Shown here: positions 1 to 64,000 of the stretch, piece after piece
Position numbering within the stretch: position 1 is the first letter of the stretch
Layout: every line of letters starts with the position of its first letter
Assembly (NCBI GenBank): GCA_964388955.1
Contig: CAYMCO010000015.1
Span: 21,266 to 85,265 of the forward strand
Origin: an uncultured Anaerolineaceae bacterium
GTDB taxonomy: Bacteria > Chloroflexota > Anaerolineae > Anaerolineales > E44-bin32
Reading direction: 5' to 3'
Length of the DNA stretch: 64,000 nucleotides
The notes under the pieces: model-generated
What the model was told of the DNA's origin: nothing
The model's database searches: none
The model's input: only the letters and a program-made list of their open reading frames with translations
Position numbers and translations under genes: made by a program

Positions 1-1593
1 CTGGCCGGGCTCCGCCGCGAAACTGATGCGGTGGAGCACGTCGTCCAGCGCGCTCGGATAGCGGAAGGAGACGTCGCGAAACTCGACGCGACCGGCGAAG
101 GGGGCCTCAAACTGCTTGGGCCGCTTGGGGTCCTTGATGCTGATCTCAGTCTCCAGCACGTCCGCAATCCGCTCGCCGGACACGGCTGCCCTCGGAAGGA
201 AGATAAACATCATTGACATCATGAGGAACGCAAACACGATTTGCATGGCATACTGCATGAAGGCGATCATGTCGCCCACCTGGATATTGGCCTGCGCGAC
301 TTGGTGGGCGCCCACCCAGATGATCGCTACGGATAGGCCATTCATGAGCATCATCATGAGCGGCATCATGGTCACCATCACCCGGGCGATGAACAGGCTG
401 GTGTCCGCCAAATCGCGATTCGCCTTGTCAAAGCGCTCCTCCTCGTCCTTCTGCTTGTTGAAGGCCCGCACTACCATCATGCCCGATAGGTTCTCACGCA
501 CCACCAGATTGAGCCTGTCGATCAGGCTCTGCATGATCTGGAATTTCGGAAGGGTGATCGAGAACGCGGTCAGGATCAAGCCCAGCAGCGTCACCACCGC
601 CACGGCGATGAGGTACCACATGTTGGCGCTCTTATCGATGGCCCGGATGATCGCCCCGACTCCGATGATGGGAGCATACAGCACCATACGGATGATCATG
701 TATGTCACCATCTGGAGTTGGGTGATATCGTTGGTCGAGCGCGTGACGAGAGACGCGGTCGAGAAGCGATCGAACTCCGCGCTCGAGAAGTTTTCCACCC
801 TTTCAAAGGCCGCTAGGCGGATATCCCGTGCCACGCCGGCGGCCGTGCGGGCGGCAAGATAGCCCACCGCGATCATACAAGCGCCGCCCAGCAATGAGAT
901 GAGGAGCATGACGCCCCCCGTTCTCAGGATGTAGTCCCTTTGCATGCGCTCGGTGTTAACCCCGAGCGCTTGATACTCCTGCCTGACTGCTCCCACGGCC
1001 ATCTGGTTGATCATCCCCTCTCCGAGGCTCGCGAATTGCTCGTTCATTTTGGCGGAGAGGGCCGATAGCTGGTCGGCCGGCATCTGCTGAAGCAAGGCGA
1101 GGGGATCCGTACCCGGAGGAAGCCTGGATAGATCAATACCCATGCTCTGGGCCAGCGCTTGCGCCTTGGGCGAATTTGTGCTCAATTCCTCGATACTTGA
1201 GAGTGCTATGAGGGTCTTTCCCATGATCGGATTGATCGCGTTGATCTCCGCCTGGCCCACATCTTTCAGTACATAGATGGGCTCATTCGCCACAGCGGGA
1301 TATTGCCCCACATATTGACTCGCATTCGGGGATCCGGGCGTTATGAGCTGGTAATCCTCTATCACGCGGGTCTTCTGGTCGGCGCTCATGAAGAGGGTGA
1401 GCTTGTCCAACTCACTCTTGCGTATCGCCCCCGGGACCGCGTTCTCCACTCCGCTCTGCTGAATGCCGTTGTCAACGATCCTCGATAGATAGTCGGGAAG
1501 CGCCAGGTCGGCGTTCGCCTGCACGAAGAGCAGCACGATCGCCAGAATGATCAATGGAACATACTTCTTCAGATACTTACTCAAACGGAGCAT
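1..1593 (-). CDS. ABC exporter, fused permease/ATPase (5' part; continues past the left edge)
   Basis: Not in the ORF track because there is no stop inside the window. My translation from ATG 1593-1591 (AGGAG upstream) gives MLRLSKYLKKYVPLIILAIVLLFVQANADLALPDYLSRIVDNGIQQ... The same frame at the left edge reads ...GRVEFRDVSFRYPSALDDVLHRISFAAEPGQ, the typical start of an ABC nucleotide-binding domain. The + ORF 116..862 is its antisense shadow. Confidence 0.8.
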   Translation of the reverse strand, partial: MLRLSKYLKKYVPLIILAIVLLFVQANADLALPDYLSRIVDNGIQQSGVENAVPGAIRKSELDKLTLFMSADQKTRVIEDYQLITPGSPNASQYVGQYPAVANEPIYVLKDVGQAEINAINPIMGKTLIALSSIEELSTNSPKAQALAQSMGIDLSRLPPGTDPLALLQQMPADQLSALSAKMNEQFASLGEGMINQMAVGAVRQEYQALGVNTERMQRDYILRTGGVMLLISLLGGACMIAVGYLAARTAAGVARDIRLAAFERVENFSSAEFDRFSTASLVTRSTNDITQLQMVTYMIIRMVLYAPIIGVGAIIRAIDKSANMWYLIAVAVVTLLGLILTAFSITLPKFQIMQSLIDRLNLVVRENLSGMMVVRAFNKQKDEEERFDKANRDLADTSLFIARVMVTMMPLMMMLMNGLSVAIIWVGAHQVAQANIQVGDMIAFMQYAMQIVFAFLMMSMMFIFLPRAAVSGERIADVLETEISIKDPKRPKQFEAPFAGRVEFRDVSFRYPSALDDVLHRISFAAEPGQ

Positions 1594-1620
1594 GTTGGTA
1601 TATCTCCTGCGATCTGAGGG

Positions 1621-2079
1621 CTAGCCCACATGAACTGCGGGTTGGGCGAGCTGCTCGAGCTTGGTGATCAGCAAGCTCAGCGCGGCCGTGGCCTCCGCCT
1701 TTTCGCTCTCGGATAAGATCTGGGCCAGATCTTCCAGCCAACTCTGGCGCGCCCGGAGGCTTTCCTCCAGAATCCGGCGGCCTCTGTCAGTCAAGACAAT
1801 GCGCTTCACACGCCGGTCTTCCGGATCCTCGCTGCGGGACACCAAGCCCTGCTGCACCAGCCGGTCCAGCATCTGGCTGGCGGCGGCGCTTGTCACCCCC
1901 AGGTGGTCCCCGATTTCCGTGACACCGCAGCTCCCGAGGCGGTGCAGATGGAACAGAGCGCCCAGGTGCGACATCGAGAATCCCCTCTCCCGGGCGAAGC
2001 GGATGAAGTTGCGCATCGAGTGCCGCATGGAGATCTCCAGCCACTCCTTCAGCGTAGTCACAAAGGGGTCCGCGGGCAT
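1621..2079 (-). CDS. MarR family transcriptional regulator
   Basis: 152 aa. The winged-helix core LGALFHLHRLGSCGVTEIGDHLGVTSAAASQMLDRLVQQGLVSRSEDPEDRRVKRIVLTDRGRRIL is typical of MarR. It sits directly upstream of the ABC exporter gene. Confidence 0.85.
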   Translation of the reverse strand: MPADPFVTTLKEWLEISMRHSMRNFIRFARERGFSMSHLGALFHLHRLGSCGVTEIGDHLGVTSAAASQMLDRLVQQGLVSRSEDPEDRRVKRIVLTDRGRRILEESLRARQSWLEDLAQILSESEKAEATAALSLLITKLEQLAQPAVHVG

Positions 2080-2120
2080 GATTCACCTCCCCGAATAGTT
2101 AAGCGGGTGGAAGTATAAAG

Positions 2121-2146
2121 GTTCCTTAGCTAATAGTCAAGGGAAC
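2121..2146. promoter_or_regulatory. candidate MarR operator (imperfect palindrome in an AT-rich patch)
   Basis: GTTCCTTAGCTAATAGTCAAGGGAAC has perfect outer arms GTTCC/GGAAC. It lies about 45 nt upstream of the marR start in an otherwise GC-rich region. The call rests on position and symmetry only. Confidence 0.3.
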
Positions 2147-2219
2147 GGGGGCAGGGGGAGGCACTTGGCAAGCGGGCAGACCACGTGGGGCTGAGAGGTC
2201 AGCGCTTCATTCCCCCGGA

Positions 2220-3149
2220 TCAAACAGCCCTCGGAGAGGGTCGATCCTCAATTCCGGCCTCGAATTCACTCCTTATCGCCCCGCGCAGATAGAGCGCGGT
2301 GGGGACAAATGTGACCGATCCCATGACCGTCACCACGACCACATCGGCCGGCGAGAACTGCGCATCGGTCAGCACGGGCTGCAGGAACAGCACGATGATC
2401 AACCCGACGAACAACATGGTGGTCTGAAACAAGAGCCCGAGCCCCACGGAATAGCCCAGCGGCTTCCGCCTCCAGAGCAGCAATCCGCCGATGACCCAAG
2501 CCGGGGAGAGCAGCGCATCAGGCAGCAGGACCGCCAGCTCCATGACCGGCAGATCGGACCCTCCGGTCATCGCACTCCCCAGCACAACAAAGACGCGGAG
2601 GAATACGAGAATCCCCAGGATGATGAGCACCCCGCCCGACAGCCGAGCACGCACTCGACATTCCAGGTGCGCTTTCACACTCTTGGAATCGATCCCAGCC
2701 ACGACCCCGACAATCGTATAGGCGCTCAAGACGATCAGGACCAGATAGGACATATATATCCAACTCACCGGCATGACGAACGCGTATGCCAAGTAGTTGT
2801 AGAATGCATACATTAGCGCCCCTGGCCAGAGCAACGCACCCACCAGGCCACCTCGCCAAGCGGACCACAAAGAAACCAGCAGAGCAGGCAGTCCAATGAT
2901 GAGGCTGGCGACGTCATTGGCCAATGCGGTCTGGCGCAGCCACTCCGAGGGGTAGATCCGGCCCGGGCTCAGAATGCCGGCAACGGATGCGGCGGTCATA
3001 AGCACGGCCACCAGTAGAGACGAAGCATAGGCCATCCACCAGGCGCCCTCCCTCGGCATCCCCGCAAATCCTGAAGTATTCATCAGCGCAAGCCCTCCGC
3101 TCAGAACGATGGCCAACCCATGTATGACTATTCTCCCCAATTGGCCCAT
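2220..3149 (-). CDS. polytopic membrane protein, unknown function
   Basis: The ORF 2220..3215 is very hydrophobic with multiple predicted TM helices. I chose the start at ATG 3149 (MGQLGRIVIHGLAIV...), and this is uncertain. Confidence 0.55.
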   Translation of the reverse strand: MGQLGRIVIHGLAIVLSGGLALMNTSGFAGMPREGAWWMAYASSLLVAVLMTAASVAGILSPGRIYPSEWLRQTALANDVASLIIGLPALLVSLWSAWRGGLVGALLWPGALMYAFYNYLAYAFVMPVSWIYMSYLVLIVLSAYTIVGVVAGIDSKSVKAHLECRVRARLSGGVLIILGILVFLRVFVVLGSAMTGGSDLPVMELAVLLPDALLSPAWVIGGLLLWRRKPLGYSVGLGLLFQTTMLFVGLIIVLFLQPVLTDAQFSPADVVVVTVMGSVTFVPTALYLRGAIRSEFEAGIEDRPSPRAV

Positions 3150-3563
3150 TTTGGCAATTGGCTGATCCAGCTTCCGTCCATCTGGCTTCAACGGATGTTG
3201 ACGGTGCCCAGGCAACTGACTATCCGGGGAGATGGGACACGAGTCTCGCGGTCAAGTCGACGGTGGAGTGCGAAATGGAGGCTCGGCACTGCCGGTGCTG
3301 GGCCTGGCGGACTTGATAAGCTCCGCCCTGCAGCACCGCTGCGCTGGGGCTCACTCTGACAGCGATTTCCCGGCTTCATCACTGGCTGGTGCACGCGCTG
3401 AGGCAAAGGCTGATCAATCGGCCAGCCTGACGGGCTCTCGCCGGAGCGGCAGCCGAACAACCCATTCTGAGTTGTCGCTGTCATGGCTGAGGATCCCTGA
3501 GGCGGGACGCGCTCAGTCTACCGCGGCCCGGCTTCCCGGGCCCGCAGCGCGGCCTGGGCGCGA

Positions 3564-4490
3564 TCATGCGCCCATGGCGCGGTCTAGAGACGGCTTGAGC
3601 AAAGCATAGATGGCTTGATGCACAGGCGCGGGCTGGTGATGCTCCTCCGCCAAGCGCACGATTGCCCCGCTGAAGGCCTCCAGTTCGAAAGGCCGACCGC
3701 TGGCGACATCCCGCTGCATGGATGACGTCGTTGCAGGCTCGAAGCTTTCCAGCAACTGCAGGGCGCGCCCCACAACATCCTTGGGAAGGGCGACCCCTTC
3801 CGCATGTGCTAGTGCCTCGATCTCTCGCATCGCGTTGATCAGCAATGCTCGGGTTTGCGGCACACTCAGGATCTCTCCGATGTTCGCGCGCGCCAGAGAT
3901 GATACGCCGCCAAAAGATGCGATGAAAAGAAACTTGGTCCAAATGTCTATGTAGATGTTCGATGAATGGATGGCATCCACTCCGCATTCCCGCCAGGCAT
4001 CGAGCAGAGGCGCGAGCCGCCGGCCCGGATGTCGATCCAGTTCGCCGGCCACGATCCGGCGCAACTGGCTTACCTGGCGGATTACACCGGGGCCCTCGAT
4101 CAGACTCGAGACACTGCAGAGGCCGCCAACCACGGAGGCGGAGCCCAGCGAAGAGAGCAGGATCTGATGCGCATCGATGCCATTGAGGAGCGGCAGAATG
4201 ACCGTCCGAGCCTCGACCAGTGGCTTCATCTGGGCGATCGCCTCGTCGAGTTGATAGCGCTTCACGGCCACGATCAGATAATCGACCGGGCCGATCTCCC
4301 CAGGATCATCTGTCGCTTTGACTCCCTCCAGACGAAAATCCCCGTGGGGGCTCTTGATCTGCAGGCCCCGCTCCCGAATGGCAGTCAGATGCTCACCCCG
4401 GGCGATAAAGGCGACATCATGATTCCCCTGAGCGAGCAGTCCGCCGAAATACCCGCCGACTCCGCCCGTCCCGAAGACCGCGATTCTCAT
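3564..4490 (-). CDS. 2-dehydropantoate 2-reductase family protein (ApbA/PanE)
   Basis: The N-terminus MRIAVFGTGGVGGYFGGLLAQGNHDVAFIARGEHL is a Rossmann GxGxxG motif, and length and overall pattern fit the ketopantoate reductase family. The start is set at ATG 4490 rather than the track start 4541. Confidence 0.75.
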   Translation of the reverse strand: MRIAVFGTGGVGGYFGGLLAQGNHDVAFIARGEHLTAIRERGLQIKSPHGDFRLEGVKATDDPGEIGPVDYLIVAVKRYQLDEAIAQMKPLVEARTVILPLLNGIDAHQILLSSLGSASVVGGLCSVSSLIEGPGVIRQVSQLRRIVAGELDRHPGRRLAPLLDAWRECGVDAIHSSNIYIDIWTKFLFIASFGGVSSLARANIGEILSVPQTRALLINAMREIEALAHAEGVALPKDVVGRALQLLESFEPATTSSMQRDVASGRPFELEAFSGAIVRLAEEHHQPAPVHQAIYALLKPSLDRAMGA

Positions 4491-4757
4491 CACTGCCTCA
4501 CAGATATGTTTGGATCGCTCAGTGATCAAATACCCAGACAAGGCAAGGGACCAACAAAGCCGCTGATGAAGCCGGCCATACGGACGATCCAGTGTTTCCT
4601 TCCAGCATTCCCACGCGTGCCAGCGGTATCCCGGCGATCACCTTGGCGCGCTGCTCTTCAGCGCCAGAGCGCGTCCGAGCAGCGCGACCGGCCATCGGCT
4701 GCCCGAGTTGCCCAGACATCGACCGGGCAGCATGGATCGAACTGATCGGGCTTCAGG

Positions 4758-5360
4758 CTACTTCTTCCCCTTGCGGCGCTCCGCCAGCGCTTGTTCGGCC
4801 GCCTTGCCATAGGCTGAACCGGGAAACGCATCCTGCGCGGCGCGAAAGTGCCGAACCGATCTCGCATCCTGGCCTAGCTGGCGGGAGGCGATCCCAAGGT
4901 TATATTCGCACGCGGCCCGGTAACGAATCCCCAGACCTCCCTGCTCGGATTCATCGAGAACCGAACTGAGTATGGCTTCAGCACTGGCGGGATTCTTGCG
5001 AAGAAGCTGTACGATCCCCATGTTGGTCAGCACTATCAGCCGGGTCTGCCGATCCGGGAAAAGACTCAGCGCGACCTGCAGGACTGCGATGGCGTCTCGC
5101 TGGCGCCCCCTCCCCGATAACAGATTTGCGATATCGGCGAGCAGGCGAGAGCGCATTGTGACCAGATAGATGAAGACCAAGAAGAGAATTGGATTGATGT
5201 TTGATCCGCTGACGAAACCCCCGCCAGACATGAGCAGGGTGATCGCAATGCCTTCCAAGGTGAATTGAAAGGAGATTCCCTCGCGTTTCAAATAGCCCAA
5301 GAACCCGAACAGAATTGTGTAGGCAAAACCCAAGACGATGATCATTAGATACTCATTCAT
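4758..5360 (-). CDS. membrane-anchored TPR-like protein
   Basis: The N-terminal half is hydrophobic (MNEYLMIIVLGFAYTILFGFLGYL..., about 3 TM). The C-terminal half is helical-repeat/TPR-like (AIAVLQVALSLFPD..., RYRAACEYNLGIASRQLGQDARSVRHFRAAQDAFPGSAYGKAAEQAL). It is the last gene of the ArsA-like operon. Confidence 0.6.
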   Translation of the reverse strand: MNEYLMIIVLGFAYTILFGFLGYLKREGISFQFTLEGIAITLLMSGGGFVSGSNINPILFLVFIYLVTMRSRLLADIANLLSGRGRQRDAIAVLQVALSLFPDRQTRLIVLTNMGIVQLLRKNPASAEAILSSVLDESEQGGLGIRYRAACEYNLGIASRQLGQDARSVRHFRAAQDAFPGSAYGKAAEQALAERRKGKK

Positions 5361-5428
5361 CAGATATCCTGATCCGCTGCCCTGGCCTCCAGATCTCCGG
5401 GGCAAAACACCGCAGTGCGCCCGAAGCG

Positions 5429-6406
5429 TCAGGCAAACAGATGGTCAGCCGTCCGCCGAAGCATCTCCAACCCGCGCACTTCTGTCTCGAACAGCGGGAC
5501 GATCGCCCGTACCGCCCCGTTGAAAGTGCTCTCAATCTCCCGCATATATTCCGCCTGCATGGCAACACGATTCCTGACGAATTCCGGCGAGTCCTGGGTC
5601 ACGCTTTCCCGATCGATCACCATATTCACGACAACGCCGCCGACCGGTATACCGAAGTCGCTGAACCAGTGGATGAAGCGGGTGATGACCGCGATCGGAA
5701 GAGCCTCCGGCAGGGTCACAAAGAAGAAGGCGGTCAGTGCGGGATTGGTAAGCAGTTTCTTGGCGTGTTCCATCCGCTGCCGAAAATTGAGCAGATACTC
5801 CATCAGGGGATCCTTCTGCTCCTTCTTCCTGCTGTAGGAGAGCATCTCGCGGAGCGATACAGCTTCCTCACGGCTCTTCATCATCTTATTGACCCACAGG
5901 GAATACACAGAGGACATTCCCAGCAGGCGGCGCGCGTTGGCCGTCGGGGCCGTATCAAAGACATACACATCATATTCATCTTCGAACATCAAGTCGATCA
6001 TGTTCTCGAACATGGCCGATTCTTCAAAGGCTGGGTTCATGGTGGCCGATTCGACGAACTCATCCGCCTTGGTCTTGATATCCGCGTACTTGAGGAACCA
6101 TCCGATCTTCTCTCGGATCTCCTTCTTGGATCGTTCAATCGTCTCGCGTGTATCGATTTCGTAGGCGATCAGATTCATCGCCTCGTCGACCGGAGTGGGC
6201 TTACCGAATATATCCATATCCAGAAGACTGGACAAGCTGTGGACCGGGTTGGTCGAGGCCAACAGGGTGCGCCTGCCCCGATTTGCGAACCACAACGCCG
6301 TAGCACCGGCGAGCACAGTTTTCCCGACCCCACCTTTACCCCCGAAGAACGCATACTTCAACTCCGGTTTTTCTCTCAAGAATTCCTGGGTGGACTTGAC
6401 GATCAT
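5429..6406 (-). CDS. ArsA/Get3-family P-loop ATPase (half-size, cysteine-free)
   Basis: It has the deviant Walker A FFGGKGGVGKT and the ArsA-type DTAPTANARRLL motif. The start is ATG 6406, 22 nt after the upstream stop. There is no cysteine in the whole protein. Confidence 0.8.
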   Translation of the reverse strand: MIVKSTQEFLREKPELKYAFFGGKGGVGKTVLAGATALWFANRGRRTLLASTNPVHSLSSLLDMDIFGKPTPVDEAMNLIAYEIDTRETIERSKKEIREKIGWFLKYADIKTKADEFVESATMNPAFEESAMFENMIDLMFEDEYDVYVFDTAPTANARRLLGMSSVYSLWVNKMMKSREEAVSLREMLSYSRKKEQKDPLMEYLLNFRQRMEHAKKLLTNPALTAFFFVTLPEALPIAVITRFIHWFSDFGIPVGGVVVNMVIDRESVTQDSPEFVRNRVAMQAEYMREIESTFNGAVRAIVPLFETEVRGLEMLRRTADHLFA

Positions 6407-6428
6407 GGCAACGCCCCTTCGCTCGCTC

Positions 6429-7427
6429 CTACGATATGCCAGATTTCGCCGGAACAGGTCCAAACATGGCCTCGGCCATTCTCTGGATCATCGGCAAACC
6501 TGTGATATCGCGCTCGAATTCGGGAATGTAGGCCAGGACTTCATCGCCGAACTGCGCCCGGATGCGATCCAGATGTGTCTCTTGCATCTCGATACGATTG
6601 CGCAGATAGGCGGGGATGGTCTCCTTGGCCAGTTCGGGAGGTATCACGCGATTGACGACATATCCGCATAACGGGACATCATACTTGGCAAAGAGACCGG
6701 CCGCTCTTGCCGTATCCCGCAGGGCCATTTCCTCCGGAACGATGACAAAGTAGAATGCGGTTTTTTTCCGGTCGGTCAGGATACTCGAGGAAGTGTTGAT
6801 GCGATGCTTGATGTCCTTCAATTCAATCAAGATCTGGTCCTCTTCGGTCATCTCCTCGCGTTTTATCAGAGAAGCGACTTTGGTATACTCCTCCATCTCC
6901 TGACGCAAGCGGGTGATCTTGTCAATCCACTCGTCATACACACTGGCCATGCTGAGATAGTAGAGCGCATGCCCCAGCGGGACCAGGTCATATATATAGT
7001 AGTCGTACTCCTCAGCCATAACGATGTCCACGACCTGATCGAAGATGGCGCTCTCCTCCATCGCCGGTTCCGCCGCTGCGGCCTGGATGTAATTCTCGAT
7101 CTCCTCCGGTATCTGCTCCATGCCATACATATCCAGAATCTTCTGCCGGATTTCCTGCTGGTACTCCCGGATGTGCTCATCCGCATCAATTTCCTGGGCG
7201 AAGAGGTTGGGAATGATCTCAACCGGCCCTCTTCCGAAAATATCCTGCTCGAAGATATCTGAGAGCGACGCCTGCGGGTCGACGGAAAACACAAGCACGC
7301 GATGCCCGGATTGGGACAGGTGATAGGCCGTGGCGGCCGAAAATGTGGTCTTCCCCAACCCCCCTTTGCCGCCGAACATGATATAGCGGCGATTGGGATT
7401 CTCTGCGAACATCTTTGCCAATGACAT
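6429..7427 (-). CDS. ArsA/Get3-family P-loop ATPase (half-size paralog)
   Basis: It has Walker A MFGGKGGLGKT and a DLVPLGHALYYL switch-like motif. The start is ATG 7427 with AGGAGG upstream. There is a single cysteine (PLCGYVVN), so no As(III) triad and no Get3 CxxC. Confidence 0.8.
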   Translation of the reverse strand: MSLAKMFAENPNRRYIMFGGKGGLGKTTFSAATAYHLSQSGHRVLVFSVDPQASLSDIFEQDIFGRGPVEIIPNLFAQEIDADEHIREYQQEIRQKILDMYGMEQIPEEIENYIQAAAAEPAMEESAIFDQVVDIVMAEEYDYYIYDLVPLGHALYYLSMASVYDEWIDKITRLRQEMEEYTKVASLIKREEMTEEDQILIELKDIKHRINTSSSILTDRKKTAFYFVIVPEEMALRDTARAAGLFAKYDVPLCGYVVNRVIPPELAKETIPAYLRNRIEMQETHLDRIRAQFGDEVLAYIPEFERDITGLPMIQRMAEAMFGPVPAKSGIS

Positions 7428-7440
7428 CCGGTCAGCCCTC

Positions 7441-7716
7441 CTAGGCCAGTGCGTCGGTGAGGTCCCTTTCACGCAGCATGCGGCGCTTCCAGGTTGAAAT
7501 CTGCGGGACGACATAGGGCAGCAGACGGAGTGAATAGTAGGGGGGCAGTATGGGGACCCCCAGCAGGTCTCCCATCGTGATCAAGATGAAGAGATGCTCC
7601 ATGCTACCGCGCGTCTTCAACGCAAAGCGGGTCATATCGTGGCCGGCCATCCCATAGATGAATTGCACCACGGATTCGGCAATTCTTCTGATCCGGCTGC
7701 GCTCTTCTTCGGACAT
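7441..7716 (-). CDS. small conserved protein, paralog 1 (PPYY block), unknown function
   Basis: 91 aa with GGAGG upstream of ATG 7716. The C-terminus is GDLLGVPILPPYYSLRLLPYVVPQISTWKRRMLRERDLTD. It is a paralog of 7878..8174. Confidence 0.7.
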   Translation of the reverse strand: MSEEERSRIRRIAESVVQFIYGMAGHDMTRFALKTRGSMEHLFILITMGDLLGVPILPPYYSLRLLPYVVPQISTWKRRMLRERDLTDALA

Positions 7717-7877
7717 TTACTAGCCTCCATTGTGTTGGACTTCAAACGCACTGGTCTGCCTTCGCGGTCCTCGTTCTCCCTCATCATCAAGGCAAGGCCG
7801 CGATGGGCCTATGGCTTGGCTGTCCCGGCCCTCTGGCACGCGCCGCTTGCACAGCGCGCTCGGGCGGTGGATTCGGC

Positions 7878-8174
7878 TTAGCCGATCTCCTGGTCTATGA
7901 GATCCGTAAGATCCCTCTCCCGCAGCATACTCCTGCGCCAGTTCTCAAAGCCAGGTATGAGATACGGGAGCAGCCGCAGCGTATAGTAGGGCGGCAGGAT
8001 AGGGATCCCCAGGAGATCTCCGTACACGATCAGCGAGAAAAGGCGATCCTCTTCGCTTCGCGCCTTTTGCAGCTCGCGCGCCCAATCGTAGATCGTCATG
8101 CCATAGAGCACTTCGCGGACCGTCCTGGATGCTTTCCTGGTCAGGGCCAGGAACCGCTCTGCTACAAGATTCAT
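7878..8174 (-). CDS. small conserved protein, paralog 2 (PPYY block), unknown function
   Basis: 98 aa counted from ATG 8174, chosen by alignment to paralog 1. The C-terminus is GDLLGIPILPPYYTLRLLPYLIPGFENWRRSMLRERDLTD. The track start at 8207 is a TTG without an SD. Confidence 0.65.
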   Translation of the reverse strand: MNLVAERFLALTRKASRTVREVLYGMTIYDWARELQKARSEEDRLFSLIVYGDLLGIPILPPYYTLRLLPYLIPGFENWRRSMLRERDLTDLIDQEIG

Positions 8175-8296
8175 CGCTATTGGATGTTTTCTCGACTCCC
8201 CCGGCAATCCGTTTCACAGATCAAGCGTCGTTCACAAATGCGTGGCATGCTCCTATCTGCAGGATTCTGGGCTCTCAGCATCTCCGCTTTCGTTGC

Positions 8297-8695
8297 CTAC
8301 CTCGCCGGAGCCTGATGCGGATGCCGCTGTTCCGACAAGCACTCCTGCAACAAATGGTCAAGGGCATTTCGCTCCCAACCGGCATACAGCATGCGCCCCT
8401 CCACGACGAACGCCGGATATTCGCGCACTCGATGTCGCAGCGAGAGGACAAAACCCTGGAGCGATTGCGGATCCACTACCTGAATTCTGAGCTGATTCCG
8501 AAAGCGCCTAACCAGATCCTCCAACCATTCGGCAAGCCTCGAGGCGTCCTGAAGAATAGCCTGCGGATACTCCTCCAATTGCTCGCGATGGACCTGCCCG
8601 CCGATGCCCGCTTGCACGAAGAATTGCTCGCAATGCGGGCAGTGAAAGAAGCCGGTTGGGATCGGTGCGATTACTCGCAGGTCTATGCCGGACAT
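8297..8695 (-). CDS. thioredoxin-fold protein with CPHC motif (ArsD-like topology)
   Basis: MSGIDLRVIAPIPTGFFHCPHCEQFF... followed by ...LRIQVVDPQSLQGFVLSLRHRVREYPAFVVEGRMLYAGW. This gives a beta strand, a CxxC motif and a later xPxF-V-V-x-G segment, as in thioredoxin/ArsD-type folds. It is the first gene of the ArsA-like operon. Confidence 0.5.
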   Translation of the reverse strand: MSGIDLRVIAPIPTGFFHCPHCEQFFVQAGIGGQVHREQLEEYPQAILQDASRLAEWLEDLVRRFRNQLRIQVVDPQSLQGFVLSLRHRVREYPAFVVEGRMLYAGWERNALDHLLQECLSEQRHPHQAPAR

Positions 8696-8866
8696 CGCCA
8701 AATACCCTCTCAGAAATTCTGGGGGTGAGTTTGGTTCATGAATGCCCCCAACCCACCCCCAGATCCTGCGACAAATCGGCTCGACCGCGCAGGAAACCAG
8801 CTTTGCGGCGCGCCTCCTATCTAGCAGTTGGCCATTCCCTCAATAGCCGAAGGCTGCCTTGGAACC

Positions 8867-10585
8867 CTATGCAGCTTCGGCTGGCCTGGCCTGTCTTGCC
8901 TGGCGAAGCGCCTGGGCGCCGTCCCACACCAAGATCAGCGCGGCCACCACCAGCACGAGGCAGATGATGCCGATCAGCGCCGAGGCCACAGCGGCCTGCG
9001 CAGTCTCCGCCGCGGGCAGCTTCTGAACCAGGTTGACATAAGCGACATAGAGTAGAGCGGCGAGATCTGTGACGATCATGAAGATCGCAGGGTAGAGAGC
9101 CCAAGTATGTCTTCGGCCCTCGGACAGCAACCACAGCGAGACCAGCAGCAGAGCCAGTCCGGCCATGAGTTGGTTGGCAGCTCCAAATGCCACCCAGATC
9201 GTCAGCCAGGGGATGATCCACACAAACAGCGCGGTCAAGGCCAAGGCGATGAGGCTGCCCACATGAACATTCTTCAACGCTGGCACGCCGTCACCCAGCA
9301 TTTCAGAGCTGGCTACGCGCATGAAGCGCACCACCAACTGCATGATCGTTATGGCCATGATCGTCAGGAAGACCGAGCCATAAGCCACGCCGAACCCCTG
9401 TGGGACCCCGATATGGCTCAGGAAGCTGGCCAAACCCCCAGCGAAGACCGCCAGCGCCGCCCCAGCACCACCCGCATCCAGGAACCCTTGCCAGCCGCCA
9501 AATGCCACAGTGGCGGTCAGAAAGGCCATGACGGCGAATGCGGCTTCCATGAACATCGCACCGCCACCCACGGGCAGAGCGTCAGTCTCTTTCTCCAGTT
9601 GGCGGGCGGTGCCCGAGGTGGACACCAAACTATGCCAGCCCGAGATCGCACCGCAGGCGATCGTCACAAAGAGCATCGGCCAGAGTGGGCCTGCCGCAGC
9701 AGTGAAACCTGTAAAGGCCGGGAAGTCGCCCATGCCCGGGTGCCAGATCACCAGCCCAACCAAGCCGCCGATCATGCCCAGTGTGACGATCCAGAAGGAG
9801 ACATAGTTGACCGGTTGAGCGAATGACCAGATTGGAAGCACTGAGCCCAGATAGCAGAAGGCCAGCATGAGCAGCGTGCCAACAACCGCCGCTTGGGTAT
9901 TCCCCAAGAAGACAACGGGCGATTCCGCGCCACCGTACAGGCTGGAGAAGATATTGGAGACGGCCGGTAGCGTCCCAACCCAAATGCCCACAAAGGTCAG
10001 AACGACTGTAATAATACTGGTCAGGATGATGTCCTGCTTCCACCTGTACGTCATCTGACCGGCGATCACGCCCATCAAAACCAAGCTGATCATCCCGAAT
10101 GGGACCTGCGGTTTGACCATCAACGCTTTGCCGACAGCGTTCCCGAACGCTCCCATGATCAGCAGCAGATAGAAGTAGATGAAGATCAGCAGAATGCTGC
10201 GGGCGCGCGGGGAGATCAGCTTGTAGCTGAGCGCGCTCATTGTCTCGCCCTCACGGCGCACGCCCATGATCAAGGATCCGTAGTCCTGGACCCACCCGAT
10301 GAAGAAAACGCCCAGCAGGATCCACAACAGTGCCGGCAGCCAACCCCACTGAACGGCTACGATAGGGCCGGTCAATGGAGCCAGCGCGGCGACGGACTTG
10401 AACTGATAGCCAAAGAGGACATTCCGGCTCGCAGGAGTGAAGTCCACACCATCCATGTACATTTTGGCCGGAGTGGCTTTTGTGTCGTTGGGCTGGACGA
10501 TATCCTTATCAATTCTACGTGCGTATACCCCATAGCCGATACCGATGCCGAGTGCTGCAAGAATCACAATGATTAACGAATTCAT
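8867..10585 (-). CDS. cstA: carbon starvation protein A family transporter
   Basis: MNSLIIVILAALGIGIGYGVYARRID...FTPASRNVLFGYQFKSVAALAPLTGPIVAVQWGWLPALLWILLGVFFIGWVQDY is the characteristic CstA N-terminus. AAGGAGGATGG lies upstream of ATG 10585. Confidence 0.85.
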   Translation of the reverse strand: MNSLIIVILAALGIGIGYGVYARRIDKDIVQPNDTKATPAKMYMDGVDFTPASRNVLFGYQFKSVAALAPLTGPIVAVQWGWLPALLWILLGVFFIGWVQDYGSLIMGVRREGETMSALSYKLISPRARSILLIFIYFYLLLIMGAFGNAVGKALMVKPQVPFGMISLVLMGVIAGQMTYRWKQDIILTSIITVVLTFVGIWVGTLPAVSNIFSSLYGGAESPVVFLGNTQAAVVGTLLMLAFCYLGSVLPIWSFAQPVNYVSFWIVTLGMIGGLVGLVIWHPGMGDFPAFTGFTAAAGPLWPMLFVTIACGAISGWHSLVSTSGTARQLEKETDALPVGGGAMFMEAAFAVMAFLTATVAFGGWQGFLDAGGAGAALAVFAGGLASFLSHIGVPQGFGVAYGSVFLTIMAITIMQLVVRFMRVASSEMLGDGVPALKNVHVGSLIALALTALFVWIIPWLTIWVAFGAANQLMAGLALLLVSLWLLSEGRRHTWALYPAIFMIVTDLAALLYVAYVNLVQKLPAAETAQAAVASALIGIICLVLVVAALILVWDGAQALRQARQARPAEAA

Positions 10586-11215
10586 TGGGCCATCCTCCTT
10601 TTGCCGTTCTGCAAAGGAACTCGACATGATCCATCTTGTGAATTAATCCATCAGATAGGCATTCTCCTTTCTTCCGGGCGGTCCAAAGCGGGCCGGGTCG
10701 AAATTGCATCAGCTCTCAAGGAGCGTGAACGCCCGGCGCCCGGAATTCAGGTGTCTCCCAATCTCAGCTCTACTTGTCAGAATCTTGATACCAACTTGCC
10801 CAGGAGTCGATCACACACGAGATAGCGGGGAGCCAACCGCGTGTGAGTTGAGGGTGGTGAACAAACGGCGAGTCTATTGAAGGAGGAATGGCCTGCTCAT
10901 CGCCCAGTGCCCCCGCTTTTCCGGCCTGGCCAACCAACTCACTCGATCGCCCGAAGCCGGCCCTGGACACATCTCTCGGACCCCTCGCCCCCCATGCGTC
11001 TCCGCCGGGATGCCCGGAGAACAGCCTTTGGCATCTCCCATAATATGCCCATTGACGTCGATTCGCAAATTAATTCCGAGCTTCACAAACTGCGCGCGCG
11101 CTTTACCTCCGCGCTTAGATATGTCTGGACCTCTCCCTCCATCCGGTCCCCCCCAATCTCCCAAGGACCGCGATGACAACCATTCGGCCAGTCGGTCTGC
11201 TTGACCGTTGAGGTC

Positions 11216-11680
11216 TCAATAGGCGTACGCTTTCACGACGGCCTTCCCCATTACGGGGTCCAGCGTGCCCAACGCCCAAAGCTGCAGCCTGTTGAGCCAT
11301 CTATATTCTTCGCAAGAGGTGAATAGGGACACCGCGGCCCTGAGTTGAGCTTCTCTTTCGCCTTCGATTTGTCGTGAGACCCCCTGTGATGAGAATGCGA
11401 TGTTCGCACCATCCTCGGTCGTGACGCGGGCGTGAAGGTGAAGTTGGAACAGGCCGTCGGCGCGCACATACAGATAGTCGGTCCCAGAAATCCTGCCACG
11501 CAGCCTGGGTCCCATGAGGTCGCCCTCGAAGGCTTGATCGAACCGCGCCCCCTCCAACGGAACCTCCGCATTTCGCGAGGACAGCTCTTCCATGCTTACC
11601 CCATATTCGATCGTCTGGGTAAACTGAATCTGCGCCTCGTAGATCAATTCACCTTCGGAGGAGATTTGCATCCGGGTCAT
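11216..11680 (-). CDS. DUF3237-like (UPF0311) protein
   Basis: 154 aa. The pattern GARFDQAFEGDLMGPRLRGRISGTDYLYVRADGLFQLHLHARVTTEDGANIAF matches what I remember of DUF3237 beta-barrel proteins. Confidence 0.55.
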   Translation of the reverse strand: MTRMQISSEGELIYEAQIQFTQTIEYGVSMEELSSRNAEVPLEGARFDQAFEGDLMGPRLRGRISGTDYLYVRADGLFQLHLHARVTTEDGANIAFSSQGVSRQIEGEREAQLRAAVSLFTSCEEYRWLNRLQLWALGTLDPVMGKAVVKAYAY

Positions 11681-11806
11681 TCATCCTTTCTCGCCCAAAG
11701 CCAATAATGAGAATAGGGACAATGTCTCAGCACCATTCCGTGTGTCCGGGTGGGCTACCGCAAGGCACACGATCCGGTGATCCGGGATCAGCGGCCTCGC
11801 CCCAAT

Positions 11807-12973
11807 TCACTCCCCTGGCAAGGTGCTGATGAAGTCCGCGACGAGGTTAAGATTCTCCCGCTCAAGCCTCCAGGGGCGGTCCCCATGTTCGCCGACCAGG
11901 GGATCCGCCGTGACCACGATAACCATATCGAGGTCGTCCAGCAACGCGATCTGCTGTCCCCCGTGTCCCCAGGCGAAGTTCCAGCGCCGATCGCCGGCGC
12001 GCGCCGACCACCACTGATAGCCATAGCCGATGTCTTTGTAGTTCGAACCGATGCGAAAGGGCCAGGCGTCCTCGGAATAGGATTGCAGCGAATCCTGGAC
12101 CCATTGCGTGGGGATGACCTGCACCCCCTCCAACACTCCCCCCTTCAGGTACAAGAGGCCGAACTTGGCCATGTCCCGGGCGCGCATGTGCAGATCGGCG
12201 TGTCCATTGTAATAACCCTCCCAATCCTGGATCCATTCGCCAGGCTCCACACCAAGCGGCGTGAAGAGGTGCTCCTCTGCGAAGGATTTCAGATCCGTCT
12301 CACAGGCTCTAGCGACGATGATCCCCAAGAGATGGGCGGTGACATTGCTGTATTCCATCCCCGCACCCGGATCGCGGACGAGGGGCACATCGACCAGGAC
12401 GGATGGCCGGAAACCTGAATAGAGCAGGTTGAACAACTCCTCGGAGGATTCCTCCCAGGGAAATCCCGCCCGCATCTGCAGCATCTCGCGAATTGTAATG
12501 TCCTCCTTGCGAGGGTCGGCGACCTGGCCCGCCAGCTCAGGGAAGAACTCGATCGCCTTCTGATCCACACTCGAAAGGCAGCCCTCCCGCAGCGCCAGGC
12601 CAACCAGGGCCGATGTGTAGCTCTTGGTGGCCGACTGCATGCGGAACTCGTCATAAACAGATGCACCGTGGAAGTACTTCTCGGCGATCAGATATCCATT
12701 CCGAATGACCAGCAGCGATCTAATCGTCTCGACGTCTTCTGCATCCAAGTAGAGCCTGGCGATCAGCTCCGGATCAAGACCCTGTTCCTCCGGCGTCGAT
12801 ACCGGCCAATCCTCCCGGGTGAGCGGAGTGTTGTCAACCGCCTCTAGCTCAGCGGCCGACGGCCCGCATGCGGCGAGCACGGCCAGCAAGAGCATCAACC
12901 CAATCAACCAGACTGAGAGATGGTGGCCGGTTCCAAGTCTCTCCCCTGGACAAATCCTGGCTTTCGCCATCAA
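11807..12973 (-). CDS. serine hydrolase, beta-lactamase/PBP4*-family lipoprotein
   Basis: It has an SxxK motif (QSATKSYTSALVGLAL) and an N-terminal signal with lipobox LLAVLAAC. Length is 388 aa. Confidence 0.8.
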   Translation of the reverse strand: MMAKARICPGERLGTGHHLSVWLIGLMLLLAVLAACGPSAAELEAVDNTPLTREDWPVSTPEEQGLDPELIARLYLDAEDVETIRSLLVIRNGYLIAEKYFHGASVYDEFRMQSATKSYTSALVGLALREGCLSSVDQKAIEFFPELAGQVADPRKEDITIREMLQMRAGFPWEESSEELFNLLYSGFRPSVLVDVPLVRDPGAGMEYSNVTAHLLGIIVARACETDLKSFAEEHLFTPLGVEPGEWIQDWEGYYNGHADLHMRARDMAKFGLLYLKGGVLEGVQVIPTQWVQDSLQSYSEDAWPFRIGSNYKDIGYGYQWWSARAGDRRWNFAWGHGGQQIALLDDLDMVIVVTADPLVGEHGDRPWRLERENLNLVADFISTLPGE

Positions 12974-13003
12974 TACACTCCCACCCTTTCTGTCGTCATT
13001 TCG

Positions 13004-13342
13004 TTACCGCGACGGCTCCGCCAGGTAGGCGCGCACGGCGGCGATGCTCCCCGTTGGATTCTCTTTGAACATCTCATGACCCGCAACCGGGATGACCACC
13101 GGATTCTCCGGGCTGCCAAAGGTTTCGGCGTGGTAGGTCACGCCGTCGATGGTGATGTGAGGCAGCGTTGGATCTGCCTCGACCGTCGCCGGCACCGAAT
13201 GATCACCGAAAGTCAGGACATAACCGAGGGCGAAGAGAATGACCAACCCGACGATGATTCCGACCACGACCCTGGCTGCTGCTTTCAGCAATCTCATGAT
13301 AGCTGCTCCTCTCACCGATCTGGCCGCTTGCCGGAAAAGCAA
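13004..13342 (-). pseudogene. alpha/beta-hydrolase remnant with the catalytic core deleted
   Basis: After a TM anchor, the N-terminal hydrolase start (ITIDGVTYHAETFGSPENPVVI) joins directly to the C-terminal His motif region (PVAGHEMFKENPTGSIAAVRAYL). The roughly 200-aa nucleophile-elbow core is absent. Confidence 0.55.
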
Positions 13343-13364
13343 AGCGCAATCCCGAAATTGGTTT

Positions 13365-13928
13365 CTACCCCTTGCTCGCTTCAGCCACAGCCAGCCTGGG
13401 CTCTCGGCTGGCGGTCAATGCCTTTATCCCCACCCGGTTGAGCGAAACAAGCATGTTGCTGCCCACATAGGCCAAGGCCACCGGCAGCGGATATTTCGCC
13501 AATGCGGGGAGGTTCGTTCTCAACAGCAGCGTGCCGAAGATCCCGATGATGATCACATGGATGATGTAGACTCCATAGGAATTCCGGTTCAATTCGCTCC
13601 AAATGCGCCCGGATTTCGTGACATACAGACGGAAGCTCTCGATCATCACATAGACCATGACCAGGAGCGACAGATAGAAAGCGAGATGCCAGACCAACCG
13701 GTACATCGGCGTGACCTCGAACCCCTCCACGTAGGGGAAAGGATACAGCCGCGCGAAGATGTGCGCGGTGACCGAGATCCGGGCGATAGAGCTGGCGATG
13801 ATGTAGAGCATCTTGCTCCGGACGCCCCCTACATGGTACAGGGCCACCAGGTAGATGATGATCGTCCTCAGGTTATCCATCCAGTGAATCCGCCGGCCCT
13901 TTGACGCGGTCTTAGCCTCGGCTGTCAT
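13365..13928 (-). CDS. acyltransferase-3 family membrane protein (short, possibly internally deleted)
   Basis: RIHWMDNLRTIIIYLVALYHVG is the family N-terminal motif, and NSYGVYIIHVIII is a typical C-terminal segment. At 187 aa it is about half the usual length. An SD (AAGAGGAA) precedes ATG 13928. Confidence 0.55.
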   Translation of the reverse strand: MTAEAKTASKGRRIHWMDNLRTIIIYLVALYHVGGVRSKMLYIIASSIARISVTAHIFARLYPFPYVEGFEVTPMYRLVWHLAFYLSLLVMVYVMIESFRLYVTKSGRIWSELNRNSYGVYIIHVIIIGIFGTLLLRTNLPALAKYPLPVALAYVGSNMLVSLNRVGIKALTASREPRLAVAEASKG

Positions 13929-14005
13929 CGAGAATTCCTCTTTCTCACTTCGCCCCGCGTGAGCTGTGCGTCTTTACCTCCCATGCTAGATGGGGGTCAT
14001 CGAAG

Positions 14006-14041
14006 TGTCATACCCCGAAGGTGGTATTTGGAGGGTTAAAA
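14006..14041 (-). promoter_or_regulatory. conserved 36-nt intergenic motif, copy A
   Basis: The plus strand reads TGTCATACCCCGAAGGTGGTATTTGGAGGGTTAAAA. It lies 78 nt upstream of the start at 13928. Confidence 0.7.
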
Positions 14042-14073
14042 GGGGTCAGCGAGAAGCGGTCGGTCGTCAGGGA

Positions 14074-14573
14074 TCAGGGGCATAGAAGCCGGCGTGATGA
14101 CTTTCGGTGCCCTCCCTCATCCCTCAGCGCGATGCGGAAGGAATAGCCGTCATACCCGGCAGGCGTGAGGTTGAGCACGTTATTCGTGTATAGATTCGGG
14201 GCGAGCCGGATGGCGATCACCACCGTGAACACAAGGAACCTGTGCTGTAGTGGATGATGGTGAAGAACGGCAGCAGGAAAAGCCAGAAGAGGGCGTTGTA
14301 TGCTTTGCGGATCAGGGCGAGCGGGTGCGTGGATGCTTGTTTGACGGCGATGTAATCCTCCGCATTCTCACGGAGCCATGCGTACCGCATGGCCGTGTGT
14401 CCCTCGAGGAGCAGTCAGTACAGCACGCCGATGATCGAAAGCCCGACCATTCCACCCCTTCCCTGCCACAGCGTGTTGGAGAGTGCGTAGACGACGTACA
14501 TCAGCGCGGGAATCCCCAACGCAAATGTGAGGATATTGTTGCACCCCACAGTGAGGAATCTCTCCCCGGCCAT
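14074..14573 (-). pseudogene. membrane protein gene disrupted by an in-frame TGA and a frameshift
   Basis: My translation from ATG 14573 (GGAAGGA upstream) gives MAGERFLTVGCNNILTFALGIPALMYVVYALSNTLWQGRGGMVGLSIIGVLY, then a TGA at 14417-14415. It continues LLLEGHTAMRYAWLRENAEDYIAVKQASTHPLALIRKAYNALFWLFLLPFFTIIHY. After a frame change it reads FLVFTVVIAIRLAPNLYTNNVLNLTPAGYDGYSFRI. The sequence stays protein-like across both lesions. Confidence 0.45.
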
Positions 14574-14649
14574 CTCGTCCTTCCGATCTCAGCATGGATT
14601 GCAGCCTGCGTCCGCCTGGGCGCGGCGGCCGCAGCCCGCTGCTTTTCAC

Positions 14650-15015
14650 CTACACCCATCGCCAGGCGTACCAGACGGTCAGCACATTGAGCGCCAGGCC
14701 GACGATGTTCAGGAACTTGTCATATAGGGAAGGGTAGGTCGGCAAACCGATCAGGTTGAAGATGAAGAAGATTATCGGAAGGATGATGTTCGCCCAGCGA
14801 TTCACGGGCTGTGGGAGCGTCAAGCACAGGAAGACCATGAGCGCCGGGAAAACGAACAGGGCGGCCATCCCCAGGTACAGCCCCTGACCGGCCTCCATCC
14901 CCGCCATCTCCCCCGCCTTGAAGTCACCGCTGAATATGCGCAGCACATCCCCCAGGAGATAGCTCAACATCAGCGCGATCCACAATGCGGAAAGCTTGAA
15001 CTGTACATCTGCCAT
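14650..15015 (-). CDS. small 4-TM membrane protein (DUF6326-like), paralog of 20473..20838
   Basis: 121 aa, MADVQFKLSALWIALMLSYLLGDVLRIF...NVLTVWYAWRWV. It shares KLSxLW...GDVLRxFxGD...NLxGLP...WYAWRWV with the paralog and starts 3 nt after the QOR stop. Confidence 0.7.
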   Translation of the reverse strand: MADVQFKLSALWIALMLSYLLGDVLRIFSGDFKAGEMAGMEAGQGLYLGMAALFVFPALMVFLCLTLPQPVNRWANIILPIIFFIFNLIGLPTYPSLYDKFLNIVGLALNVLTVWYAWRWV

Positions 15016-15018
15016 GAT

Positions 15019-16001
15019 TTAGTCCCCTTTCAACGTGAGGACGACTTTGCCTCGAGCATGACCCTTTCTGTAGTAGTCGATCGCCTCCGCGATCTCATTT
15101 AGCGGGTAGCAGCGGTCGATCACGGATCTGACCTTCCCCGCTTCAATGAGGTCCTTCAACTCCACCAGATTATCCTTCGTGATCTCCAAGATGAGATTGC
15201 CCACCTTCTTGGATCCTCTCATTGAAATCAACGGTGCCAAGAACATCGGTTGGAAAACTTGGGCCATGGAACCCCCCGTCACAACGTAACTTCCATCCGG
15301 CTTCAAGGCACGCGCATAGTCGAAGATCGAGCGGTATCCGGCGGTGGCGAGTATCAGGTCATATCGCTGACCAATCTCGACAAAATCCTCACGCGTGTAA
15401 TCGATGACATGGTCCGCACCAATGGACCGCACCAGGTCCAGATTCTTGGTGCCGCACACGCCAGTCACTTCAGCCCCGAACGCCTTTGCGATTTGCACCG
15501 CGTAGGTCCCGATCCCCCCGAGGCCCCGACAATCAAGACTTGCTCTCCCGCCTGGATTCCGCCTTCATCGCGCAGCCCCTGCAAAGCGACGGCCGCCGCT
15601 TCGGGCACAGCCGCCGCCTCCTCAAAGGTCATGTTGGAGGGCTTCAAGCCCAGGACATCCTCCGGGACGGCGACGTACTCTGCATATCCGCCGCGACCGC
15701 AATCCGATAGGTCCCCGTAGACCGCGTCTCCCGGCGCAAATTGCGTCACGCTTTTGCCCACCGTTTCCACTTGCCCGGCGATGTCCGTTCCGAGGGTCCG
15801 ATACGCCGGTCTGAGGAGACCAGCGCCCATCAGGCGAACGATGAACGGATCCCCACTCACGAAAGCCGCATTGGAGTAGTTCACGGAAGCTGCATGAACT
15901 CTTACAAGGACCTCATCATCCGCGGGGACAGGTCTTTCGACCTCCTGAAGCTCAAGGACATTCGCCGGTGGACCATATTCCGTATACACGACCGCTTTCA
16001 C
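15019..16001 (-). pseudogene. MDR-family NAD(P)H quinone oxidoreductase, split by a -1 frameshift in a C6 run
   Basis: ORFs 15465..16001 (MKAVVYTEYGPP...VLIVGASGG) and 15019..15498 ([16 protein letters not shown]...) are the two halves of one gene. The expected GASGGIGTYAVQIAK is restored by adding one C to the run at 15514..15519. Confidence 0.75.
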
Positions 16002-16242
16002 ACAGCACCTCCTGATCGCGCAGAATTGCTTGATACCAGTTCGGCAGACCGGCCGGCAGCCTTATGAATGCTTCCACCTGCCGGACGCATCGCTAGGGCG
16101 AGGCCGGTGCGCCGGTGTATCGAGCAGGGCTGTCTTACAACACTCGGTCTACTATAATGCCACCCGTCCAGCGATCGGGCACAGGATGCCCCGCCTGTAC
16201 GATCGTTGAAGAGAATCCTATCGAGTGGACATGGACGCATCA

Positions 16243-16929
16243 TTAATTGATCTCCGATCCCGGCTCTATGCCCTTTATCATCAGCCAGGGCCCGATCAAG
16301 AACTCAAATACCATGTACGGGGCCCCAAAGTAGATGATCACCCCCACGTCAGGGTTATACAGCCCCCATAGGACGTTGATGGATAGCAAACACAATGCGG
16401 CAAGGCCCCAAATGGAGAGGACCCGCGGGATCGCCTTCGATTTGACGAACAGGAAATACCAGAGGATCCCTCCCAGACAGAAGAACAGCATATGCAGGCT
16501 CCAGCCCTGTCGATCAATCCCATGATAGAGAAAATCGCCCAGCGTCTGATAGAAGGACGAAGCGGGCGCGCCCGCCGCCTGGAAATCCATGCTCAGTGGG
16601 ATCAGCGCATAGGCCCCCAGCTTGCTCAGCCCGAGGATGATGCCCTCCGCCAACCACCACCCGAAGGCCACGGTGGCGATGACCCGATACCGCTTGCGAA
16701 ATACGGCATAGAGCAAGGCTGCGAGCGCCACGATGCCGACGCTGGTAACCAGTTCGATCAGAATGCTGATCCGCATCAGGGTAAGGTTCTCCGGGATATT
16801 GGCAAGGATCTCGCTGATGCTGCCGGATCCGATCGCGGAAGTCAGAAGGGGATTGCTGATCATACTGGCTAGGAATACCAGCAGAAACGCCCCGCCCAAG
16901 AGCCTGATGGTATTGCGATCTGTGTTCAT
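16243..16929 (-). CDS. DUF4386-like membrane protein
   Basis: MNTDRNTIRLLGGAFLLVFLASMI...FFCLGGILWYFLFVKSKAIPRVLSIWGLAAL...FEFLIGPWLMIKGIE. GAGGAGGA lies upstream of ATG 16929. Confidence 0.7.
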   Translation of the reverse strand: MNTDRNTIRLLGGAFLLVFLASMISNPLLTSAIGSGSISEILANIPENLTLMRISILIELVTSVGIVALAALLYAVFRKRYRVIATVAFGWWLAEGIILGLSKLGAYALIPLSMDFQAAGAPASSFYQTLGDFLYHGIDRQGWSLHMLFFCLGGILWYFLFVKSKAIPRVLSIWGLAALCLLSINVLWGLYNPDVGVIIYFGAPYMVFEFLIGPWLMIKGIEPGSEIN

Positions 16930-17211
16930 TTCGTCCTCCTCTGATTCCGGGGGCATTCCCCCCGGTATGGTAAGGGTCTCTCTGTCTGCGGCCGCTCTAT
17001 TCAGCCCAACCCAATCGCGGCTCGCTGACTTCGGCCGGAACCGCTGCTAGGTCTCGGCCATGAAGACAAGATTGTCAATCGCGTCCCTTGATCCCCTGCT
17101 CCCGAGTTGGTCGTACTCTCCGCATAAGACTTGGACGCTACGTGGAGCGGGAGGCCCCCTCACCGGCAACACGGCCCCGTTCACATCCAGCATAATCGGC
17201 GCAATGCCGCA

Positions 17212-17247
17212 TGTCATACCCCGAACGTGTTATTCGAGGGGTTAATC
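17212..17247 (-). promoter_or_regulatory. conserved 36-nt intergenic motif, copy B
   Basis: The plus strand reads TGTCATACCCCGAACGTGTTATTCGAGGGGTTAATC. It lies between the CPBP gene stop (17488) and the DUF4386-like start (16929). Confidence 0.7.
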
Positions 17248-17487
17248 GGAATAGATAGGAGAAGCGATTTGCTCGTTGAACATCGCCCGCCGGTCCACGA
17301 ATTCAGGGCTGCCGGAAAGCCCGGGCCCCGTGCGCAAGAACAACGCAAGTATGAATCGACCCCACCTTCCGGGAGTCCCTGAATCCTCGTCCCATGCGTC
17401 CCCGGCCAGCAGCCGAGCGAGTGGGCTCGATCCAATTGCTCGGCACCCTACCCATTGGGGGAGAGAAAGACCGGATTGGCCCACCGC

Positions 17488-18300
17488 CTACCCCGCCCCC
17501 ACCGCAGCCATGAGGAGGAAGACCATATTGAAAAGGAAATTGCCGATCCAATGGTAGATCATCGCCAGGGGCAGGCTCCCCAACGGCCCGGCTGCGAAGG
17601 CGAAACCCAGCCCCCCGACAAGGATGCCAGGGTAAAGCCAGCGCTGATATACATGCTTCAGCGTGAACAACACCCCGTTGGCCACCCAATCCCACTTTCC
17701 GAATGCTCCGCGCATGCGCGGCAGGAGATAGCCGCGGTAGTAGATCTCCTCCCCGAAGATGTTGAACACGAGCCCAATGAGAAAATAGACCAGTATGAAC
17801 AGGAAGTTGCCTCGCAATCGGATATCGGGGAACACGTCCCCAACGCCCTCGATTTGGATAGTGGGGTTGCTCGCGACCGGCCACCACTCGGGAGGGCCAA
17901 ATCCTGGCACGGATGCCAGCCACCGATTGACCGGGCCCATCGCCATGCTGAGGCTCATCCCCAGCACGAACACAAATCCCGCGAGCAGCCATGCTTTCAA
18001 GCCGCTGGGCCAGCGCCAGCGGATGCGATCCCGCAACGTACGAATCGTAAGCCGGTAGCCCTCCCGCTTAAGCAAGAGCAAACCGCCGGTCAATTCAGCG
18101 CCCGTGCCCAGGACAATGATCGACAAGACCATCCAGGTAGGTGTGGTGCCGCCCTCGGGAATCAACGGGCCCAGAATGCCGTAGATCAGCAAAGTGAACC
18201 AGGCGGCTGGCCAGAGGAACATCAGGATAATCGTCCCCACTTTGAACTGGGGGATCTGCCGTGGATGGGAAGCTCTGCCCATCGCTTCATTGGATCTCAT
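17488..18300 (-). CDS. CPBP family intramembrane glutamic endopeptidase (CAAX protease-like)
   Basis: Polytopic membrane protein with FGEEIYYRGYLLPRM (EExxxR motif) and a later FTLKHVYQ (FxxxH motif). Confidence 0.7.
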   Translation of the reverse strand: MRSNEAMGRASHPRQIPQFKVGTIILMFLWPAAWFTLLIYGILGPLIPEGGTTPTWMVLSIIVLGTGAELTGGLLLLKREGYRLTIRTLRDRIRWRWPSGLKAWLLAGFVFVLGMSLSMAMGPVNRWLASVPGFGPPEWWPVASNPTIQIEGVGDVFPDIRLRGNFLFILVYFLIGLVFNIFGEEIYYRGYLLPRMRGAFGKWDWVANGVLFTLKHVYQRWLYPGILVGGLGFAFAAGPLGSLPLAMIYHWIGNFLFNMVFLLMAAVGAG

Positions 18301-18498
18301 CTATTCGGACAACTCATCATATCTCCCGGACCCTCAGGGGCCATCAGTGTCAGCCGAGAATCCTCCACCCTTTGAAGCCCATGCGATTGGTGAAGCGTTC
18401 AATAGCCCTGGCCTCCTCCCATTTCTCACAGGGACGAATCAGATGCCATTGATGCTACGAAGAAGCGGGCCCGAAGGTGCGCGAGTCAGCTTGGACAT

Positions 18499-19431
18499 TC
18501 AGCGGCCATTCACCACCGCTATGGCCACGTTCCCCACCTTGTGCCCCTTTTCGACATACCGGTGAGCCTCGATGATCTCATCCAAAGGGTAGCGTCGATC
18601 GATAACCGTCCTGAGCTCCCCCGCTTCGACCAACTCCCTCAGGAAATCAAGATATCCTTCATCCAGATCTTTACCAGCTCCGGAGTCCCGCCCGACCGCG
18701 AGGTAGGTCCCCCCAGCTTTCTGCGCCATCCTCGCCAGGGATGGCTTGAGCTTGTCTACGGCGTCGAATATCACATCATAGTTGGCGGCGGGGAGAGAGA
18801 AATCCTCCTTTGTATGATCCAGCACCTGACTGGCCCCAAGGGAGCGGACCAGATCTAGATTTCTCCTGCTGCATACTCCGGTCACCTCCGCTCCAAAGTG
18901 TTTGGCGAGCTGGACAGCGAATGTGCCCACGCTCCCTGATGCGCCGTAGATCAAGACCTTCTGCCCCGGCCGAATGTCCCCCTTCCGAAGCACAATCAAC
19001 GCGGTCAGGCCCCCACCGGCGAGCGGGGCCGCTTCTTCGTAGCTCGCGTTCGCCGGTTTGATGGCCACCATGCCCTTCTTTGTGCCCCCGCCCCTTTCAG
19101 GCAGACAGATATACTCGGCGTAAGCGCCAAAACCAAAACCAGCGAAGGCAAAGACCGGATCTCCGAGTTGAAATCGCTTTGCCTCCGGGCCCATGGCCTC
19201 CACATCTCCGGCCAACTCAAGCCCGAGTATGGGGATCTTTCTGGGGCGGAAGAGGCCGTTGACCAGCCTTGCCAGGAATGGATCCGGTTTTCGCATGCGG
19301 ATATCTCCGACATGGGCCGTGGTGGCGTGGATCTTCACCCGGATTTCATGCGCCTTGGGCTCTGGCCTTTCCACGTCTTTGAGCTGAAGGACCTCCGGTG
19401 GGCCGTAGTGCTCATATACGACGGCTTTCAT
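18499..19431 (-). CDS. MDR-family NAD(P)H quinone oxidoreductase (zinc-free alcohol dehydrogenase-like)
   Basis: [25 protein letters not shown]...[37 protein letters not shown] lies upstream of ATG 19431. It is a paralog of three other genes in the window. Confidence 0.85.
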
Positions 19432-19476
19432 GCGGACATGCCTCCCCAAGGGTGCTCATCCATCGGTCATCGCAGG

Positions 19477-20169
19477 CTAGTATCCCGCCGCTGGAGCGGG
19501 CTGCGGGGCGAGCGGCGCGGGACTGAAGCCTCTCACGATCAGCCACACGCCCAGGAACAATTCATTCAACAACATGACAAACCCCAGATTTGGCAGGCTC
19601 ACTCCGAAGATCTCGAAGAGGGTATTGGCGAGCACGACCACGGCGCCCAGGAGCCCCCAGATGGAAATAAATCGGGGAACCAGCCTGAGTCGGAACAGCA
19701 TGCCGTAGAACAGCAGCGCCCCGCAGCCCAACGTAATCGAGACCATCTGAAACGCCCACGCGCGCTGTGCCAGCAGCGCAGCGCCGACGGTCTGGGCGGA
19801 GGGCTCAATGGCGGCTCCAAGGCCCACAGCCCCCTCGCTCACCGTCAGCAGGGCTAAGGGTGCGAGATCGGATAGGATCTGCATGACGAACTCGACGATC
19901 CGAAAGCCGATGTATCCGAGCGCCAGGCTCTCGAATCTCCCTTTCAGCACGGGGAACATGTAAACGGCGATGCCCAAGTATGCAAAGGCGTTGACGATCT
20001 CCAGCAGGGCGCCGACGACCAGCTTCGATCGATTTGCAGAAATCAGCGTGAGGTAATCCGGGGCGCTGAGGAGGGGTTCGAGGAAGACTATCGCCCCCAC
20101 CAAAAAGACGACGTTGGAAATGATAAAGAAGGAACCGACCAGCCTGGCAGTACGTCTGCCCGAATTCAT
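19477..20169 (-). CDS. DUF4386-like membrane protein
   Basis: MNSGRRTARLVGSFFIISNVVFLVGAIVFLEPLL...ALLFYGMLFRLRLVPRFISIWGLLGA...NELFLGVWLIVRGF. Confidence 0.7.
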   Translation of the reverse strand: MNSGRRTARLVGSFFIISNVVFLVGAIVFLEPLLSAPDYLTLISANRSKLVVGALLEIVNAFAYLGIAVYMFPVLKGRFESLALGYIGFRIVEFVMQILSDLAPLALLTVSEGAVGLGAAIEPSAQTVGAALLAQRAWAFQMVSITLGCGALLFYGMLFRLRLVPRFISIWGLLGAVVVLANTLFEIFGVSLPNLGFVMLLNELFLGVWLIVRGFSPAPLAPQPAPAAGY

Positions 20170-20240
20170 CTCACATCCTTTCTCCCAAGTTCTACTGCGG
20201 CAAGATCGACTGTCTTCAGCATAGCAAGCGGGGATACCGC

Positions 20241-20277
20241 TGTCATACCCCGAAGGTAGTATTCGTGGGGGTTAAAG
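20241..20277 (-). promoter_or_regulatory. conserved intergenic motif, copy C (37 nt, one inserted base)
   Basis: The plus strand reads TGTCATACCCCGAAGGTAGTATTCGTGGGGGTTAAAG. It lies 72 nt upstream of the start at 20169. Confidence 0.7.
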
Positions 20278-20333
20278 CGGCCAGCAACCAATGCTCAGAA
20301 AGTGGGGATCAGGAGCCCAAGCATTCGCACTGT

Positions 20334-20454
20334 GTAGGCCGGGTTTGCTACCCGGCGAACCTGTGGGGGCGCCCACAAGGGGTGCCCCTACAACTTTCCG
20401 GAATGTCCTTTACGTCACGTGAGCGTGGACGCGCCCTGGCATTCCCCGGCCTAC
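20334..20454. repeat. REP/BIME-like structured GC-rich element
   Basis: Perfect 10-bp terminal inverted repeat GTAGGCCGGG (20334-20343) / CCCGGCCTAC (20445-20454). It encloses the hairpins CCGGGT-TTGCT-ACCCGG (20339-20355) and GGGGCGCCC-ACAAG-GGGTGCCCC (20366-20388). The core recurs at 20948..21001. Confidence 0.55.
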
Positions 20455-20472
20455 GCAAGGGGTCAAGCGCGT

Positions 20473-20838
20473 CTAGACAACCCACCGCCATGCATACCAG
20501 ATTGTTAGCGCGTTGAACACAAAGCTCACGCCGATGAGAAAGTTGTCATACGCGCCCTTGTACGGGAGACCAAAGAGGTTGAAGACGACGACTAGGACCG
20601 CCACGACGATGTTCACCCAGCGTATAGCGGGATAGACCAAAGTCAAAGCCAGCACGCCCATGACGATCGGGATGAGCATCATTGCCGCAATGAACAGCCA
20701 CATGCCGGGGGAAGCCTGGGAGCCCATGATCATTCCCGGTTCGGCATCGCCGGCGAATAGGCGCAGCACGTCACCCCAAAGATAGGTCAGCATCGTGGCG
20801 AACCAAAATCCTGAGATGATGATCCTTGTATCTACCAT
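20473..20838 (-). CDS. small 4-TM membrane protein (DUF6326-like), paralog of 14650..15015
   Basis: MVDTRIIISGFWFATMLTYLWGDVLRLFAGD...NLFGLPYKGAYDNFLIGVSFVFNALTIWYAWRWVV. GGAAAGGAAGGTG lies upstream of ATG 20838. Confidence 0.7.
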   Translation of the reverse strand: MVDTRIIISGFWFATMLTYLWGDVLRLFAGDAEPGMIMGSQASPGMWLFIAAMMLIPIVMGVLALTLVYPAIRWVNIVVAVLVVVFNLFGLPYKGAYDNFLIGVSFVFNALTIWYAWRWVV

Positions 20839-20947
20839 GGCTTGCACCTTCCTTTCCGAATGGCTGGTGGGCCGGCCCGAAGAACGTGAATCGGAGGAGT
20901 CTGAGCGGCGTCAGGCACATGCCCATGGATTCTGAACAGATTCCCTC

Positions 20948-21001
20948 GGGCGCCCACAAGGGACGCCCCTATCTCTGCCGCTCACCAATCTTTCCGGGAT
21001 G
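20948..21001. repeat. second, partial copy of the REP-like core
   Basis: GGGCGCCCACAAGGGACGCCCCTAT ... CTTTCCGGGATG compares with GGGGCGCCCACAAGGGGTGCCCCTAC..CTTTCCGGAATG at 20366-20405. Both are in the same orientation, one on each side of gene 20473..20838. Confidence 0.5.
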
Positions 21002-21202
21002 GCGGTGCAGACGCCCCGGCGGGGTGTCTCTTCAGGTGCGCCCTTGGCTTTCAGGCGCTCGTCGGCCCAGCAGATCATCCCGCGCATAAGACCGCGGGGG
21101 CAAATCACGAATTGCCCTACGAGGCGCGGAAATCGTTCCGGCCAGCATGAAGGAGTGTCTGGGGGGAGGATCGCTCTCTGCAGCCTCTCCGCCTCCCGAT
21201 CA

Positions 21203-22171
21203 TTAGCCCACCGTGAGGACCACCGCCCCTATCTTCCGCCCGGATTCGACATACCTGTGGGCCTCGTCGGCCTGTTCGAGGGGAAAGGACCGATCAACGA
21301 CCGATTTCAGTTCTCCCGCCTCCATGAGCTCTTTGAGGAATATCAGCTCTTCGGTTTTCACTTCCAAGAGCCCGATAATCATCCTCTGGCTGGCCCTGCG
21401 CCGGTACCATAGAATCTGCAGGAGCCTTGGGAGACCAAAGGTTGTGAAGAGATAGTATCCGGACTCCGCCAGCGATCTCCTGCTGCGTGAGATTGCGGTC
21501 TTGCCCACGGTGTCCAGGATCACGTCGTAGGTCTGCCCATTTCGGGTGAAATCCTCTCTAGTATAGTCAATGACCTCATCCGCTCCCAAGGATTTCACGA
21601 ACTCCGCTTTGGGGCCGCTGCACACGCCGGTCACCTCGGCGCCCAAATACTTGGCGAGCTGTACCGCCGCACTGCCCACCCCACCGGATGCGCCGAAGAT
21701 CAGGGCTTTTTGCCCATTCCGGATATTTGCCTTTCTCAAGAAATGCAAAGCCGTCAATGCCCCTTGAAGGACGCTGGCGGCTTCTTCATAACTCACGTTG
21801 GCCGGCTTCAGTGCGGCAGCAGACTCGGGCAGACATGCGTACTCGGCATAGGCGCCGTACCTCATCCCAGGATAGCCAAATATCGGATCCCCCACCGTGA
21901 ACCGTCCCACATCCTCTCCAACGGCCTCCACCTCCCCCGCCAGCTCTGTCCCGAGGATGGTCGCTCTTGGTCTGATCAAGCCCGAACCTATTCGGCTGAG
22001 CAGCCACATCCCGGGAGGCGCCGTGGAACTGCGCATCCAGCAATCGAATTTCGTCGCCGAGGTGGCATACACTCTGACAAGTAGTTCATCTGGCTTCGGG
22101 ATCGGTTTGTCCACCTCCTTGAGCTGCAGGACTTCCGGAGGGCCGTATCGTGTGTACGCAATCGCCTTCAT
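21203..22171 (-). CDS. MDR-family NAD(P)H quinone oxidoreductase
   Basis: [25 protein letters not shown]...[36 protein letters not shown] lies upstream of ATG 22171. Confidence 0.85.
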   Translation of the reverse strand: MKAIAYTRYGPPEVLQLKEVDKPIPKPDELLVRVYATSATKFDCWMRSSTAPPGMWLLSRIGSGLIRPRATILGTELAGEVEAVGEDVGRFTVGDPIFGYPGMRYGAYAEYACLPESAAALKPANVSYEEAASVLQGALTALHFLRKANIRNGQKALIFGASGGVGSAAVQLAKYLGAEVTGVCSGPKAEFVKSLGADEVIDYTREDFTRNGQTYDVILDTVGKTAISRSRRSLAESGYYLFTTFGLPRLLQILWYRRRASQRMIIGLLEVKTEELIFLKELMEAGELKSVVDRSFPLEQADEAHRYVESGRKIGAVVLTVG

Positions 22172-22249
22172 GAGGATTCCTCGCTGCTTCGGTTCCATCT
22201 ACTCATCCCGGGCCTCGGAGGAGTACGCATACCCGAGAAGGGATCCAGG

Positions 22250-22618
22250 TCAATTGAACCCCTTTACGATCAGCCACAGCGCGACCACCAACTCGAATGG
22301 CGCATAAGGGAGGCCCAGCACCATGACCGCGGTGAAATCTCGCTTGAACAGCACGAACAGTACGGGGATCGTCAACAGACCGACGGCGATGAGCCCCCAG
22401 AGGGAGAGCGCCGGTGGAATTGCCCTGGATATATAGAGCAGGTAATACCACAATATCGCGCCCAGGCAGAAGAACCACATATGCATGTCATAGGCCACTC
22501 GATCCACACCATGGCACAAGAAATCCCCCATCGCGTGATGGAACGATGATGCCGGCGCTCCCGCCGCCACGAATTCTTGGCTCAACGGGATGAGCGCATA
22601 GGTGCCGATCTTGCTCAC
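22250..22618 (-). pseudogene. DUF4386-like gene, C-terminal half only
   Basis: (V)SKIGTYALIPLSQEFVAAGAPASSFHHAMGDFLCHGVDR...WFFCLGAILWYYLLYISRAIPPALSLWGL... aligns to residues from about 110 to the end of the 16243..16929 protein. The N-terminal half is missing. The preceding gene's stop (22620) is 1 nt away. Confidence 0.6.
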
Positions 22619-22619
22619 T

Positions 22620-23279
22620 CTAACTCAGGCTGAATGGAGGATAGCGGTCGGTGACCAGTAGAACAACATAAGCCTGCACCCGCAGCCACCAGCGGCCCAC
22701 CCCAACAACGAAATCGAAAAGGGATCTCGGATACCGCCCGGTCAGCAGAATGGCAAACCAAGCCAGGATCACCACGAAGACGCCGGCTACGCTGAGAAAC
22801 GCCAGCACGATGTAGTGCGGGATCGCGAGCAGCCATTTGAACAGCGGGTACCAGCGGTTGAGGTCCGCTTCTACGTTGGGGTAATCGATCTCCAGATGCA
22901 CAGACTGTTCTTCGACGGTGGAGGGGTATAGGTCTGTGAGCAGCGCCCCGTAGGCGGCCACCCGGGCGCCGAAGCGAGCCAGCTCGCGAGAAAAGTCGAA
23001 CCACCAGCGAGGATATCGATATCGAAAGATGATCATCAATGCCGTGGCGGTGGCGAGGCCGCTCACCAGGCCGCCAGCCGTCTCCCGGGTGGTCCTCAGC
23101 ACCTCGCCAGCCTGATTGACATAGATGGTGTTGGTGACCGTCTCACCGGCCCCTGAAACGAGCGCGAGGATGATGCCGATCGGTATGATCCAGAGAATGC
23201 GCAAGAAAGTCGTCAGCCGATCGAGCCTTTCGGGATAATCGATTTGCAGTCGAGCAGGATAGTCCGCGGGATTGTTCAC
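22620..23279 (-). CDS. DUF4389-like membrane protein (two tandem repeats)
   Basis: GTG 23279 with GGAGGTG upstream. NNPADYPARLQIDYPERLDRLTTFLRILWIIPIGIIL...RYPRWWFDF is followed by a second repeat, VHLEIDYPNVEADLNRWYPLFKWLLAIPHYIVLAFL...GRYPRSLFDFVVGVGRWWLRVQAYVVLLVTDRYPPFSL. Confidence 0.65.
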   Translation of the reverse strand: MNNPADYPARLQIDYPERLDRLTTFLRILWIIPIGIILALVSGAGETVTNTIYVNQAGEVLRTTRETAGGLVSGLATATALMIIFRYRYPRWWFDFSRELARFGARVAAYGALLTDLYPSTVEEQSVHLEIDYPNVEADLNRWYPLFKWLLAIPHYIVLAFLSVAGVFVVILAWFAILLTGRYPRSLFDFVVGVGRWWLRVQAYVVLLVTDRYPPFSLS

Positions 23280-23495
23280 AGCACACCTCCATGGGATATG
23301 CCCCGTTACAATACCGGCGCCCAGCATCCGGAGGGCGATTCCGACCTCCGGCGGCAGACGGCGCCGCTGCACTCCGATTAGGATAGATCGTAAATGCGCA
23401 TGTCCCCTCCATTCTGGCATGCGTTTCAGATCGCCCGGATCCGCAGCCGATTGGATTTCTCTTCTAAGAGGAGTTTATGTCCGAGGGGGTGTGGG

Positions 23496-23531
23496 TGTCA
23501 TACCCCAAAGGTGGTATTCGGGGGGTTAAAA
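23496..23531 (-). promoter_or_regulatory. conserved 36-nt intergenic motif, copy D
   Basis: The plus strand reads TGTCATACCCCAAAGGTGGTATTCGGGGGGTTAAAA. It starts 18 nt downstream of the stop of the LuxR-type gene 23549..26338. Confidence 0.7.
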
Positions 23532-23548
23532 GGCGCAGTCACTCGTGA

Positions 23549-26338
23549 TCAGGTCGCGGGCAATAGCCCGAGGGATCTGGCCTCCGCGACCGCCTGGGTG
23601 CGGTTGTTGACCGCGAGCTTGCCGTAGATGTTGCGGGTGTGAACCTTTACCGTATTATGGGAGAGAAACAATCTCCTGGCGATCTCGCGATTCGTCAGCC
23701 CGCGGGCGATGAGCTCGAGCACCTCCAGCTCGCGATCGCTCAATGGCTCAACCAACCGTGATTGATCGACCCCGGTCCTCCCTAGAGCGGCTTCAGTAGA
23801 GACATCAGGTGCAAACGCGGCAAGTAGGGTGCGAACGTACGCCTCCAGCCTGAGGGCATCCGGTCGTATCTTTCCCAACAATGATTTCATCGGCGCACCC
23901 TCGCCGACAAATGCGTGCGCATATCCCTCCGGTTCCGCAAGATCGAGAGCCCGTCCCAGAGAGATGAGCGCTCGAGGGAGCTTGCCCTGGGCTTGAAGCG
24001 CGAGCGCCTGAACCACCAGGATTTCGATCATGCTGCCGATTCTATTGCCATCCTCCGCAGCGTTCAGGAGGCGATCCAGCATTCCAAGTGTATCGCCAAT
24101 CAAACCCTCCGCGTGGGCTCTCTCATGCTCGGCGATCAATATCCTGGCCAGGGTGAGGTGCTCGAACTCGCACAAGTAGCTGGGATCATCGTGAACGGAC
24201 AGGCCCGCCTGCCGCGCCCAAAGCAGGCCTTCGTCCAACTTGCCCTGTCTCAACTTCGTCCGGGCGACCAGCGCCGCCAGGGGGCGTATGTCGGGAATAG
24301 GATGCCGATAATATAGGCGTTGTGCCTCCTCCAGAATCCGCCCAACAGCCTCCAAGTTTCCAGCGGACTCCATCAATCGAGCCCGAGCGAGCACCCAGTG
24401 TCGATACCAGGGGGGGAACGCCGGCAGCTCGCCTAGTTCCTCGCTATTCTCCAGATGCCGTCTGGCCGCTTCCAGATCACCCTGCTCATGGCACAGCTCA
24501 CTCAACCCCAGATGCACGACCGCCATTTCCGGCAGAACGGGTTCCCCCCGCTCCGCAGCCAAATCCAGGAGCTGTATATAGGTTTGTTTCGCTTCGTTGA
24601 GACGGCCCTGGGCGATCATGATGTCCGCCAAATACGAGGTGAAGCTGATGACGAAAGGGAGCTTTCCTAGAAGCCGCATATAGGATATGGCATCGGAGAT
24701 CGCCCGGTGGGCCGCCTCCAAATCCCCGGTCGACCAGTATGCGAACCCCGGGAGGATGGCTGAGAGACTGCGCTCGAAATAGTCATCGTCAGGCAGGAGG
24801 TCGAGCGCCCGTTGAGCGTAGGACACAGTGCCGGCGACGTCTCCGAGCGCCTGAGTGAGATAGGCGCGTGCATTGGCTATGGATCCCGACAGTGATCGCC
24901 GTTCCTGCTCGCTCAGGGCTGCCGTGTGGCCCGATGGGGGATCGGATTGGTGATTTCTGGCTGCTGTTGAGTCCAACCATCGTTCGGCATCCCGCAGACG
25001 GAGGTCGGCGCCCTCCAGATCGCCGAAATCTATCAATGACCAGCCATAGCCCGCGCTGAGTAGAGGCCTGGAACGAACAACTTCGTCTGGAATGGCCTCC
25101 ACCCATCGCAGCCAGTAGAGTCCCCCGTAGTTCATGTGCATTTCACGCCAGGCTGTTTCGGCCAAGCAGGCTGCTCGCTCATGATCCTTGGCTCTCAGAG
25201 CATGCTCTATCGCCTGCTCGGTGAACCTATTGGCCTCATACCACTCACTGGCCCTCAAGTGCAGGGTTGGTTGTTGTTGGGGTTGGGCTTGGCGCAAGCG
25301 TTGGCGCAATAGATCGGCGAAGAGATGATGATAGCGATACCAACGCCGCTCGTTGTCCAGGGGAACGACAAACAGATTCACATGCTCGAGATATTCAAGG
25401 ATCTCCTGACCATTGTTCTGGCCGGTCAGGGCATCGCATAGTGACCCGTTCAGCCTCTCCAGAATCGCAGTCTGGAGCAGAAAGGCTTGAATGCCTTCCG
25501 ATTGTTGATGCAGCACTTCTTCCAGCAAATAATCGAGCACGAGCCGGTGGCTGCCGGTAAACGATTTGATCAGTTCGCTCTTGTCTTCCTTGCCACGCAG
25601 TGAGATGGCAGCCAATTGCAGCCCCGCGATCCAGCCCTCCGTGCGTCTCTCGAGTGCGGCGATGTCTTCGTCCAGCAGATCCAACCCCATGACCTGGTTT
25701 AGGAATGCGGCAGCTTCGGCTGTGGTGAAGCGGAGATCCCCTGCGCGCAGCTCCGTCAACTGGTCAGCCACCCGCAGCTTTGCGATCGGCAACTCCGGGT
25801 CCATGCGTGTCAGGATGACGATGTGCATCTGTGGCGGCAAGTGTTCAAGGAAATAGGTGAGCGCCGCAATCACATCGGGCGCCTCGATGTGATGGAAATC
25901 GTCCATGACCACGAGGGCCCGATTCTCGAAGCCCTCGAACTCGTTGATCAGAGCGGTGAGCACGGCCTCGGCCGGGGGAGGGTGCGGCGATTGGAGCATA
26001 TCCAGCAGACGGCCTTTCTCGGGCGATTCAAGGCCCTTGACCCTGAGGAGTGCCGTGATCAGGTACGTCAGGAATCTGGCCGGATCATTGTCCGCCTCGT
26101 CCAGCGAATACCAGGCAATTTGAAGGCGGTTCGGGTCTGAATCTCGGGAGTGGGCCCGGAGCATCTCCACCCATTCGCTGATGACCGAAGTCTTGCCGAA
26201 GCCGGCGGGGGCGGAGATAAGGATCAATCTACGATGCAATCCATCGTTCAAACGCTCGATCAGACGCGGCCGAGCAACGCGTTTGGATCGAGCGGGCGGG
26301 ACATACAGCTTCGTGTACAGGATCTCTTCGTCGGGCAC
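23549..26338 (-). CDS. MalT-like STAND ATPase / LuxR-family transcriptional regulator
   Basis: 929 aa. N-terminal P-loop LILISAPAGFGKT, a long helical/TPR-like middle region, and a C-terminal LuxR HTH LSDRELEVLELIARGLTNREIARRLFLSHNTVKVHTRNIYGKLAVNNRTQAV. Confidence 0.85.
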   Translation of the reverse strand: MPDEEILYTKLYVPPARSKRVARPRLIERLNDGLHRRLILISAPAGFGKTSVISEWVEMLRAHSRDSDPNRLQIAWYSLDEADNDPARFLTYLITALLRVKGLESPEKGRLLDMLQSPHPPPAEAVLTALINEFEGFENRALVVMDDFHHIEAPDVIAALTYFLEHLPPQMHIVILTRMDPELPIAKLRVADQLTELRAGDLRFTTAEAAAFLNQVMGLDLLDEDIAALERRTEGWIAGLQLAAISLRGKEDKSELIKSFTGSHRLVLDYLLEEVLHQQSEGIQAFLLQTAILERLNGSLCDALTGQNNGQEILEYLEHVNLFVVPLDNERRWYRYHHLFADLLRQRLRQAQPQQQPTLHLRASEWYEANRFTEQAIEHALRAKDHERAACLAETAWREMHMNYGGLYWLRWVEAIPDEVVRSRPLLSAGYGWSLIDFGDLEGADLRLRDAERWLDSTAARNHQSDPPSGHTAALSEQERRSLSGSIANARAYLTQALGDVAGTVSYAQRALDLLPDDDYFERSLSAILPGFAYWSTGDLEAAHRAISDAISYMRLLGKLPFVISFTSYLADIMIAQGRLNEAKQTYIQLLDLAAERGEPVLPEMAVVHLGLSELCHEQGDLEAARRHLENSEELGELPAFPPWYRHWVLARARLMESAGNLEAVGRILEEAQRLYYRHPIPDIRPLAALVARTKLRQGKLDEGLLWARQAGLSVHDDPSYLCEFEHLTLARILIAEHERAHAEGLIGDTLGMLDRLLNAAEDGNRIGSMIEILVVQALALQAQGKLPRALISLGRALDLAEPEGYAHAFVGEGAPMKSLLGKIRPDALRLEAYVRTLLAAFAPDVSTEAALGRTGVDQSRLVEPLSDRELEVLELIARGLTNREIARRLFLSHNTVKVHTRNIYGKLAVNNRTQAVAEARSLGLLPAT

Positions 26339-26629
26339 GCGCCCCCCTGGTGCCCAGTATATATCCCGGGGAGCGGGTGTTCAAGGCGTCATAACTCCAG
26401 CAATTCATGAAAACCGTTATCTGCTCTCCACACACAGGATGAACTGGAGGGCGTGAGCCCCACGGTCGCCCGAAACGCCAGGAGCATCACGGGTGGACGC
26501 TGCCGCGGTTGTGCATATCAAAGATCGCGATCTGATCATCGGCCGCAAGCGGGGCTTTGAATTCATTGGACAAGCGGATCAGATCCAATTCTCATACAAT
26601 AGTCCATCGAGACGACTGAACATGGGCGA

Positions 26630-27277
26630 ATGAAAGACTGTGACATGGAGATAGAGCCGTTTGTTGAAGGCCTGGTTGCGGGCTACGGGATCGCGATCCC
26701 GGTGGGGGCGGTCGCGGTGTTGATCGTCAATACGAGCATTCAATGCGGCTTTCGGGTCGGATTCTTTGCTGGCGCCGGCGCGGCGACCGCCGATTTCATC
26801 TACGCCATCCTGGCAGGCCTCGCCGGGGCCGCGCTGGAGCGGTTCCTTCACCCCGCCGCGGTGGCCCTGCACTTCACGAGCGGGATCGTGATCATCCTGC
26901 TGGCGGCATCCATCTTCCGCCGGGGTTTGGCGCGGCCAGGTGACGAGGAAGAGTCTGCACTGATCTGCGGACCGATGCGCATGTACTTGCAGTTCCTTGG
27001 CATCACAATCATCAACCCGCTCACGGTCGTGTACTTCACCGCCCTGATCCTTGGAAGCGATCCAAGGGAAGCGCTCAGCCCCTCAGCGGTTGGTCTCTTT
27101 GTGTTGGGAGTGGGCGTCGCCTCCCTTTCCTGGCAAACGTTTCTTGCAGGTCTGGGAGGGCTTGCCCGGGATCGACTGCCCCGTAGCTTCCGCCGGCTCA
27201 CCGCCCTGGCCGGGGGTCTCTTGGTGGCGGTGCTTGGGTTGAGAGTCCTGGTTTCGGCGATGCTTGAATACACATAG
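26630..27277 (+). CDS. LysE/RhtB-family amino-acid exporter
   Basis: Hydrophobic, about 210 aa. FVEGLVAGYGIAIPVGAVAVLIVNTSIQCGFRVGFFAGAGAATADFIYAILA is typical of the LysE/ArgO family. The start is ATG 26630 or 26645. Confidence 0.65.
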   Translation: MKDCDMEIEPFVEGLVAGYGIAIPVGAVAVLIVNTSIQCGFRVGFFAGAGAATADFIYAILAGLAGAALERFLHPAAVALHFTSGIVIILLAASIFRRGLARPGDEEESALICGPMRMYLQFLGITIINPLTVVYFTALILGSDPREALSPSAVGLFVLGVGVASLSWQTFLAGLGGLARDRLPRSFRRLTALAGGLLVAVLGLRVLVSAMLEYT

Positions 27278-27348
27278 CCCGTCCCGCAAGGGTCGTTTGG
27301 AGCAGCTACTCTGGGGGCGGTGTGGATCCGAATCCGGACGGAGTGATC

Positions 27349-27627
27349 CTAATCGATCCGAATCGCAAGAATGGTGGTGTCATCGGACAAGGGTGTTCCG
27401 CCTGCAAAACTATCCAATCGGTGCCTGATCTCTCGAATCGTATCGGCAGGGGATGCCAGATAGAGCCCCTCTACTATGTCTTGCAGGCGCCGCATTCCGA
27501 ACATCTCCTCCGCCGGGTTGGTCGCCCCTACAAGCCCGTCGGTGTACATCAAGAGCAGGTCACCCGATCCCATCTGTATCGACCCTTCAAGACTCTTGGG
27601 GTTCAACCTCCTCACCCCTGGCAACAT
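27349..27627 (-). pseudogene. PP2C/SpoIIE-type phosphatase, C-terminal fragment only
   Basis: GDLLLMYTDGLVGATNPAEEMFGMRRL...GTPLSDDTTILAIRI are the last conserved blocks of a SpoIIE/PPM domain. No N-terminal part is present. The 5' end overlaps the preceding gene. Confidence 0.6.
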
Positions 27628-27850
27628 GGATCACCGATATCAGCGGCAGTCCGAGAGAGTACAGCCGGCGCAGCATCCCGTGGAGGGCGGCCTGATCCAA
27701 TGCCCCGGCCAAGGTTGTCACGGGGGGGCCATCCCCCTCGCGCTCAAAGCTGATCACCATCCCCTCCACCCATTCCGCTCCGCGCAGGTCGATCTCCCCA
27801 GGCACTCTGATCTCGTAGTTGGCGGGCTGATCCAGGGAAAGCTTCTTCAT
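27587..27850 (-). CDS. small conserved protein (87 aa), unknown function
   Basis: MKKLSLDQPANYEIRVPGEIDLRGAEWVEGMVISFEREGDGPPVTTLAGALDQAALHGMLRRLYSLGLPLISV. ATG 27850 is 14 nt after the QOR stop. The DQAALHG.L..L..LGLPL.SV pattern recurs in small proteins of GC-rich bacteria, as far as I remember. Confidence 0.55.
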   Translation of the reverse strand: MKKLSLDQPANYEIRVPGEIDLRGAEWVEGMVISFEREGDGPPVTTLAGALDQAALHGMLRRLYSLGLPLISVIHVARGEEVEPQES

Positions 27851-27863
27851 GGTCCCTTTCAAT

Positions 27864-28814
27864 TCACATCTCGATGATGAGTTTGCCTTGAGTGTGCCCC
27901 CCTGCAAGTTGGTGCAGAGCGGATGGGAGCTCAGCGAGAGTATAGCACCGGCCAATCCACGGTCGGATTCTACCCCTCTCAAGGAGTTCTTTGATGATTC
28001 CGAGGTCCCCCTTGGTCGGCCGCTTTGGCTGCAGCGGCACCATCCTTCTGCCGGCACGCATGGACCGGATCCTTCCCACCACGGCAAGGGCTGGAGTGAA
28101 CTCGGTCGTGATAAAGACGCCATGGGGCCTGAGGGCGCAGCGGCATTCGGCGAACGTGCGCTTCGCGGCGACATCAAAAATGAGGTCATAGCGCCCGCCG
28201 TCTTGGGTGAAGTCGTCTTGTGTGTAATCGAGGGCGTGGTCCGCGCCCAACTCCTGCACCATTTCGAGATTGTCAGTGCTGCACACACCGGTCACCTCGG
28301 CCCCGTAGGATTTCGCAATCTGCACTGCGAAGCTCCCCACGCCACCGGATGCCCCGTTGATCAGGGCCTTCTGCCCCTCCCTGATCGCCCCCACGTCCCG
28401 CAGCGCGTGCAGGGCTGTGGAGGCTGCCGCCCCAACAGCCGCAGCCGCCTCGAAGGTCAAACCCCCCGGTTTGAGCTGGATTTCATCCCTTTTGACACAC
28501 GCATATTCGGCAAAGCACCCGTTGCCGGTGGACCCGAAAACCTCATCTCCCGGCTGGAAATCGGTTACACAGGGCCCAGCAGCCTCGACCCGCCCGGCCA
28601 AGTCTATCCCCAGCACCTCGTGCTTCGGCTTGAAGAAACCGGCCATAATACGCGTGATAAATGGTGACCCGGTGAGGAAGTGCCAGTCGAGCCAGTTGAC
28701 GGAAGCGGCATGGACTTTGACCAGGACCTCATTGACATCGACGGAGGGTACATCGATTTCCTGGAGCCGGAGCCCTTCGGGGGGGCCATACCTATCGTAG
28801 ACCATTGCCTTCAT
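27864..28814 (-). CDS. MDR-family NAD(P)H quinone oxidoreductase
   Basis: MKAMVYDRYGPPEGLRLQEIDVPS...[30 protein letters not shown]. It is the fourth paralog. Confidence 0.85.
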   Translation of the reverse strand: MKAMVYDRYGPPEGLRLQEIDVPSVDVNEVLVKVHAASVNWLDWHFLTGSPFITRIMAGFFKPKHEVLGIDLAGRVEAAGPCVTDFQPGDEVFGSTGNGCFAEYACVKRDEIQLKPGGLTFEAAAAVGAAASTALHALRDVGAIREGQKALINGASGGVGSFAVQIAKSYGAEVTGVCSTDNLEMVQELGADHALDYTQDDFTQDGGRYDLIFDVAAKRTFAECRCALRPHGVFITTEFTPALAVVGRIRSMRAGRRMVPLQPKRPTKGDLGIIKELLERGRIRPWIGRCYTLAELPSALHQLAGGHTQGKLIIEM

Positions 28815-28865
28815 GGCGTTGCCGTGCCTTTCCCATTGGAGCCCTGCTTCAGCCTCAATCGCTCT

Positions 28866-29546
28866 TCAGACGGCACTCTCCCGGATACCGAAGATCACGA
28901 GGTAGAAGCCCAAAATCAGTTCGAAAGCGACCATGGGCAACATCATGACCATGTTGGCGTTCTCTGGCAGATCGACGACCAATGCCAAGACAGAACCCAG
29001 AGCGAACACGACAGCACTGGCTACCCCGTAGATGGCCAGGGCGACGGGGATTACCCGGCCCTTGAGGAACAAGTAGTTGTTGAACAGGCTACCAATTGAC
29101 AGGAAGACGAAGGAAGTCCAGACAGCCAACGTCGACGCAGCGATGAGAATCTGGCCAAGAATCTCGACATCCCCCATCCCGGCCGCGGACGATGTGATGG
29201 CTGAACGGCCCAATGTCAGCACCAGGTAGTCCGGAATCTTCGCCCCCGCCTGGAGCACAACCTCCGCGATCCGCCATCCCAAGGCAAGGAGGGCTAAGTA
29301 ATGGTTGATGGGTCTCAGGACGACGTACAGCGAAAACGCCAGGGACATGACCGCGACCATGGCCAAGAAATCGATCGAGACGGCCGTCCGATATTGGACT
29401 GCGTTGGCTGCCACGAGGCCGAGAGTGCTGGGGATATCCGCTGCGTTGATAAGCTTACCCTTGAGCGCCAAGTTGGCCACAAGAAAAGCCAACACAGTCG
29501 ATACATAGAGCGCACCAGTAATCCTGGAAACTCGCTTCCGGTCCAT
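28866..29546 (-). CDS. DUF4386-like membrane protein
   Basis: MDRKRVSRITGALYVSTVLAFLVANLAL...FLSIGSLFNNYLFLKGRVIPVALAIYGV...FELILGFYLVIFGI. AGGAGG lies upstream of ATG 29546. Confidence 0.7.
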   Translation of the reverse strand: MDRKRVSRITGALYVSTVLAFLVANLALKGKLINAADIPSTLGLVAANAVQYRTAVSIDFLAMVAVMSLAFSLYVVLRPINHYLALLALGWRIAEVVLQAGAKIPDYLVLTLGRSAITSSAAGMGDVEILGQILIAASTLAVWTSFVFLSIGSLFNNYLFLKGRVIPVALAIYGVASAVVFALGSVLALVVDLPENANMVMMLPMVAFELILGFYLVIFGIRESAV

Positions 29547-29623
29547 TCCTGCCTCCTGAACCGCGTTTCAACGCCTGCAAATTTCGATTGGCCATATTGA
29601 GCATATCCGGAGAGTGGGGCCAG

Positions 29624-29659
29624 TGTCATACCTCCAAATCCTGCCCAACATGGGCGCAA
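29624..29659 (-). promoter_or_regulatory. degenerate half-copy of the intergenic motif (copy F)
   Basis: TGTCATACCTCCAAATCCTGCCC... Only the TGTCATACC end is conserved. It sits 78 nt upstream of the start at 29546, the same spacing as copies A and C. Confidence 0.35.
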
Positions 29660-29688
29660 ACGAAATCTCAAATATGGCGATCCCGCGT

Positions 29689-30183
29689 TTAGATCTCCGG
29701 TCGTCGGAAGTAAGCCCGTCTTCCGATCAACAGAACCCCCGCTGCGATCACGCCCAGGAACAGGAAGAGATATGTCTGGAGGCAAGGGCCTGGCCAGTTC
29801 AGAATCGCAAGCTCATACGTCCCTTGAATGATCGCGTTGGCGATGAGCATGATCCCCCAGAAGAGCCCCAGCGCCCAAGCAAATCGCCTTCCCCGTCTGA
29901 GCTCGATGGCAAGGTAAATCCCCAGGATGCCGATCCACAGCTCTTCCCACAGCGGTTTGAGCATGCTCAGATTGAAGTATCCGAGCGCCGCCGGTTCGAT
30001 GGTCCTGACATCGAACTGAGATCCGGCGTACTTCAGCCCGTGCTCGATGATGACGGTCCCTCCACTCAGCAAGAGCAGGGGCACGGTCCATAGGAGAAAT
30101 AGGATCGAAAGGGCCATTATGACAATCCATACTAATCTGGAAGTTCCCTTCCCCGCGGACATTGAGCTTCTCCTCATCTCCAT
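29689..30183 (-). CDS. membrane protein, unknown function
   Basis: Only the C-terminal ~165 aa of track ORF 29689..30438 look protein-like (RLVWIVIMALSILFLLWTVPLLLLSGG...). The start is ATG 30183, 30177 or 30162. The 5' part of the track ORF runs across the motif and the small ORF. Confidence 0.5.
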   Translation of the reverse strand: MEMRRSSMSAGKGTSRLVWIVIMALSILFLLWTVPLLLLSGGTVIIEHGLKYAGSQFDVRTIEPAALGYFNLSMLKPLWEELWIGILGIYLAIELRRGRRFAWALGLFWGIMLIANAIIQGTYELAILNWPGPCLQTYLFLFLGVIAAGVLLIGRRAYFRRPEI

Positions 30184-30221
30184 CCCTTGGCATTTGATTC
30201 TGCCCCCACGATTTTCGAAGC

Positions 30222-30338
30222 CTACTCCCTCTTCTCCCGATAGACCGAGACGAACCAGAGCAGGCCGATGCCGGTGAAGAACGCTCCCAGCCCAGCAAAT
30301 ACATGAAAAAAGGCCGCGATGGCTTCGGATGCATCCAT
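30222..30338 (-). CDS. 38-aa single-TM peptide (below the ORF-track cutoff)
   Basis: AAGGAGGAG, 4 nt spacer, then ATG 30338. The product is MDASEAIAAFFHVFAGLGAFFTGIGLLWFVSVYREKRE followed by a stop at 30224-30222. It has one hydrophobic helix and a basic tail. Confidence 0.45.
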   Translation of the reverse strand: MDASEAIAAFFHVFAGLGAFFTGIGLLWFVSVYREKRE

Positions 30339-30432
30339 GTTCTCCTCCTTCTCGTCGCGAGTTCTCGAAACGCGCGATGGGCCCCAAACTGCGCCCACCC
30401 TTCAAATGCAGTCTAAGCACGACTAGACCGCG

Positions 30433-30468
30433 TGTCATACCCCGAAAGGACTATTCAAAGGGTTAATT
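30433..30468 (-). promoter_or_regulatory. conserved 36-nt intergenic motif, copy E
   Basis: The plus strand reads TGTCATACCCCGAAAGGACTATTCAAAGGGTTAATT. It lies 60 nt downstream of the stop of the LuxR-type gene 30528..33290 and 95 nt upstream of the 38-aa ORF. Confidence 0.7.
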
Positions 30469-30527
30469 CAATCCAATTCGAAGGGAAAAGAGCGAGATAT
30501 TGAAAATCGAAGAATGGCGGCCAGCGA

Positions 30528-33290
30528 TCAAGTGAAGGGCAGGATACCCAGCGCCCTTGCCTTGGAGATTGCCTGCGTGCGGTTGTTCACATCGAGTTTG
30601 CCGTAGATATTCCGCGTGTGGGCCTTGACGGTGTTGACGGATAGAAAGAGGCGGGCGGCGATCTGCCGATTGGTCAAGCCCTCGGAGATGTGCTGCAACA
30701 CATCGATCTCGCGCTCGGTCAACTGCTCAACGAGATGGGACTCTTGGGCTTTATGCGTTGACGGAGCCGCAGCCTCCGGTTCAGGGACCGGGAACGCACC
30801 CAGCAGCCGTTGCGCGTATCCCCCCGCCGCCTCTCGAGCCGCGGCCTCATAGAGCAGGCGGGCCATCGGAGGTCCCTCATCCAGGAAGATACGCACGAAA
30901 CCAAGCGGTTCGGCGAGGGCAAGCCCCCTCCCCAGCGAATCCAACGCCCGGTTCGTATCTCCCCAGGCTTGCAGGTCAAGCGCCTGGAGAATCAAGATTT
31001 CGATCACCCTCGATTTCCGCCCGGCCGTTTCCGCACCCTCGAGCAACGCTGCTAGAAGCCTCAAGGATTCTTCCATCCGTCCCAGGCGCATGAGCACTCG
31101 GGAGAGCGTGATGTATTCCACCTCGTGCAAATAGGTCGGCTGCCCATCGACCTTAAGCCCACGCTCCATCACCCAGTAGGATGCCGCGTCCAGCCTACCC
31201 TGAGCAAGCCAAGTGCGGGCCTGCCAGGCGGCCATCTGCGTTGGGATCCATGCAGGCATTTCGCTGTCCCGGGCCATTCTCTCAACCTTTCGCAACACGT
31301 TCTCGAGGCCGGCAAGATCCCCCATGGAGAACAGGACCCGGGCCAGGCACAAGTTGCTCCATCCGATCATGGCTACATCCCGACCCCTCTCGGTCAGACC
31401 CACCCCTTTCTCAGCCCGGTCAATGGCCTTGCCCAACTGATCCATCTCCGCGAGCACTTCCCCCCAGATTGCCAACAAGTAGCCAGCCGCGACCGTCTCC
31501 GATCTCCCAAATTCGCGCGCGGACCCTATCTGCCGCTCACATAGATCGATGATCTGCCTCAGCTCTCCCCGCTGCCTGAGCGTCTCGGCAAGCCGCAGAT
31601 GGGCGAGCATGAGCAGGTAGATATCACCTGTCGCTTCACTCGCTACCACGGTATCCCATCGGGCTTTGTAAGCGGCCTGCATGTCGCCCTGGTTTGCATG
31701 GGCGTCTCCCATGGCAATCAAGGCCGCGCTGCGCCAAAAGAGGTCCGTCTCGGGCAGATTGCCCAGCGCCCTGTGCGCCGACTCGAGGGTGGCAGACACA
31801 TCCCCCGCGTAGGACGCCAGAAACGCTCGGATCGTCGCCGCTCTCCCCACCAGCCTCGATCGATCCGCGACTGCGGGGCCATATTGCCCTGCGTGGGCCT
31901 CAGCGCTTTGATCGGGGTTGGTGAGGAGGATCTCGTCCAGGGAGGCTAGGCTTTCAGCCGCTGCCGCCAATTGGCCGCCGGTGAATAGATTCCAGGCTTG
32001 CAGCAGACATAGCTGCGGATTGGCGGCCACCAGATCGGCCGGCAGCGCTGCCAACCAGCGCCGGAGCTTCATATGCTCACCGCCCTGGTACATGACGTCG
32101 AATTGCGTTTCGATCATGGCCGCTGCGCGCTCATAATCCCTGCCGCGCAACGCATGCTCGATGGCCGGATCAATGAATCCGTTTTCCGCATACCATAGGC
32201 TGGCCAAGCGATGCAGGCCGGGTACTTGATCCGGATGCGACTGGCCCAAACGCTGTCGCAAGAAATCCGCGAAGAGCGGATGATACCGGTACCATCGTCT
32301 TTGGGCATCCAGGGGAAGGAGAAACAGGTTGCGCCTCTCCAGGATCTGCAGTGTCGAAGTTCCAACGGCTTCGCCCACGAGCGCGTCGCACAAGGGCCCT
32401 GTCAGGCGGTCGAGAATGGCGGTCTTTATCAGGAATCGCTGGATCGACTCTGATTGCTTTTCCAGGACCTCCTCAACGAGATAGTCGAGTACGAAGCGAT
32501 GGCTCCCAGAGAAGGCTTCGATGAAATCGCCTCTATCTTCCAGCCCCTGCATCGAAAGGGCGGCCAACTGTAGGCCAGCGATCCAGCCTTCGGTGCGCGC
32601 TTCCAGGGCCTCGATGTTCTTCTCCGAGAGTCCGAGCCCCATCACCTGGTTGAGAAACTCCGCCGACTCTGCGAGCGTGAAGCGCAGATCCGATGCTCGC
32701 AACTCAGCGAGCTGATCCTGGGCCCGCAGGCGGGCCAAGGGAAGATTCGGATCCACTCGGGTGACGAGCGCCAAATGCACGCTTGGAGGCATGTGCTCAA
32801 GTGTGAAGAGCAAGGCATCATCAACCGCGGAAGATTCGACGACATGGTAGTCATCGAGCACCAGCACCATCCTGCCGGGTGTGGCAGCGAAGGCGTTGAC
32901 CAGCGCGGTCAGCACGTCCTCGTACGGGGGCGCCTGAGGAGAACGGAGCATGCCAAGGATCCGTTCCTCCGTCTTCCCTTCAAGGGCCCCGAGCCGGCTG
33001 AGGGCGACGATCATGTAGGTCAGGAACCGCGTCGGATCGTTGTCCCCTTCGTCCAGCGAGACCCAGGCGACTTGGCCCCTGTTGGGGCTTTCACTGGCCC
33101 CAGCCGCGCCCACGTCCGCCACCCATTTGCTGATCAGTGTCGTCTTTCCAAAACCCGCCGGAGCCGAAATCAGGCTCATCCTGCGGCTCAGGCCCCTGTT
33201 CAACTGTTCTATTAGCCGCGGCCGCGAGACGAGATTCGCCCGCGCAGGGGGAATAAATAGCTTCGCACTGAGTATCTCTCGGGGAGACAT
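30528..33290 (-). CDS. MalT-like STAND ATPase / LuxR-family transcriptional regulator (paralog)
   Basis: 920 aa. P-loop MSLISAPAGFGKT and C-terminal HTH LTEREIDVLQHISEGLTNRQIAARLFLSVNTVKAHTRNIYGKLDVNNRTQAI. It is collinear with 23549..26338 from the first residues (KLFIPPARANLVSRPRLIEQLNRGL versus KLYVPPARSKRVARPRLIERLNDGL). Confidence 0.85.
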   Translation of the reverse strand: MSPREILSAKLFIPPARANLVSRPRLIEQLNRGLSRRMSLISAPAGFGKTTLISKWVADVGAAGASESPNRGQVAWVSLDEGDNDPTRFLTYMIVALSRLGALEGKTEERILGMLRSPQAPPYEDVLTALVNAFAATPGRMVLVLDDYHVVESSAVDDALLFTLEHMPPSVHLALVTRVDPNLPLARLRAQDQLAELRASDLRFTLAESAEFLNQVMGLGLSEKNIEALEARTEGWIAGLQLAALSMQGLEDRGDFIEAFSGSHRFVLDYLVEEVLEKQSESIQRFLIKTAILDRLTGPLCDALVGEAVGTSTLQILERRNLFLLPLDAQRRWYRYHPLFADFLRQRLGQSHPDQVPGLHRLASLWYAENGFIDPAIEHALRGRDYERAAAMIETQFDVMYQGGEHMKLRRWLAALPADLVAANPQLCLLQAWNLFTGGQLAAAAESLASLDEILLTNPDQSAEAHAGQYGPAVADRSRLVGRAATIRAFLASYAGDVSATLESAHRALGNLPETDLFWRSAALIAMGDAHANQGDMQAAYKARWDTVVASEATGDIYLLMLAHLRLAETLRQRGELRQIIDLCERQIGSAREFGRSETVAAGYLLAIWGEVLAEMDQLGKAIDRAEKGVGLTERGRDVAMIGWSNLCLARVLFSMGDLAGLENVLRKVERMARDSEMPAWIPTQMAAWQARTWLAQGRLDAASYWVMERGLKVDGQPTYLHEVEYITLSRVLMRLGRMEESLRLLAALLEGAETAGRKSRVIEILILQALDLQAWGDTNRALDSLGRGLALAEPLGFVRIFLDEGPPMARLLYEAAAREAAGGYAQRLLGAFPVPEPEAAAPSTHKAQESHLVEQLTEREIDVLQHISEGLTNRQIAARLFLSVNTVKAHTRNIYGKLDVNNRTQAISKARALGILPFT

Positions 33291-33505
33291 GCACGCACCC
33301 CATCCCTACGTCTCTGGCAGTATATATCCTGAAGAAAGGTGGCTCAAGTTCAAGAGCGGGTAGGGAATTGTCCGCCTACCAGGCAAGACCGCGTGCTGCT
33401 TCCCAATAGCCGCCAACCCGGCCGTTCACGCAGCCTCGCTCCGCCCATCCCCATCATCCCAGCCCAAGACGAAGGCCTGCGCCGCTCCGAACACGCGTTT
33501 GGCGC

Positions 33506-33534
33506 TTGACATTTATGCATTTCGCATATATGCT
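33506..33534 (+). promoter_or_regulatory. sigma70-like promoter with embedded palindrome (candidate NrtR operator)
   Basis: TTGACA (33506-33511), a 17-nt spacer, then TATGCT (33529-33534). The spacer contains the palindrome TATGC-ATTTC-GCATA (33514-33528). This is an AT-rich island in GC-rich DNA, about 30 nt upstream of the GGGAGGA-ATG at 33564. Confidence 0.55.
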
Positions 33535-33563
33535 ATATGAAGATAAGTATCCGGGAGGACCCC

Positions 33564-34316
33564 ATGCAGAAGCCAGAGGCGGAAGGCGACGTGGCGGAGG
33601 TTATCTCCGAAGTTCGTCTCACGGACGACTTCCCCCGCCCCGCTGTGTCTGTCGATGTGGCGGCACTGAGCGCCCATGAGGGGCATCTTTGGGCGCTCGT
33701 GATCAAGCGGCGAAAGGCTCCGTATCGAGAATCCTGGGCGCTGCCTGGAGGTTTCATCGGGATGCAAGAGTCGCTTGACCAAGCCGCCCAGCGCCTGCTG
33801 TCCGACGAGGCTGGCTTGAAGGATGTCTACCTGGAACAGCTCTATACCTTCGGAGAACCGGATCGAGATCCGCGGGCGCGGGTCATCACCGTTGCCTACT
33901 ATGCGCTCGTCGCCTGGCGCCGCCTGCAGCATCTGCAATCCAAAGAGCAGCCCACGTTGATGAGGCTGGATGTGGAATGGTCGGGGGAGACGGGCGGCCC
34001 GGTCGATTTGCTCGATGAAGGAGGCAAACGCCAGGCGATCGCCTTCGACCACACTGATATCCTGGGCATGGCTGTGAAACGCATTCGGGGCAAGCTGGAC
34101 TACGTCCCCATCGGGTTCCAATTGCTGCCGGAGCGCTTCACCCTGCGCCAGCTTCAACAGGTCCACGAAACGATTCTGGGCAACCCGCTGAACAAGGATT
34201 CCTTTCGGCGGCGCATGCTGTCGTCCGGGCTACTCGAGGCCACCGGGGAGCGCGAGCAGGATGTTGATCACCGTCCCGCCGAGCTCTACCGCTTCACGAG
34301 ACGCTCGGCGATATAG
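33564..34316 (+). CDS. NrtR-like regulator (degenerate Nudix domain plus C-terminal winged helix)
   Basis: The Nudix box GGFIGMQESLDQAAQRLLSDEAGL has RE changed to RL and EE changed to DE. The C-terminus FDHTDILGMAVKRIRGKLDYVPIGFQLLPERFTLRQLQQVHETILGNPLNKDSFRRRMLSSGLLEATGE matches the NrtR wHTH pattern. The start is at the SD-preceded ATG 33564, not 33537. Confidence 0.75.
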   Translation: MQKPEAEGDVAEVISEVRLTDDFPRPAVSVDVAALSAHEGHLWALVIKRRKAPYRESWALPGGFIGMQESLDQAAQRLLSDEAGLKDVYLEQLYTFGEPDRDPRARVITVAYYALVAWRRLQHLQSKEQPTLMRLDVEWSGETGGPVDLLDEGGKRQAIAFDHTDILGMAVKRIRGKLDYVPIGFQLLPERFTLRQLQQVHETILGNPLNKDSFRRRMLSSGLLEATGEREQDVDHRPAELYRFTRRSAI

Positions 34317-34335
34317 CGGGGAAAGGAGACATTCC

Positions 34336-35358
34336 ATGGCTGAAATCCGGAATTACGGGATCCTGCATCATCTGCGATCCGAACCATCGGCGCATATGCT
34401 GCGCTTCCGGGGCGGCCGGCTCGTCGCCAGCGGCGCCGGCATGGCCTTCTGGTTCCAGTCCCTCTCGACGGCGCTGGCCGAAGTGCCGCTGGACGATCGT
34501 GAGCTTCCCTTCTTGATCGGCGCCCGCACGCTCGACTTCCAAGAGGCATCGATCCAAGGCGCGTTGACCTTTCGCGTGGCCGATCCGGAACGGCTGGCGA
34601 GCCGCATTGACTTCAGCATCGACCTACGCGAGGGCCGCTACCTTCAGAGGCCCCTTGAGCAGCTCGCAGACCTCATCATCCAGTTCGCCCAGGGTTTTGC
34701 CATCGAATACCTCAATCAAACCCCGCTTCGGCAGGTGCTTTCCCAAGGTCTGCCCGAAGTGCGTGCGCGCATCACACGGGGTCTCGGGAATAGCCCGGAA
34801 CTGGCAGCCCTGGGGATCGAGTTGGTGGCGGTGCGGCTGGAAGGGATCTCCCCATCCGCCGAGGTGGAAAAGGCGCTCCAAGCCCCGGCACGAGAGTCGA
34901 TCCAGCAGCGGGCGGATCAAGCAGCCTTCGAGCGCCGGGCGAAGGCCGTGGAGAAGGAACGCGCCATCGCCGAGAACGAGCTGCAGAACAAAATCGAATT
35001 GGCTCGCCGCGAGGAGACTTTGATCGCTCAACAGGGTCTAAATGAGCGCAGACGGGTGACTGACGAAGCGGAGACACGCCGGTTGGAAGCCGAGGCAGAG
35101 GCGACCCGGCTCAAAGTGCGTCGCCAGGCCGAGGCGGAGGGGATCGATCTGCTGCAAGGTGCTCACAACCGGGCGGAGGCGGACCGCATGGGGATCTATC
35201 GGGAGCTACCATCTGACGTATTGCTTGGGCTCGCTGCCCGGGAGTTGGCTGGGAAGCTGGAGCACATCGACTACCTGAATGTGGCTCCCGAGACGCTCAG
35301 CCCACTCCTGGCCGGTTTGATGGCTGCCGGCAAGCGGAAGCTGGAAAATGCGGAATGA
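34336..35358 (+). CDS. SPFH/band-7 domain protein without an N-terminal TM segment
   Basis: GAAAGGAGA lies upstream of ATG 34336. The SPFH core runs from [15 protein letters not shown] to [35 protein letters not shown], followed by a long charged coiled-coil tail ([29 protein letters not shown]...). Confidence 0.75.
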
Positions 35359-36265
35359 CGCGGTGGGGACGAGCGTCCCTCGGGTGATCGTCATCACCCG
35401 GGCAACGGCGTATGAACGCCTGCTCCAACAACACGGAACGTCCGGGCAAGCGCGCTTCTTTCTCGAACGCCGAGGGGTTGCCTTGGAGACTCTATTGGAA
35501 ATCCATGCCCGGCAGGAACGCGCCCTCAAGCTCGTTCAGGGATCCATCCCTCGCGATTGGCGTCGAGGCAGAATCGATCGAGAAGGACTGGATCGGTTCT
35601 TGTTTGAGGACCGCGATGTGGTGGTGGCGGTGGGGCAAGATGGCCTGGTGGCGAACGTGGCCAAATATCTACGGGGGCAACCCGTCATCGGCATCAATCC
35701 CAGCCCTGACCGCTACCCAGGGGTGCTCGTCCCTCACCTTCCCGAAGCAGCCGCTGAGTTGCTGTTGGCGGCCGGGCGCGGGCACGCCGAGATTCAGCGC
35801 AGGACAATGGTGGAAGCTCGTCTGGATGACGGCCAGCAACTGTTGGCGCTGAATGAGATCTACGTCGGGCACGCCAGCCATCAGTCCGCCCGCTATCGCC
35901 TGAGGTGGGATGGCCGCGAAGAGCGCCAGTCGTCTTCCGGCCTGATTGTGGCGACCGGCACAGGGGCCACTGGCTGGGCCCGCTCTATCCACCAGGAGAG
36001 GGGATCTTCCCTCGAGCTGCCCGATCCAACTGATCCGAGATTGGCTTTCTTCGTTCGTGAAGCCTGGCCCTCCCCCGACTCAGGCACCGCGCTGACCGAG
36101 GGCCTTTTGGAAGGACGGGAAGGCCTGCGGATCCTCAGCGAGATGGAGAATGGCGGGGTAGCCTTTGGTGACGGGATCGAAGCGGATCACATGGACCTCT
36201 TGTGGGGCCAGCAACTGGTCGTCGGCCTGGCGCGTGCGCGCCTAAACCTGGTGCTCGGCACCTAG
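35348..36265 (+). CDS. NAD kinase-fold protein (ATP-NAD kinase/diacylglycerol kinase superfamily)
   Basis: [18 protein letters not shown] is a GGDG-type motif with Q in place of [10 protein letters not shown] is the NE motif. [18 protein letters not shown] corresponds to the GDGLIVSTPTGSTAY block of NadK. The gene overlaps the SPFH stop by 11 nt. Confidence 0.7.
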
Positions 36266-36285
36266 GGAATTCACGCCGCACTCCG

Positions 36286-37662
36286 CTACCTTCCGGATTC
36301 AGCCGCCTGGGAACTTGGCAGGCGGATCAGGAATGTAGTTCCCTCCCCGAGTTCGCTTTCGGCCCAGATCTGGCCCCCATGCAGTTCGACGATCGACCTG
36401 GCGATGGCCAGGCCCAATCCCGCCCCACCGGTCTCTCGACCCCGGGATTTGTCCGTTCGGTAGAAGCGTTCGAACACGCGGGGCAGGTCCTCCGGCGCGA
36501 TCCCGGGGCCGGTATCCTGCACGGCCAGCTCCACCTCGTCATCATAGCGTCTTGCGCCCAAGGTGATCCGGCCGCCATGCGGCGTGTGCCGCAGGGCGTT
36601 GCTCAGCAGGTTGCCCAGCACCTGCGCCATGCGGTCCGGATCAATGGACAGGTCTGGCAGATCCTGCTCCACCTCCGTCGCCAATGAGATCCCTCTCTTA
36701 TCCGCAAGTGGCCGGTGGGCGGCGATTGCCCGAGCAAGCAGGGTTCTTGGCTCCACCCGCCGGCGCACCAAGCTCAATTCCCCGGTCTCCACCCGAGAGA
36801 GGGTCGCCAGATCTTCGATCAAGCGGCTCAGTCGCCCGGCCTCCTCGCGGATGATTTCGAAGGTCTCGGATGAGGGGGGCAGGACGCCATCATCGATGGC
36901 ATCGACGTGCCCCAGGATAAGGCTGGTGGGAGTGCGCAGCTCGTGGGCGATATCCGCCGTCATCTGGCGCCGCATATCGCGCGCCTTCTTTAGCTCGGCG
37001 CTCATCCGATTGAATGAGGCCGCCAGCTCTCCCAACTCGTCGCGCGAACGCACTGTGACCTGTTGGTCGAGATCGCCCTCCGCCACCGCGCGGGTCGCCT
37101 TGGTCAGTTCGCTGATCGGACGGGTGAGTGTTCGAGCCAGCAGGACCCCCAGGATGAGCGACACGGCCGCCGCCCCCACTGCGCCGGTCGCCAGAGTCCT
37201 GTTCATGCGGTTCAAGAACAGGGCCTCGGCTGGGCTGCGCCGGAACTGCTCCCGGGGCGCGATCAGCCATCCAACCGTCTTTCCGCCGACCTGGAGGGGT
37301 GTGGCGGCGGTCAGAACCACCTCGCTCACATGCTGCCCGGGCCGAAATCCTGGGCCACCCAAGAGGACGACGCCTTCTTCATCGATGAGAGTCGGCCCGG
37401 CGACCCACCGTGCTCCTGGCCGTTCTCTGGCAAAAGGGATCTCTCCCGGGAAGAGAAAGCGAGGGCCGATGCCCTGCCATCCATCATGAAGGGAGTAGTA
37501 CTCCTGCAATTGGTCAATGAATGAAGCCTGATATTGGTCAAAGATGAATCGACCGAACTCGCTCTCTGTGGTTCGGCTGGCAAAGAGGGCGATGAATCCC
37601 ACCCCGATCAATCCCACAATCAGAAAGGCAACCAGAAGCTTAATGCTCAGGCTCAGGCGCAT
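36286..37662 (-). CDS. sensor histidine kinase (TM-sensor-HAMP-HisKA-HATPase)
   Basis: H box ADIAHELRTPTSLILGHVD, N box NLLSNALRHTP, G boxes DTGPGI and GGAGLGLAIARS. Confidence 0.9.
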   Translation of the reverse strand: MRLSLSIKLLVAFLIVGLIGVGFIALFASRTTESEFGRFIFDQYQASFIDQLQEYYSLHDGWQGIGPRFLFPGEIPFARERPGARWVAGPTLIDEEGVVLLGGPGFRPGQHVSEVVLTAATPLQVGGKTVGWLIAPREQFRRSPAEALFLNRMNRTLATGAVGAAAVSLILGVLLARTLTRPISELTKATRAVAEGDLDQQVTVRSRDELGELAASFNRMSAELKKARDMRRQMTADIAHELRTPTSLILGHVDAIDDGVLPPSSETFEIIREEAGRLSRLIEDLATLSRVETGELSLVRRRVEPRTLLARAIAAHRPLADKRGISLATEVEQDLPDLSIDPDRMAQVLGNLLSNALRHTPHGGRITLGARRYDDEVELAVQDTGPGIAPEDLPRVFERFYRTDKSRGRETGGAGLGLAIARSIVELHGGQIWAESELGEGTTFLIRLPSSQAAESGR

Positions 37663-37668
37663 GCCGAT

Positions 37669-38352
37669 CTAATCCTTTGCCAGCCGATATCCGACGCCGT
37701 ATACCGTTTGAATGTAGCGCGGCGAACCGGGATCCGGCTCAATCTTAGCGCGCAGGTTCTTGACGTGCACGTCAATCGTGCGTTCGTATCCCTCGTGGGA
37801 GGTCCCCTGCACTCGATCCAGCAGTTCCAGCCGGGAGAAGGCGCGCCCCGGAGCGGACATCAATGTGGCCAGCAAGTCGAACTCCGAGGGGGTGAGATCC
37901 ACGGACTCGCCGCTCACCGTCACCACATGCGCCTCACGGTCGAGGGTGATTTCCCCACTGCGCAGCACCTCGGCCCTGGGCGCGGTTTCCCCGACCCGCC
38001 GAAGAAGCGCTCGAATGCGGGCAAGAAGCTCGCGCGGCCGGAAGGGCTTCGTCACATAATCATCTGCGCCGAGCTCCAGCCCGATGACCTTGTCCTCCTC
38101 CTCGACTCTGGCCGTAAGCATGATGATGGGGGTAGCCCGTTCTCTGCGATGCAGCCGCATGAATTCATAGCCGTCCATTTCGGGCATCATGACGTCCAGG
38201 ACAATCAGATCCGGCTTCTCGTGCCGCGCCTGGAAAATGGCCTCGCGGCCATTATAGGCTTTCACGACTCGAAAGCCGGCTTGCTTGAGATAAGCCTCGA
38301 GCACAGATACCAGCCGCTCTTCGTCATCCACCACCATGATCGTCTTCGCCAT
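37669..38352 (-). CDS. OmpR-family response regulator
   Basis: MAKTIMVVDDEERL...PDLIVLDVMMPEMDG, with C-terminal wHTH ...RYIQTVYGVGYRL. The start is at ATG 38352. Confidence 0.9.
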   Translation of the reverse strand: MAKTIMVVDDEERLVSVLEAYLKQAGFRVVKAYNGREAIFQARHEKPDLIVLDVMMPEMDGYEFMRLHRRERATPIIMLTARVEEEDKVIGLELGADDYVTKPFRPRELLARIRALLRRVGETAPRAEVLRSGEITLDREAHVVTVSGESVDLTPSEFDLLATLMSAPGRAFSRLELLDRVQGTSHEGYERTIDVHVKNLRAKIEPDPGSPRYIQTVYGVGYRLAKD

Positions 38353-38546
38353 CTCGTACCTCGTCAATCTTCTTCCGATCGGTCGACCAACCGGCCGCAG
38401 CATGCTGCGCTCCTGCGGCTGCCGGCGAAGAATCAATCACTTGACCGTAGACGATCCACCCAGTTCATTCCCCCTTCAACAGGCGTCGCTCTCGCCGGGA
38501 AATCCCACGCGCCGATCCCGGCGGGCTGGGCGGTCGCATGCGCGCC

Positions 38547-39527
38547 TCACTCATCCCCCTCACCCAACCACTGCGATACCAAAGCCTCAATGTCCATATC
38601 CCCCGCGTTCGGCAGCTCCCTCAGCGCCTCGGTGAGCGAGCTGCGCACCTCATCCACGTCGCCGCCGGCCCCCTCGATAATCGACGCCAGCGTCTCACCG
38701 TCGTTGATCTTCGCCTGGATTTCCTCCCCGCTGAGACCCGTCGCATCTTCCACGACGCCATATACCACGCTGAAGGGCCCCCTTTCCTGCCCCTGGGAGA
38801 TCTTCCCCGTCTTGATCTCTAACGCACGGACAACCGCCCCTATGAGCGCTACTTCCTGAAAGCTGCCGTCATCCCCTCCGGCGAACTGCGCCCGGCGCGT
38901 GGCCAAGGCTTCTGGGTCCATGCCCTCCGTGAAACCGCTGTTGGGCCCGCCTTCTGGAACGCCGCCGAAAAACCCACCCCCCTGATCTCCACCGGGGCCG
39001 CCTCCCTGGAAACCGCCCGGCGGCACGGAGAACACGAACGCCCCTTCAGGGGGAACAAGGCCGCCGAAATCCCCTCGGTCATCCCCGCTGCCCGCGGTGA
39101 ACACACCCCGTCCAACGCTCAGCTCTCCCTTCTCGATCATGCTCGCCAGACCATCATTCGTCAGCTTCATCTCCGCTATGGCCCCAATCTGGTCGGAACT
39201 CATGCCCTCCTGTATCTGATTATAGATGGCATCGATCTCCTGCGGCGCGGCGGTGTCGCTCGTCACCAAGCTGCGCGCGGCCTGCCACAGAGGCAATAGT
39301 TCCGCTGCCTGAGTTTCATCGACGGCCAGTTCCCCGCCTTCCAGCAGCAGGGTGCCTGCAGCGAGCTGCGTCCCGACGGAAAGGGCGTCACCGTAGTTGT
39401 CCTGAAGGCGCGGGCTCTCGCCGGATGGCCCCGCCGGGCTGCCCGCCACCCCATTTGGGGAACCGCACGCCGCCAACATCGCCGCCAGTGTCAAGCCGAT
39501 CAAGAGAGAGAACCCTCTCGTTCTCAT
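38547..39527 (-). CDS. secreted lipoprotein with Gly-rich segment, unknown function
   Basis: MRTRGFSLLIGLTLAAMLAACG (signal plus lipobox). It has the internal stretch GGFQGGGPGGDQGGGFFGG and helical repeats of the type E.I.A.I..G.TLA.II. GGAGAAGG lies upstream of ATG 39527. Confidence 0.6.
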   Translation of the reverse strand: MRTRGFSLLIGLTLAAMLAACGSPNGVAGSPAGPSGESPRLQDNYGDALSVGTQLAAGTLLLEGGELAVDETQAAELLPLWQAARSLVTSDTAAPQEIDAIYNQIQEGMSSDQIGAIAEMKLTNDGLASMIEKGELSVGRGVFTAGSGDDRGDFGGLVPPEGAFVFSVPPGGFQGGGPGGDQGGGFFGGVPEGGPNSGFTEGMDPEALATRRAQFAGGDDGSFQEVALIGAVVRALEIKTGKISQGQERGPFSVVYGVVEDATGLSGEEIQAKINDGETLASIIEGAGGDVDEVRSSLTEALRELPNAGDMDIEALVSQWLGEGDE

Positions 39528-39543
39528 AACCTTCTCCTTTCTT

Positions 39544-40788
39544 TCATTCATGCCGCAGCGCCTCAATGGGTTCGAGTTGGGCGGCCCGATTGGCCGGGTA
39601 GAACCCGAAGAATATGCCCACGCCCGAGGCAGAGATGAACGCCAGAACGATCGATGAGAGCGCGATCACGGTGCGCAGGTCGCTCACTGCTCCGAAGACC
39701 AATGCCCCACCCACGCCGGCGAGGATGCCGATCAACCCCCCGGCCAAGCTCAGGACCACCGCTTCCGTCAGGAACTGCCAGCGGATGTCACTCGGAGTGG
39801 CGCCGACCGCTTGCCGGATGCCGATCTCGCGCGTCCGCTCCGTCACGCTCACCAGCATGATATTCATGATGCCGATCCCACCGACGATCAGCGAAACTCC
39901 GGCCACCCAGGCGAGAAGGTTGCGGAAGGCCGCGGTCGTCGCCTCCTGTGTGTCGATGATATCCTGCTGCGTGGTGACCGTGAAATCGGCCTCCTCGAGC
40001 GACACATCGTGGCGTTTGGCGAGCAGGAAGGAGAGCTGCTGAATGACGTTGTCCATGACGTCTTGGCTCTCCACCTTCACGTATATCACCCGCACCCGAT
40101 CCCCCATGAAGCGCGCGAATTGGCTGGGGGTGAACTTCTGAAAGACCACTGTGATTGGCGTGTAGAGCTGCGAATCAAAATCCACTCCGCTCACCGTCCC
40201 CCGATGGGCAAAGGCGCCGATCACGGTCAGTTTGGTTCCGCCCACATTGACCACCTGGCCGATGGGATCCGCATCGCCGAAGAGCTCCTGGGCCAGGGCA
40301 GCGCCCAAGACGGCAATCTTCTGCTTGCGGTCCACCTCTTCTTGATTGAAGTACCGCCCTTTATCCAGCTCCACATCGCGCACGGCGGGAAAACCCGCCG
40401 TGGATCCGAGAATCGTCACATTCTCGAGCGTCACATCGCCGGCCCTCACCGTTTCCACCGAGGATTGCTCCACAACGACGGCTTCCACGCCTGCCACCTG
40501 ATCCGCGATGGCAAAAGCGTCGTCGTAGACCAAGCCACCGCTGGAACCGCCCTCCGCGAAGCCGCCCGTGCGCGGCCCTCCCCGGCTGAATCCCGCCCGG
40601 ACGTAGACCAGGTTCGATCCCAGGCCCGTAATCTGCTCTTCGATGGACGCCTCGGTCCCGGCGTTGATGGAAACCATGACAATGACGGAGGCGACACCGA
40701 TGATGATGCCGAGCATGGTCAGGAGCGAGCGCAGCTTATTGTTCCCGATGCTTTCCAGTGCGAGGCGGATCAGCTCAGTCGGATTCAC
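39544..40788 (-). CDS. MacB/FtsX-type ABC transporter permease
   Basis: GTG 40788 with a GGAAGGGAAGGA SD. NPTELIRLALESIGNNKLRSLLTMLGIIIGVASVI, a large periplasmic domain, then a C-terminal FtsX 3-TM bundle. Confidence 0.85.
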   Translation of the reverse strand: MNPTELIRLALESIGNNKLRSLLTMLGIIIGVASVIVMVSINAGTEASIEEQITGLGSNLVYVRAGFSRGGPRTGGFAEGGSSGGLVYDDAFAIADQVAGVEAVVVEQSSVETVRAGDVTLENVTILGSTAGFPAVRDVELDKGRYFNQEEVDRKQKIAVLGAALAQELFGDADPIGQVVNVGGTKLTVIGAFAHRGTVSGVDFDSQLYTPITVVFQKFTPSQFARFMGDRVRVIYVKVESQDVMDNVIQQLSFLLAKRHDVSLEEADFTVTTQQDIIDTQEATTAAFRNLLAWVAGVSLIVGGIGIMNIMLVSVTERTREIGIRQAVGATPSDIRWQFLTEAVVLSLAGGLIGILAGVGGALVFGAVSDLRTVIALSSIVLAFISASGVGIFFGFYPANRAAQLEPIEALRHE

Positions 40789-41524
40789 GGTCCTTCCCTT
40801 CCGCGGTCCCACTGGCGGGTCCGTGACCGTTGTGAATGACTTCATCAATTCGCCCGTCGACGAGGTGGATGGTGCGCCCCGTGTGGGCAGCGATCCCCGG
40901 GTCGTGGGTGACCATCACAATCGTGCGCCCATCGTCATTCAGCCTGTGCAGCAGCTCCATGATCTCCTCGCCGGATTGGCTGTCCAGGTTGCCGGTGGGC
41001 TCATCCGCCAAGATCAGGAGCGGATCGGCAACCAACGCACGAGCAATCGCCACTCGCTGCTGCTCCCCGCCGGACATCTCCCGGGGCAGATGGTGCGCGC
41101 GGTCGGCCAACCCGACCGCCGCGAGCAATCCGCGGGCCATCGCCTCCCTCTCCTCAGGTGCCCGTCTGTGATCCCGTGAATAGAGCAGGGGCGTCATCAC
41201 ATTCTTCAATGCGGAGGTCCGCGCCAGCAGATTGTGGGATTGAAAGACAAAGCCGATGCGCTGGTTGCGGATGTGCGCCATCCGGGTTCGGTCCAGCTTG
41301 CTGACGTCCACCCCATCCAGGATATAGCGGCCGTCCGTCGGCCGATCCAGGCATCCGAGGATGTTCATCAGAGTACTCTTGCCGGACCCCGACGGCCCCA
41401 TGACGGCCACGAACTCCCCTTTATTGATCGTGATGCTCACCTCGTCCAGTGCCGCCACGCTGATCTCCCCCATGCCGTAGATCTTGCTGACGCCGATGGT
41501 CTGGATGATCACCTCCTCAACCAT
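40775..41524 (-). CDS. ABC transporter ATP-binding protein (MacB/LolD type)
   Basis: Walker A GPSGSGKST, signature LSGGEQQRVAIARAL, Walker B LILADEPTGNLD. Confidence 0.9.
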   Translation of the reverse strand: MVEEVIIQTIGVSKIYGMGEISVAALDEVSITINKGEFVAVMGPSGSGKSTLMNILGCLDRPTDGRYILDGVDVSKLDRTRMAHIRNQRIGFVFQSHNLLARTSALKNVMTPLLYSRDHRRAPEEREAMARGLLAAVGLADRAHHLPREMSGGEQQRVAIARALVADPLLILADEPTGNLDSQSGEEIMELLHRLNDDGRTIVMVTHDPGIAAHTGRTIHLVDGRIDEVIHNGHGPASGTAEGKDRESD

Positions 41525-42939
41525 TACTGGGTCTCCACAACCCCGGTGCTCACCACCTCTCCGACCTCCAATCCGGACTTGATCTCCGCGAAGGTGAGGT
41601 CATTCAGACCCACCTCCACCGGGCGCAGTTTCAATTGTCCATCTTCATCCACCACGAAGACCGCATATTCGCCGGGCGAAATCTCATGCAGCGCTTCGAC
41701 GGGAACCAGCGCCACCCCCTGGGCCCGCGCCGCGATGACGTCCACGGAGGCGTTCATGCCCAGCAGCAGTTGATCTGCGGCGGAGCTCGGGATCTCATCC
41801 AGCCTGGCCAACCCCCGGATGGCAGACAGCCCGCCTGAGGTGTACAGGGAGGGGTCCACGTTGATGACGGTCCCTGTGAATACCTGATCGGGCAAGGCAT
41901 CGAAAGTCGCCTCGACCTCGTATCCCACCGCCACATTGTCCACATCCGTCTCATCCAGGTAGATGTCCAGATAGAGCTGATTCAGATCCGCCATGGTTAT
42001 GAAAGGACCGGAAACGCTATCGCCCACCTGCACATCCACAGCCAGGATGGTGCCATCGATGGGCGCCACGATGACGGACTGATCGAGCTTGTGCCTCGAG
42101 ACGGCGAGATTGGCCTGCGCGGTCACAAGCTGGAGCTGGAGCCGGGCCGCTTCGTCCGGATCGGGCCCGTCTTTCAACCGGTCCCATTCGCGCTGAGCCA
42201 TCTCCACATTCGCGCGCGCTTCTTCGAGTTTGGCTTCCAAGATGCCCCGCTCGGTCCCGGTCGCGCCGCCTTGCAGCCAATTCACATACCAAACAGCTTG
42301 ATCATAGGCTTTCTGGGCGTCCGCCAGTTCGATCTTGGCCTGCGCCTTGGCGCCGCCAGATGCGTGGTCCAAATTCGTCCGCGCCTGAGCGAGCCGTTTC
42401 TCAGCCACCTTCACCTCGGCTTGAGCGGCACTGAGGGTAATCGCCGTTGCGCGGTTCCCGGGCTGGTTAAGATTCCATTGATACTCCGCCTCATCCAGGG
42501 CGTCCTGCGCGTTTGCGAGATCCAAGTGCGCCTGCGCGGCCGCCAGATCAGCGCCTTCGTTCAGATCTGCCAGCGCTTGCTGCGCCTCCAACACGGCCAG
42601 CTCATCCGTGGACACATCCAACTCCAATTGCTCGCGATCCCCCTCCTTCGCGAGCACATCCCCCGTTTGGACCCCATCACCAGGGCTGACGTTGAGCTCC
42701 GCAACCTCGCCGCTTGCCCCAAAACCCAACTCCTTCTCATCAGCGACTCTCAGGGTGCCGGATCCGCTGGCGTACAGCGTTATGTCGCCCTGACGCACGA
42801 CCGTGGTCCGGAGCTCGGGTTCACTTGGGGCCTGACTTGGGAAATACACCCACCGGTAGTAGCCGAACCCGCTGGCGATCAATACGGCCGCCAGGCCCAA
42901 TCCAATCAAGACGCTCTTTCTCTTCAACGCAGATATCAT
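41524..42939 (-). CDS. periplasmic adaptor (HlyD/MFP family) of the MacAB-like pump
   Basis: ATG 42939, MISALKRKSVLIGLGLAAVLIASG (anchor). It has a long coiled-coil hairpin (LAVLEAQQALADL...LDLANAQDALDEAEY...) and C-terminal beta-barrel blocks. Its stop overlaps the ATPase start (TAATG). Confidence 0.8.
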   Translation of the reverse strand: MISALKRKSVLIGLGLAAVLIASGFGYYRWVYFPSQAPSEPELRTTVVRQGDITLYASGSGTLRVADEKELGFGASGEVAELNVSPGDGVQTGDVLAKEGDREQLELDVSTDELAVLEAQQALADLNEGADLAAAQAHLDLANAQDALDEAEYQWNLNQPGNRATAITLSAAQAEVKVAEKRLAQARTNLDHASGGAKAQAKIELADAQKAYDQAVWYVNWLQGGATGTERGILEAKLEEARANVEMAQREWDRLKDGPDPDEAARLQLQLVTAQANLAVSRHKLDQSVIVAPIDGTILAVDVQVGDSVSGPFITMADLNQLYLDIYLDETDVDNVAVGYEVEATFDALPDQVFTGTVINVDPSLYTSGGLSAIRGLARLDEIPSSAADQLLLGMNASVDVIAARAQGVALVPVEALHEISPGEYAVFVVDEDGQLKLRPVEVGLNDLTFAEIKSGLEVGEVVSTGVVETQ

Positions 42940-43313
42940 GATTCCCCTCCCCACCTGCTTGGAGCGGCAACCCTCGCGCAAGTATAGGTAATGGATATGA
43001 AGCTGGAGTGAGGAAGTTGTGTAAGTATTATGAAGGTGCTTCGGGGTTCCAACCTTCTTTCCCACTCGCAAACAGGCACAAGCCTCCTAAAGAAGACTCG
43101 GGGATGCGCCGGCGCCTGAGGCGGACAGGCCCAATGTGACTCGCAGTCCGGCAGAACCGGTTGCCTCTCTCGTCGCCCCACCCATTGGAACTCCGAGCAC
43201 AGCGTTCGAGCGGAGAGAGTGACACCTCCCTCCGCTCGCCGGTCGCCCGAACGGATTTCCTCCTCATGCTGGTTCGTTCCCCAGGCCCAGGACTCTGCCG
43301 GGCTCGAATTGCG

Positions 43314-43823
43314 CTACCTGCCCCAGCCAAATCCGGGCCCAAAGCCGCGCAAACGGCCTCCGAGGAAGCCGAGGTCGAACCCCTGCAGCAGCCAGTCCCC
43401 TTGCTCCTGGGTCAGGCGCCCGCTGTCGACCGCGTCTTGGACCGCTTGCCTGGCCGCATCCTGGCAGGCGGTTTCGACCGCCTGGCGGAGGTCCGCCAGA
43501 TCCACGCCGGCCCGATCCGCCAGGTCCGCAAGGGTTCTGCCACCCCAGAGTTGGGTGGACAGCTCATCCTCTGTCATGTCCAGCGCCTCCGCGGCCGCTG
43601 CCAGACCCTCCTGCCCACACCTCCCGCGACCAAAGCCGATCCCCCGGCCGAACCTGCCTGGGCCAAAGCCGAGGCCATCAAATCGTGAGGGACTGACGTT
43701 TACTTGTGCCGAGCTAGCGGAGGGCTCCTGGGCTTCGCTCTCAAACGCCCGAAAACCCAGCAGCGCACCCGCGCCCAAAAGCGCCACAACCGCAATTCCC
43801 CCGATCTTCGCCAACTTGCTCAT
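43314..43823 (-). CDS. secreted Gly/Arg/Phe-rich protein, unknown function
   Basis: MSKLAKIGGIAVVALLGAGALLG (signal/anchor). GFGPGRFGRGIGFGRGR and GFLGGRLRGFGPGFGWGR flank a helical core (LDMTEDELSTQLWGGRTLADLADRAGVDLADLRQAV). GGAGGTG lies upstream of the start. Confidence 0.6.
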   Translation of the reverse strand: MSKLAKIGGIAVVALLGAGALLGFRAFESEAQEPSASSAQVNVSPSRFDGLGFGPGRFGRGIGFGRGRCGQEGLAAAAEALDMTEDELSTQLWGGRTLADLADRAGVDLADLRQAVETACQDAARQAVQDAVDSGRLTQEQGDWLLQGFDLGFLGGRLRGFGPGFGWGR

Positions 43824-44404
43824 TAACGCTCACCTCCATACGGGTGATCCTACGCTCTTCGAAACTGGCCCGGTGCCCGACCATTGTGCCCGGGCCCCGC
43901 GATTCCTCAACTTTCCTCGATAGACAAACTCCTTTCACCCAGGAGCCTCCTGCGGAAGCGCCGGCCATCAAGCAACCTGCTTCAAGATAGCGAAGAGTTG
44001 TTCAGGACTTATGAAGAGTCGATTTGGATTGTGTAGGCTCCGACAGGTGAACGGTGTCCCGGCCGGTGGGGGATCATGGGCGTCCGGGGCCGGGGGGTGC
44101 GATCGGGGGCACTTCGCGCAGGAGCCGGTATGAGGCCGAACCCTACGATCTTGCTTCTGGGGGGGTCGGGCAGCGCGCAGGGCAGCACTGCATGCCCCCC
44201 CTCCCCCGCTCAGCACGCCTGTCGCTACCCCTCGCGCAATCGGCGCACGTCACTCGAGATGGCTCTCCCGGCTATCTGTCTCTCCGCAGAGCGGCATGTC
44301 GGGAAAGGTTTGGCCTGCCGGGGCGCATCTGGAGAGGTGTGGGCGGTACGGGCTGGATTCTCGAGTTTACCACCCGGTATGAGTGACACTCGGACGAACC
44401 CGGC

Positions 44405-45661
44405 CTATCTCACCCCGGTGAGATACCAGGTGAGCATCTCCCCCCGGCCCTTGACTGGAACGATCCCGCGCGGCTCAAAGAGAAAATCATCCTTCAGCAG
44501 GTCATGGGTGACCTCGCTGACCTGGATCTTCCCGATCTCGCCCTGCGATTCCATTCGGCTGGCGATGTTGACCGTGTCGCCCCACAGATCGTAGTGGAAC
44601 TTCGTCTTGCCGATCACCCCACCCACCATGGGGCCGGAGCTTATCCCCATCCGGAAGGCGATCTTCCTCCCGTTCCGCGCCGGAATGCGTTCGAGGCGTT
44701 CGCACATCTCCAACGCCATACGGGCCAGAGCCTGCGCATGATCCTCGCGCCGGCGAGGCGCTCCCGAGGCGACCATGTAGTTGTCCCCAATGGTGCGTAT
44801 CTTCTCCAGACCATATCTTTCCACCACATTGTCAAACGCTGAGAAGACCTCGTTGAGCCAATCGACGATCTCACCCGGCTCCATATGCGCGAAGAGCGAG
44901 GTGGAGCCGACGATATCCGCAAAGAGCACGCTGGCGCAGTCAAAGTTGTCCGCGATCGTCTGGCCGCTCTCCTTCAGCCGCGGTGCGATCTCGGCCGGGA
45001 GCACGTTGAGCAATAGCTTCTCAGAGCGCTCCTGTTCCGCGTTCAGCAATTGATAGGCCCTGTCCTTCTCCTTCACGAAGTAGTAGAGCAGGAAGAATGC
45101 GATCCCGGACACCGCACCGAGGTTGAGCATGAAGAAAAGCGGCACGATCATCTCCGGCGGCAGATTGTTATGGTGCCGGGTGTAGGGCTGCAACAGGCTT
45201 CCGAGCACCAGAAAGCCGATATACATCAACATCCAGCGGGGCGCCTTTTCCGGCCGGTCGAAGACGAGCGCCGCCATGGGACACAGCAGCGACCACAAAA
45301 CGACCGCGCTGGAATTGACATAGCCTCCGAGCGCAACCATCAACAAGAACGGGAGCAGCAGGATCAGCACCAACTGCGCGCTGCGATAGAGCTCGTAACG
45401 TCGCGTAAGGAGGAATGCGACAAATGTCAAGAGCGAGAAGCCGCTGTAACTCAGAGGGATGGCTCCCGCAAGCGGTTCGCCAAAGGCCAGGTACAGCACC
45501 CCCCAGAGCGCCCCGGCCAGGATGACCAGGAAGCTGACGCGTACGAGCAGGGCTTTTCGGAGTTTCGACTCGGCGTCGTCGCCAGGCGCTGCCACCAGGT
45601 CCGCCAGGCGGCGGAGCAGGTCTTCTCCGGAGAAACCGCTGCCCAGGTCCATTTCAATCAT
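44405..45661 (-). CDS. membrane-bound class III adenylate/guanylate cyclase
   Basis: ATG 45661 with GGAGGAG upstream. Six hydrophobic helices are followed by the cyclase domain VLFADIVGSTSL...KIRTIGDNYMVASG...GPMVGGVIGKTKFHYDLWGDTVNIASRMES. Confidence 0.85.
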   Translation of the reverse strand: MIEMDLGSGFSGEDLLRRLADLVAAPGDDAESKLRKALLVRVSFLVILAGALWGVLYLAFGEPLAGAIPLSYSGFSLLTFVAFLLTRRYELYRSAQLVLILLLPFLLMVALGGYVNSSAVVLWSLLCPMAALVFDRPEKAPRWMLMYIGFLVLGSLLQPYTRHHNNLPPEMIVPLFFMLNLGAVSGIAFFLLYYFVKEKDRAYQLLNAEQERSEKLLLNVLPAEIAPRLKESGQTIADNFDCASVLFADIVGSTSLFAHMEPGEIVDWLNEVFSAFDNVVERYGLEKIRTIGDNYMVASGAPRRREDHAQALARMALEMCERLERIPARNGRKIAFRMGISSGPMVGGVIGKTKFHYDLWGDTVNIASRMESQGEIGKIQVSEVTHDLLKDDFLFEPRGIVPVKGRGEMLTWYLTGVR

Positions 45662-46087
45662 CTCCTCCGCCTCAACGCTCGCCGAAGCCTCCAGCCGCTC
45701 CCCCCAACAGCATCGTCGCCGAGGCCACCTCTCCCGCTGCGCGCTGGCCGCGGGCGCTGGCCAGCTCGATTGTGAATGCTCTTCCGATCCCTTCACACCG
45801 CGCCGGTCGCAGTGATTCATGGACATTATAGATCACCATAGTCCCTAAAAACAACCGGAGCCGTCTCGACAGCGGCCAACCGGCTCGTGGCGACGTGCAA
45901 GTGTTCTCGGGGTGTTTCGGAAGATAAACCGGAGGCCAGGACGGCGCGGCGATCGGGCGAATCCTTTCCCTCCACGCACAAATGACCGCCGGGGAGCCGA
46001 ATGCAGTCCGCAGCGACTCCCCGGCCCATCCAACAATGGCTATCCGGCCCTGGGAAGCAGCAGCAATCCTTGTGGGCGAAACAGGTC

Positions 46088-46441
46088 TCACCCAGCCTTG
46101 GCTTGGATCACCCTGGGCCGACGAGTCCATTCGGACCATGCCAACGTCCGGAGGGTGGAATAGTAGGCCGAGAAGATCCCTTGGACGAGGAGCAGCAGCG
46201 GCCAGAGCAGACAACAGAGCGAAATCACGATGCCGGGGACGAACAGCAGCAGGCCGATCACCAGACCGAGGGCGAGCTGCAGGACGAAAAGGACCAGCGC
46301 CGCGCCAAAGTTCTCCACCAGCACCTCAAACCCGCGTCGATAGGAGTCAACCACACCGCGATCCTCCAGCATGCAGGCGCGATTGGCGAAGGTCCGCAGC
46401 AGCGCCAACCCGAGGCTGGCCAGCACCAGAATGCAGGCCAC
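46088..46441 (-). other. possible C-terminal fragment of a membrane protein
   Basis: ...ACMLEDRGVVDSYRRGFEVLVENFGAALVLFVLQLALGLVIGLLLFVPGIVISL... looks protein-like, but there is no convincing N-terminus or SD. Confidence 0.3.
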
Positions 46442-46490
46442 CCCTTCCGGACTCGGATGAACGGAAATATACTAAGGAGCTTGAAGAAAA

Positions 46491-46607
46491 ATGCCTCTCC
46501 GCCGACGCCCGGCAGCGGGGTACGGAGGGTGGGTTTGCTCCTGGGGCGGGCGGGACGAATATGGCTGCTTTCTCGGAACGTGCGCGGTCAGAGGGGAGCC
46601 CGCTTGA
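46491..46607 (+). CDS. speculative 38-aa Gly/Cys/aromatic-rich peptide ORF
   Basis: An AT-rich patch with AAGGAG lies 11 nt before ATG 46491. The product is MPLRRRPAAGYGGWVCSWGGRDEYGCFLGTCAVRGEPA followed by a stop. It lies 49 nt upstream of the ABC-2 operon. The SD spacing is long and there is no homology evidence. Confidence 0.2.
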   Translation: MPLRRRPAAGYGGWVCSWGGRDEYGCFLGTCAVRGEPA

Positions 46608-46655
46608 ACGACACAGGAACCATTTAGCTGCATCTGTTGAGGACTGGAGCCCGGC

Positions 46656-47528
46656 GTGAATATCATTGAGGTCAGCCATCTGACAAAATACTATGGCAAA
46701 TCCCGGGGCATCGTGGATGTCTCCTTCAATGTCGCGGAGGGCGAGATCTTCGGATTCATCGGGCCGAACGGCGCCGGAAAATCGACCACCATCCGGCTGC
46801 TGCTCGCTCTGATCTACCCCACATCCGGAACGGCAAAGATCTTCGGTAAGGACTGCTTCCGATTCGGCCCTGAGATCCGGCAGGATATCGGTTACCTCCC
46901 CTCTGAGGTTTTCTACTACGAAGGTATGAAAGTCCTCGACCTGCTCCAGTACTCCGCTAGTTTCTATCACAAAGACTGTGCGCAGCGGCTGCACGAATTG
47001 GCCGATATCATGGAGCTGGACCTGAAGCGGCGCATCGATGATCTCTCATACGGCAACAAGAAGAAGGTCGGCATCGTGCAAGGCCTGCTCCACGAGCCAA
47101 GCGTGCTGCTGCTGGATGAGCCCACCAGCGGCCTCGACCCCCTGATGCAGCGCAAGTTCTTCGACCTCGTCCGGGAAGAGAATCGAAAGGGCGCTACCGT
47201 GTTCTTCTCCTCCCACATCCTGAGTGAGGTGCAGCGACTGTGCAGCCGGGTGGCGATCATCAAAGAGGGGAGCCTCATCGATCTCCAGGACATCAAGACG
47301 CTGCAGAAGGACACCTATAAGAAGATCCGCATCGAGGCGAAGGGGATCGACGAAGGGCGTTTTGCGATCGATGGCGTCATGAATCTGGAGAGGCAGGACG
47401 GAGCGGTCCGGTTCTTCTACAAGGGGAACATCAACACCATGTTGCGAATCATCAGCCAGCAAGAGGTGTCAGACGTCACCATCGAAGAGCCGACCCTCGA
47501 AGAAATCTTCATGCACTACTACGAGTAG
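46656..47528 (+). CDS. ABC transporter ATP-binding protein (ABC-2/LanF-BcrA type)
   Basis: GTG 46656. Walker A GPNGAGKST, signature LSYGNKKKVGIVQGL, Walker B LLLDEPTSGLD. Confidence 0.9.
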   Translation: MNIIEVSHLTKYYGKSRGIVDVSFNVAEGEIFGFIGPNGAGKSTTIRLLLALIYPTSGTAKIFGKDCFRFGPEIRQDIGYLPSEVFYYEGMKVLDLLQYSASFYHKDCAQRLHELADIMELDLKRRIDDLSYGNKKKVGIVQGLLHEPSVLLLDEPTSGLDPLMQRKFFDLVREENRKGATVFFSSHILSEVQRLCSRVAIIKEGSLIDLQDIKTLQKDTYKKIRIEAKGIDEGRFAIDGVMNLERQDGAVRFFYKGNINTMLRIISQQEVSDVTIEEPTLEEIFMHYYE

Positions 47529-47537
47529 GCAAAGAGC

Positions 47538-48338
47538 ATGAATATCTACCGGCGCGAATTGAAAATGCATCTGCGATCGCTGATCATCTGGTCCGCCTCC
47601 ATCGCGCTGACGATCCTGGTCTTCACGTCTATTTTTCCGGCCATCGCCAAAGACGCGGCGGTCCTGAAGGAGACCATGGCGCAGTTCCCCGAAGGACTGC
47701 TGATCGCCTTCGGAATGGCTGGGTTGGATCTCTCAACCGTCCTGGGATATTTCGGCTTCGTATTCCTATTCTGCCAGGTGCTGCTGGCGATCCAGGCGGC
47801 GAACTACGGCTTTTCCATGCTATCGATCGAGGAGCGGGAATTGACGGCCGATTTCCTGCTGGCAAAACCGGTGAGCCGCAGGCGAATCCTGCTCAGCAAG
47901 TTCTTCGCCGTGTTCACCGGGCTGACGATCACCAATCTGGTCGTCTGGATCAGCAGCTTTCTCTTCATCGGCCTGTTCAGCGGCGGAAAGAGCTATGAGT
48001 CGCGACCCCTTGTCCTTCTGCTCCTCAGCATCATCGCCTTCCAGCTGGTCTTCCTGACCACGGGCATGTTCATCTCGCTACTGGTCCGCCGGGTTAGAAG
48101 CGTGACCGCATTTTCCATGGCGCTGTCCTTCGGAGCGTACGTGTTGGCCGCCTTCGGGGGAATGCTCGGCGACGTCAAGCTGGAGCTCATAACGCCGTTC
48201 AAGCATTTCGACCCCAACTATATCGTCAGCCATCAAGCCTATGATCCGAAGGCCCTCATCAGCGTGGGGCTTATCGCTATCTCAGCCGTCGGCACCTATG
48301 TGCTGTACCAAAGAAGGGACATCCCCGCACCGGTGTAG
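47538..48338 (+). CDS. ABC-2 type permease
   Basis: 266 aa with six hydrophobic helices. MNIYRRELKMHLRSLIIWSASIAL is a typical ABC-2 N-terminus. Confidence 0.8.
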   Translation: MNIYRRELKMHLRSLIIWSASIALTILVFTSIFPAIAKDAAVLKETMAQFPEGLLIAFGMAGLDLSTVLGYFGFVFLFCQVLLAIQAANYGFSMLSIEERELTADFLLAKPVSRRRILLSKFFAVFTGLTITNLVVWISSFLFIGLFSGGKSYESRPLVLLLLSIIAFQLVFLTTGMFISLLVRRVRSVTAFSMALSFGAYVLAAFGGMLGDVKLELITPFKHFDPNYIVSHQAYDPKALISVGLIAISAVGTYVLYQRRDIPAPV

Positions 48339-48350
48339 GGAGAGGATAAG

Positions 48351-49145
48351 ATGAACATCACCTTGCGTGAACTCAAGGCCAACCTGAAGTCCTTGCTCAT
48401 TTGGGCTGGGATTGTGATCCTCTTCGCCGTTGTGGGCTTCGCCAAGTTCTCAGCATACGAGGGCAATCCGCAGCTCCTGGCAATCCTGAATGACATGCCG
48501 GCTGCGATTGTCGACGCCCTGAACCTCAGCGCCTTCAATTTGACCACGGTGACCGGTTTCTATGGTGCCATGTTCACCTATTTCGCGCTGATTCTGTCCA
48601 TTGGCGCCGCCATGTGGGGCAGCGATATTGTCTCCAAGGAGGAGCGGGACAAAACGGTTGAGTTCTCACTGACACTTCCCGTGCGAAGGAGCACGCTGGT
48701 GACGGCGAAGTCGCTCGCCGCGCTGGTCGACTGCATCGCGCTTCTACTGATCACCTGGGGGTCCATCCTCTATGGGGCCTCGCAATATCAGACAGACGCA
48801 CAGTTCTACGACTTTGTTACCCGATCGATGGTGGCGCTCTTTATCATGCAGTTGATCTTCCTGGCCGTCGGGTTATTCCTCGGATGCGCGATGCGGCACT
48901 ACAAGCGGGCCGGCTCCATCGCCGTATCGCTTCTGCTGGCGACGTACATCATCTCCGTCATCACCGGCCTGGATCCGCAACTAAACTTCCTGGGCTACCT
49001 CTCCCCCTTCACATATTTCGACCCCGGCGCGCTGCTTCGCGGGGCGGGCCTGGATCCCGGATACCTGCTGCTGTCCGGAGCCATCATCCTGGCGGCGATG
49101 ATCGGGGCGTATTGGTCCTATTCGCGCAGGGACCTGTACATTTAG
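48351..49145 (+). CDS. ABC-2 type permease (second subunit)
   Basis: 264 aa, MNITLRELKANLKSLLIWAGIVILF. It is a paralog of the preceding gene. Confidence 0.8.
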   Translation: MNITLRELKANLKSLLIWAGIVILFAVVGFAKFSAYEGNPQLLAILNDMPAAIVDALNLSAFNLTTVTGFYGAMFTYFALILSIGAAMWGSDIVSKEERDKTVEFSLTLPVRRSTLVTAKSLAALVDCIALLLITWGSILYGASQYQTDAQFYDFVTRSMVALFIMQLIFLAVGLFLGCAMRHYKRAGSIAVSLLLATYIISVITGLDPQLNFLGYLSPFTYFDPGALLRGAGLDPGYLLLSGAIILAAMIGAYWSYSRRDLYI

Positions 49146-49465
49146 CAGGGGCCGCGTTACGTCCTCGCCGGGACAGAGGCTGAATCGGAGTCCATCGCGG
49201 TCGCGCAGCGCCTGAGGGCAAACCGATCGCGATCGCGCTCGCTCTCGCTCCCACGCAAGGGCCCCTTCTCGGGGGAATGCCCGCGCCCGGGCGCGCGAAT
49301 TCTATGTCGGCTGGCCATCGAATTCGCTATTGGACGCCGGCCCGGGAAGAAGAGGGATGCGGCCAAGTAGGCCGCATTCAACACGGAGATGATGGCCGCC
49401 GGCGCCAGAGATGTGCCGCCGGTCCCCTTAGGAAGGGTAACCTGTGATGGCCGCCCCCGCATGGA

Positions 49466-50074
49466 TCAACCCTTGTCGGCTTCGCTTTCCTTTCCCTGAA
49501 CCAGGTAGGGGCGAAAGAGATGCCTCATGACGGCGACACCCTCCTTGATTCCGTCGGCATCCAGGGCCCGGCCGCTCAGCTCGAGATTCACGGGCCAGAA
49601 CTCACTGACCATCCAGCAAAGCTCGGTCAGTGCCATCACCTCCTGGGAGGTCTCCGGCCGAACCAAAACTCCTGCGCTGGCGAACGCCTCGATCAGGTAC
49701 ACGAATCCCTGGTAGCCGTCCCGGCGCACCTGTAGATAGCGGGCGTGCAACTTGCGATCGCTGCGCAGCAGGGCCGCCATCTCACGATAGGCGAACCGGT
49801 ACTCCCAGATGAGCCGGTAGTTGCTGGCGATCATGGCTTCGAAATCCGTCAACTCCGGGGGCCGATCTACCGGCAGCTCGAAAGTCTCACCCCAGGCGGC
49901 GAACAATCGCTCGAATAGAGCGCGGATGATATCTCCCTTGTTGCGGAAGTAGTAATACAGATTTCCCGGGCTGATATCAATCGCGGCCGCAATATGGTTG
50001 GTCGATATCGCGGCCGTGCCGCGCTCATTGAACAGCGCTAACGCCGAGTTGAGGATCCTGTCCCGTGTGTTCAT
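49466..50074 (-). CDS. TetR family transcriptional regulator
   Basis: RDRILNSALALFNERGTAAISTNHIAAAIDISPGNLYYYFRNKGDI is a TetR HTH. Confidence 0.9.
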   Translation of the reverse strand: MNTRDRILNSALALFNERGTAAISTNHIAAAIDISPGNLYYYFRNKGDIIRALFERLFAAWGETFELPVDRPPELTDFEAMIASNYRLIWEYRFAYREMAALLRSDRKLHARYLQVRRDGYQGFVYLIEAFASAGVLVRPETSQEVMALTELCWMVSEFWPVNLELSGRALDADGIKEGVAVMRHLFRPYLVQGKESEADKG

Positions 50075-50804
50075 AGACCGTACTCCTTGTCGGTCGGATC
50101 AGCACAACGCCCAGGGCGACCAGCCAGCCCAGCCACATCAGGCTTCCCACCAGCCCAGCGGGTGCCAGGACTGGAAAACCGGGGATCGCGGTCGCCAGCA
50201 GTTCGCCTTGCGCCAGCCCATACACCCCGGCGGCGGCGAATCCGGCCCATGGCAGCCATCGGGGAATTCTCCGCTGCTGAAGCAGACTCACGCTCAGCAG
50301 TATCATCCACAGAATCGTGAATATCTGACCAATGTGCTCACCCAAGACGACGCCCCCATATTGGTGCATCGCTTGAAACACCGCAACGGCCACTTCACGA
50401 GTCGCCGGGGTCGCCTCCGGCGAGGTGTACAACCTCGCCAGTGACGGCACAACAAACGGCCACCGCAGCAGGCCGATGATCTGCGCGACCGCACCGGACG
50501 CCCCGAAGAACATGGCCAGCTCCCCCGTGGCGCGGCCTGCTGATGAGGGGTCGTCTCCCGCCAGCGCGCGCGGCAGCCACAGGATGCCCAGCAGGATAGG
50601 CAGGCCCACCCAGGCAAAAGCCAGCCAGGTCCAGACCAGCCCGGGCCCACCGGCGGCAAAGCGGGTCAATATCTCACCCGCCGGCTCGCGCAGGATGTCA
50701 GGATAGTCGAAATCCATCATCAGCAGCGTGTAGGGGACGTTGACTGCGATTGCGCCCAGAATGAGCAGGGCACCGGTGATCCTACGGAAATGTTGCGCTC
50801 TCAT
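50025..50804 (-). CDS. DUF4386-like membrane protein (fifth family member, TetR-linked)
   Basis: MRAQHFRRITGALLILGAIAVNVPYTLLMMDFDYPDILREPAGEILTRF...IFTILWMILLSVSLLQQRRIPRWLPWAGF. It is the first gene of a two-gene operon with the TetR gene. Confidence 0.55.
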   Translation of the reverse strand: MRAQHFRRITGALLILGAIAVNVPYTLLMMDFDYPDILREPAGEILTRFAAGGPGLVWTWLAFAWVGLPILLGILWLPRALAGDDPSSAGRATGELAMFFGASGAVAQIIGLLRWPFVVPSLARLYTSPEATPATREVAVAVFQAMHQYGGVVLGEHIGQIFTILWMILLSVSLLQQRRIPRWLPWAGFAAAGVYGLAQGELLATAIPGFPVLAPAGLVGSLMWLGWLVALGVVLIRPTRSTVYEHTGQDPQLGVSAVQ

Positions 50805-50825
50805 GGTGAATGCTCCTCCAGATAA

Positions 50826-50863
50826 TAGAGTGTTTACTCTACTATTCTAGAGTATTTACTCTA
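50826..50863. promoter_or_regulatory. two tandem 16-bp palindromic operators (TetR-type)
   Basis: TAGAGT-GTTT-ACTCTA (50826-50841) and TAGAGT-ATTT-ACTCTA (50848-50863). Both have perfect 6-bp arms, with centres 22 bp apart. They begin 22 nt upstream of the start at 50804, in an AT-rich patch. Confidence 0.75.
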
Positions 50864-51232
50864 TTCTGTCAAGAGGCATTTTGGGAGAGAAATCTGAAGC
50901 GGATCTGGCCGGGCCCTGGCTTCGAGCGGTGGTGGGGGCGCCACCTCAGGGACATCCAACGGCGCATCACAGGAAACCAGCGCCAAGATGACGGTGCGCC
51001 TTCTGTCTCCACAACACCAAGAGCGGTGATGGGGAGCTGGGGCAGACGAGAAATCCAATCTGTGGACTTGGCTCTCATCGGAATGCCCAGAGCTTCCTCA
51101 CGGCGCGCCCCGATCTCAATTGACATTCGCGGCCGCTCCACTCTGGGGTTAGGGCAGAGGGGGGGAAGCGCCCGGCTGGGCGCTTCCTTGTTTGTTTGGC
51201 TTTCACTTTGGAGAAACGAAAACATGGTTCGA

Positions 51233-52744
51233 TCAGGCCGCCGGCACGCCCTCTTCGAGCGCCTTGGTCCTCTTCGCGCTGCGCTCCTCCACTAGCTGGT
51301 AGATGACGAAGGCAACAAGGCTTGCCAGGCTGATCCATCCGAGGATATCCCCGAGAGATGTGTAGAGGGTCCCCTCACCGGAGCCCATCCTGACGTCCCC
51401 CACCAGCACCACTTCCGAACCCTCTTTGTTCACATCCAGCGCGACCTGCCTGCCGTAGGGATCGATGATGGCGGCCACGCTGGTCGCGCCGGTGACGACC
51501 GCGGCGGTTCGGTTTTCAACCGCCCGGAAGGTGACATTCTGCCAAAGCTGCTCCCCGAATCCAGGGAACTCCTTATACGGAGCGGCAATTAGCTGCGCCC
51601 CATTCTGCACCAGCCCCCGGGAGACATCCGTATAGTTCCCGTCGGCGCAGATCAGGGACGCCATGCGGCCGAATGTGGTTTGGAAGACAGGGAAGGCACC
51701 TCCCGGGACATCATAGGCCTCGCCGGGAGGGATATGCGTCTTGTTGTAGACCTCGGAGAACTCACCTTCCGGGCTGAGCAGCACGGCCTGATTTCGCCGG
51801 GGGTGCCCCTCCCTGATATCCGAGTAGGAGATGAAGATGTATGCACCCGTGTCCGCGGCGATCTGGCGGAATTGTCGAGTAAACTCGACCTGCGGGTCGA
51901 AATTGAACATCATCTCAGAAGTGAAAAGCACCTGTGCCCCCTGAGCGGCTGCTTCTCGCGCCTGCCGTGCGAAGGTATCGAAGCGGACCTGCGAGGTATT
52001 TACCTCATCGCGGTGGGCCGGGAGCGGATAATCTGCCCGCAACGCGGCGGCTCGTATCGAGGGCAAGTCCGCCGGTGCAGCGTTTAGGATCCAGAGACTT
52101 GTCCCAATCCAGGCAGCCAAGATGATGCCCCCCATCATCAGCCAACTTCGCGCCAGCCCCACCCCCAGGGCCGGCCACTCTGATGCAGCGCGTTTCCGGT
52201 CATACCACGCGATCGCACCCTGTCCGAGGGCATAGTTGACCAGCATAATGAGCATGTTGAGCCCATAGACGCTGAGCACCGATACGGGCTGAATCAACCA
52301 TGCCTGCGTTGCCTGCGAATAGCCGATGAAGGCGCTCGTGGCGATGACCGGTATGAAGGTCGCACGGACCATCTCGAATCCCACCCAATTCACGACTCCC
52401 ATAACCACCAGCCAGCGGTATCCGGTGCGTTCGATGAACCCTCGCTCGCGATAGACGAGATACGACAGAATGGCCACCAGGACGCCAAGATAGGTGAAGA
52501 AGGGGCCGAACTCGGTACCAAAGAGCCTGGCCAGGTACGGGCCCAGCCAAACCAGCAGATAGATTGCAGGAGCGAGACTCGATTGCTTGGCCGGGAACAT
52601 CCGGTACTGGGCAAAAATGCCCGGTACAAAGGCGAACCAGGCCAGCCACCAGATTCCGTATGGCGGGAATGCCAGCAGGAGCATAACGCCGCTCAAGGCG
52701 GATAGCAGGATGCCGATCAGGAAACGTGCGCGCGCACTCATCAT
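51233..52744 (-). CDS. lnt: apolipoprotein N-acyltransferase
   Basis: An N-terminal polytopic domain (LLAFPPYGIWWLAWFAFVP) is followed by a CN-hydrolase domain. The E-K-C triad context is LFTSEMMF, YNKTHIPPGEAY, SLICADGNY. Confidence 0.8.
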   Translation of the reverse strand: MMSARARFLIGILLSALSGVMLLLAFPPYGIWWLAWFAFVPGIFAQYRMFPAKQSSLAPAIYLLVWLGPYLARLFGTEFGPFFTYLGVLVAILSYLVYRERGFIERTGYRWLVVMGVVNWVGFEMVRATFIPVIATSAFIGYSQATQAWLIQPVSVLSVYGLNMLIMLVNYALGQGAIAWYDRKRAASEWPALGVGLARSWLMMGGIILAAWIGTSLWILNAAPADLPSIRAAALRADYPLPAHRDEVNTSQVRFDTFARQAREAAAQGAQVLFTSEMMFNFDPQVEFTRQFRQIAADTGAYIFISYSDIREGHPRRNQAVLLSPEGEFSEVYNKTHIPPGEAYDVPGGAFPVFQTTFGRMASLICADGNYTDVSRGLVQNGAQLIAAPYKEFPGFGEQLWQNVTFRAVENRTAAVVTGATSVAAIIDPYGRQVALDVNKEGSEVVLVGDVRMGSGEGTLYTSLGDILGWISLASLVAFVIYQLVEERSAKRTKALEEGVPAA

Positions 52745-53065
52745 CGCCTCCTCATGAACTCCGATTGCATACCCACCTTATAGCAACACCACCTAGTCCG
52801 CATCGATCGAACGGTCGATTTGGGGGTTTAATCAGGGGTTTGAGTTTTCCACCTATCTTGCGCGGATATGCGCGCCTTGTTTCCCGTGCAATTCGATCAT
52901 CTTCCTCTTGATTCCTGACCCATGCGGGTCTAAGCTGGGTGCAGACCGACCGGATTTGATCGGATTGGCAATGGACTTCGCGTTCAGGAACATCTGAGCG
53001 GGCCCCAGCGAACCAACCTCCGTCCCGGAAGGTTCTCGCGGGCTGAGTGCGAGAGGAGGGTACAA

Positions 53066-53677
53066 ATGAGAACCCCCAAATGGCTGTATGATTTCATCTA
53101 CCGCCACGAGATCAACGCTTGGGATATCGGCCCGCGGAAGGAGTTGGTGGACTTCATCGAGAGCGGCCGAGTCCAGCCTTGCCGCACGATCTACCTCGGC
53201 AGCGGCACCGCGAAGAACGCCATATTTATGGCGCAGCGAGGCTTTGAAGTGACCGGCGTGGATTATTCGATGGAGGCAGTCCAACTCGGGCGCAGGCGGG
53301 CCCAAGAAGCTGGCGTTGACATTCGTTTCATCCAGGACGACCTCACAGACCTGCGCCACGTGACCGGGACCTTCGATTTGCTGGTCGATTTTGGCACCCT
53401 GGACGACCTCGGCGCCGAGGACCGCGCCCTATATGTGCAGAACGTGCTCCCGTTAGCCGCGCCGGGAAGCCTGTTCTTCTTGTGGGCCTTCGAATGGCCC
53501 AGCAGATGGCAGGATAGATTGAATCCCTTCCCGTTGAAATTGGATCCGGGTGAGGTGGAGCGTCGCTTCGGTGCGTGGTTTGATATCGAGTGCCTTTCCA
53601 GAAACCTAACCCCCGATCTCTCAGGATTTGAACCGGGCCAAGCGACCTACTTGATGTCCCGCAAGAAAGGAGCCTGA
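53066..53677 (+). CDS. class I SAM-dependent methyltransferase
   Basis: Motif I is TIYLGSGTAKNAIFMAQRGFEVTGVDYS. Length is 203 aa. GAGAGGAGGG lies upstream of ATG 53066. Confidence 0.8.
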   Translation: MRTPKWLYDFIYRHEINAWDIGPRKELVDFIESGRVQPCRTIYLGSGTAKNAIFMAQRGFEVTGVDYSMEAVQLGRRRAQEAGVDIRFIQDDLTDLRHVTGTFDLLVDFGTLDDLGAEDRALYVQNVLPLAAPGSLFFLWAFEWPSRWQDRLNPFPLKLDPGEVERRFGAWFDIECLSRNLTPDLSGFEPGQATYLMSRKKGA

Positions 53678-54267
53678 TCTGGCGAGGCGAGAACCGATCC
53701 GCTGGAGCGGGATCCCCAGCGTGCCGGCGGGCCTTTGGACAGTTGCGATCGCGTTTGTGCCAGAAGGCTCCGCCCAAGTGTGGGCTTAGGCACTGGGAAC
53801 CATCTTGATGATCTTCACCCCTATCGGGGTCTGCGGGGCCCAGGTTGAGGAGAGCGGCATATGGGGGCTGGTTGGCGTCGTGGGAGGGATAGTAGGCGCG
53901 GTCTCTTTTTGTGACCCAGGCCAGCCCCCGGACTCCACGCCGGCGAATGCGGCCGCAAGATTCCTGCCTAAGAACGTCAATCGACGCAAGCTTCTTCGAT
54001 GATGCCAGCCGTGATCGAAGAAACCAAGGCAAATTGCCCATGTTTCGAACAATCGACGGCCCTGGGCGCCAAGCCAGCCCTCTGGCCCCGGCCGGCCAGG
54101 GAGACGACCGGATCACGGGGGCGGCCGCCGCCCGGGGACGGGTGGGAGCCGGGCAGCAACCTCGATCCGTTTCGGCCCCTGCCCGCTCGGGGGTTACCCT
54201 GGCGGCCATCCGCTCTTCTTTGGGCACAAATTCGATGTCAAAGCCCGAATCCGTGGCCCGGCGCCGC

Positions 54268-54930
54268 TCAGATTCTGTCCAGCCCGGCGTCGCGGGCTTT
54301 GATGATCGCCTGCGCCCGATCGGCCACCTGGAGCTTGCTGAATATGTTGGTCACATAGTTGCGCACAGTCTTGTCGGTGATCACCAGCTTCTCCGCGATC
54401 TGGCGATTCTGGTCCCCTTGGGCAATCAACTCCAACACCTCCAGCTCGCGGGGTGTAAGCTCGGGAAAGGCGTCCTCCGGCAGGGACCCCTGGAACTCCG
54501 CCCGGCCCTGGCTGAAGAAGCGCATGATCCGGCTTGCGATCGCCGGTCCGAAAAGCGCTTGACCCTTGGAGACGCCCCTTATTGTCTCCAGTAGCTCATC
54601 CGGTTGGGCGCCTTTGAGCACGTAGCCGCGCGCCCCGGCCCGCATGGCTGAGAACACGGACGCATCATCCTCGAGCATGGTGACCATCACGATTCCTGCG
54701 GAGGGGTTTTTCCGCAGGATGCCGCGCGTCGCCTCAACGCCGCTCAACCCCGGCATATCGATGTCCATGAGAATCACGTCCGGCTGCAACTCCTCCACCC
54801 GATCAATGGCTTCCTGCCCCGATACCGCCTCCCCCACGAGCTCAATATCCGGGATGGCAGAGAAAAGGGCGCGCAGGCCCTCCCGGAACAGGGCGTGGTC
54901 GTCCACAATCAGCAAGCGTATCGATTCCAT
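54268..54930 (-). CDS. NarL/LuxR-family response regulator
   Basis: LLIVDDHALFREGL...DVILMDIDMPGLSG. C-terminal HTH LTPRELEVLELIAQGDQNRQIAEKLVITDKTVRNYVTNIFSKLQV. Confidence 0.9.
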   Translation of the reverse strand: MESIRLLIVDDHALFREGLRALFSAIPDIELVGEAVSGQEAIDRVEELQPDVILMDIDMPGLSGVEATRGILRKNPSAGIVMVTMLEDDASVFSAMRAGARGYVLKGAQPDELLETIRGVSKGQALFGPAIASRIMRFFSQGRAEFQGSLPEDAFPELTPRELEVLELIAQGDQNRQIAEKLVITDKTVRNYVTNIFSKLQVADRAQAIIKARDAGLDRI

Positions 54931-54935
54931 GATTT

Positions 54936-57032
54936 TCAGTCCAGCAGCGGAAAGCGAGCGACAATCCGCGTCCCTCGGCTTGGCTCGGATTCCAGGGTGA
55001 ATTCACCTTGCAGCTCTTCGGCGCGTTCACGCATCGAATTCAAACCGATGCCGCCTTTCACATCATCGGAGAATCCGATCCCATCGTCGCTGACCTCCAC
55101 GCTGAATTCCCTCCCACCTCCGTTGCGTTGCACTTCAAAGGTGACCGTACAGTGCCGCGCAGACGCGTGGCGCGTCACATTGGTCAGGGCCTCCGTCGTG
55201 ATCCGATAGGCCGCAACTTCAACCGCAGCCGGAAGCCGAAGGGGGTCGCCATTCGGTGCCTGGACCTGGATCTGCATCCACGCGCCGCTCGCCGAATCCA
55301 GATTCAATCCAGCGGCGAAATCCTGCACCGCTCCGGCCAACCCGAGTTCGTCCAGCTCCGGCGGGCGCAGGGCATAAACCAGCCTGCGAATCTGGCCGAC
55401 GGTGGCCTCATTTTGAGCGGCCAGCTCATCCAACAGCTTGCGCGCGCTGCTCGGGTCGCTGTCCAAGAAATGACGAACCGCGGCGAGCTTCAAGCCCTGG
55501 CTTGCCAGCACCGGCCCGATGCCATCGTGAAGGTCGCGTCGCAGACGTCGTCTTTCTTCCTCTCGGGTCGTCACCAACCGGGCGCGGGATTGGCGCAGAT
55601 CCTGGGTGAGCTGCACGGCGCGCGCCGCGGGACCCGCCTGCCGGGCGATCTGGCGCAGCAGGCCTCGGTCCGAATCGGTCAGGGGTTCTCCGGGCGCACG
55701 CGCCGATACACTCAAGTATCCAATAGACTGACCCTGGTAGTGGATGGGGAATGAAACTCGTTCGTATCCTCCTGCCCCTTGCCTGGCGACACGTTCCAAC
55801 GTCCCCCCGCGTTGAAGCATAATCTCGCCGCAAGGGAGCTTCAGCGCCCCGACCACGGTTTCCACAATCGCCGGAAGAACCTCCTCTGGCGTGCCACTGC
55901 CCTCCAGGCGCTCTCCCAGGCGCCGAAGCACCGCCAGCGGCTCGTCCCGCTCGCCGTACAGCAGCCGATTCACCCCGCGCTGAAGCCGGCGGCGGAGGGG
56001 ATCAAAGAGCACCGCAACCATGGCGGTGGCAAGCAGCGGGAGGGCCACGCTTCCTTTTGACTGGAGGAACGATCCTATTCCGCTTACGAGCAGGACGTAC
56101 ACGCCCACGACCCCGATGGAGAGGGCACCATACACCAGAGTCCGGTTGATCAGCAGGTCGATGTCATACAGCCGGTAGCGGAGTACGGCGATACTGACCG
56201 CGATCGCGATGCCTATCGTGGCGAGATTCTGGACCGAAAACCCAAGCTCGGCAGCCAGCCGGCTATCCGAGACCACAAGGAACAAGGCCCCTTCAACCCC
56301 GAGAAGGAAGAGCCACAGGCCCAGCGCGAATACCATCCACTTCATCTGCTGGCGGGCGACGCCACTGGATCTCCTGAAGCGCAAGAACACGGATGCGAAG
56401 CAACCGAGAAAACCGACAGTCAGCAGCGACGCCGACAGGGCGCGCAGGGGGCCCCAGAAGGGCGATTCCACCCCGAAGGGGTTCCAGACGATACCCCCCA
56501 TCCCCTCCCACGAATCCGGAAGGAACGCGCTGACCGCTGTCGAAACCACGATTCCGACCGCCGTCGCCCACGCCACCGGCCGCCACCGGACCGAAGGCAA
56601 TCTGCCATCTGGGAACAGGAGCAGGAGGAATGTAATCGGAATCAGAGACCGGGGCGACCAAATCCATTGGGCCAGCCAATGCGACCAAGCGGGGGCGGGG
56701 ATCACTTCCCCGGGAGCCATCAAGCTCCTGTAGGCCAAGCACCCGATGTTCAGCATTTCGATTCCGCTGAGCAACCCGAGGCCGGCAAGCATCCAGGCGA
56801 TGGGGTGTCGAGGGTGGCGGGAGAGAACCAGCCCGCCCAGGCCGGCGAAAACCACCCCGCTCACAGGCACGGTCAGTTGATGGGAGAGCAGTCCCACCGG
56901 TGCGCCGGCACCGATCATGGCCAATGCGCCCAGCACGATCCCGGCCATGAGCAAGAGGGCGCTCAGTCCGGCGATCGACCAGGCCATCCATCTCGCCTTG
57001 CTCTCAACCATGTCCCGGCCCTTTGGATCCAA
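54936..57032 (-). CDS. membrane sensor histidine kinase (HisKA_3 type) with GAF-like domain
   Basis: A multi-TM N-terminus is followed by the H box RRLRRDLHDGIGPVLAS and an HATPase C-terminus (ITTEALTNVTRHA..., DDGIGF). The start is ATG 57032 or 57011. Confidence 0.85.
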   Translation of the reverse strand: MDPKGRDMVESKARWMAWSIAGLSALLLMAGIVLGALAMIGAGAPVGLLSHQLTVPVSGVVFAGLGGLVLSRHPRHPIAWMLAGLGLLSGIEMLNIGCLAYRSLMAPGEVIPAPAWSHWLAQWIWSPRSLIPITFLLLLFPDGRLPSVRWRPVAWATAVGIVVSTAVSAFLPDSWEGMGGIVWNPFGVESPFWGPLRALSASLLTVGFLGCFASVFLRFRRSSGVARQQMKWMVFALGLWLFLLGVEGALFLVVSDSRLAAELGFSVQNLATIGIAIAVSIAVLRYRLYDIDLLINRTLVYGALSIGVVGVYVLLVSGIGSFLQSKGSVALPLLATAMVAVLFDPLRRRLQRGVNRLLYGERDEPLAVLRRLGERLEGSGTPEEVLPAIVETVVGALKLPCGEIMLQRGGTLERVARQGAGGYERVSFPIHYQGQSIGYLSVSARAPGEPLTDSDRGLLRQIARQAGPAARAVQLTQDLRQSRARLVTTREEERRRLRRDLHDGIGPVLASQGLKLAAVRHFLDSDPSSARKLLDELAAQNEATVGQIRRLVYALRPPELDELGLAGAVQDFAAGLNLDSASGAWMQIQVQAPNGDPLRLPAAVEVAAYRITTEALTNVTRHASARHCTVTFEVQRNGGGREFSVEVSDDGIGFSDDVKGGIGLNSMRERAEELQGEFTLESEPSRGTRIVARFPLLD

Positions 57033-57475
57033 GACCTATCGATTTGATTTCGGTGAGTGCGATCCGCACAGTCCCTGATGTCCGGCCGGCAGACTCGGAG
57101 TTCTTCGGGGATAGAATCGCCAACCAAGATGCGGAGCTCGTTGATCCGATTTCACCATTATACAACCCTCGACACGGAAGAGGCGTGAAGAACTCAAGTG
57201 GGCGTCCCTTCAGATGGGCAAACGCTTCCTTTGGGCCCCTCTCAACCGGAGCCTCTCCTCCATATCCTCCGCTTGGAAACACTTCGGGGCACTGCTGATC
57301 GATGACAGGGGCGCGAATCCGGCAGGGTTGCTCAGGGCGACAGCCAAACCCTGTCCACCGATCGCGCCTCTCCCTTGAATTGTTTCCCTACGTGTTCATT
57401 TCCCTGTTCCACCTTTGGATTGACACACTCTCCCCACCGTCTTTCTCATCCGCATGGACAATTCGTCGCGGTTTG

Positions 57476-58078
57476 CTACCTTAGCAGGACGATCCCGATC
57501 AGCAGCAAGAGGGGTACGTACGGAAAAAAGGGGATCAGCCAGAACAACGCTGGCCGGATCAGCAAGACCACGGCCGGGACAATGGCAGCGCCGATGGTCA
57601 GGTAGGAGAGCCAGGGTGCGGCGTCTGCCTGCAAAAGGGCCAGGCCCAAGAGAAGTAGCCCGGCCAGGACGAGCCAGTTTCCATAGACGTGATAGTCCGG
57701 GTACTTCCCGCCAAGATACCCGGCCAGATCGAATTGCTGCGTATAGTTGACAAGGAAGTAGGCAACCGAGCCCAGCGCAACCAAGAGCGCGGCCAACGCG
57801 GCCGTCGTCGAGGCGCCCCTGCCCCGCAGATAGATGGCGAGCACGACTACGCCAGCGACCGAGAGGATAGACCAGAGGTAGAGCAGGCTCTTATTGATAT
57901 CGTAGCGCGTACGGTACCGCTCTACGAGCTGGAGACGCTCGCCAATGTCTTGGGTCTGATAGTAACCGGGGACGCCAAACGGCGCGGCGAGAATCATCGC
58001 CATGAAACTAGCAATCAATAGAATTGAGACCAAGCGCTGTGTATCCAACTGGGTCTCCATTTGAGATCTCCTTTGCAC
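57476..58078 (-). CDS. membrane protein, unknown function
   Basis: 200 aa with about 6 hydrophobic helices. No recognisable motif. Confidence 0.5.
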   Translation of the reverse strand: MQRRSQMETQLDTQRLVSILLIASFMAMILAAPFGVPGYYQTQDIGERLQLVERYRTRYDINKSLLYLWSILSVAGVVVLAIYLRGRGASTTAALAALLVALGSVAYFLVNYTQQFDLAGYLGGKYPDYHVYGNWLVLAGLLLLGLALLQADAAPWLSYLTIGAAIVPAVVLLIRPALFWLIPFFPYVPLLLLIGIVLLR

Positions 58079-58111
58079 GCCTAAACGTCTGTCATCGAAG
58101 GGCGTTTGTGC

Positions 58112-58369
58112 CTACATCACCCTGAGAATGAGCAAGATTAGACCAACTACACCTGCGGACAAGAGGCCTCCGGCGGCAGACCACATCCACCCATCTCGAA
58201 TGCGGCCCAGCAATATTCCGCCTGGGGTCCCCACTACTAAGCCGACGAACAACGAATAGACGAAGGTTGAGAAGAACGAGTAGGGGGCGCGAGTAGCAAC
58301 AGAAACAACAAGTGTGAGAATCGCCACGGCTGCCCATCCAATCAACCCATCAATCATCCATTTCTGCAT
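58112..58369 (-). CDS. small membrane protein (85 aa)
   Basis: GGAGGT lies 7 nt upstream of ATG 58369. MQKWMIDGLIGWAAVAILTLVVSVA... has three hydrophobic helices and Gly-rich turns. Confidence 0.5.
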   Translation of the reverse strand: MQKWMIDGLIGWAAVAILTLVVSVATRAPYSFFSTFVYSLFVGLVVGTPGGILLGRIRDGWMWSAAGGLLSAGVVGLILLILRVM

Positions 58370-58887
58370 CGTGATACCTCCATTGGCAGGTTCGTCCAGT
58401 ATGTGTGATCGCGATGATTCTGGCGGCACCCCTTTCTCATCGTAGCGGCCCTTGACGAAGCAAGACTGGGGAATTCTTCAAGGCTCCGGCCCCGCAGTTC
58501 GCCGGCGGGAGTCAGGTTGGGCGCCGGCGGATCTTCCGAGGGCGTGCCGGGGATCGGGCCGCCTGTGAATCCTGGGCCGTGGCACAGACTGCGCAGGCCG
58601 GCCAGGTACGCCCCAGACTCGGCCGTGACACCGCCCGCGGGAGGGGCCGGCCGCGGCGCGTCATGATCGATCGACTCGGCTGGAACCAGGAAATCCAATG
58701 GGCCGAGAAGGAATATCAGCCGGGGAAACAGGGCGAGTTTCAACTCGGGCAGTTGGTTGTCGCCCGGCGGGAGACTCTGGATGTAGGCCAGCAGGGCGCC
58801 CAGATCCTCATCGCTCATGGCGTAGCGCTGTTGGGCCGGATGGATCCCGGCCCCTAATAAGACCATCCCTGTCTCGTTTGGCTTCAA
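58354..58887 (-). pseudogene. decayed multi-domain cytochrome c remnant
   Basis: The end of one c-type domain is present (YAMSDEDLGALLAYIQSLPP). Then comes the start of another, with the CxxCH site degraded to RSLCH (GAYLAGLRSLCHGPGFTGGPIPG...APNLTPAG...SLEEF). After that the sequence is no longer protein-like. Confidence 0.35.
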
Positions 58888-59340
58888 TTACTGTAGCAGA
58901 CGATGCGACCGCTTTCACGGGGCCGTGGCCCCTTTTCTTGTCCCGACTGGATGGGGCAAACCGCAGGACATTGTCCTGGGCACACTCATCCGCGGGGATC
59001 GACCGAGCATCCGAGGTAGGGCTGGGCGATATGGGGAGCCCGTTGGAAGCGAATTGAAGAGAGCATACTCAACCTCTCGTGGCGGCAAAATCGCTCCCCG
59101 GTCCGCATCTTCGTTGGTTGGGTGACGCACCAGTGATTAATACTCCAAGCGGGGCTCTGCCTTTCGAATCTGGACCCGCTCTGGCCCGTCCACAAACCCC
59201 GATTGGCGCCTCGCGGGAAAGGGCGTCTATGTCGATGAATTGGGCACTTTCACGGGAACCGTCTGCTGTCGTCGATGAGCCAGTGCTTCCAGCAATCGCA
59301 GGTGGGGGTCGGTGTCGGCCTCAGAAGGAAAGCAAGCCAA

Positions 59341-62067
59341 CTAGCGATCGGGCAGCGCTGCGATGACGTAATCGTAGATACGGCGCTTGATGCGCAACTC
59401 ATTCAGTTCCGACCCCAATCTGGCTACTTCAGAATTCGAGGAAGACGGGCGCTCATTAATCGGCACCTGGGACGCGGCCAATTTGCCCTCATTGAGCAGA
59501 ACGGATAGCCGGAGCTCGTACAGCTCCCGTTTGAGCACATAATATGTGTGCTCGAGCGAATACCGGCTGGCTCCATGAGCCCGAGCCAGTTCCTCTTCGA
59601 CTTCAACCAGCCGAGCCTCCAATCGGGCGATCTGGCTTTCGAGCTGTTCGATAATCTGGGGGTCAGGTCGTGCCTGATTTGGTCCCACGCGCCAAGATGG
59701 CCATATGATCGGCTTGGATGACGATTTGCCAGGCATGGGGCTGATTTCAGGCGACGGTTCGGTGATGGCTGCGGTCGCGATCTTTTTGGCGGCTACCTGT
59801 GTGATCATCGTTTCGGGGTTTCCCCACACGTCTGTCTTGAGATATGCGCCCCCCAAAGGCTGTGTTCGAGGTGTCGGATTATAGAATCGAGCAAGCGCTC
59901 TCTGATGGTAGATATGCAGGCTGCTCAAAGGAAGGTCTGCGCGTAGAAACTGCCAGTTGCTTTGTTCCCCGGGTCCCTGATGATCGACGATTATTGGAGG
60001 GTTTTGGAAGCCTGCATTCAACCGATGTATGCTTATGTCATCTACGTCCACTTTGCCAATCATTACAGCGATCTCGTGCCTTACGAGACGTTCGCCGCGT
60101 GCGTCGGGAACATACATGTGCGGTCCCGCATCTCCAGCCCGGTGCTCGAGATCTGGCCTGGTCAAGAACTCAACAGAACGCCGCAGCGTGAGGGAGATCG
60201 CACCCTGGTTTCCGGCTCGGTAGGCATGCAGACCCTGGGCGAACACCACTGCCGACGAAAGGCTATCAGACACAGCCACATAATCCTGAAACGGAAACGT
60301 CTTTACTTCCTCTAGCTCTCGCTGCCCCAACAGTATTCTTTCCAGACCGGGCTCCAATTGTCGGGGCAGCAAATCCCGATCAACCGGGGGGCGATTGACC
60401 AAGTCGAACGGCATTCCGGCGTAAATGTCCCCATGATGGGCAGTATCGAAATTCATATCCACCCGAAAATTCGTCCCCCGGGAATCCAGGTCGATCCGCC
60501 AGCGCAGCAAGGGTGTTCGATCGAAAATCAAGCGGACCCTTGCTGAAACAAACACCGCGTCCCATTGCAGCGAGCACTCATACCGCAGTTCACAGTAGTG
60601 GGGATTTGCCCGTTCGACCACCATCGGACCGATGTTCCTGCATATCGCGCGGCGATCACCTTCCTCACAGGAGTAGGCATCGCCACTCTCTTCGGTCACG
60701 ACCAGGTATCCCAATCTTGCTTCACCTATCTGTACCATCCCATCCGGCCTGACCGTGGCCGAATAGTGATCATTTCGCCAATTGAAATCCTCTACCGCCT
60801 GGGATGGCGCATCCAGAAGCTCTGCCGGTCCAAGTTTCCAAACACCTACGCCATCCGTGCGGACAAGCCATACTCGATCGCGATCCGCAAGCCATCCCTC
60901 ATAATCGAAAGGGTTGGTGCCGACAGCGTAGTGACCCGCCGCAAAGCCTTTCAAGATGAAGGTCACCGAATCCAGAATGTCCCGCTTGGCCGCGGAGAAC
61001 AGGTTCCTGTAGCTGGACTCCATCTTTTCGTGCACCTGATCGATGCTGACCCCGCAGATGCAATCGTGCACGGAATTCTGCAGCAACTTGCGCCCCCAGG
61101 CTTCATACCGTCGGGCGTCGTAGTCTTTCCCCTTCAATCGGGCAAGGACCGCCAGGGGTTCACACAGGCCGTAGAGGATGTGTTCACAATCGCGGTGCAT
61201 TATTTTCAGGTAGGTCCTGGAGGACAACGTTCCGGGAAATGTAGCTCCATATTTGCCGGAGTCGAGCTCACCGGCAATGACAGGCAACCGCTGAAGTTTC
61301 GGCGCCAACGCGCTGACGAATTCATGGGGAGAGGATTGTTCTATCCGGATGTTCTCAGGGATGGCAGAGGCGTGTTGCTGGAAGAAACGGACCGAATCCT
61401 CCGGATTCCGCTCCAGATCATACCCGTCGAATAAGGGGATATCATCAGTGGGGTAGAAAGGTCTCAGTTTCGCCGTTTCAATCTCCAGCCGTCTGACGGC
61501 GAGCTCTGGCGTAAGGCTGACGCCGTACAAGTTCCGATAACCGCCAAATAGGTTGACGGTGAACAGATTTTCCCCATCAGCGCCTTGCCAGAAGAAATAA
61601 GGGTCCAATCGAGGGACGCCGCGCCAAACGAACGCCACGTCCACATTGAACAGACGGTGCAGTTGCGGTTCCTGGGAAACATGTCCAAATATATCAACCA
61701 GCCATCCGACGTCGGCACGATCGCCGCCGCCGTGCGCCCGCACGTCCTGCCAGCCGTACAGCAGGTTGCGAAGCAAGGTCTCACCCCCGGAAAGTCGCCA
61801 ATCCGGCTGACAATAATAGGGTCCGATAATCAGATTGCCATCCGCAACCATGCGGCGTATTCTGCCCTCATACGCGGGAGCGATGCCTAGAAGATCCTCA
61901 ACTATTAGGGTTTGTCCGTCGAGCAGGAATCTGAAATCCGGATTCTCGGCGATCAGTTCCTCAAGTGCCCCTATCAAATCCGGGATCCACTGACTCGTAT
62001 ACTCCGAAGTCAGAAACCACTCTCGGTCCCAATGGGTGTGGTTGATGACATGCACTGTTGTGCTCAT
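59341..62067 (-). CDS. glycoside hydrolase family 38 (alpha-mannosidase-like) with C-terminal coiled-coil tail
   Basis: MSTTVHVINHTHWDREWFLTSEYT is the GH38 N-terminal metal-site motif. Length is 908 aa. Confidence 0.85.
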   Translation of the reverse strand: MSTTVHVINHTHWDREWFLTSEYTSQWIPDLIGALEELIAENPDFRFLLDGQTLIVEDLLGIAPAYEGRIRRMVADGNLIIGPYYCQPDWRLSGGETLLRNLLYGWQDVRAHGGGDRADVGWLVDIFGHVSQEPQLHRLFNVDVAFVWRGVPRLDPYFFWQGADGENLFTVNLFGGYRNLYGVSLTPELAVRRLEIETAKLRPFYPTDDIPLFDGYDLERNPEDSVRFFQQHASAIPENIRIEQSSPHEFVSALAPKLQRLPVIAGELDSGKYGATFPGTLSSRTYLKIMHRDCEHILYGLCEPLAVLARLKGKDYDARRYEAWGRKLLQNSVHDCICGVSIDQVHEKMESSYRNLFSAAKRDILDSVTFILKGFAAGHYAVGTNPFDYEGWLADRDRVWLVRTDGVGVWKLGPAELLDAPSQAVEDFNWRNDHYSATVRPDGMVQIGEARLGYLVVTEESGDAYSCEEGDRRAICRNIGPMVVERANPHYCELRYECSLQWDAVFVSARVRLIFDRTPLLRWRIDLDSRGTNFRVDMNFDTAHHGDIYAGMPFDLVNRPPVDRDLLPRQLEPGLERILLGQRELEEVKTFPFQDYVAVSDSLSSAVVFAQGLHAYRAGNQGAISLTLRRSVEFLTRPDLEHRAGDAGPHMYVPDARGERLVRHEIAVMIGKVDVDDISIHRLNAGFQNPPIIVDHQGPGEQSNWQFLRADLPLSSLHIYHQRALARFYNPTPRTQPLGGAYLKTDVWGNPETMITQVAAKKIATAAITEPSPEISPMPGKSSSKPIIWPSWRVGPNQARPDPQIIEQLESQIARLEARLVEVEEELARAHGASRYSLEHTYYVLKRELYELRLSVLLNEGKLAASQVPINERPSSSNSEVARLGSELNELRIKRRIYDYVIAALPDR

Positions 62068-62264
62068 GGCATTCAGACGCGTTTCGATAGCATTTCAAGA
62101 ATGATTAGAGCTCAGGTTCTCTCATGCAAGCGGGGGCCAAGGAGCAGGTGCCAACACCTGCCCCAGACCAAATTGGCAGCCTCCGGGATTGACATGCAGC
62201 GCCATCTGAAAGCGATCTGAGGTGGAAAGAAATCCGGGGTCCGGGCACCTCAGTTCTTCGAAGT

Positions 62265-63086
62265 TCAGAATTCCCCAAACCGACCATAGAGTTCCGGCCG
62301 CATGCTTCGCAAGATGGGTTCCTGCATCCGCTCCTTGAGGATCAATGCAAGATCGATTTCCGCCACAAGCGCCTCCCCCTCCGTAGACGTAGCCCTCGCA
62401 ATGACCTCGCCCCGGGGATTGGCCACATGGCTTCGACCGCAGTAGGTAACCTCGCCCTCCCGCCCCACACGGTTGACGGCGACTGTGAAGATTTGGTTGT
62501 CTTGTGCCCTGGCACGCGTACGCAGATCGAGCAGATATTCATAACCGACGGGAACTGCCGAGGGGATAAAGACAATCTCGGCTCCCTTCAGAGCCAGGAT
62601 GGAAAACAACTGAGGAAACGCATGATCGAAGCAGACTGCGGCTCCTGCCCTAAAGCCGCCTAGATCGAAAACGGGAAGACGGTTGCCGTTGCGAAAATAG
62701 CGATGTTCCGTAGGATATAGGTGGGATTTGCGGTATTTCCCTACCAGGTGCCCGCTGGCATCGAGAAAAAAGCTGGTATCAAACAGCACTCCTTCTCGCT
62801 CGTTATCCTTCTCTACAATCGTTCCCACAATCGCAAGATTGCACTTCCTGGCTTGGGAGGCCATCGACTCGGTGGTTGGGCCGGGGATCGTTTCCGCCAA
62901 CTGGAAAAACCCATCGCCGATGAGATTAAGGTTATAGCCAGTGGTGAATAGCTCAGGAAAACAAGCGACATCGACGCCCGCATCGAGCTGATCGATATAC
63001 TCGTCCGCTCTCTGCAGATTCGCCTCCTTGTCCTGGAGCACACAATCCATCTGGACCAACGCCACATTCAATCGTTTCTCGGCCAA
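62265..63086 (-). CDS. carbon-nitrogen hydrolase (nitrilase superfamily)
   Basis: The E-K-C triad context is VACFPELFTTGY, KYRKSHLYPTE, GAAVCFDHAFP. Confidence 0.85.
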   Translation of the reverse strand: MAEKRLNVALVQMDCVLQDKEANLQRADEYIDQLDAGVDVACFPELFTTGYNLNLIGDGFFQLAETIPGPTTESMASQARKCNLAIVGTIVEKDNEREGVLFDTSFFLDASGHLVGKYRKSHLYPTEHRYFRNGNRLPVFDLGGFRAGAAVCFDHAFPQLFSILALKGAEIVFIPSAVPVGYEYLLDLRTRARAQDNQIFTVAVNRVGREGEVTYCGRSHVANPRGEVIARATSTEGEALVAEIDLALILKERMQEPILRSMRPELYGRFGEF

Positions 63087-63135
63087 CTTTCTACCTCCTC
63101 ATATCGTCAGAGAAGACCAGGATCTTGTATCCATG

Positions 63136-63336
63136 TTACTCTCGCCTCAGGAAACCATCGATCATGATATAGGTGGCAAGGAACAGGAGGAAAGATAGCG
63201 CGATCCTCCAGTGTATCAGCGTCTCAGATAGATAATGGAAAAGGAATACCGAGCCCCCGATACCGGCAGCCAGGCTCAAGGCCCCTCTCACAGCCCCCCT
63301 CCAACTCCTTTTCGAGATTCCCATCGATCCCTCCAC
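63136..63336 (-). CDS. small two-TM membrane protein (66 aa)
   Basis: A track ORF. It is hydrophobic (ALSLAAGIGGSVFLFHYL..., ALSFLLFLATYIMIDGF) and begins 3 nt after the upstream stop. Confidence 0.4.
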   Translation of the reverse strand: MEGSMGISKRSWRGAVRGALSLAAGIGGSVFLFHYLSETLIHWRIALSFLLFLATYIMIDGFLRRE

Positions 63337-63339
63337 CGA

Positions 63340-64000
63340 TCAGAGCAACGCTTTCCCTGATTTCCGCTCAAAGAGGTGGACCCTTTCTTCATCGAAGGAG
63401 AGCCAGACGCGATCACCGACCGTCAGATCATGGGTCAGTGCCCTTATTGCGATGAGCGGGGATCCCGCCAATTTCAGGTGGACATTGGATTCCTTCCCCG
63501 TAAGCTCCATGTAGGCGACCGTTGCCTCGAGGGCGTTCGCTCTGCGCTCCTTCGTAATCATGATGTTTTCCGGACGTATGCCCAAAACCACTCCCGACTC
63601 TGTCGTCTCATTCGTTATTTGTTTCGCGGCTTCCGGGAGTTCATAGATCCGGAAACCCAAATCAACGACCGGCCGCCCCTCTTTCTCCCCCAGCCTGCCT
63701 TCCAGCATGTTCATAGAAGGACTCCCGATGAACCCGGCGACGAATCTATTGCGGGGGTGATTATATAATTCTTCCGGCGTGCCCATTTGCTCCAGGTGGC
63801 CTTCGTTCATCACGGCGATCCGATCGCCTATGGTCATCGCCTCAATCTGGTCATGGGTGACGAAGATGGCGGTCACTCCCAGCTCCCGCTGCAATCTCTT
63901 CAATTCCACCCGGGCGCGGACACGCAGCTTGGCATCCAGATTCGCCAAAGGCTCATCCAGCAAGAAGATCTCGGGGTTCCTGACCATTGCCCTCCCCAGT
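63340..64000 (-). CDS. sugar-type ABC transporter ATP-binding protein (MalK/UgpC-like), 3' part; start beyond the right edge
   Basis: The frame is open to the window edge. It shows ...EIFLLDEPLANLDAKLR (Walker B/D-loop), VTHDQIEAMTIGDRIAVM (H-loop) and a C-terminal TOBE-like regulatory domain. Confidence 0.85.
   Translation of the reverse strand, partial: LGRAMVRNPEIFLLDEPLANLDAKLRVRARVELKRLQRELGVTAIFVTHDQIEAMTIGDRIAVMNEGHLEQMGTPEELYNHPRNRFVAGFIGSPSMNMLEGRLGEKEGRPVVDLGFRIYELPEAAKQITNETTESGVVLGIRPENIMITKERRANALEATVAYMELTGKESNVHLKLAGSPLIAIRALTHDLTVGDRVWLSFDEERVHLFERKSGKALL

Follow-up and report, generated by a model that had tools for sequence, protein, structure and literature searches.

The window, by which we mean the whole 64 kb stretch of DNA that was analysed, contains four DUF4386 genes on the minus strand, each followed by a gene of the MDR quinone-oxidoreductase type. 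In profile searches, M1 (16929/16956 to 16243; 97 bits), M2 (20169 to 19477; 230 aa; 114 bits), M3' (22618 to 22250; 122 aa; 52.6 bits) and M4 (29546 to 28866; 226 aa; 90.4 bits) all exceed the PF14329 gathering score of 27.6, and their assignment to the DUF4386 family is correct. M1 has a 75% identical orthologue in L016 (one of the loci, numbered L, that were compared in other assemblies), and M4 has 106 homologues at E <= 0.001, mostly 57-68% identical. The M3' match covers profile positions 99-210 only, and M3' is therefore the C-terminal half of an M1-type DUF4386, with its first base 1 nt past the stop codon of a DUF4389 gene. The partner genes Q2 (19449/19431 to 18499), Q3 (22198/22171 to 21203) and Q4 (28814 to 27864; 316 aa) encode zinc-free MDR reductases with ADH_N and ADH_zinc_N/ADH_zinc_N_2 domains, Q4 matching all three profiles. 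Q1 (16001 to 15019), with the same domains, is broken into two frames (16001 to 15465 and 15498 to 15019) because a G-run near 15515 carries a -1 frameshift; one added G restores GASGG followed by IGTYAVQ. Between the DUF4386 stop and the reductase start lie 241, 27-45, 51-78 and 51 nt. If the window is taken to hold roughly 55 genes, four given genes would each directly precede one of four others with a probability of about 24/(55 × 54 × 53 × 52), or ~3e-6, so this order of genes is not due to chance. The rest of the 64 kb holds no additional copy of the pair. A preliminary description of this DNA had listed the four pairs as DUF4386-like and MDR genes, with a frameshifted reductase in the pair at 16929 to 15019 and a truncated membrane gene in the pair at 22618 to 21203, and all of this is recovered at the same coordinates.

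Pairwise identities among the DUF4386 copies are 24-29%, with the exception of M1/M3' (54%), and those among Q1-Q4 are 40-51%. These low values rule out a recent repeat as the origin of the pairs. Each copy also has its own orthologues, 50-91% identical, in other Anaerolineae-type Chloroflexota genomes. Judged by these sequences, the duplications behind the four pairs are old, in agreement with the earlier view that they are old and have been retained. The trees of the two families are incongruent, as M1 and M3' are sisters while Q1 and Q3 sit in different reductase clades. Reductases of the Q2 clade directly follow an M2-type DUF4386 in 8/12 clade members of the tree, and Q4 groups with reductases found after M4-type genes in L027/L028.

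The pairs are embedded in an island of further minus-strand genes. The DUF6326-like third genes that had been described are T1 (15015 to 14650; PF19851 29.3 bits, cut-off 24) and T3 (20847 to 20473), a small membrane protein 47% identical to T1 that by itself stays below the threshold (15.4 bits) but belongs to a family in which 11/13 members match PF19851. In L016 and L011, too, orthologues of Q1 and T1 stand as a pair. The gene after M2-Q2 indeed encodes a homologue of CPBP/Rce1-like intramembrane proteases (18300 to 17488; PF02517 49.1 bits), and M4-Q4 is followed, as reported, by an 87-aa soluble protein, S (27850 to 27587), and a C-terminal SpoIIE/PP2C remnant (27627 to 27349; PF07228 56.7 bits, matching no more than profile positions 116-191 of 192), which is likewise a fragment in L038. 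S has no Pfam or NCBIfam match; its homologues at other loci include genes between the regulator and DUF4386 in L023/24, L088, L099, L106, L114 and L119. Upstream of M4 lies a DUF4383-like membrane protein (29689..30438 as listed; PF14325 21 bits against a cut-off of 27), whose true start is probably near 30160 and whose L038 orthologue is annotated with 157 aa. A DUF4389 membrane protein (22620..23420; PF14333 72.3 bits) recurs in L004, L011, L017, L019, L038 and L123. At the far end, blastx detects a frameshifted remnant (14131..14414) of a gene from a family of small membrane proteins of ~95 aa (MRFAWLREN...FPFRIP), with intact copies in L004, L005, L017, L020 and L123, and an Acyl_transf_3 gene with a ~200 aa internal deletion (13365..13928; PF01757 30.5 bits, just under the cut-off of 31) that keeps homologue residues ~7-44 and ~239-387. 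The broken state of Q1, M3', the acyltransferase and the small membrane protein fits dispensable accessory genes; alternatively, it could reflect assembly errors.

A feature newly found in this analysis is a 34-nt box, TTAACCCnnnGAATAnnnCnTTCGGGGTATGACA, which matches five times in the island, where 0.00 matches are expected; a sixth copy is degenerate. All copies lie within 14.0-30.5 kb, on the minus strand, and the other ~47 kb of the window contains no match. The 3' end of the box overlaps the -35 element of a sigma-70-like promoter, with a TAnnnT -10 element after 17-18 nt at each copy, both elements being assigned by consensus scan only. Perfect copies precede the DUF4383-like gene (30433..30466; -10 TAGACT ending at 30410) and, with a promoter-like site, M1 (17212..17245). 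Copies with one mismatch stand upstream of DUF4389-M3'-Q3 (23496..23529, again with a promoter-like site) and of the acyltransferase remnant (14006..14039), and a pattern match upstream of M2 (20241..20274) accompanies ATGACA-17-TATGCT with a TG extension. Only a degenerate half-box with ATGACA-18-TATGCT (29600..29637) is found upstream of M4, where a close relative has a full box (L038:6923); the same relative carries the box at the syntenic place of the DUF4383-like gene (L038:6043). Around 24 aligned instances with invariant columns recur in ~12 other assemblies beside MalT-like regulators, each on the same strand as the gene it precedes. The genes that follow are mutually unrelated, comprising DUF4386, reductase, DUF4383-like, DUF4389, Acyl_transf_3, alpha/beta-hydrolase, condensation-like protein and S. 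Within the pairs, the shared strand, the short gaps and a box 5' of the membrane gene only are compatible with co-transcription, and we infer that the pairs are co-transcribed.

Two MalT-like STAND/LAL activators are encoded on the minus strand of the island, R1 (23549..26338; 929 aa; TPR_MalT 201 bits, GerE 74.8 bits) and R2 (30528..33290; 920 aa; TPR_MalT 213 bits, GerE 70.7 bits, AAA_16), which are 46% identical. Residues 9-824 of R1 align to the NCBIfam MalT model (E 1.4e-120) at 404 bits, below its cut-off of 537. Each regulator has a promoter-like site of its own, TTGAAC-17-TATACT at 26384-26356 for R1 and TTGAGC-17-TATACT at 33347-33319 for R2. A MalT-like regulator is also found directly upstream in L009, L010, L018, L021, L023/24, L038 and L121. 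The Actinoplanes MalT offers a precedent, as it activates 40/51 genes, most of them poorly annotated, in one genomic region and has a motif overlapping the -35 element upstream of 17 of the region's transcription start sites (PMC7567727); the island box overlaps -35 likewise. For comparison, the E. coli MalT box is GGGGA(T/G)GAGG (PMC7567727). R1 and R2 are the presumed binders of the 34-nt box, which could also be bound by another factor.

The structures closest to the reductases are 3tqh, 2eih (annotated as an alcohol dehydrogenase), ceQORH (5a3j), an enone oxidoreductase (4ida) and RTN4IP1 (2vn8), at distant homology (E 1e-26 to 1e-39), and every NCBIfam reductase model scores under its cut-off. 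For Q3 the order is 3tqh (E 3.5e-39), then 5a3j, 4ida and 2vn8, with enoyl-reductase domains of PKSs (CurF, CurK, JamJ) among the more distant matches. Where zinc ADHs have GHE, the island reductases have G[LTI][ED][LI]AG. VAT-1 and RTN4IP1 are both linked to membranes. ceQORH, too, is by name a chloroplast-envelope protein, and it acts on gamma-ketol oxylipins by reducing their double bond (PMC5343027). In line with the PKS matches, the reductases might act as enoyl reductases which, together with Acyl_transf_3, a condensation-like acyltransferase and alpha/beta-hydrolases, modify a membrane lipid. Box-preceded Acyl_transf_3 (intact in L011 and L123), condensation/PapA-like and alpha/beta-hydrolase genes do occur in L011, L013, L121 and L123, and LAL-type regulators are classical pathway activators. 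However, the window is devoid of PKS, FAS, NRPS or other core biosynthetic genes, the acyltransferase of this genome is internally deleted, and gene order and content vary strongly between genomes, all of which makes such lipid or envelope tailoring improbable.

We found no literature on DUF4386, in line with the earlier statement that no characterised role is known, and neither sequence nor Foldseek searches detected relatives among solved structures. The AlphaFold2 model of M2 (pLDDT 93.8) displays six long helices and one short one. Its helix boundaries and the positive-inside rule predict an N-in/C-in six-helix topology, in which the cytoplasmic loops would be very short. Conserved intramembrane residues (E57, R90, E93, E203) are of a kind seen in many secondary transporters, and elsewhere single DUF4386 genes lie divergent from TetR or LysR regulators, a layout common for transporters. 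In the MalT paradigm itself, transport and catabolism are tied to a STAND activator. One could picture an uptake-and-catabolism regulon of the maltose kind, with DUF4386 and the other small membrane proteins importing a class of organic compounds that the MalT-like regulator senses and the reductase paralogues process in a first reductive step. We regard this as unlikely: the island lacks downstream catabolic enzymes and, apart from reductases and small membrane proteins, contains just an acyltransferase and hydrolases; a 225-aa six-helix protein unlike any solved transporter is weak evidence of transport; and many-fold reductase paralogy better fits broad-specificity detoxification than a pathway.

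Conservation of the pairing depends on where it is sought. Among Anaerolineae-type Chloroflexota, a reductase lies within 250 nt on the same strand in 15/22 M2-type loci. Conversely, at five Q2-type reductase loci picked for long contigs only, independently of DUF4386, a DUF4386 gene is immediately adjacent in 3/5 and within one gene in 4/5. Outside this lineage, no reductase occurs within 4 kb of DUF4386 at any of nine plasmid loci (0/9; Bacillota, Deinococcota, Actinomycetota, Bacteroidota, Pseudomonadota), and a second DUF4386 subfamily has one at only 4/70 non-redundant metagenome loci. The co-occurrence outside this genome and the retained pairing that the preliminary description had anticipated thus hold in the lineage, in both directions, but not family-wide.

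Its further suggestion was a functional two-component unit, with delivery or reduction of a membrane-borne quinone or electrophile as one possibility. Taken strictly, this would be an obligate physical unit, in which DUF4386 docks the reductase or hands over a membrane-borne quinone or electrophile. Orthologous M2-Q2 pairs with gaps of 14-190 nt in ~10 genomes, M4-Q4 pairs retained in L027/28 and L038/39, the DUF4386 genes beside independently picked Q2-type reductases and the membrane association of reductase relatives (VAT-1 and RTN4IP1, and by its name ceQORH, PMC5343027) speak in its favour. Nevertheless, we consider it unlikely. Apart from the scarcity of reductases at DUF4386 loci of other phyla and of the second subfamily, and the incongruent trees, M4-type genes also form M1-M4 tandems without a reductase within the same Chloroflexota, and reductases occur without DUF4386, being equally paired with DUF6326 or DUF4389, or standing in arrays of up to about six. 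Among the 150 best-scoring of 7974 representatives that match the DUF4386 profile none exceeds 342 aa and therefore none is a fusion, and the very short predicted loops would leave little docking surface. The tight two-component unit is consequently not upheld for the two families.

The opposite extreme, that adjacency arises without functional link from tandem duplication and shuffling in a paralogue-rich hotspot, appears highly improbable. With up to about six reductases per locus, chance adjacency is estimated at ~27% for 3 reductases among 15 genes, and pseudogenes and rearrangements are numerous. Yet the M2-type gene followed by a Q2-clade reductase in the same orientation is kept across genomes ~50-65% identical in these proteins, the box stands upstream of the pair rather than between its members, and reductase, MalT-like regulator, DUF4389 and S also accompany a DUF4386 subfamily that shares only 30-38% identity with M2.

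Considering the observed gene families, adjacency and box, we favor, at a probability of roughly 0.6, that the DUF4386-reductase pairs are cores of small operons in one inducible regulon, most likely under R1 and R2, for which we propose a response to lipophilic electrophiles. By analogy with MalT, a small-molecule inducer and ATP would convert the regulator to a multimeric form, whose LuxR-type helix-turn-helix domains would bind the box at the -35 element and recruit RNA polymerase to five or six island promoters. The first gene of each transcript would supply a small polytopic membrane protein (DUF4386, DUF4389 or DUF4383-like), and four transcripts would extend through the gene of an MDR NADPH reductase that is zinc-free and of the same type as ceQORH, enone oxidoreductase and RTN4IP1, often with DUF6326 behind it. 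The cytoplasmic reductase paralogues may then reduce lipophilic electrophiles, for instance quinones or alpha,beta-unsaturated carbonyls, and the membrane proteins, at a guess for DUF4386, may handle these compounds, or the resulting damage, in the bilayer. The substrate class and all biochemical roles in this scheme are inferred.

The island layout is repeated in related Chloroflexota, not wherever DUF4386 occurs. On this reading, what links DUF4386 to the reductases is co-expression in a lineage-specific guild rather than an obligate 1:1 complex. What recurs would be a guild of genes co-regulated by a MalT-like activator, not a 1:1 pair, and possibly directed against lipophilic electrophiles.

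The four pairs of a DUF4386 (PF14329) membrane gene and an MDR reductase gene are probably, at roughly 60%, each the core of a small operon within an inducible regulon of the MalT type that is conserved in Anaerolineae-type Chloroflexota, the link between DUF4386 and reductase being one of co-expression. ORF listing, translation and Pfam scans display an island at 13.3-33.3 kb with nearly all of its genes on the minus strand; the remainder of the window is ordinary chromosome. Two MalT-like regulator genes head the halves of this island. The first half comprises R2 (33290->30528), a DUF4383-like gene (30438->29689), the DUF4386 gene M4 (29546->28866), its reductase gene Q4 (28814->27864), the ORF of an 87-aa protein, S (27850->27587), and a SpoIIE/PP2C remnant (27627->27349), followed by LysE on the plus strand (26630-27277). 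The second half starts with R1 (26338->23549), which is 46% identical to R2, and continues on the minus strand with DUF4389 (23420->22620), M3', the C-terminal half of a DUF4386 gene covering profile positions 99-210 only (22618->22250), and Q3 (22198->21203). T3, assigned to the DUF6326 family by family comparison (20847->20473), is followed by M2 (20169->19477), Q2 (19449->18499), a CPBP/Rce1-like gene (18300->17488), M1 (16929->16243), the interrupted Q1 (16001->15019) and the DUF6326 gene T1 (15015->14650). Further along the minus strand lie what is left of a frameshifted gene for a small membrane protein of ~95 aa (~14131-14414; MRFAWLREN...FPFRIP) and an Acyl_transf_3 gene from which ~200 internal residues are gone (13365-13928).

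The preliminary description had reported the same pair four times, with Q1 frameshifted and one membrane gene truncated, and every one of these statements holds in ORFs, Pfam matches and alignment. In Q1, a G-run at ~15515 has lost one G, which breaks the reading frame. In the close relative L038, Q4 is the broken copy, with one G lost in a G-run at ~8170; the two frameshifts come either from slippage mutations that arose independently or from errors in the assembly of homopolymers. Turnover in the island is further seen in the truncated M3', the deleted Acyl_transf_3, the frameshifted ~95-aa protein, the SpoIIE remnant and a degenerate copy, at 29624, of the box described below. Intact Acyl_transf_3 copies, preceded by this box, are present in L011 and L123, and the ~95-aa protein is intact beside reductase arrays in L004, L005, L017, L020 and L123 (stop-to-stop ORFs of ~95 codons; 88 aa as called in L123). 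Two small repeats were also noted. A 24-nt GC-rich, hairpin-forming repeat lies on either side of T3 (20367-20390 and 20948-20971; copies 92% identical), with a fold energy that beats that of shuffles by only a small margin (z about -1.6), and a 20-nt inverted repeat, 95% complementary, joins the Q2-CPBP spacer (18454-18473) with the interior of Q2 (19024-19043). A terminator scan of the window performed no better than chance, with 14 found and 13.9 expected from shuffles.

The copies are old. Pairwise identity is 24-29% among the DUF4386 proteins (54% for M1 and M3') and 40-51% among the reductases, and T1 and T3 are 47% identical; no more copies of these genes occur elsewhere within the 64-kb window. 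M2 and M4 as queries retrieve separate large sets of homologues from metagenomes and MAGs, most of the listed matches being ~57-80% identical. Their few named sources are Anaerolineales, Anaerolineae or Chloroflexota, and two records labelled Proteobacteria or Desulfobacterales are possibly mis-binned. L038 is syntenic with the window from R2 through the DUF4383-like gene, M4, Q4, S, the SpoIIE remnant, LysE and R1 to DUF4389, and its M4 is 91% identical to that of the window. Neighbour-joining trees, built from genes of the loci retrieved, place DUF4386 in three deep clades around M1, M2 and M4, each with its own orthologues, and the reductases in Q4/Q1, Q2 and Q3 clades. Both the divergence and the separate orthologues bear out the view that these are old, retained duplications and not a recent repeat. 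M1 and M3' are sisters while the downstream Q1 and Q3 belong to different reductase clades, indicating that the four pairs are not simple copies of one pair.

Repeat search revealed a non-coding family of 34-nt elements. Reading TTAACCCnnnGAATAnnnCnTTCGGGGTATGACA on the minus strand, the element ends in six bases that form the -35-like hexamer of a sigma-70-type match, with a TAnnnT -10 at 17-18 nt spacing. With up to three mismatches allowed, the pattern of this box occurs five times in the window against 0.00 expected from shuffles. All five copies are on the minus strand, before the Acyl_transf_3 gene (14006-14039), M1 (17212-17245), M2 (20241-20274), the DUF4389-M3'-Q3 series (23496-23529) and the DUF4383-like gene (30433-30466). 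A degenerate box precedes M4 on the same strand (29624-29637), where L038 has a full copy. The box is absent from the other ~47 kb of the window and from every gap between a DUF4386 gene and its reductase gene. About 12 other Chloroflexota assemblies, L038 among them, contain it, always on the same strand as the downstream gene. The genes it leads are mutually unrelated: DUF4386, reductase, DUF4383-like, DUF4389, Acyl_transf_3, alpha/beta-hydrolase, condensation-like acyltransferase and S; in one relative (L013) it leads an 88-aa ORF that is followed by a regulator gene. Across 24 aligned instances, invariant columns lie in the -10 and in the GGGGTATGAC and TTAACCC parts of the box, the invariant parts also being given as GGGGTATGACA and TTAACCC. 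That the box is retained ahead of genes with no homology to one another speaks for a binding site rather than a copied flank. Mere hitch-hiking of neighbouring genes, as an alternative to shared control, is very unlikely in our view.

The predicted leaders are of two lengths, ~190-225 nt for M1 (16957-17190), DUF4389 (~23280-23470) and the DUF4383-like gene (~30165-30405), and ~40-50 nt for M2, M4 and the acyltransferase. Rfam detected no RNA family in 13-34 kb, long leaders included, so that box and long leaders do not represent a known riboswitch.

Candidates for the protein that would bind the box are R1 and R2. These ~900-aa proteins pass as MalT/LAL architecture, with a P-loop NOD, a MalT-type TPR sensor and a C-terminal GerE HTH (TPR_MalT 201 and 213 bits, GerE 75 and 71 bits; AAA_16 under the Pfam cut-off at E 1e-5 to 7e-5; WHD_MalT found in orthologues). 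R1 aligns almost end to end with the NCBI MalT model (E 1.4e-120) and scores 404 bits against the NCBIfam equivalog cut-off of 537, being MalT-like and not MalT. In many loci, among them L009, L021, L038 and L121, the gene immediately upstream of the first one led by a box encodes a MalT-like regulator. The two regulator genes of the window share a mutually conserved promoter-like element of their own, without the box (26355-26385 and 33318-33348; TTGAAC or TTGAGC, 17 nt, TATACT). PADLOC finds no defence system among the components: a CARF-HTH model is matched solely by the HTH parts of the two regulators, and none of the other components gives a match.

A layout of this kind has a close precedent. 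In Actinoplanes sp. SE50/110, MalT activates 40 of 51 genes in a mostly poorly annotated region, in which a motif overlapping the -35 lies upstream of 17 transcription start sites; for E. coli, the MalT box is given as GGGGA(T/G)GAGG (PMC7567727). The window shares with E. coli and Actinoplanes MalT the ~900-aa STAND activator with MalT-type TPR and LuxR/GerE HTH, and with the Actinoplanes region a motif overlapping the -35 of many promoters or promoter-like sites in one genomic region and largely poorly annotated (here putative) targets, the arrangement of which differs from one related genome to the next although the motif persists. At its 3' side the box reads GGGGTATGA, similar to the MalT box of E. 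coli, whereas the window box as a whole is longer and differs in sequence from TCATCC-N5-GGATGA. The targets of the known MalT systems belong to sugar or amino-acid metabolism; the putative ones in the window encode membrane proteins of DUF families and reductases of the MDR type. An uptake-and-catabolism system is an alternative that we consider unlikely.

The reach of the DUF4386-reductase pairing depends strongly on the sample. Our lineage sample, in which each species was represented by a single genome and M2-type orthologues alone were reached, gave 19 loci, all from Chloroflexota MAGs but one binned as Desulfobacterales, to which exact look-ups added three contigs. Counted by local tblastn, with the reductase within 250 nt and on the same strand, the M2-type gene is paired in 15 of these 22 loci; in about 10 the downstream reductase is of the Q2 clade, at a gap of 14-190 nt. 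The reverse test started from five Q2-type reductases picked solely for their long contigs. DUF4386 lies directly upstream in L121 and L123, a 76-aa DUF4386 fragment directly downstream in L124, and one gene separates the two in L120; L122 is without DUF4386. Direct adjacency thus amounts to 3/5, and adjacency within one gene to 4/5, in agreement with the claim that adjacency and orientation are conserved in the lineage. The M4-type genes behave otherwise: an M1-type DUF4386 gene precedes them in 6/6 loci, from three independent contexts, and a reductase follows only in L027/28. Reductase genes often form arrays with as many as about six members, and DUF6326 follows a reductase (for instance in L010 and L016) as regularly as DUF4386 precedes one.

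Beyond the lineage, the pairing fades. In nine plasmid loci of DUF4386 located by tblastn (Bacillota, Deinococcota, Actinomycetota, Bacteroidota, Pseudomonadota), no reductase lies within 4 kb (0/9); two of these genes are divergent from TetR, one is divergent from LysR and one is downstream of a LuxR-type gene. A metagenome scan for another DUF4386 branch, here the second subfamily, which has 30-38% identity to M2, yielded 80 loci (70 non-redundant), of which only 4/70 have an adjacent reductase, 50-57% identical to those of the window. A Pfam census of 115 immediate neighbours in this subfamily counted BTAD+Trans_reg_C six times, MalT-TPR/GerE five times and ADH-type reductases three times, placing SARP/AfsR-like and MalT-like activators ahead of reductases as the commonest neighbours in the metagenome sample. 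Family-wide co-occurrence with reductases is not found.

These observations bear on the preliminary proposal of a functional two-component unit and on its strictest form, an obligate complex. Adjacency in the lineage speaks for such a unit. On the other side stand the lack of family-wide co-occurrence, the incongruent trees and the absence of fusions: the best 150 representatives of the 7974 DUF4386 clusters (50% identity) that a profile search retrieved among 1.84 billion representatives are all 172-342 aa, a single-domain length, indicating that none of them is fused to a reductase. We therefore retain co-expression in a common regulon as the more probable basis of the pairing.

The membrane partners of the reductases all belong to DUF4386, as had been proposed, with PF14329 scores of 97 (M1), 114.3 (M2), 52.6 (the half-length M3') and 90.4 bits (M4) at a threshold of 27.6. 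The AlphaFold2 model of M2 (pLDDT 93.8) displays six long helices and one short helix; by the positive-inside rule, both termini would be cytoplasmic and the cytoplasmic loops very short. Across the three subfamilies of the window, G12, P165, G172 and E203 are fully conserved, R90 and E93 almost fully, and the second subfamily has counterparts of E57, R90, E93, P165, G172 and E203. The profile has no match among PDB sequences, and no solved structure resembles DUF4386. Pfam matches are to PF14329 only, and a relation to DoxX is not detectable. Homology of DUF4386 with DUF6326, considered since M3' and the T proteins are similar in size, was rejected at an hhalign probability of 0.3%. T1 scores 29.3 bits against PF19851 (DUF6326; threshold 24) and T3 alone 15.4, below it; 11 of 13 members of the T3 family match DUF6326, with a best E of 2.4e-18. 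M1-type and M4-type genes, 12 kb apart in the window, are direct tandem neighbours in L023-L028, in three independent contexts, which hints that DUF4386 paralogues may work together.

S matches no family in Pfam or NCBIfam. Single-sequence AlphaFold2 suggests a small alpha/beta fold, with a pLDDT of 78.7 for one model and < 50 for the remaining four; matches to ferredoxin-like, ACT or PII-like folds (E >= 0.009) were too weak to use. L023/24 show the order regulator - S - DUF4386, and so do five loci of the second subfamily (L088, L099, L106, L114, L119). The triad is thus kept across subfamilies just 30-38% identical and covers more of the DUF4386 family than the reductase pair does. A bolder reading, which we regard as rather unlikely, takes DUF4386 as the membrane core of a new STAND-controlled system, in which a triad of activator (MalT-like or SARP/AfsR-like), S and DUF4386 recruited ene/quinone reductases and DUF6326 in Anaerolineae; DUF4386 would then possibly be a transporter or enzyme for lipophilic electrophiles, perhaps acting directly with the reductases.

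Among the reductases, Q2-Q4 and both halves of Q1 match ADH_N and ADH_zinc_N/ADH_zinc_N_2 above Pfam cut-offs. The enzymes carry the GxSGxxG nucleotide motif in GASGGVG-type form and have an ...AEVTGVCS... segment. The GHE of zinc ADHs is replaced by GLELAG, GTELAG, GIDLAG or GTDIAG (G[LTI][ED][LI]AG), and a HAASVN-type segment stands where zinc ADHs have a Cys-containing motif. Domains, nucleotide motif and missing GHE together identify zinc-free, quinone-oxidoreductase-like MDR enzymes, putatively NADPH-dependent quinone/enone reductases. Among solved structures, 3tqh (Coxiella Qor), 2eih (annotated as an alcohol dehydrogenase), 5a3j (ceQORH), 4ida and 2vn8 (RTN4IP1) come closest, with full-length alignments to 5a3j, 4ida, 3tqh and 2vn8 at E 1e-26 to 1e-39. 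All matches to NCBIfam reductase models fall under the cut-offs (PIG3-type 130-167 vs 296.8 bits, E. coli Qor-type 73-110 vs 348), and the proteins are relatives, not members, of these subfamilies. The chloroplast enzyme ceQORH acts on alpha,beta-unsaturated carbonyls that derive from lipids, and in gamma-ketols of this origin it reduces the reactive double bond (PMC5343027). Like ceQORH, the strawberry enone oxidoreductase 4ida, 3tqh and RTN4IP1, the window reductases have no catalytic-zinc His/Cys signature; unlike them, genes of the window type are multiplied in arrays and lie in putative operons with membrane proteins, a pairing for which we found no report on ceQORH/enone-reductase-type enzymes.

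Soluble reductases encoded with a small membrane protein are familiar from quinone- or electrophile-stress operons such as mhqNOP of Bacillus subtilis, which includes the DoxX-like MhqP. The window resembles it in combining a soluble, here putatively NAD(P)H-dependent, detoxifying enzyme, a small polytopic membrane protein and a dedicated regulator, although that regulator is MarR-type in mhqNOP and STAND/LuxR here, and the likeness is one of resemblance only. Distant homology and gene content point to an electrophile-response role, in which lipophilic electrophiles would be the one class of compounds handled by both the cytoplasmic reductase paralogues and the set of small membrane proteins. 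The reductases' relatives act on quinones and enones. An electrophile response remains our preferred function; lipid tailoring, into which box-led acyltransferases could be fitted, is an alternative that we consider very unlikely. A biosynthetic gene cluster was rejected, since core biosynthetic enzymes are absent from the window.

The regulator type and the reductase type are already known, and the mechanism itself is not surprising. What is new, as far as the literature was searched, is the combination of these regulators and reductases with orphan membrane proteins of four or five families under a single conserved box; the search returned nothing relevant on DUF4386 (PF14329), DUF6326, DUF4389 or DUF4383. 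For DUF4386, with ~8,000 clusters in public data, reading the pair as a two-gene complex over-generalises: the two-component unit is only partly borne out, and the widest recurring partner in our samples is a STAND-type regulator, not a reductase. The island sets DUF4386, DUF6326, DUF4389, the DUF4383-like protein and S in a testable frame of one box, two candidate activators and putative NADPH reductases, and DUF4386 with its companions is an entry point to the function of several orphan membrane-protein families. Anaerolineae are a widespread group with few known cultured representatives, and a stress or xenobiotic regulon in them would thereby be described.

Follow-up and report, generated by a model that had tools for sequence, protein, structure and literature searches.

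The window, by which we mean the whole 64-kb stretch of DNA analysed here, holds the genes of two large paralogous regulators:

23549..26338, minus strand: LAL1, a MalT-like STAND/LuxR regulator of 929 aa with AAA_16, TPR_MalT and GerE matches
30528..33290, minus strand: LAL2, its MalT-like STAND/LuxR paralog of 920 aa, also with AAA_16, TPR_MalT and GerE matches

Profile searches agree with the original prediction of two regulators with a P-loop, a helical sensor and a LuxR-type HTH. Both proteins match AAA_16, with the Walker A P-loop APAGFGKT and a Walker B of DDFH/DDYH, and PDB 8bob (MalT NOD) matches the N-terminal NOD of the LALs with an E-value of 6e-54. Almost the entire model of PF17874 TPR_MalT is covered (E 3.7e-59 in LAL1 and 7.6e-63 in LAL2), and PF00196 GerE is found at the C-terminus (E 4e-21 and 8e-20), where the HTH can be aligned with those of MalT and NarL. 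The two genes had also been called collinear paralogs, and their products do align over the full length, at 46% identity. E. coli MalT shares 33% identity with LAL1 in the NOD, and neither LAL1 (404 bits) nor LAL2 (463 bits) reaches the cut-off of 537 bits of the NCBIfam MalT equivalog NF003420. Judged by sequence, LAL1 and LAL2 are full-length MalT-like (LAL/STAND) paralogs and a further member of the known MalT/LAL kind of switch. The recognition helix is NTVKVHTRNIYGKL in LAL1 and NTVKAHTRNIYGKL in LAL2. With nearly identical recognition helices and differing sensor domains, the two regulators probably bring two signals to one promoter set.

Five promoters and the units behind them

The motif GGGGTATGA has five copies in the window, all on the minus strand, where 0.45 are expected, and the 34-nt pattern TTAACCCnnnGAATAnnnCnTTnGGGGTATGACA gives five matches at no more than 2 mismatches against 0 expected. 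These copies lie within five promoters:

13983..14041, minus strand: promoter A (34-nt motif 14006-14039), ATGACA-17-TAGCAT, no adjacent LAL gene
17189..17247, minus strand: promoter B (34-nt motif 17212-17245), ATGACA-17-TATGCT, no adjacent LAL gene
20218..20276, minus strand: promoter C (34-nt motif 20241-20274), ATGACA-17-TATGCT, no adjacent LAL gene
23472..23531, minus strand: promoter D (34-nt motif 23496-23529), -35 ATGACA, 18-nt spacer, -10 TAAACT; boxes TTAACCCC, GAATACCAC, inverted GGGGTATGA and spacer box CACACCCCC
30410..30468, minus strand: promoter E (34-nt motif 30433-30466), -35 ATGACA, 17-nt spacer, -10 TAGACT; boxes TTAACCCT, GAATAGTCC, inverted GGGGTATGA and a weak spacer box

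An independent promoter scan called ATGACA-17/18-TAnnnT at 5/5 window copies. Moreover, GGGGTATGA ends 19-20 nt ahead of the -10, both in these copies and in AATTAACCCnCTGAATAACACnTTCGGGGTATGACACTAATACCACCTnGCGGnTATGCT, the consensus of 59 motif sites. The 34-nt motif as first delimited is real, but the conserved element is longer and extends into the -35/-10 promoter. As predicted from its hexamers, the motif forms the upstream portion of a promoter of the sigma-70 type (ATGACA, 17-18 nt, TAnnnT), for which a TSS can likewise be predicted. A promoter of the ECF-sigma type (AAC in the -35, CGT-type -10) is ruled out, since TAnnnT stands 17-18 nt past ATGACA in 5/5 copies and in the 59-site consensus.

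In the reading that we develop below, the upstream half of each of the five sigma-70-type promoters would be an array of four candidate boxes in steps of ~12 bp. Boxes 1 and 2 repeat in direct orientation (TTAACCCC and GAATAmCAC), and box 3 (GGGGTATGA) is inverted, forming a palindrome with box 2 and abutting or overlapping the -35 ATGACA. Box 4, the spacer box, is again direct and lies between -35 and -10; its consensus is TAATACCAC in relatives and it is degenerate in the window, where copies B and E conserve it poorly.

The motifs D and E had been placed 18 and 60 nt past the stops of the regulators; we find 19 nt (LAL1) and 61 nt (LAL2), so that the earlier figures are correct within 1 nt. 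The claim that a motif follows each regulator stands for D and E, but a LAL gene directly precedes only these 2/5 copies; behind each of the other three (A, B and C) lies a paralogous unit that belongs to the same tandem array.

Boxes 2 and 3 are able to pair as CCCCnCGAA...TTCGGGG, and read-through from a LAL gene would transcribe the region, given that promoter D lies so close behind LAL1. The motif might thus function as RNA, be it a leader, a riboswitch or a terminator/processing hairpin after LAL, with a box 2/box 3 stem-loop. We consider this highly improbable and have dropped it: an Rfam 15 scan of the 64-kb window at the gathering threshold returned 0 matches, boxes 1 and 4, as direct repeats, have nothing to pair with, the stem lacks a subsequent T-run, and a conserved -35 and -10 are situated within or downstream of the motif. 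At many motif loci the first gene, with the ribosome-binding site AAGAGG, begins ~45 nt past the motif, leaving no room for a leader RNA.

The following units lie behind the promoters, where QOR denotes an NADPH:quinone-oxidoreductase-like enzyme:

11216..13928, minus strand: unit A, an Acyl_transf_3 remnant (13365..13928), a beta-lactamase-fold hydrolase (11807..12973) and DUF3237 (11216..11680)
14650..16956, minus strand: unit B, DUF4386 (16243..16956), QOR as two ORFs (16001..15465 and 15498..15019) and DUF6326 (~14650..15015)
17303..20169, minus strand: unit C, DUF4386 (19477..20169), QOR (18499..19449) and a 229/270-aa ORF without a Pfam match
20473..23420, minus strand: unit D, a DUF4389 protein (22620..23420), a truncated DUF4386-like ORF (22250..22618) and QOR (21203..22198)
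20473..20847, minus strand: last ORF of unit D, a membrane ORF of 124 aa
27587..30398, minus strand: unit E, a 38-aa membrane ORF (30222..30338), a weak DUF4383-like ORF, DUF4386 (28866..29546) and QOR (27864..28814)
27587..27850, minus strand: the 'C1' protein of unit E, 87 aa, conserved, and missing from the gene list of the original prediction

Small or polytopic membrane genes followed by DUF4386 and QOR were expected behind D and E and are found there, the DUF4386-like ORF of D being truncated. The 87-aa protein, which is absent from units A to D, is the commonest neighbour gene across the related loci and has no HTH. Searches of Pfam and NCBIfam gave no match for it. Its AlphaFold model has a pLDDT of 77.5, and a Foldseek search of this model against the PDB suggests only generic ferredoxin-like, ACT or PII-like folds (E > 0.004). 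No maltose or maltodextrin genes were found behind the boxes, which instead precede genes for QOR, DUF4386/4389/6326, acyltransferase, beta-lactamase-fold, ABC, CPBP and condensation-like proteins.

The paralogy of the units (DUF4386 and QOR) and their ~3-kb intervals would also be expected if the five copies were remnants of a recent ~3-kb segmental duplication, without regulatory meaning. Such an origin has an almost negligible probability in our estimate. It is contradicted by the five copies themselves, among which the 34-nt core is conserved and the flanks are not, and by other genomes, dozens of which have the element ahead of genes unrelated to these.

The motif and LAL genes in other genomes

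The comparison was extended to ~130 related loci. A motif scan of 185,579 species genomes gave 53 loci, nearly all from Chloroflexota/Anaerolineae; the motif is thus not private to the window and is carried by dozens of Chloroflexota MAGs, mostly of Anaerolineae. Its carriers among complete genomes are CP070785.1, CP070639.1, NZ_OZ244997.1 and JABFGG010000001.1. At 19/64 motif sites, across many MAGs, a LAL homolog ends no more than 350 nt upstream on the same strand, and at 8 further sites of the 64 one ends 0.7-1.75 kb upstream. Of the 59 sites whose upstream sequence suffices for a judgement, 40, including A to C of the window, lack a LAL gene within 350 nt upstream. We assume that sites without an adjacent LAL gene are controlled by LALs in trans.

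Starting from the regulator, one metagenome scan yielded more than 570 LAL relatives, from Chloroflexota and from contigs without known taxonomy. A PWM of the window-type motif was matched in only 2/80 of the closest metagenomic relatives, a result that, taken alone, would resemble a refutation of the link between regulator and motif. The best sub-threshold PWM matches near metagenomic LALs exposed variant box types. We scored arrays with a spacing-aware array score, which replaced a noisy automatic 7-mer repeat finder. Scores of at least 18 were reached by 28/76 metagenomic LAL loci against 1% of shuffles, and scores of at least 19 by 21/76 against 0/380 shuffles; the strict score is passed by only about a third of metagenomic LALs. 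The promoters behind many close metagenomic LAL relatives share one layout, namely two boxes, an inverted one over the -35, a spacer box and the -10. Among 37 promoters examined, a -10-like hexamer was found in 26, and in 21 of these it lies 20-22 nt past box 3. No array was found upstream (5') of any of 85 LAL genes searched (0/85), the arrays being strictly 3', and autoregulation of LAL through an upstream array of its own is accordingly rejected. Co-variation of regulator and motif, which had been proposed as a check by comparative genomics, was examined both motif-first and regulator-first, with a favourable outcome in each direction.

Box types and recognition helices

The relatives display a series of variant box types, among them ATCACCAC, ATCCCCAC, ACAACAC, GTCACCAC and AATCTATC. 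Between box types all four boxes of a promoter vary jointly, and each box type is paired with its own recognition helix, giving at least 12 box/helix pairs. NTVKVHTRN, for instance, goes with AATAmCmC boxes and NTLRTHTKN with ATCACCAC boxes, and DTVKGHNRR is another helix of the series. Box and helix are correlated in a Mantel test (r = 0.47, p = 2e-4), and a partial correlation of 0.24 (p = 0.003) persists with the rest of the protein controlled. However, the correlation of box type is stronger with the protein outside the HTH (Mantel r = 0.64) than with the helix, and the co-variation could therefore largely reflect shared descent of neighbouring DNA. Since the Mantel analysis separates the link between helix and box only partly from phylogeny, we do not rest the main case on it.

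That overall phylogeny tracks box type more strongly than the helix does, and that a LAL gene is lacking next to most motif sites, is what one might expect if the boxes had some other reader conserved in these lineages, for instance a specialised sigma factor or a different transcription factor, with LAL a mere conserved neighbour. Against this, the sites show no consistent linkage to any other DNA-binding gene, the commonest neighbour being the HTH-less 87-aa protein with its generic alpha+beta fold, and both promoter hexamers are those of housekeeping sigma-70 and not of the ECF type. Moreover, the box cores are similar to the sites of homologous HTHs (MalT GGGGATGA, NarL TACYYMT), and the arrays are confined to the 3' side of LAL genes. 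We regard a different reader of the boxes as very unlikely. The proposal that the motif is the box of the two regulators, through which they would control the motif-bearing units, finds support in the synteny, in the variant arrays and in the pairing of box and helix.

Relation to MalT and proposed mechanism

The MalT box consensus of E. coli and Klebsiella is GGGGA(T/G)GAGG. The original prediction took the resemblance of the motif to this box as compositional only; box position, orientation relative to the direct-repeat pair and related helices argue otherwise, and the resemblance probably goes beyond composition. The regulators are of the same family over their full length, with the helix TTIKTHIRNLYQKL in MalT and NTVKVHTRNIYGKL in LAL1, and both systems have several asymmetric boxes per promoter, with a G-rich core of GGGGATGA in MalT and GGGGTATGA here. 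In E. coli malPp the 3' end of the proximal box lies 20 nt before the -10, a position shared by the window box GGGGTATGA, and the proximal box is preceded by two direct-repeat boxes of opposite orientation, at a period of 13 nt compared with 12 nt here. The differences are nonetheless considerable. LAL1 and LAL2 fall below the equivalog cut-off and their targets include no mal genes; boxes 2 and 3 adjoin each other in a palindrome, whereas they are ~16 nt apart in MalT promoters; the spacer between -35 and -10 of the window promoters contains one box more, and their -35 is near consensus; and the LAL gene and a target promoter directly downstream of it share a strand, in contrast to the divergent malT and malPQ.

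Other LALs offer parallels in promoter layout as well. A MalT-like LAL of Actinoplanes sp. SE50/110 activates many promoters (17 TSS) in one genomic region that also holds LAL genes, and its palindrome TCATCC-5nt-GGATGA overlaps the -35 at 34.4 +/- 1 nt from the TSS (PMC7567727). The window promoters likewise have a palindrome over the -35, at a predicted ~33 nt from the TSS against 34.4 nt there, and the targets of both are poorly annotated and are not maltose genes. However, box sequence, phylum and target genes differ, the palindrome alone is described in Actinoplanes, without flanking direct boxes, and the evidence there comes from transcriptome and deletion, whereas the window system is known from its sequence. 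In Rhodococcus jostii the LAL activator TpdR acts on P_TTMP, which has direct repeats and short inverted repeats overlapping the -35 (PMC6099782). A LAL gene is paired with direct and inverted repeats at the -35 in both cases; in contrast to the window boxes, the direct repeats of P_TTMP are 15 bp long at 13-nt spacing and of unrelated sequence, and the ligand (alkylpyrazines) is known. The NarL consensus TACYYMT (PMC4886647) resembles the box core TAmCmC, and the helix STVKVHVKHM is close to NTVKVHTRNI, but NarL, a response regulator under the control of phosphorylation, binds heptamers paired in a 7-2-7 arrangement and has neither a STAND ATPase nor a TPR sensor. A literature search on the box sequences and on DUF4386 with LuxR found nothing relevant.

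We assign a probability of roughly 0.7 to the joint reading that LAL1 and LAL2 are MalT-family STAND regulators that dock on the box arrays and most likely activate the five window promoters. The signal would be a ligand, upon whose sensing LAL1 and LAL2 would most likely oligomerise as MalT does, as homology and the multi-box sites suggest. Several HTH domains of the oligomer would then contact the array of ~8-9-bp boxes, and from there the LAL would most likely activate in a class II, MalT-like manner. In keeping with this class, box 3 touches or overlaps the -35, with its centre near -37 on the predicted TSS. The genes under control would be tandem paralogous units that encode small polytopic membrane proteins (DUF4386, DUF4389 and DUF6326) and QOR-like enzymes, together with the acyltransferase/hydrolase unit.

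A near-consensus -35 is unusual for activator-dependent promoters of the MalT type. Type-I (window-type) promoters have such a -35 (ATGACA, which agrees with the consensus at 5 of 6 positions), with an acceptable -10, and every box type has one box between -35 and -10; given this -35 and the spacer box, repression would fit too. The LALs would in that event bind the boxes as repressors or dual regulators, with occupancy of boxes 3 and 4 blocking RNA polymerase until a ligand relieves or remodels the complex. One LAL is reported as a negative regulator (PMC9628970). We nevertheless consider repression unlikely, as activation is the mode of action of those characterised MalT-family members whose boxes overlap the -35 (PMC7567727, PMC6099782), and a poor -35, such as would be expected of activator-dependent promoters, is found in type II (TGCCGT) and in other variant box types.

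Beyond activation in the window, there is in our view an even chance that LAL1 and LAL2 belong to a large undescribed MalT-like subfamily. Each gene of this subfamily would have its own four-box promoter on its 3' side (direct, direct, inverted and spacer direct), box and helix would have co-diverged into at least 12 apparently orthogonal pairs, with different pairs on one contig, and the ancestral cargo would be the 87-aa protein and DUF4386. If so, it would provide a natural specificity series of LuxR-type HTH domains, and uncultured bacteria of soil and sediment would widely carry a sensory module that awaits characterisation. Transcriptional control in Anaerolineae has, to our knowledge, hardly been described, and the present assignment offers a testable regulator-operator system whose two sensors and five promoters share one 20-kb array. 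Moreover, the series of boxes and helices across the related loci is raw material for a LuxR/GerE recognition code and for orthogonal regulator/promoter parts, and tying DUF4386, DUF4389, DUF6326 and the 87-aa protein to one putative ligand-sensing switch narrows the search for their role.

Lastly, the sole other LuxR-type HTH in the 64-kb window is located at 54268..54930 and has a different helix (DKTVRNYVTNIF), which counts in favour of LAL1 and LAL2 as the readers of the boxes, and at one related locus (L047) the LAL gene sits within a motif-led operon.

Motif copies, the predicted promoter and its probable regulators

The pattern GGGGTATGA has five matches in the window, where 0.45 would be expected, and every one is on the minus strand; the 34-nt pattern TTAACCCnnnGAATAnnnCnTTnGGGGTATGACA likewise matches five times, against 0 expected. 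The core is kept among these copies, A to E, whilst the flanks are not conserved. Two of the copies closely follow the MalT-like regulator genes LAL1 and LAL2.

14006-14039 (-), motif copy A, 34-nt pattern
17212-17245 (-), motif copy B, 34-nt pattern
20241-20274 (-), motif copy C, 34-nt pattern
23496-23529 (-), motif copy D, beginning 19 nt past the LAL1 stop
23549..26338 (-), LAL1, ORF of 929 aa
30433-30466 (-), motif copy E, beginning 61 nt past the LAL2 stop
30528..33290 (-), LAL2, ORF of 920 aa

A scan for CCCNNNNAATANNNCNTTNGGGGTATGAC, taking one genome per species, returned 53 loci, nearly all from Chloroflexota MAGs (Anaerolineae, Anaerolineales, Promineifilaceae and Ardenticatenaceae), several genomes having multiple copies. 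One match, on a contig labelled Bacteroidales (L046), is without the flanking AATTAA and without spacer and -10 conservation, and is probably a chance match. Contigs labelled Zixiibacteriota (L003, L014) and Nitrosomonadaceae (L051) carry typical motifs together with LAL genes and, because both are of Anaerolineae type, may be mis-binned.

When 59 distinct sites are aligned, the conserved element lengthens to AATTAACCCnCTGAATAACACnTTCGGGGTATGACACTAATACCACCTnGCGGnTATGCT, in which ATGACA (a 5/6 match to the -35 hexamer) is followed by an 18-nt spacer and the -10 sequence TATGCT. Independently, a generic promoter scan called ATGACA-17/18-TAnnnT at 5/5 window copies. Moreover, in many loci the first gene starts ~45 nt past the motif and is preceded by an AAGAGG ribosome-binding site. 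The promoter calls and gene starts together place the conserved block upstream of the predicted transcription start. The motif is thus a DNA element, and a leader RNA was considered and rejected; the motif also has no family match in Rfam.

The original prediction described the two regulators as collinear paralogs, and this is borne out: both ORFs are present (window GC is ~0.59) and align over their entire length at 46% identity. Each contains AAA_16 with the Walker A sequence APAGFGKT, the PF17874 MalT-type TPR sensor (E 4e-59 and 8e-63) and a GerE/LuxR HTH. In the N-terminal NOD there is a match to the solved structure of this domain in MalT, 8bob (E 6e-54), and across the domain LAL1 and E. 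coli MalT share 33% identity. The NCBIfam MalT equivalog model matches at near full length, with 404 and 463 bits, below its cut-off of 537. Because domains and NOD match MalT and the equivalog score falls below the cut-off, LAL1 and LAL2 belong to the MalT (LAL/STAND) family but are not MalT orthologs.

The recognition helices of LAL1 (NTVKVHTRNIYGKL), LAL2 (NTVKAHTRNIYGKL), MalT (TTIKTHIRNLYQKL) and NarL (STVKVHVKHMLKKM) can be aligned. A further LuxR-type protein of 220 aa is encoded at 54268..54930 (-); its recognition helix (DKTVRNYVTNIF) differs, and this protein probably does not recognise these boxes. Divergent from LAL2 lies a Nudix/NrtR-type regulator gene (33537..34316 (+); NUDIX plus NrtR winged helix), and the intergenic region between the two holds an AT-rich promoter-like stretch.

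Linkage and co-variation of regulators and boxes

We examined co-occurrence in both directions. Starting from the motif, 19/64 sites have the end of a same-strand LAL homolog within 350 nt upstream, and 8 more have it 0.7-1.75 kb upstream, the upstream sequence being too short to judge at 5/64. By chance, a position would fall within 350 nt past the stop of a LAL gene in ~0.5% of cases, even in this LAL-rich window. At L005, L017 and L022 the motif-adjacent LAL is frameshifted or reduced to its HTH-coding end; regulator copies seem to be decaying, with the promoter retained. In one Anaerolineales MAG (L047:614-3873 (-)), a motif is followed by the gene for an 84-aa protein, a LAL gene, a second motif and a beta-lactamase-fold gene. 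Unlike in the window, the regulator there lies within a motif-led operon, an arrangement that would allow positive feedback.

Starting from the regulator, an alignment of ten motif-linked LALs was used to fetch metagenomic LAL loci; of the 574 confirmed relatives, the 80 closest were retained. Only 2 of these 80 (L089, L092) were hit by a strict PWM for the window-type motif, and the best hits below threshold showed the reason: behind other LALs, with a median distance of 67 nt from the stop, stands an element of the same layout with a different box (for example AATCACCACatCAATCACCACaatGTGGTGATGccgtcTCACCACatgaacgtgTATCCT, ATCCCCACAcaaaATCCCCACAtGTGGGGAAGACAtcTCCCCACAttcagttgTATATT and AACAACACccccaAACAACACtttAGTGTCTAGACaaCAACACCgttttgctggTATACT). 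This layout consists of a box, a second box ~12 nt on, an inverted box, a box within the -35/-10 spacer, and then the -10. The inverted box 3 pairs with box 2 as a palindrome and abuts the -35. With a spacing-aware score of ≥18, arrays lie downstream of LAL genes at 28/76 loci (1% in shuffled controls), and at ≥19 in 21/76 (0/380 in shuffled controls); upstream of LAL genes, none of 85 regions holds an array scoring ≥19. Among 37 promoters examined, 26 have a -10-like hexamer, placed 20-22 nt past box 3 in 21.

When the loci are grouped by box type, the HTH recognition helices fall into clearly separate sets.

Recognition helices and their box types
NTVKVHTRNIY (window type): AATAmCmC
NT[LMV]RTHTKNIY: ATCACCAC
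HTLRTHTNNIY: ATCAACAC
STVRTHTKxIY: ATCCCCAC
DT[VI]KGHNRRI: ACAACAC
STVKVHTRNIY: AATACCAC
HTVKVHNRNIY: ATACCTCC
GTVKSHVHSI: AATCTATC
GTVKWHLHNI: AmCCTAAC
STVKWYVNAI: ACCCACCC
PTVKSHTQNI: AATCATmC
STVRSHVKSI: ATCCCCCA

Box and helix distances are correlated (Mantel r = 0.47, p = 2e-4), as are those of box and the rest of the protein (r = 0.64), leaving a partial box-helix correlation of 0.24 (p = 0.003). Shared descent therefore accounts for much of the pattern. A stronger argument is that the four boxes of one promoter change in concert, which requires a common reader, and the LAL is the sole DNA-binding protein consistently encoded beside the arrays. L051 carries a LAL of the ACAACAC type together with the matching array and, 1.4 kb further on, a window-type promoter; the coexistence of two such pairs on one contig fits orthogonal specificities. 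Taken together, these comparisons support the original prediction that the two regulators control the motif-bearing units and that the motif is their box.

Mode of action and related systems

LAL oligomers, activated by ligand and ATP, would most likely occupy the four boxes (~-66 to -20) and act on the promoter as class II activators. As the recognition helices are nearly identical and the sensors only 46% identical, LAL1 and LAL2 probably link two signals to one common set of five promoters. A live alternative is that the LALs act by repression or dual control, given the near-consensus -35 and the box within the -35/-10 spacer.

Resemblance to the E. coli MalT box had been put down to composition alone. 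Read directly, the malP promoter has two opposite-strand boxes with a 13-nt period (CTCATCCCC, CTCCTCCC), and its proximal CAGGATGAGG ends 20 nt before the -10-like CAAACT, as GGGGTATGA does before TATGCT. The orientation of the proximal box relative to the upstream pair is also shared, and since the helices align too, the likeness probably goes beyond composition. In the window promoters, unlike those of E. coli MalT, box 2 directly adjoins box 3, the spacer holds an additional box and the -35 is good; the box sequence also differs from the E. coli GGGGA(T/G)GAGG at -35 (quoted in PMC7567727). In Actinoplanes, a MalT-like LAL activates 17 promoters in one genomic region through a palindrome, TCATCC-5-GGATGA, over the -35 and 34.4 ± 1 nt from the TSS (PMC7567727), and the Rhodococcus LAL TpdR has direct and inverted repeats over the -35 (PMC6099782). 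We place the system in the MalT/LAL kind as a previously uncharacterised member, marked by a distinctive predicted four-box promoter directly 3′ of the regulator gene. The regulator kind is already known; the family-wide series of co-diverging regulators and boxes is new with respect to the literature searched.

Genes behind the promoters

11216..30468, one strand, five tandem paralogous units (A to E), head to tail, each promoter-led
27587..27850 (-), 87-aa protein (MKKLSLDQPANYEIRVPGEID...DQAALHGMLRRLYSLGLPLISV), member of an 84-100-aa family

The association noted between paralogous regulators, motif copies and units is confirmed, and ORF annotation bears out the gene content described behind the copies. 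Units are spaced ~3 kb apart, the interval widening to 6.9 kb around LAL1 and a divergent LysE gene, and comprise DUF4386, DUF4389 or DUF6326 membrane proteins and QOR-type oxidoreductases; the exception is unit A, with an acyltransferase remnant, a beta-lactamase-fold hydrolase and a DUF3237 protein. Across the loci, motif-headed genes encode, among others, QOR, 84-90-aa proteins without family, condensation-like acyltransferases, Acyl_transf_3, beta-lactamase-fold hydrolases, ABC ATPases/permeases, CPBP proteases, DUF4386 and DUF6326. Such diversity looks like a regulon, and one may speculate that the targets hint at an envelope, redox or xenobiotic stress response.

The DUF4386/QOR cassettes of the array are at differing stages of decay. 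The unit B QOR (15019..16001 (-)) is split into two overlapping ORFs, 16001..15465 (ADH_N) and 15498..15019 (ADH_zinc_N), probably by a frameshift, as a pseudogene or through sequencing error. The unit A Acyl_transf_3 ORF (13365..13928 (-)) has 187 aa against ~405 aa in homologs behind the same motif and seems to have an internal deletion, because its residues 1-36 and 37-185 match segments ~600 nt apart in other loci. In unit D, the 122-aa ORF 22250..22618 (-) clusters with DUF4386 proteins (226-237 aa elsewhere) and looks truncated.

Most often, at no fewer than 37 of 111 LAL 3′ ends, the gene that comes first after a LAL-linked array encodes the 84-100-aa protein (YxIxVxGxLD...DQAALHGLLxxxxxLGLPLxSV), often with DUF4386 next. 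The family of the 87-aa protein forms >2,000 clusters, all unnamed, and has no match in Pfam or NCBIfam. An AlphaFold model (pLDDT 77.5) has beta-beta-beta-alpha-beta topology, and a fold search gave weak ferredoxin-like, ACT or PII-like similarities and none stronger; the protein is predicted to form a small alpha+beta domain of ferredoxin-like or ACT-like fold. The 87-aa protein might modulate the LAL. Directly after its gene, a 92-aa ORF (27349..27627 (-)) resembles a C-terminal fragment of a SpoIIE/PP2C phosphatase, and a short Logan contig (L134) has the same phosphatase neighbour, annotated PF07228.

Follow-up and report, generated by a model that had tools for sequence, protein, structure and literature searches.

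We found that the window (the whole 64-kb stretch of DNA analysed here) carries a three-gene operon for an NrtR-family regulator, an SPFH protein predicted to be soluble and a NAD-kinase-fold protein whose nearest solved relative is human mitochondrial NADK2. The gene order, the domains, the fold, the conserved operator and promoter and the conservation of the module across phyla are plain in the data (Table 1). We reasoned that these genes could form a self-contained, autoregulated operon in which an NrtR released by ADP-ribose controls an SPFH-kinase complex acting as an accessory NAD(H) kinase, and we give this reading a probability of roughly 0.5.

Table 1. Features of the operon and its upstream region, in window coordinates.
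Feature	Position	Strand	Characteristics
σ70-like promoter (TTGACA, 17-nt spacer, TATGCT)	33506..33534	+	consensus scan, 10/12 matches
Putative composite NrtR-type operator, TTTATGC-N5-GCATATATGC-N5-GAAGATA	33512..33545	.	lies over the promoter
nrtR-like gene, 250 aa	33564..34316	+	Nudix-fold effector domain, degraded Nudix box, NrtR-type winged helix
SPFH (Band 7) protein, 340 aa	34336..35358	+	Pfam Band_7/SPFH, 2.2e-11
NADK2 (C5orf33)-type NAD-kinase-fold protein, 305 aa	35348..36265	+	GQDG 96-99, NE 169-170, S197, T208, W210

Open reading frame (ORF) analysis of the 64-kb window bore out exactly the tight layout claimed in the original prediction, with a 19-nt gap between genes 1 and 2 (34317-34335, for starts 33564 and 34336) and an 11-nt overlap between genes 2 and 3 (35348-35358). 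Two of the ORFs have alternative starts (33537 or 33564 for gene 1; 34261 or 34336 for gene 2), and gene 3 begins at 35348. For gene 1, a GGAGG located 5 nt 5' of 33564 favours that start, the 250-aa product has an exact match in a public collection, and the alternative ATG at 33537 would coincide with the expected transcription start or lie slightly 5' of it, because the predicted -10 element ends at 33534. For the SPFH gene, start 34336 places M first in 28/28 aligned orthologues, and in at least 90% of the aligned orthologues residue 2 is A and residue 4 is I (a MAEI-type start).

The putative operator can be read as two overlapping 21-bp-type palindromes with a TG-N7-CA core, and it includes the perfect palindrome TATGCatttcGCATA at 33514-33528. 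It differs from the cross-locus consensus at 5/24 positions, a level reached by 0/200 shuffles of the 64-kb window, and it is the sole match to TATGC-N5-GCATA (≤1 mismatch) in the window. The same composite site is also present 5' of nrtR or the SPFH gene in 24 other loci, among them three without an adjacent nrtR (L015, L024 and L062) and L067, in which nrtR is downstream of the kinase gene; most orthologous loci also have this TTGAC element ahead of the operator. Between nrtR and the SPFH gene, divergent actinobacterial loci carry a second version of the motif, namely two palindromes of the type TTATCGTCA-N3-TGACGATAA, and both versions agree with the NrtR operator as published, a 21-bp palindrome with a GT-N7-AC or TG-N7-CA core. 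The window's only operator precedes nrtR-SPFH-kinase, and not genes of NAD synthesis, NAD salvage or a pentose regulon. The NrtR regulon table of Rodionov et al. 2008 (PMC2330246) includes no SPFH or NAD-kinase gene, in keeping with the original view that this pair lies outside described NrtR regulons, and the literature searched yielded no description of NrtR and SPFH combined with a NAD kinase, NADK2 or Nudix protein.

The three-gene arrangement is not due to chance; the same order recurs across phyla. The SPFH gene lies directly upstream of the kinase gene, overlapping it or very close to it, in 79/79 evaluable genome loci, which span Myxococcota, Actinomycetota, Planctomycetota, Acidobacteriota, Chloroflexota and Rhizobium plasmids, and an NrtR gene adjoins the pair in 65/74 loci. 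Gene-neighbourhood conservation had been proposed as a check at the outset, and the triad is indeed kept in many genomes. Sequence identity is ~60% between phyla, and the SPFH-kinase pairing persists down to ~37% kinase identity. Kinase homologues were found in at least 596 of ~185,000 species scanned and on 67 plasmid records, within a clade of more than 2,000 clusters at 50% identity (E ≤ 0.001). We gave little weight to P0181 (SPFH plus kinase, 574 aa) as a natural fusion: it is a singleton and a possible artefact, it is without the first kinase strand, and a search with it returned only split relatives and no second fused protein. Two further candidate fusions, P0232 and P0254, are frameshift chimeras.

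By its sequence, the product of gene 1 is a member of the NrtR family and not an equivalog of the curated NtrR. It matches Pfam NUDIX in its N-terminal part (residues 27-119, 2.4e-12) and Pfam NrtR_WHD in its C-terminal part (residues 184-244, 4.9e-27), and it scores 166 bits against the NCBIfam NtrR equivalog model (NF050029), below the 400-bit cut-off. Both the winged helix after the Nudix domain and the degraded Nudix box RLLSDE, which had been predicted from the start, stand, the latter at R77-L-L-S-D-E82. Among solved proteins, BtAraR (1.1e-36) and Shewanella NrtR (1.1e-27) come closest, with EF2700 also related, and because the regulator is slightly nearer in sequence to the arabinose-binding AraR than to the ADP-ribose-binding NrtR, its effector is not certain. 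In the alignment, R49 and R104 correspond to R41 and R98, with which Shewanella NrtR contacts ADP-ribose, and Bacteroides AraR has Gly at the R98 position; R49, R101 and R104 are kept in 67-68/68 regulator orthologues. Two other positions are looser: Shewanella N43 is K51 here and varies among orthologues, and Shewanella K76 is E82 in the window and K in 30/35 co-directional orthologues; the N-terminal residues that contact adenine did not align. ADP-ribose is the strongest anti-repressor for two characterised NrtRs, and Shewanella NrtR is also freed from DNA by 2'-phospho-ADP-ribose. The two conserved arginines and these precedents suggest that the effector is most likely a product of NAD breakdown, the likeliest being free ADP-ribose.

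By profile and by modelled fold, the third protein is distinct from canonical NadK, and its closest solved relative is human mitochondrial NADK2 (C5orf33). It reaches 18.3 bits against Pfam PF01513 (sub-threshold; cut-off 25.5) and at most 34 bits against NCBIfam NadK equivalogs, where the models matched have cut-offs of at least 211 (316 for the best-scoring model). A profile search against the PDB gave 67 bits for human NADK2 (1e-17) vs. 32 bits for the best canonical NadK (4.5e-07). The AlphaFold2 model (pLDDT 92) adopts the two-domain NAD kinase fold; its top 50 Foldseek matches in the PDB are NAD kinases (50/50), and NADK2 gives the highest query-normalised TM-score, 0.73. The fold comparison that had been proposed as a check thus groups the protein with NAD kinases, specifically mitochondrial NADK2, and it disfavours the lipid kinase option raised at the same time, since no lipid, diacylglycerol or sphingosine kinase structure appears among those 50 matches.

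The motifs bear on what this protein may do. In the C5orf33 signature, Ser stands where Ppnk has Asp189 and Trp where it has Tyr202 (human S306 and W319; PMC3535332); the corresponding S197 and W210 are invariant here, W210 being the counterpart of the residue that stacks on nicotinamide, and T208 occupies the variable human K317 position. Also invariant are R18 (human K76), the cationic residue near the diphosphate, and N169-E170, the short NE/D motif. NADK2 motif 1, PX-GXN(T/S)DP, reads P-V-I-G-I-N-P-S-P in the window, agreeing in its first half and differing in its second, and the EMKA dimerisation insert is probably absent, because the protein has 305 aa vs. 442 aa in human. The original prediction had described a divergent NAD-kinase-fold protein with GQDG, and this motif (G96-Q97-D98-G99) proved invariant in 23 homologues; more distant members have GPDG or GDDG, and one has GDPG, which displaces the catalytic Asp. 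The second Gly of the GGDG phosphate-binding motif is thus absent throughout the family (Ohashi et al. found GGDG in 58/65 eukaryotic homologues), and therefore ATP use, or catalysis itself, could differ. With these losses in view, the protein might be a non-catalytic, NAD(P)-binding pseudokinase that senses pyridine nucleotides and controls the SPFH oligomer as the real effector, a role in which conserved ligand contacts (W210, R18 and NE) would also be expected. We regard this as improbable: the catalytic Asp (D98, human D161) does not vary among the 23 closest homologues, nearly all distant ones examined have it too, and ~60% identity between phyla is typical of a strongly constrained enzyme.

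It is still harder to see the third gene as an ordinary housekeeping nadK with chance neighbours. Some public sources do label homologues 'NAD kinase' or 'NAD(+)/NADH kinase', and the 64-kb window holds no other candidate for a canonical nadK, only two spurious GGDG-containing reading frames. However, this role is unlikely because the protein lies far below all curated NadK thresholds and because its homologues are also carried by plasmids and are limited to a small minority of species; its diagnostic residues, moreover, are of the NADK2 type and not canonical, and across phyla its link to SPFH is invariant and its link to NrtR frequent. Taken together, we hold a housekeeping identity to be extremely improbable.

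The SPFH protein combines an SPFH domain (approximately residues 19-173) with long helices over 175-339. Its AlphaFold2 model, a monomer predicted with the use of database homologues, has a mean pLDDT of 77 and shows strands and helices over 19-173 and helices at 175-232, 237-289, 293-309 and 318-339, and Foldseek matched it to HflK/C, stomatin, erlin, prohibitin, flotillin, QmcA and the major vault protein. An N-terminal membrane anchor is found in 10/12 prokaryotic SPFH subfamilies. As had been proposed, the window protein appears to be without one: no transmembrane helix was predicted in a hydropathy scan of 25 sequences, with a maximum 19-residue Kyte-Doolittle mean of ≤1.43 in the SPFH protein and 24 homologues. 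To our knowledge, all solved SPFH proteins with this domain-plus-helix architecture form ring- or cage-like oligomers.

We therefore propose the following for the accessory-kinase reading, in which we infer the identity of the effector, the substrate of the kinase, its contact with the SPFH protein and the purpose of that contact. Dimers of the NrtR-family repressor would sit on the composite operator, between and over the -35 and -10 elements of their own promoter, and would keep the nrtR, SPFH and kinase genes off. When an NAD-breakdown product, likeliest free ADP-ribose, accumulates, it would fill the catalytically degraded Nudix pocket, and the ligand-filled repressor would leave the DNA, allowing transcription of all three genes. 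The SPFH and kinase genes would be translationally coupled, and their proteins most likely act as a complex, in which the anchor-less SPFH protein, by analogy with solved SPFH proteins, would form a ring- or cage-like oligomer that would hold the kinase or gate it. As an accessory NAD(H) kinase of the NADK2 type, the enzyme would most likely transfer phosphate to the 2'-OH of the adenosine in NAD+ or NADH, and it would top up NADP(H) while the pyridine-nucleotide pool is being consumed. A link to NAD metabolism that speaks for this reading comes from Geothrix, the only case in which a NadM-Nudix gene of NAD salvage joins the operon, 10 nt after the kinase gene. Why NADP synthesis should involve an SPFH oligomer is left unexplained by this mechanism. 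A bolder version, which we consider unlikely, is that the SPFH protein builds a soluble, vault-like cage enclosing or carrying the kinase as an ADP-ribose-switched pyridine-nucleotide compartment, and that this bacterial clade was the source of the eukaryotic mitochondrial/peroxisomal NADK2/NADK3 lineage.

The kinase could, however, act on another NAD-derived adenine nucleotide (free ADP-ribose, NaAD, or a cyclic or modified ADP-ribose signal) instead of making NADP, so that the module would be an ADP-ribose signalling, detoxification or conflict system with the SPFH oligomer as its effector or container. We hold this to be possible but distinctly doubtful. Family-wide, the motif G[Q/P/D]DG departs from the canonical form, the release of Shewanella NrtR by 2'-phospho-ADP-ribose would be compatible with such a circuit, and ADP-ribose-centred neighbours do occur in single lineages: one locus has an ADP-ribosylglycohydrolase and a SLOG-domain protein, and the Haliangium operon contains a DUF4291 gene (fold predicted to be ADP-ribosyltransferase-like) and is followed directly by a split Dsr1-like SIR2 gene pair. 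On the contrary, the invariance of the nicotinamide-stacking Trp of NADK2 points to a dinucleotide substrate, and the accessory genes are each confined to a single lineage. No flanking gene family was found in more than 8 genome loci by crude ORF clustering of 80 loci, a result disturbed by shadow reading frames in high-GC DNA and used here only against wide recurrence.

The Haliangium SIR2 pair would also fit an anti-phage or other NAD-manipulating defence system, as would a HEPN/nucleotidyltransferase pair downstream of the module in L004 and a RES-family NAD+ phosphorylase 2.6 kb from it on a Rhizobium plasmid. This role, which the original prediction had kept open, gained no direct support and is very unlikely: neither the regulator, the SPFH protein, the kinase nor P0181 matched PADLOC-DB v2 (E ≤ 0.01), and no relatives were found in a scan of viral contigs, two results that also count against the ADP-ribose reading. 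Moreover, what flanks the module varies and is for the most part metabolic or regulatory, the window having MalT-type regulators, a two-component system and a MacB-type permease there, and the very high sequence conservation is unlike that of fast-evolving defence genes.

If the accessory-kinase reading holds, the NrtR regulon would extend from NAD synthesis to, probably, NADP synthesis. In the literature consulted, C5orf33 homologues are described only in animals and protists, and bacteria are said to use a single NADK; a large, conserved bacterial clade of the NADK2 type would alter this picture and bear on the origin of the mitochondrial enzyme. Soluble SPFH proteins, so far without a documented member or partner, would gain a fixed and directly testable enzymatic partner. 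The small size of the module, together with its presence in cultured organisms (Haliangium ochraceum, Rhizobium, Mycolicibacterium neoaurum, Kribbella and Geothrix), makes it amenable to testing.

Each component resembles a known system and departs from it. Like described NrtR regulons (PMC2330246), the operon has a two-domain regulator with conserved ADP-ribose-contacting arginines, a promoter-overlapping palindrome of the 21-bp type with a TG-N7-CA or GT-N7-AC core, and autoregulation, here predicted from the operator; unlike them, it places an SPFH protein and an NADK2-type kinase under control in place of NAD synthesis, salvage or pentose genes, and its operator is a tandem composite. SPFH cages with a client enzyme (HflK/C-FtsH, QmcA-YbbJ, stomatin-NfeD and vault MVP-PARP4) share the SPFH domain with long helices, by fold match, and a tight operon with the gene of the partner protein, but here there is no transmembrane or hairpin anchor, the oligomer is predicted only by analogy, and the partner is a nucleotide kinase instead of an NfeD protein or a protease. 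SPFH8 and SPFH9, two prokaryotic subfamilies with no documented member or function, are predicted to be soluble (Hinderhofer et al. 2009, PMC2636767), as is the window protein; PMC2636767 mentions neither a kinase nor a Nudix partner. With canonical NadK/PpnK (EC 2.7.1.23) the window kinase has the two-domain fold and the NE motif in common (Foldseek E-values to ~1e-18), but it falls under all curated thresholds, has GQDG, carries Ser/Thr/Trp vs. Asp/Thr/Tyr and sits in a fixed gene context. The closest likeness, in sequence and in fold, is to NADK2 (human NADK2/plant NADK3), with which the kinase shares the Ser and Trp that in C5orf33 replace the canonical Asp and Tyr and, in the human protein, the catalytic Asp, the NE motif and the cationic residue near the diphosphate. 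It differs from human NADK2 in having GQDG vs. GGDG and Val in place of H191, and the bacterial protein is ~135 residues shorter, is without a targeting peptide and is encoded in an SPFH operon under predicted NrtR control.

The module forms an operon of exactly three genes, since the next gene, encoding a histidine kinase, lies on the opposite strand and ends 20 nt past the kinase stop. The original prediction of a tight operon for an NrtR-like Nudix regulator, a soluble SPFH protein and a divergent NAD-kinase-fold protein proved correct in all details: with the starts chosen there, 19 nt separate genes 1 and 2, and gene 3 shares its first 11 nt with the end of gene 2, the regulator combines an RLLSDE Nudix box with an NrtR-type winged helix, the kinase carries GQDG (invariant among its 23 closest homologues), and a hydropathy scan in 19-residue windows predicts no transmembrane helix in the SPFH protein or in 24 homologues. 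Both starts are supported. The start of gene 1 at 33564 has GGAGG 5 nt upstream, and its exact 250-aa product is present in a public collection; with the predicted −10 hexamer extending to 33534, transcription is expected to begin at the alternative ATG (33537) or shortly after it. At the SPFH start (34336), all 28 aligned sequences share M1, and A2 and I4 are each present in at least 90% of them. Two MalT-type LuxR regulator paralogues lie close together on the minus strand, one of them divergent from the operon.

Features of the window and of related loci (handles beginning with L denote other genome loci with a kinase homologue)
Feature	Coordinates	Strand	Evidence or content
Predicted promoter, TTGACA-17-TATGCT	33506-33534	+	Promoter scan, 10/12 matches
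Gene 1, NrtR-like regulator	33537/33564-34316	+	NUDIX 2.4e-12; NrtR winged helix 4.9e-27
Gene 2, SPFH protein	34261/34336-35358	+	Band_7/SPFH 2.2e-11
Gene 3, NAD-kinase-fold protein	35348-36265	+	NAD-kinase matches, all sub-threshold
MalT-type regulator (929 aa)	23549-26338	-	AAA_16, MalT TPR region, GerE
MalT-type regulator (920 aa)	30528-33290	-	AAA_16, MalT TPR region, GerE; divergent from operon
Promoter-like site of the 920-aa regulator gene	33347-33319	-
Triad, contig labelled Halobacteria archaeon assembly	L016:3113-5891		Bacterial-type TTGACT promoter
Decayed module	L095:6313-7954		87-aa winged-helix fragment, 73-aa remnant at SPFH place, intact kinase
Geothrix alkalitolerans, bifunctional NMN adenylyltransferase/Nudix (NadM-type) gene	L018:5913-6920		Starts 10 nt past kinase stop
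Distant variant, metagenomic	L088:3-6471		SLOG-domain protein, nrtR, ADP-ribosylglycohydrolase, 213-aa protein, apparent SPFH-kinase fusion P0181
Haliangium, DUF4291 gene	L091:2280-2879		Between nrtR and SPFH
Haliangium ochraceum, two adjoining genes jointly matching defence sirtuin Dsr1	L091:5042-8457		Directly downstream of kinase; N-terminal SIR2 part 6.9e-101, C-terminal part 3.3e-32
Rhizobium sp. Pop5 plasmid, RES-family NAD+ phosphorylase gene	L089:9517-10074		2.6 kb downstream of module

We searched 80 kinase-bearing genome loci by tblastn with the three window proteins. The SPFH and NadK-like pair, whose conservation was originally put forward for checking, proved conserved across several phyla, an SPFH gene lying directly upstream of the kinase in all 79 loci with upstream DNA. 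NrtR was upstream and co-directional in 31 loci (identity mostly 53-67%, but 46% in L016 and L076), downstream of the kinase in one, and divergent, immediately upstream of SPFH, in 33 (identity about 33-47%; two from Acidobacteriota and most from Actinomycetota, Solirubrobacterales among them); nine of the loci with enough flanking DNA to judge had no adjacent NrtR. The hosts include Myxococcota, other 'Deltaproteobacteria', Planctomycetota, Acidobacteriota (Geothrix), Chloroflexota, Alphaproteobacteria and, among Actinomycetota, Kribbella, Nocardioides, Mycolicibacterium neoaurum and Dactylosporangium. Independent look-ups recovered the same triad within unrelated flanks, including Haliangium ochraceum and Rhizobium plasmids (where NCBI annotation labels the kinase a 'sugar kinase'), and the triad also occurs with kinases only 37-43% identical to the window's in one gammaproteobacterial and one planctomycete assembly; its occurrence in many genomes disposes of the concern that it might be confined to this one. 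Across the compared flanks no further gene family recurred in more than 8 loci, so that what is conserved is the SPFH-kinase pair, in most cases along with an NrtR of its own. The full triad under an archaeal label (L016) could reflect mis-binning or transfer into an archaeon, and one locus (L095) holds a decayed module.

Two other explanations fare poorly. A role in defence, originally kept in view, found no support and is very unlikely, since none of the proteins matches PADLOC, no relatives were found on viral contigs and the flanks vary. That the kinase is a plain housekeeping nadK is hardly credible, given its conserved gene context, patchy distribution, presence on plasmids and scores below NAD-kinase thresholds (Pfam, 18.3 bits vs. 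a cut-off of 25.5; NCBIfam, at most 34 bits vs. cut-offs of at least 211 for the models matched).

Among solved structures, a profile of 23 homologues of the kinase matched human mitochondrial NADK2 (C5orf33) best (E = 1e-17, 67 bits, vs. 4.5e-07, 32 bits, for the top canonical bacterial NadK). The AlphaFold2 model is confident (mean pLDDT 92), and NAD kinases make up all of its best 50 PDB matches by Foldseek, with the highest query-normalised TM-score (0.73) to NADK2; of the groupings originally contemplated, that with NAD kinases stood, NADK2 being nearest, and that with diacylglycerol or sphingosine kinases is disfavoured, none appearing in those 50. The C5orf33 type is defined by Ser306, Lys317 and Trp319, which replace Asp189, Thr200 and Tyr202 of M. 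tuberculosis Ppnk, the Trp being invariant (Ohashi et al., PMC3535332). As read from the profile-search alignment, the window kinase has S197 at the signature S306, T208 at the variable K317, and W210 (invariant) at W319, which stacks on nicotinamide; D98 (invariant) aligns with the catalytic D161, R18 (invariant) with K76 near the diphosphate, and V126 (not conserved) with H191, which stacks on adenosine. Unlike the GGDG of NADK2, its motif has Gln for the second glycine, where remoter relatives have Gln, Pro or Asp. We assign a probability of about one half to NAD(H) as the substrate. Action on another NAD-derived nucleotide is a tentative alternative, to which the altered GxDG motif and accessory genes centred on ADP-ribose lend weight, but against which the invariant nicotinamide-stacking Trp argues; that the kinase-fold protein is a non-catalytic nucleotide sensor seems unlikely. 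The family is extensive: over 8,000 proteins in the databases scored with E ≤ 0.001, clustering at 50% identity gives 2,112 clusters with E ≤ 0.001 and 268 with E ≤ 1e-30, and at least 596 species are represented in a one-genome-per-species collection. One relative (P0127, 557 aa) has a C-terminal extension of ~250 aa with hydrophobic stretches and is possibly a membrane-anchored variant. Two others (P0232 and P0254) contain out-of-frame low-complexity stretches and were set aside as frameshift chimeras in the database.

In the SPFH model (pLDDT 77), the SPFH domain (residues 19-173) is followed by long helices up to the C-terminus. Its fold matches are HflK/C, stomatin, erlin, prohibitin, flotillin, QmcA and major vault protein, all of which form large ring or cage assemblies. 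Whether the SPFH protein and the kinase form a complex we judge an even bet. A 2009 survey predicted two prokaryotic SPFH subfamilies, with no documented member, to be soluble, and mentions no kinase or Nudix partner (Hinderhofer et al., PMC2636767).

The spacer and −10 region of the predicted promoter carry TATGCatttcGCATA, and the pattern has no other match in the 64 kb when one mismatch is allowed. Aligned sequences ahead of the co-directional nrtR genes show a composite site right after the −35 hexamer, TTAGATGC-N5-GCATATATGC-N5-GCATCTAA, which occurs in the window and 24 other loci at up to 5 mismatches over 24 specified positions, in every case ahead of nrtR or SPFH on the + strand; 200 shuffles of the window produced no such score. 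The site is kept ahead of SPFH in three loci without an adjacent nrtR (L015, L024 and L062) and in the locus with nrtR downstream of the kinase (L067), which implies that NrtR would act there in trans. Divergent actinobacterial loci instead carry two palindromes of the TTATCGTCA-N3-TGACGATAA type between nrtR and SPFH, one overlapping a TTGACG −35 element. Both predicted operator versions agree with NrtR sites as published (palindromes of 21 bp that overlap promoters and have GT-N7-AC or TG-N7-CA at their core), and regulation of the module by NrtR is very likely.

Among solved proteins, the regulator is closest to BtAraR (1.1e-36), which binds arabinose, and to Shewanella NrtR (1.1e-27), which binds ADP-ribose, and the residues separating the two ligand types are listed in the AraR paper. 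The ADP-ribose contacts R41, N43, K76 and R98 of Shewanella NrtR correspond to R34, F36, L67 and G89 in BtAraR and to R49, K51, E82 and R104 in the window regulator; R49, R101 and R104 are kept in 67-68 of 68 module-linked regulators, and 30 of 35 co-directional orthologues have Lys at the K76 position. Because of this comparison, the ligand is likely a nucleotide sugar of the ADP-ribose type, and we lean towards ADP-ribose itself as effector. Of the anti-repressors tried on two NrtRs in vitro, ADP-ribose was the strongest, 2'-phospho-ADP-ribose and NADP(H) being active too. The Nudix box is degraded in co-directional regulators, but 29 of the 33 divergent ones (L009-L085) keep it intact (RExxEE) and, judging from this motif, may still hydrolyse their ligand.

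Single lineages add genes of their own. A bona fide NAD salvage gene shares the module operon in Geothrix, and the Haliangium pair is a split Dsr1-like NADase beside an operon that is probably ADP-ribose-responsive. DUF4291, also inserted in Haliangium, is predicted to have an ADP-ribosyltransferase-like fold (2025 survey). P0181, the apparent SPFH-kinase fusion, was given little weight; it is a singleton lacking the kinase's first strand and may be an assembly artefact. The accessory genes of Geothrix, L088 and Haliangium link the module to NAD and ADP-ribose metabolism, and none is general.

The reading with the best support is that of an autorepressed operon responding to NAD breakdown: it would repress itself through its own NrtR, a NAD-breakdown signal would turn it on, and its products would then be a putative SPFH oligomer and an accessory NAD(H) kinase of the NADK2 type. 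We found no description of the nrtR-SPFH-kinase combination in open-access papers and preprints. The parts are members of known families, and the literature consulted on these enzymes describes C5orf33 homologues only from animals and protists and states a single NADK for bacteria; the combination unites a large bacterial NADK2-type clade with a soluble SPFH protein as its obligate partner and with an NrtR dedicated to its control through a conserved tandem operator.
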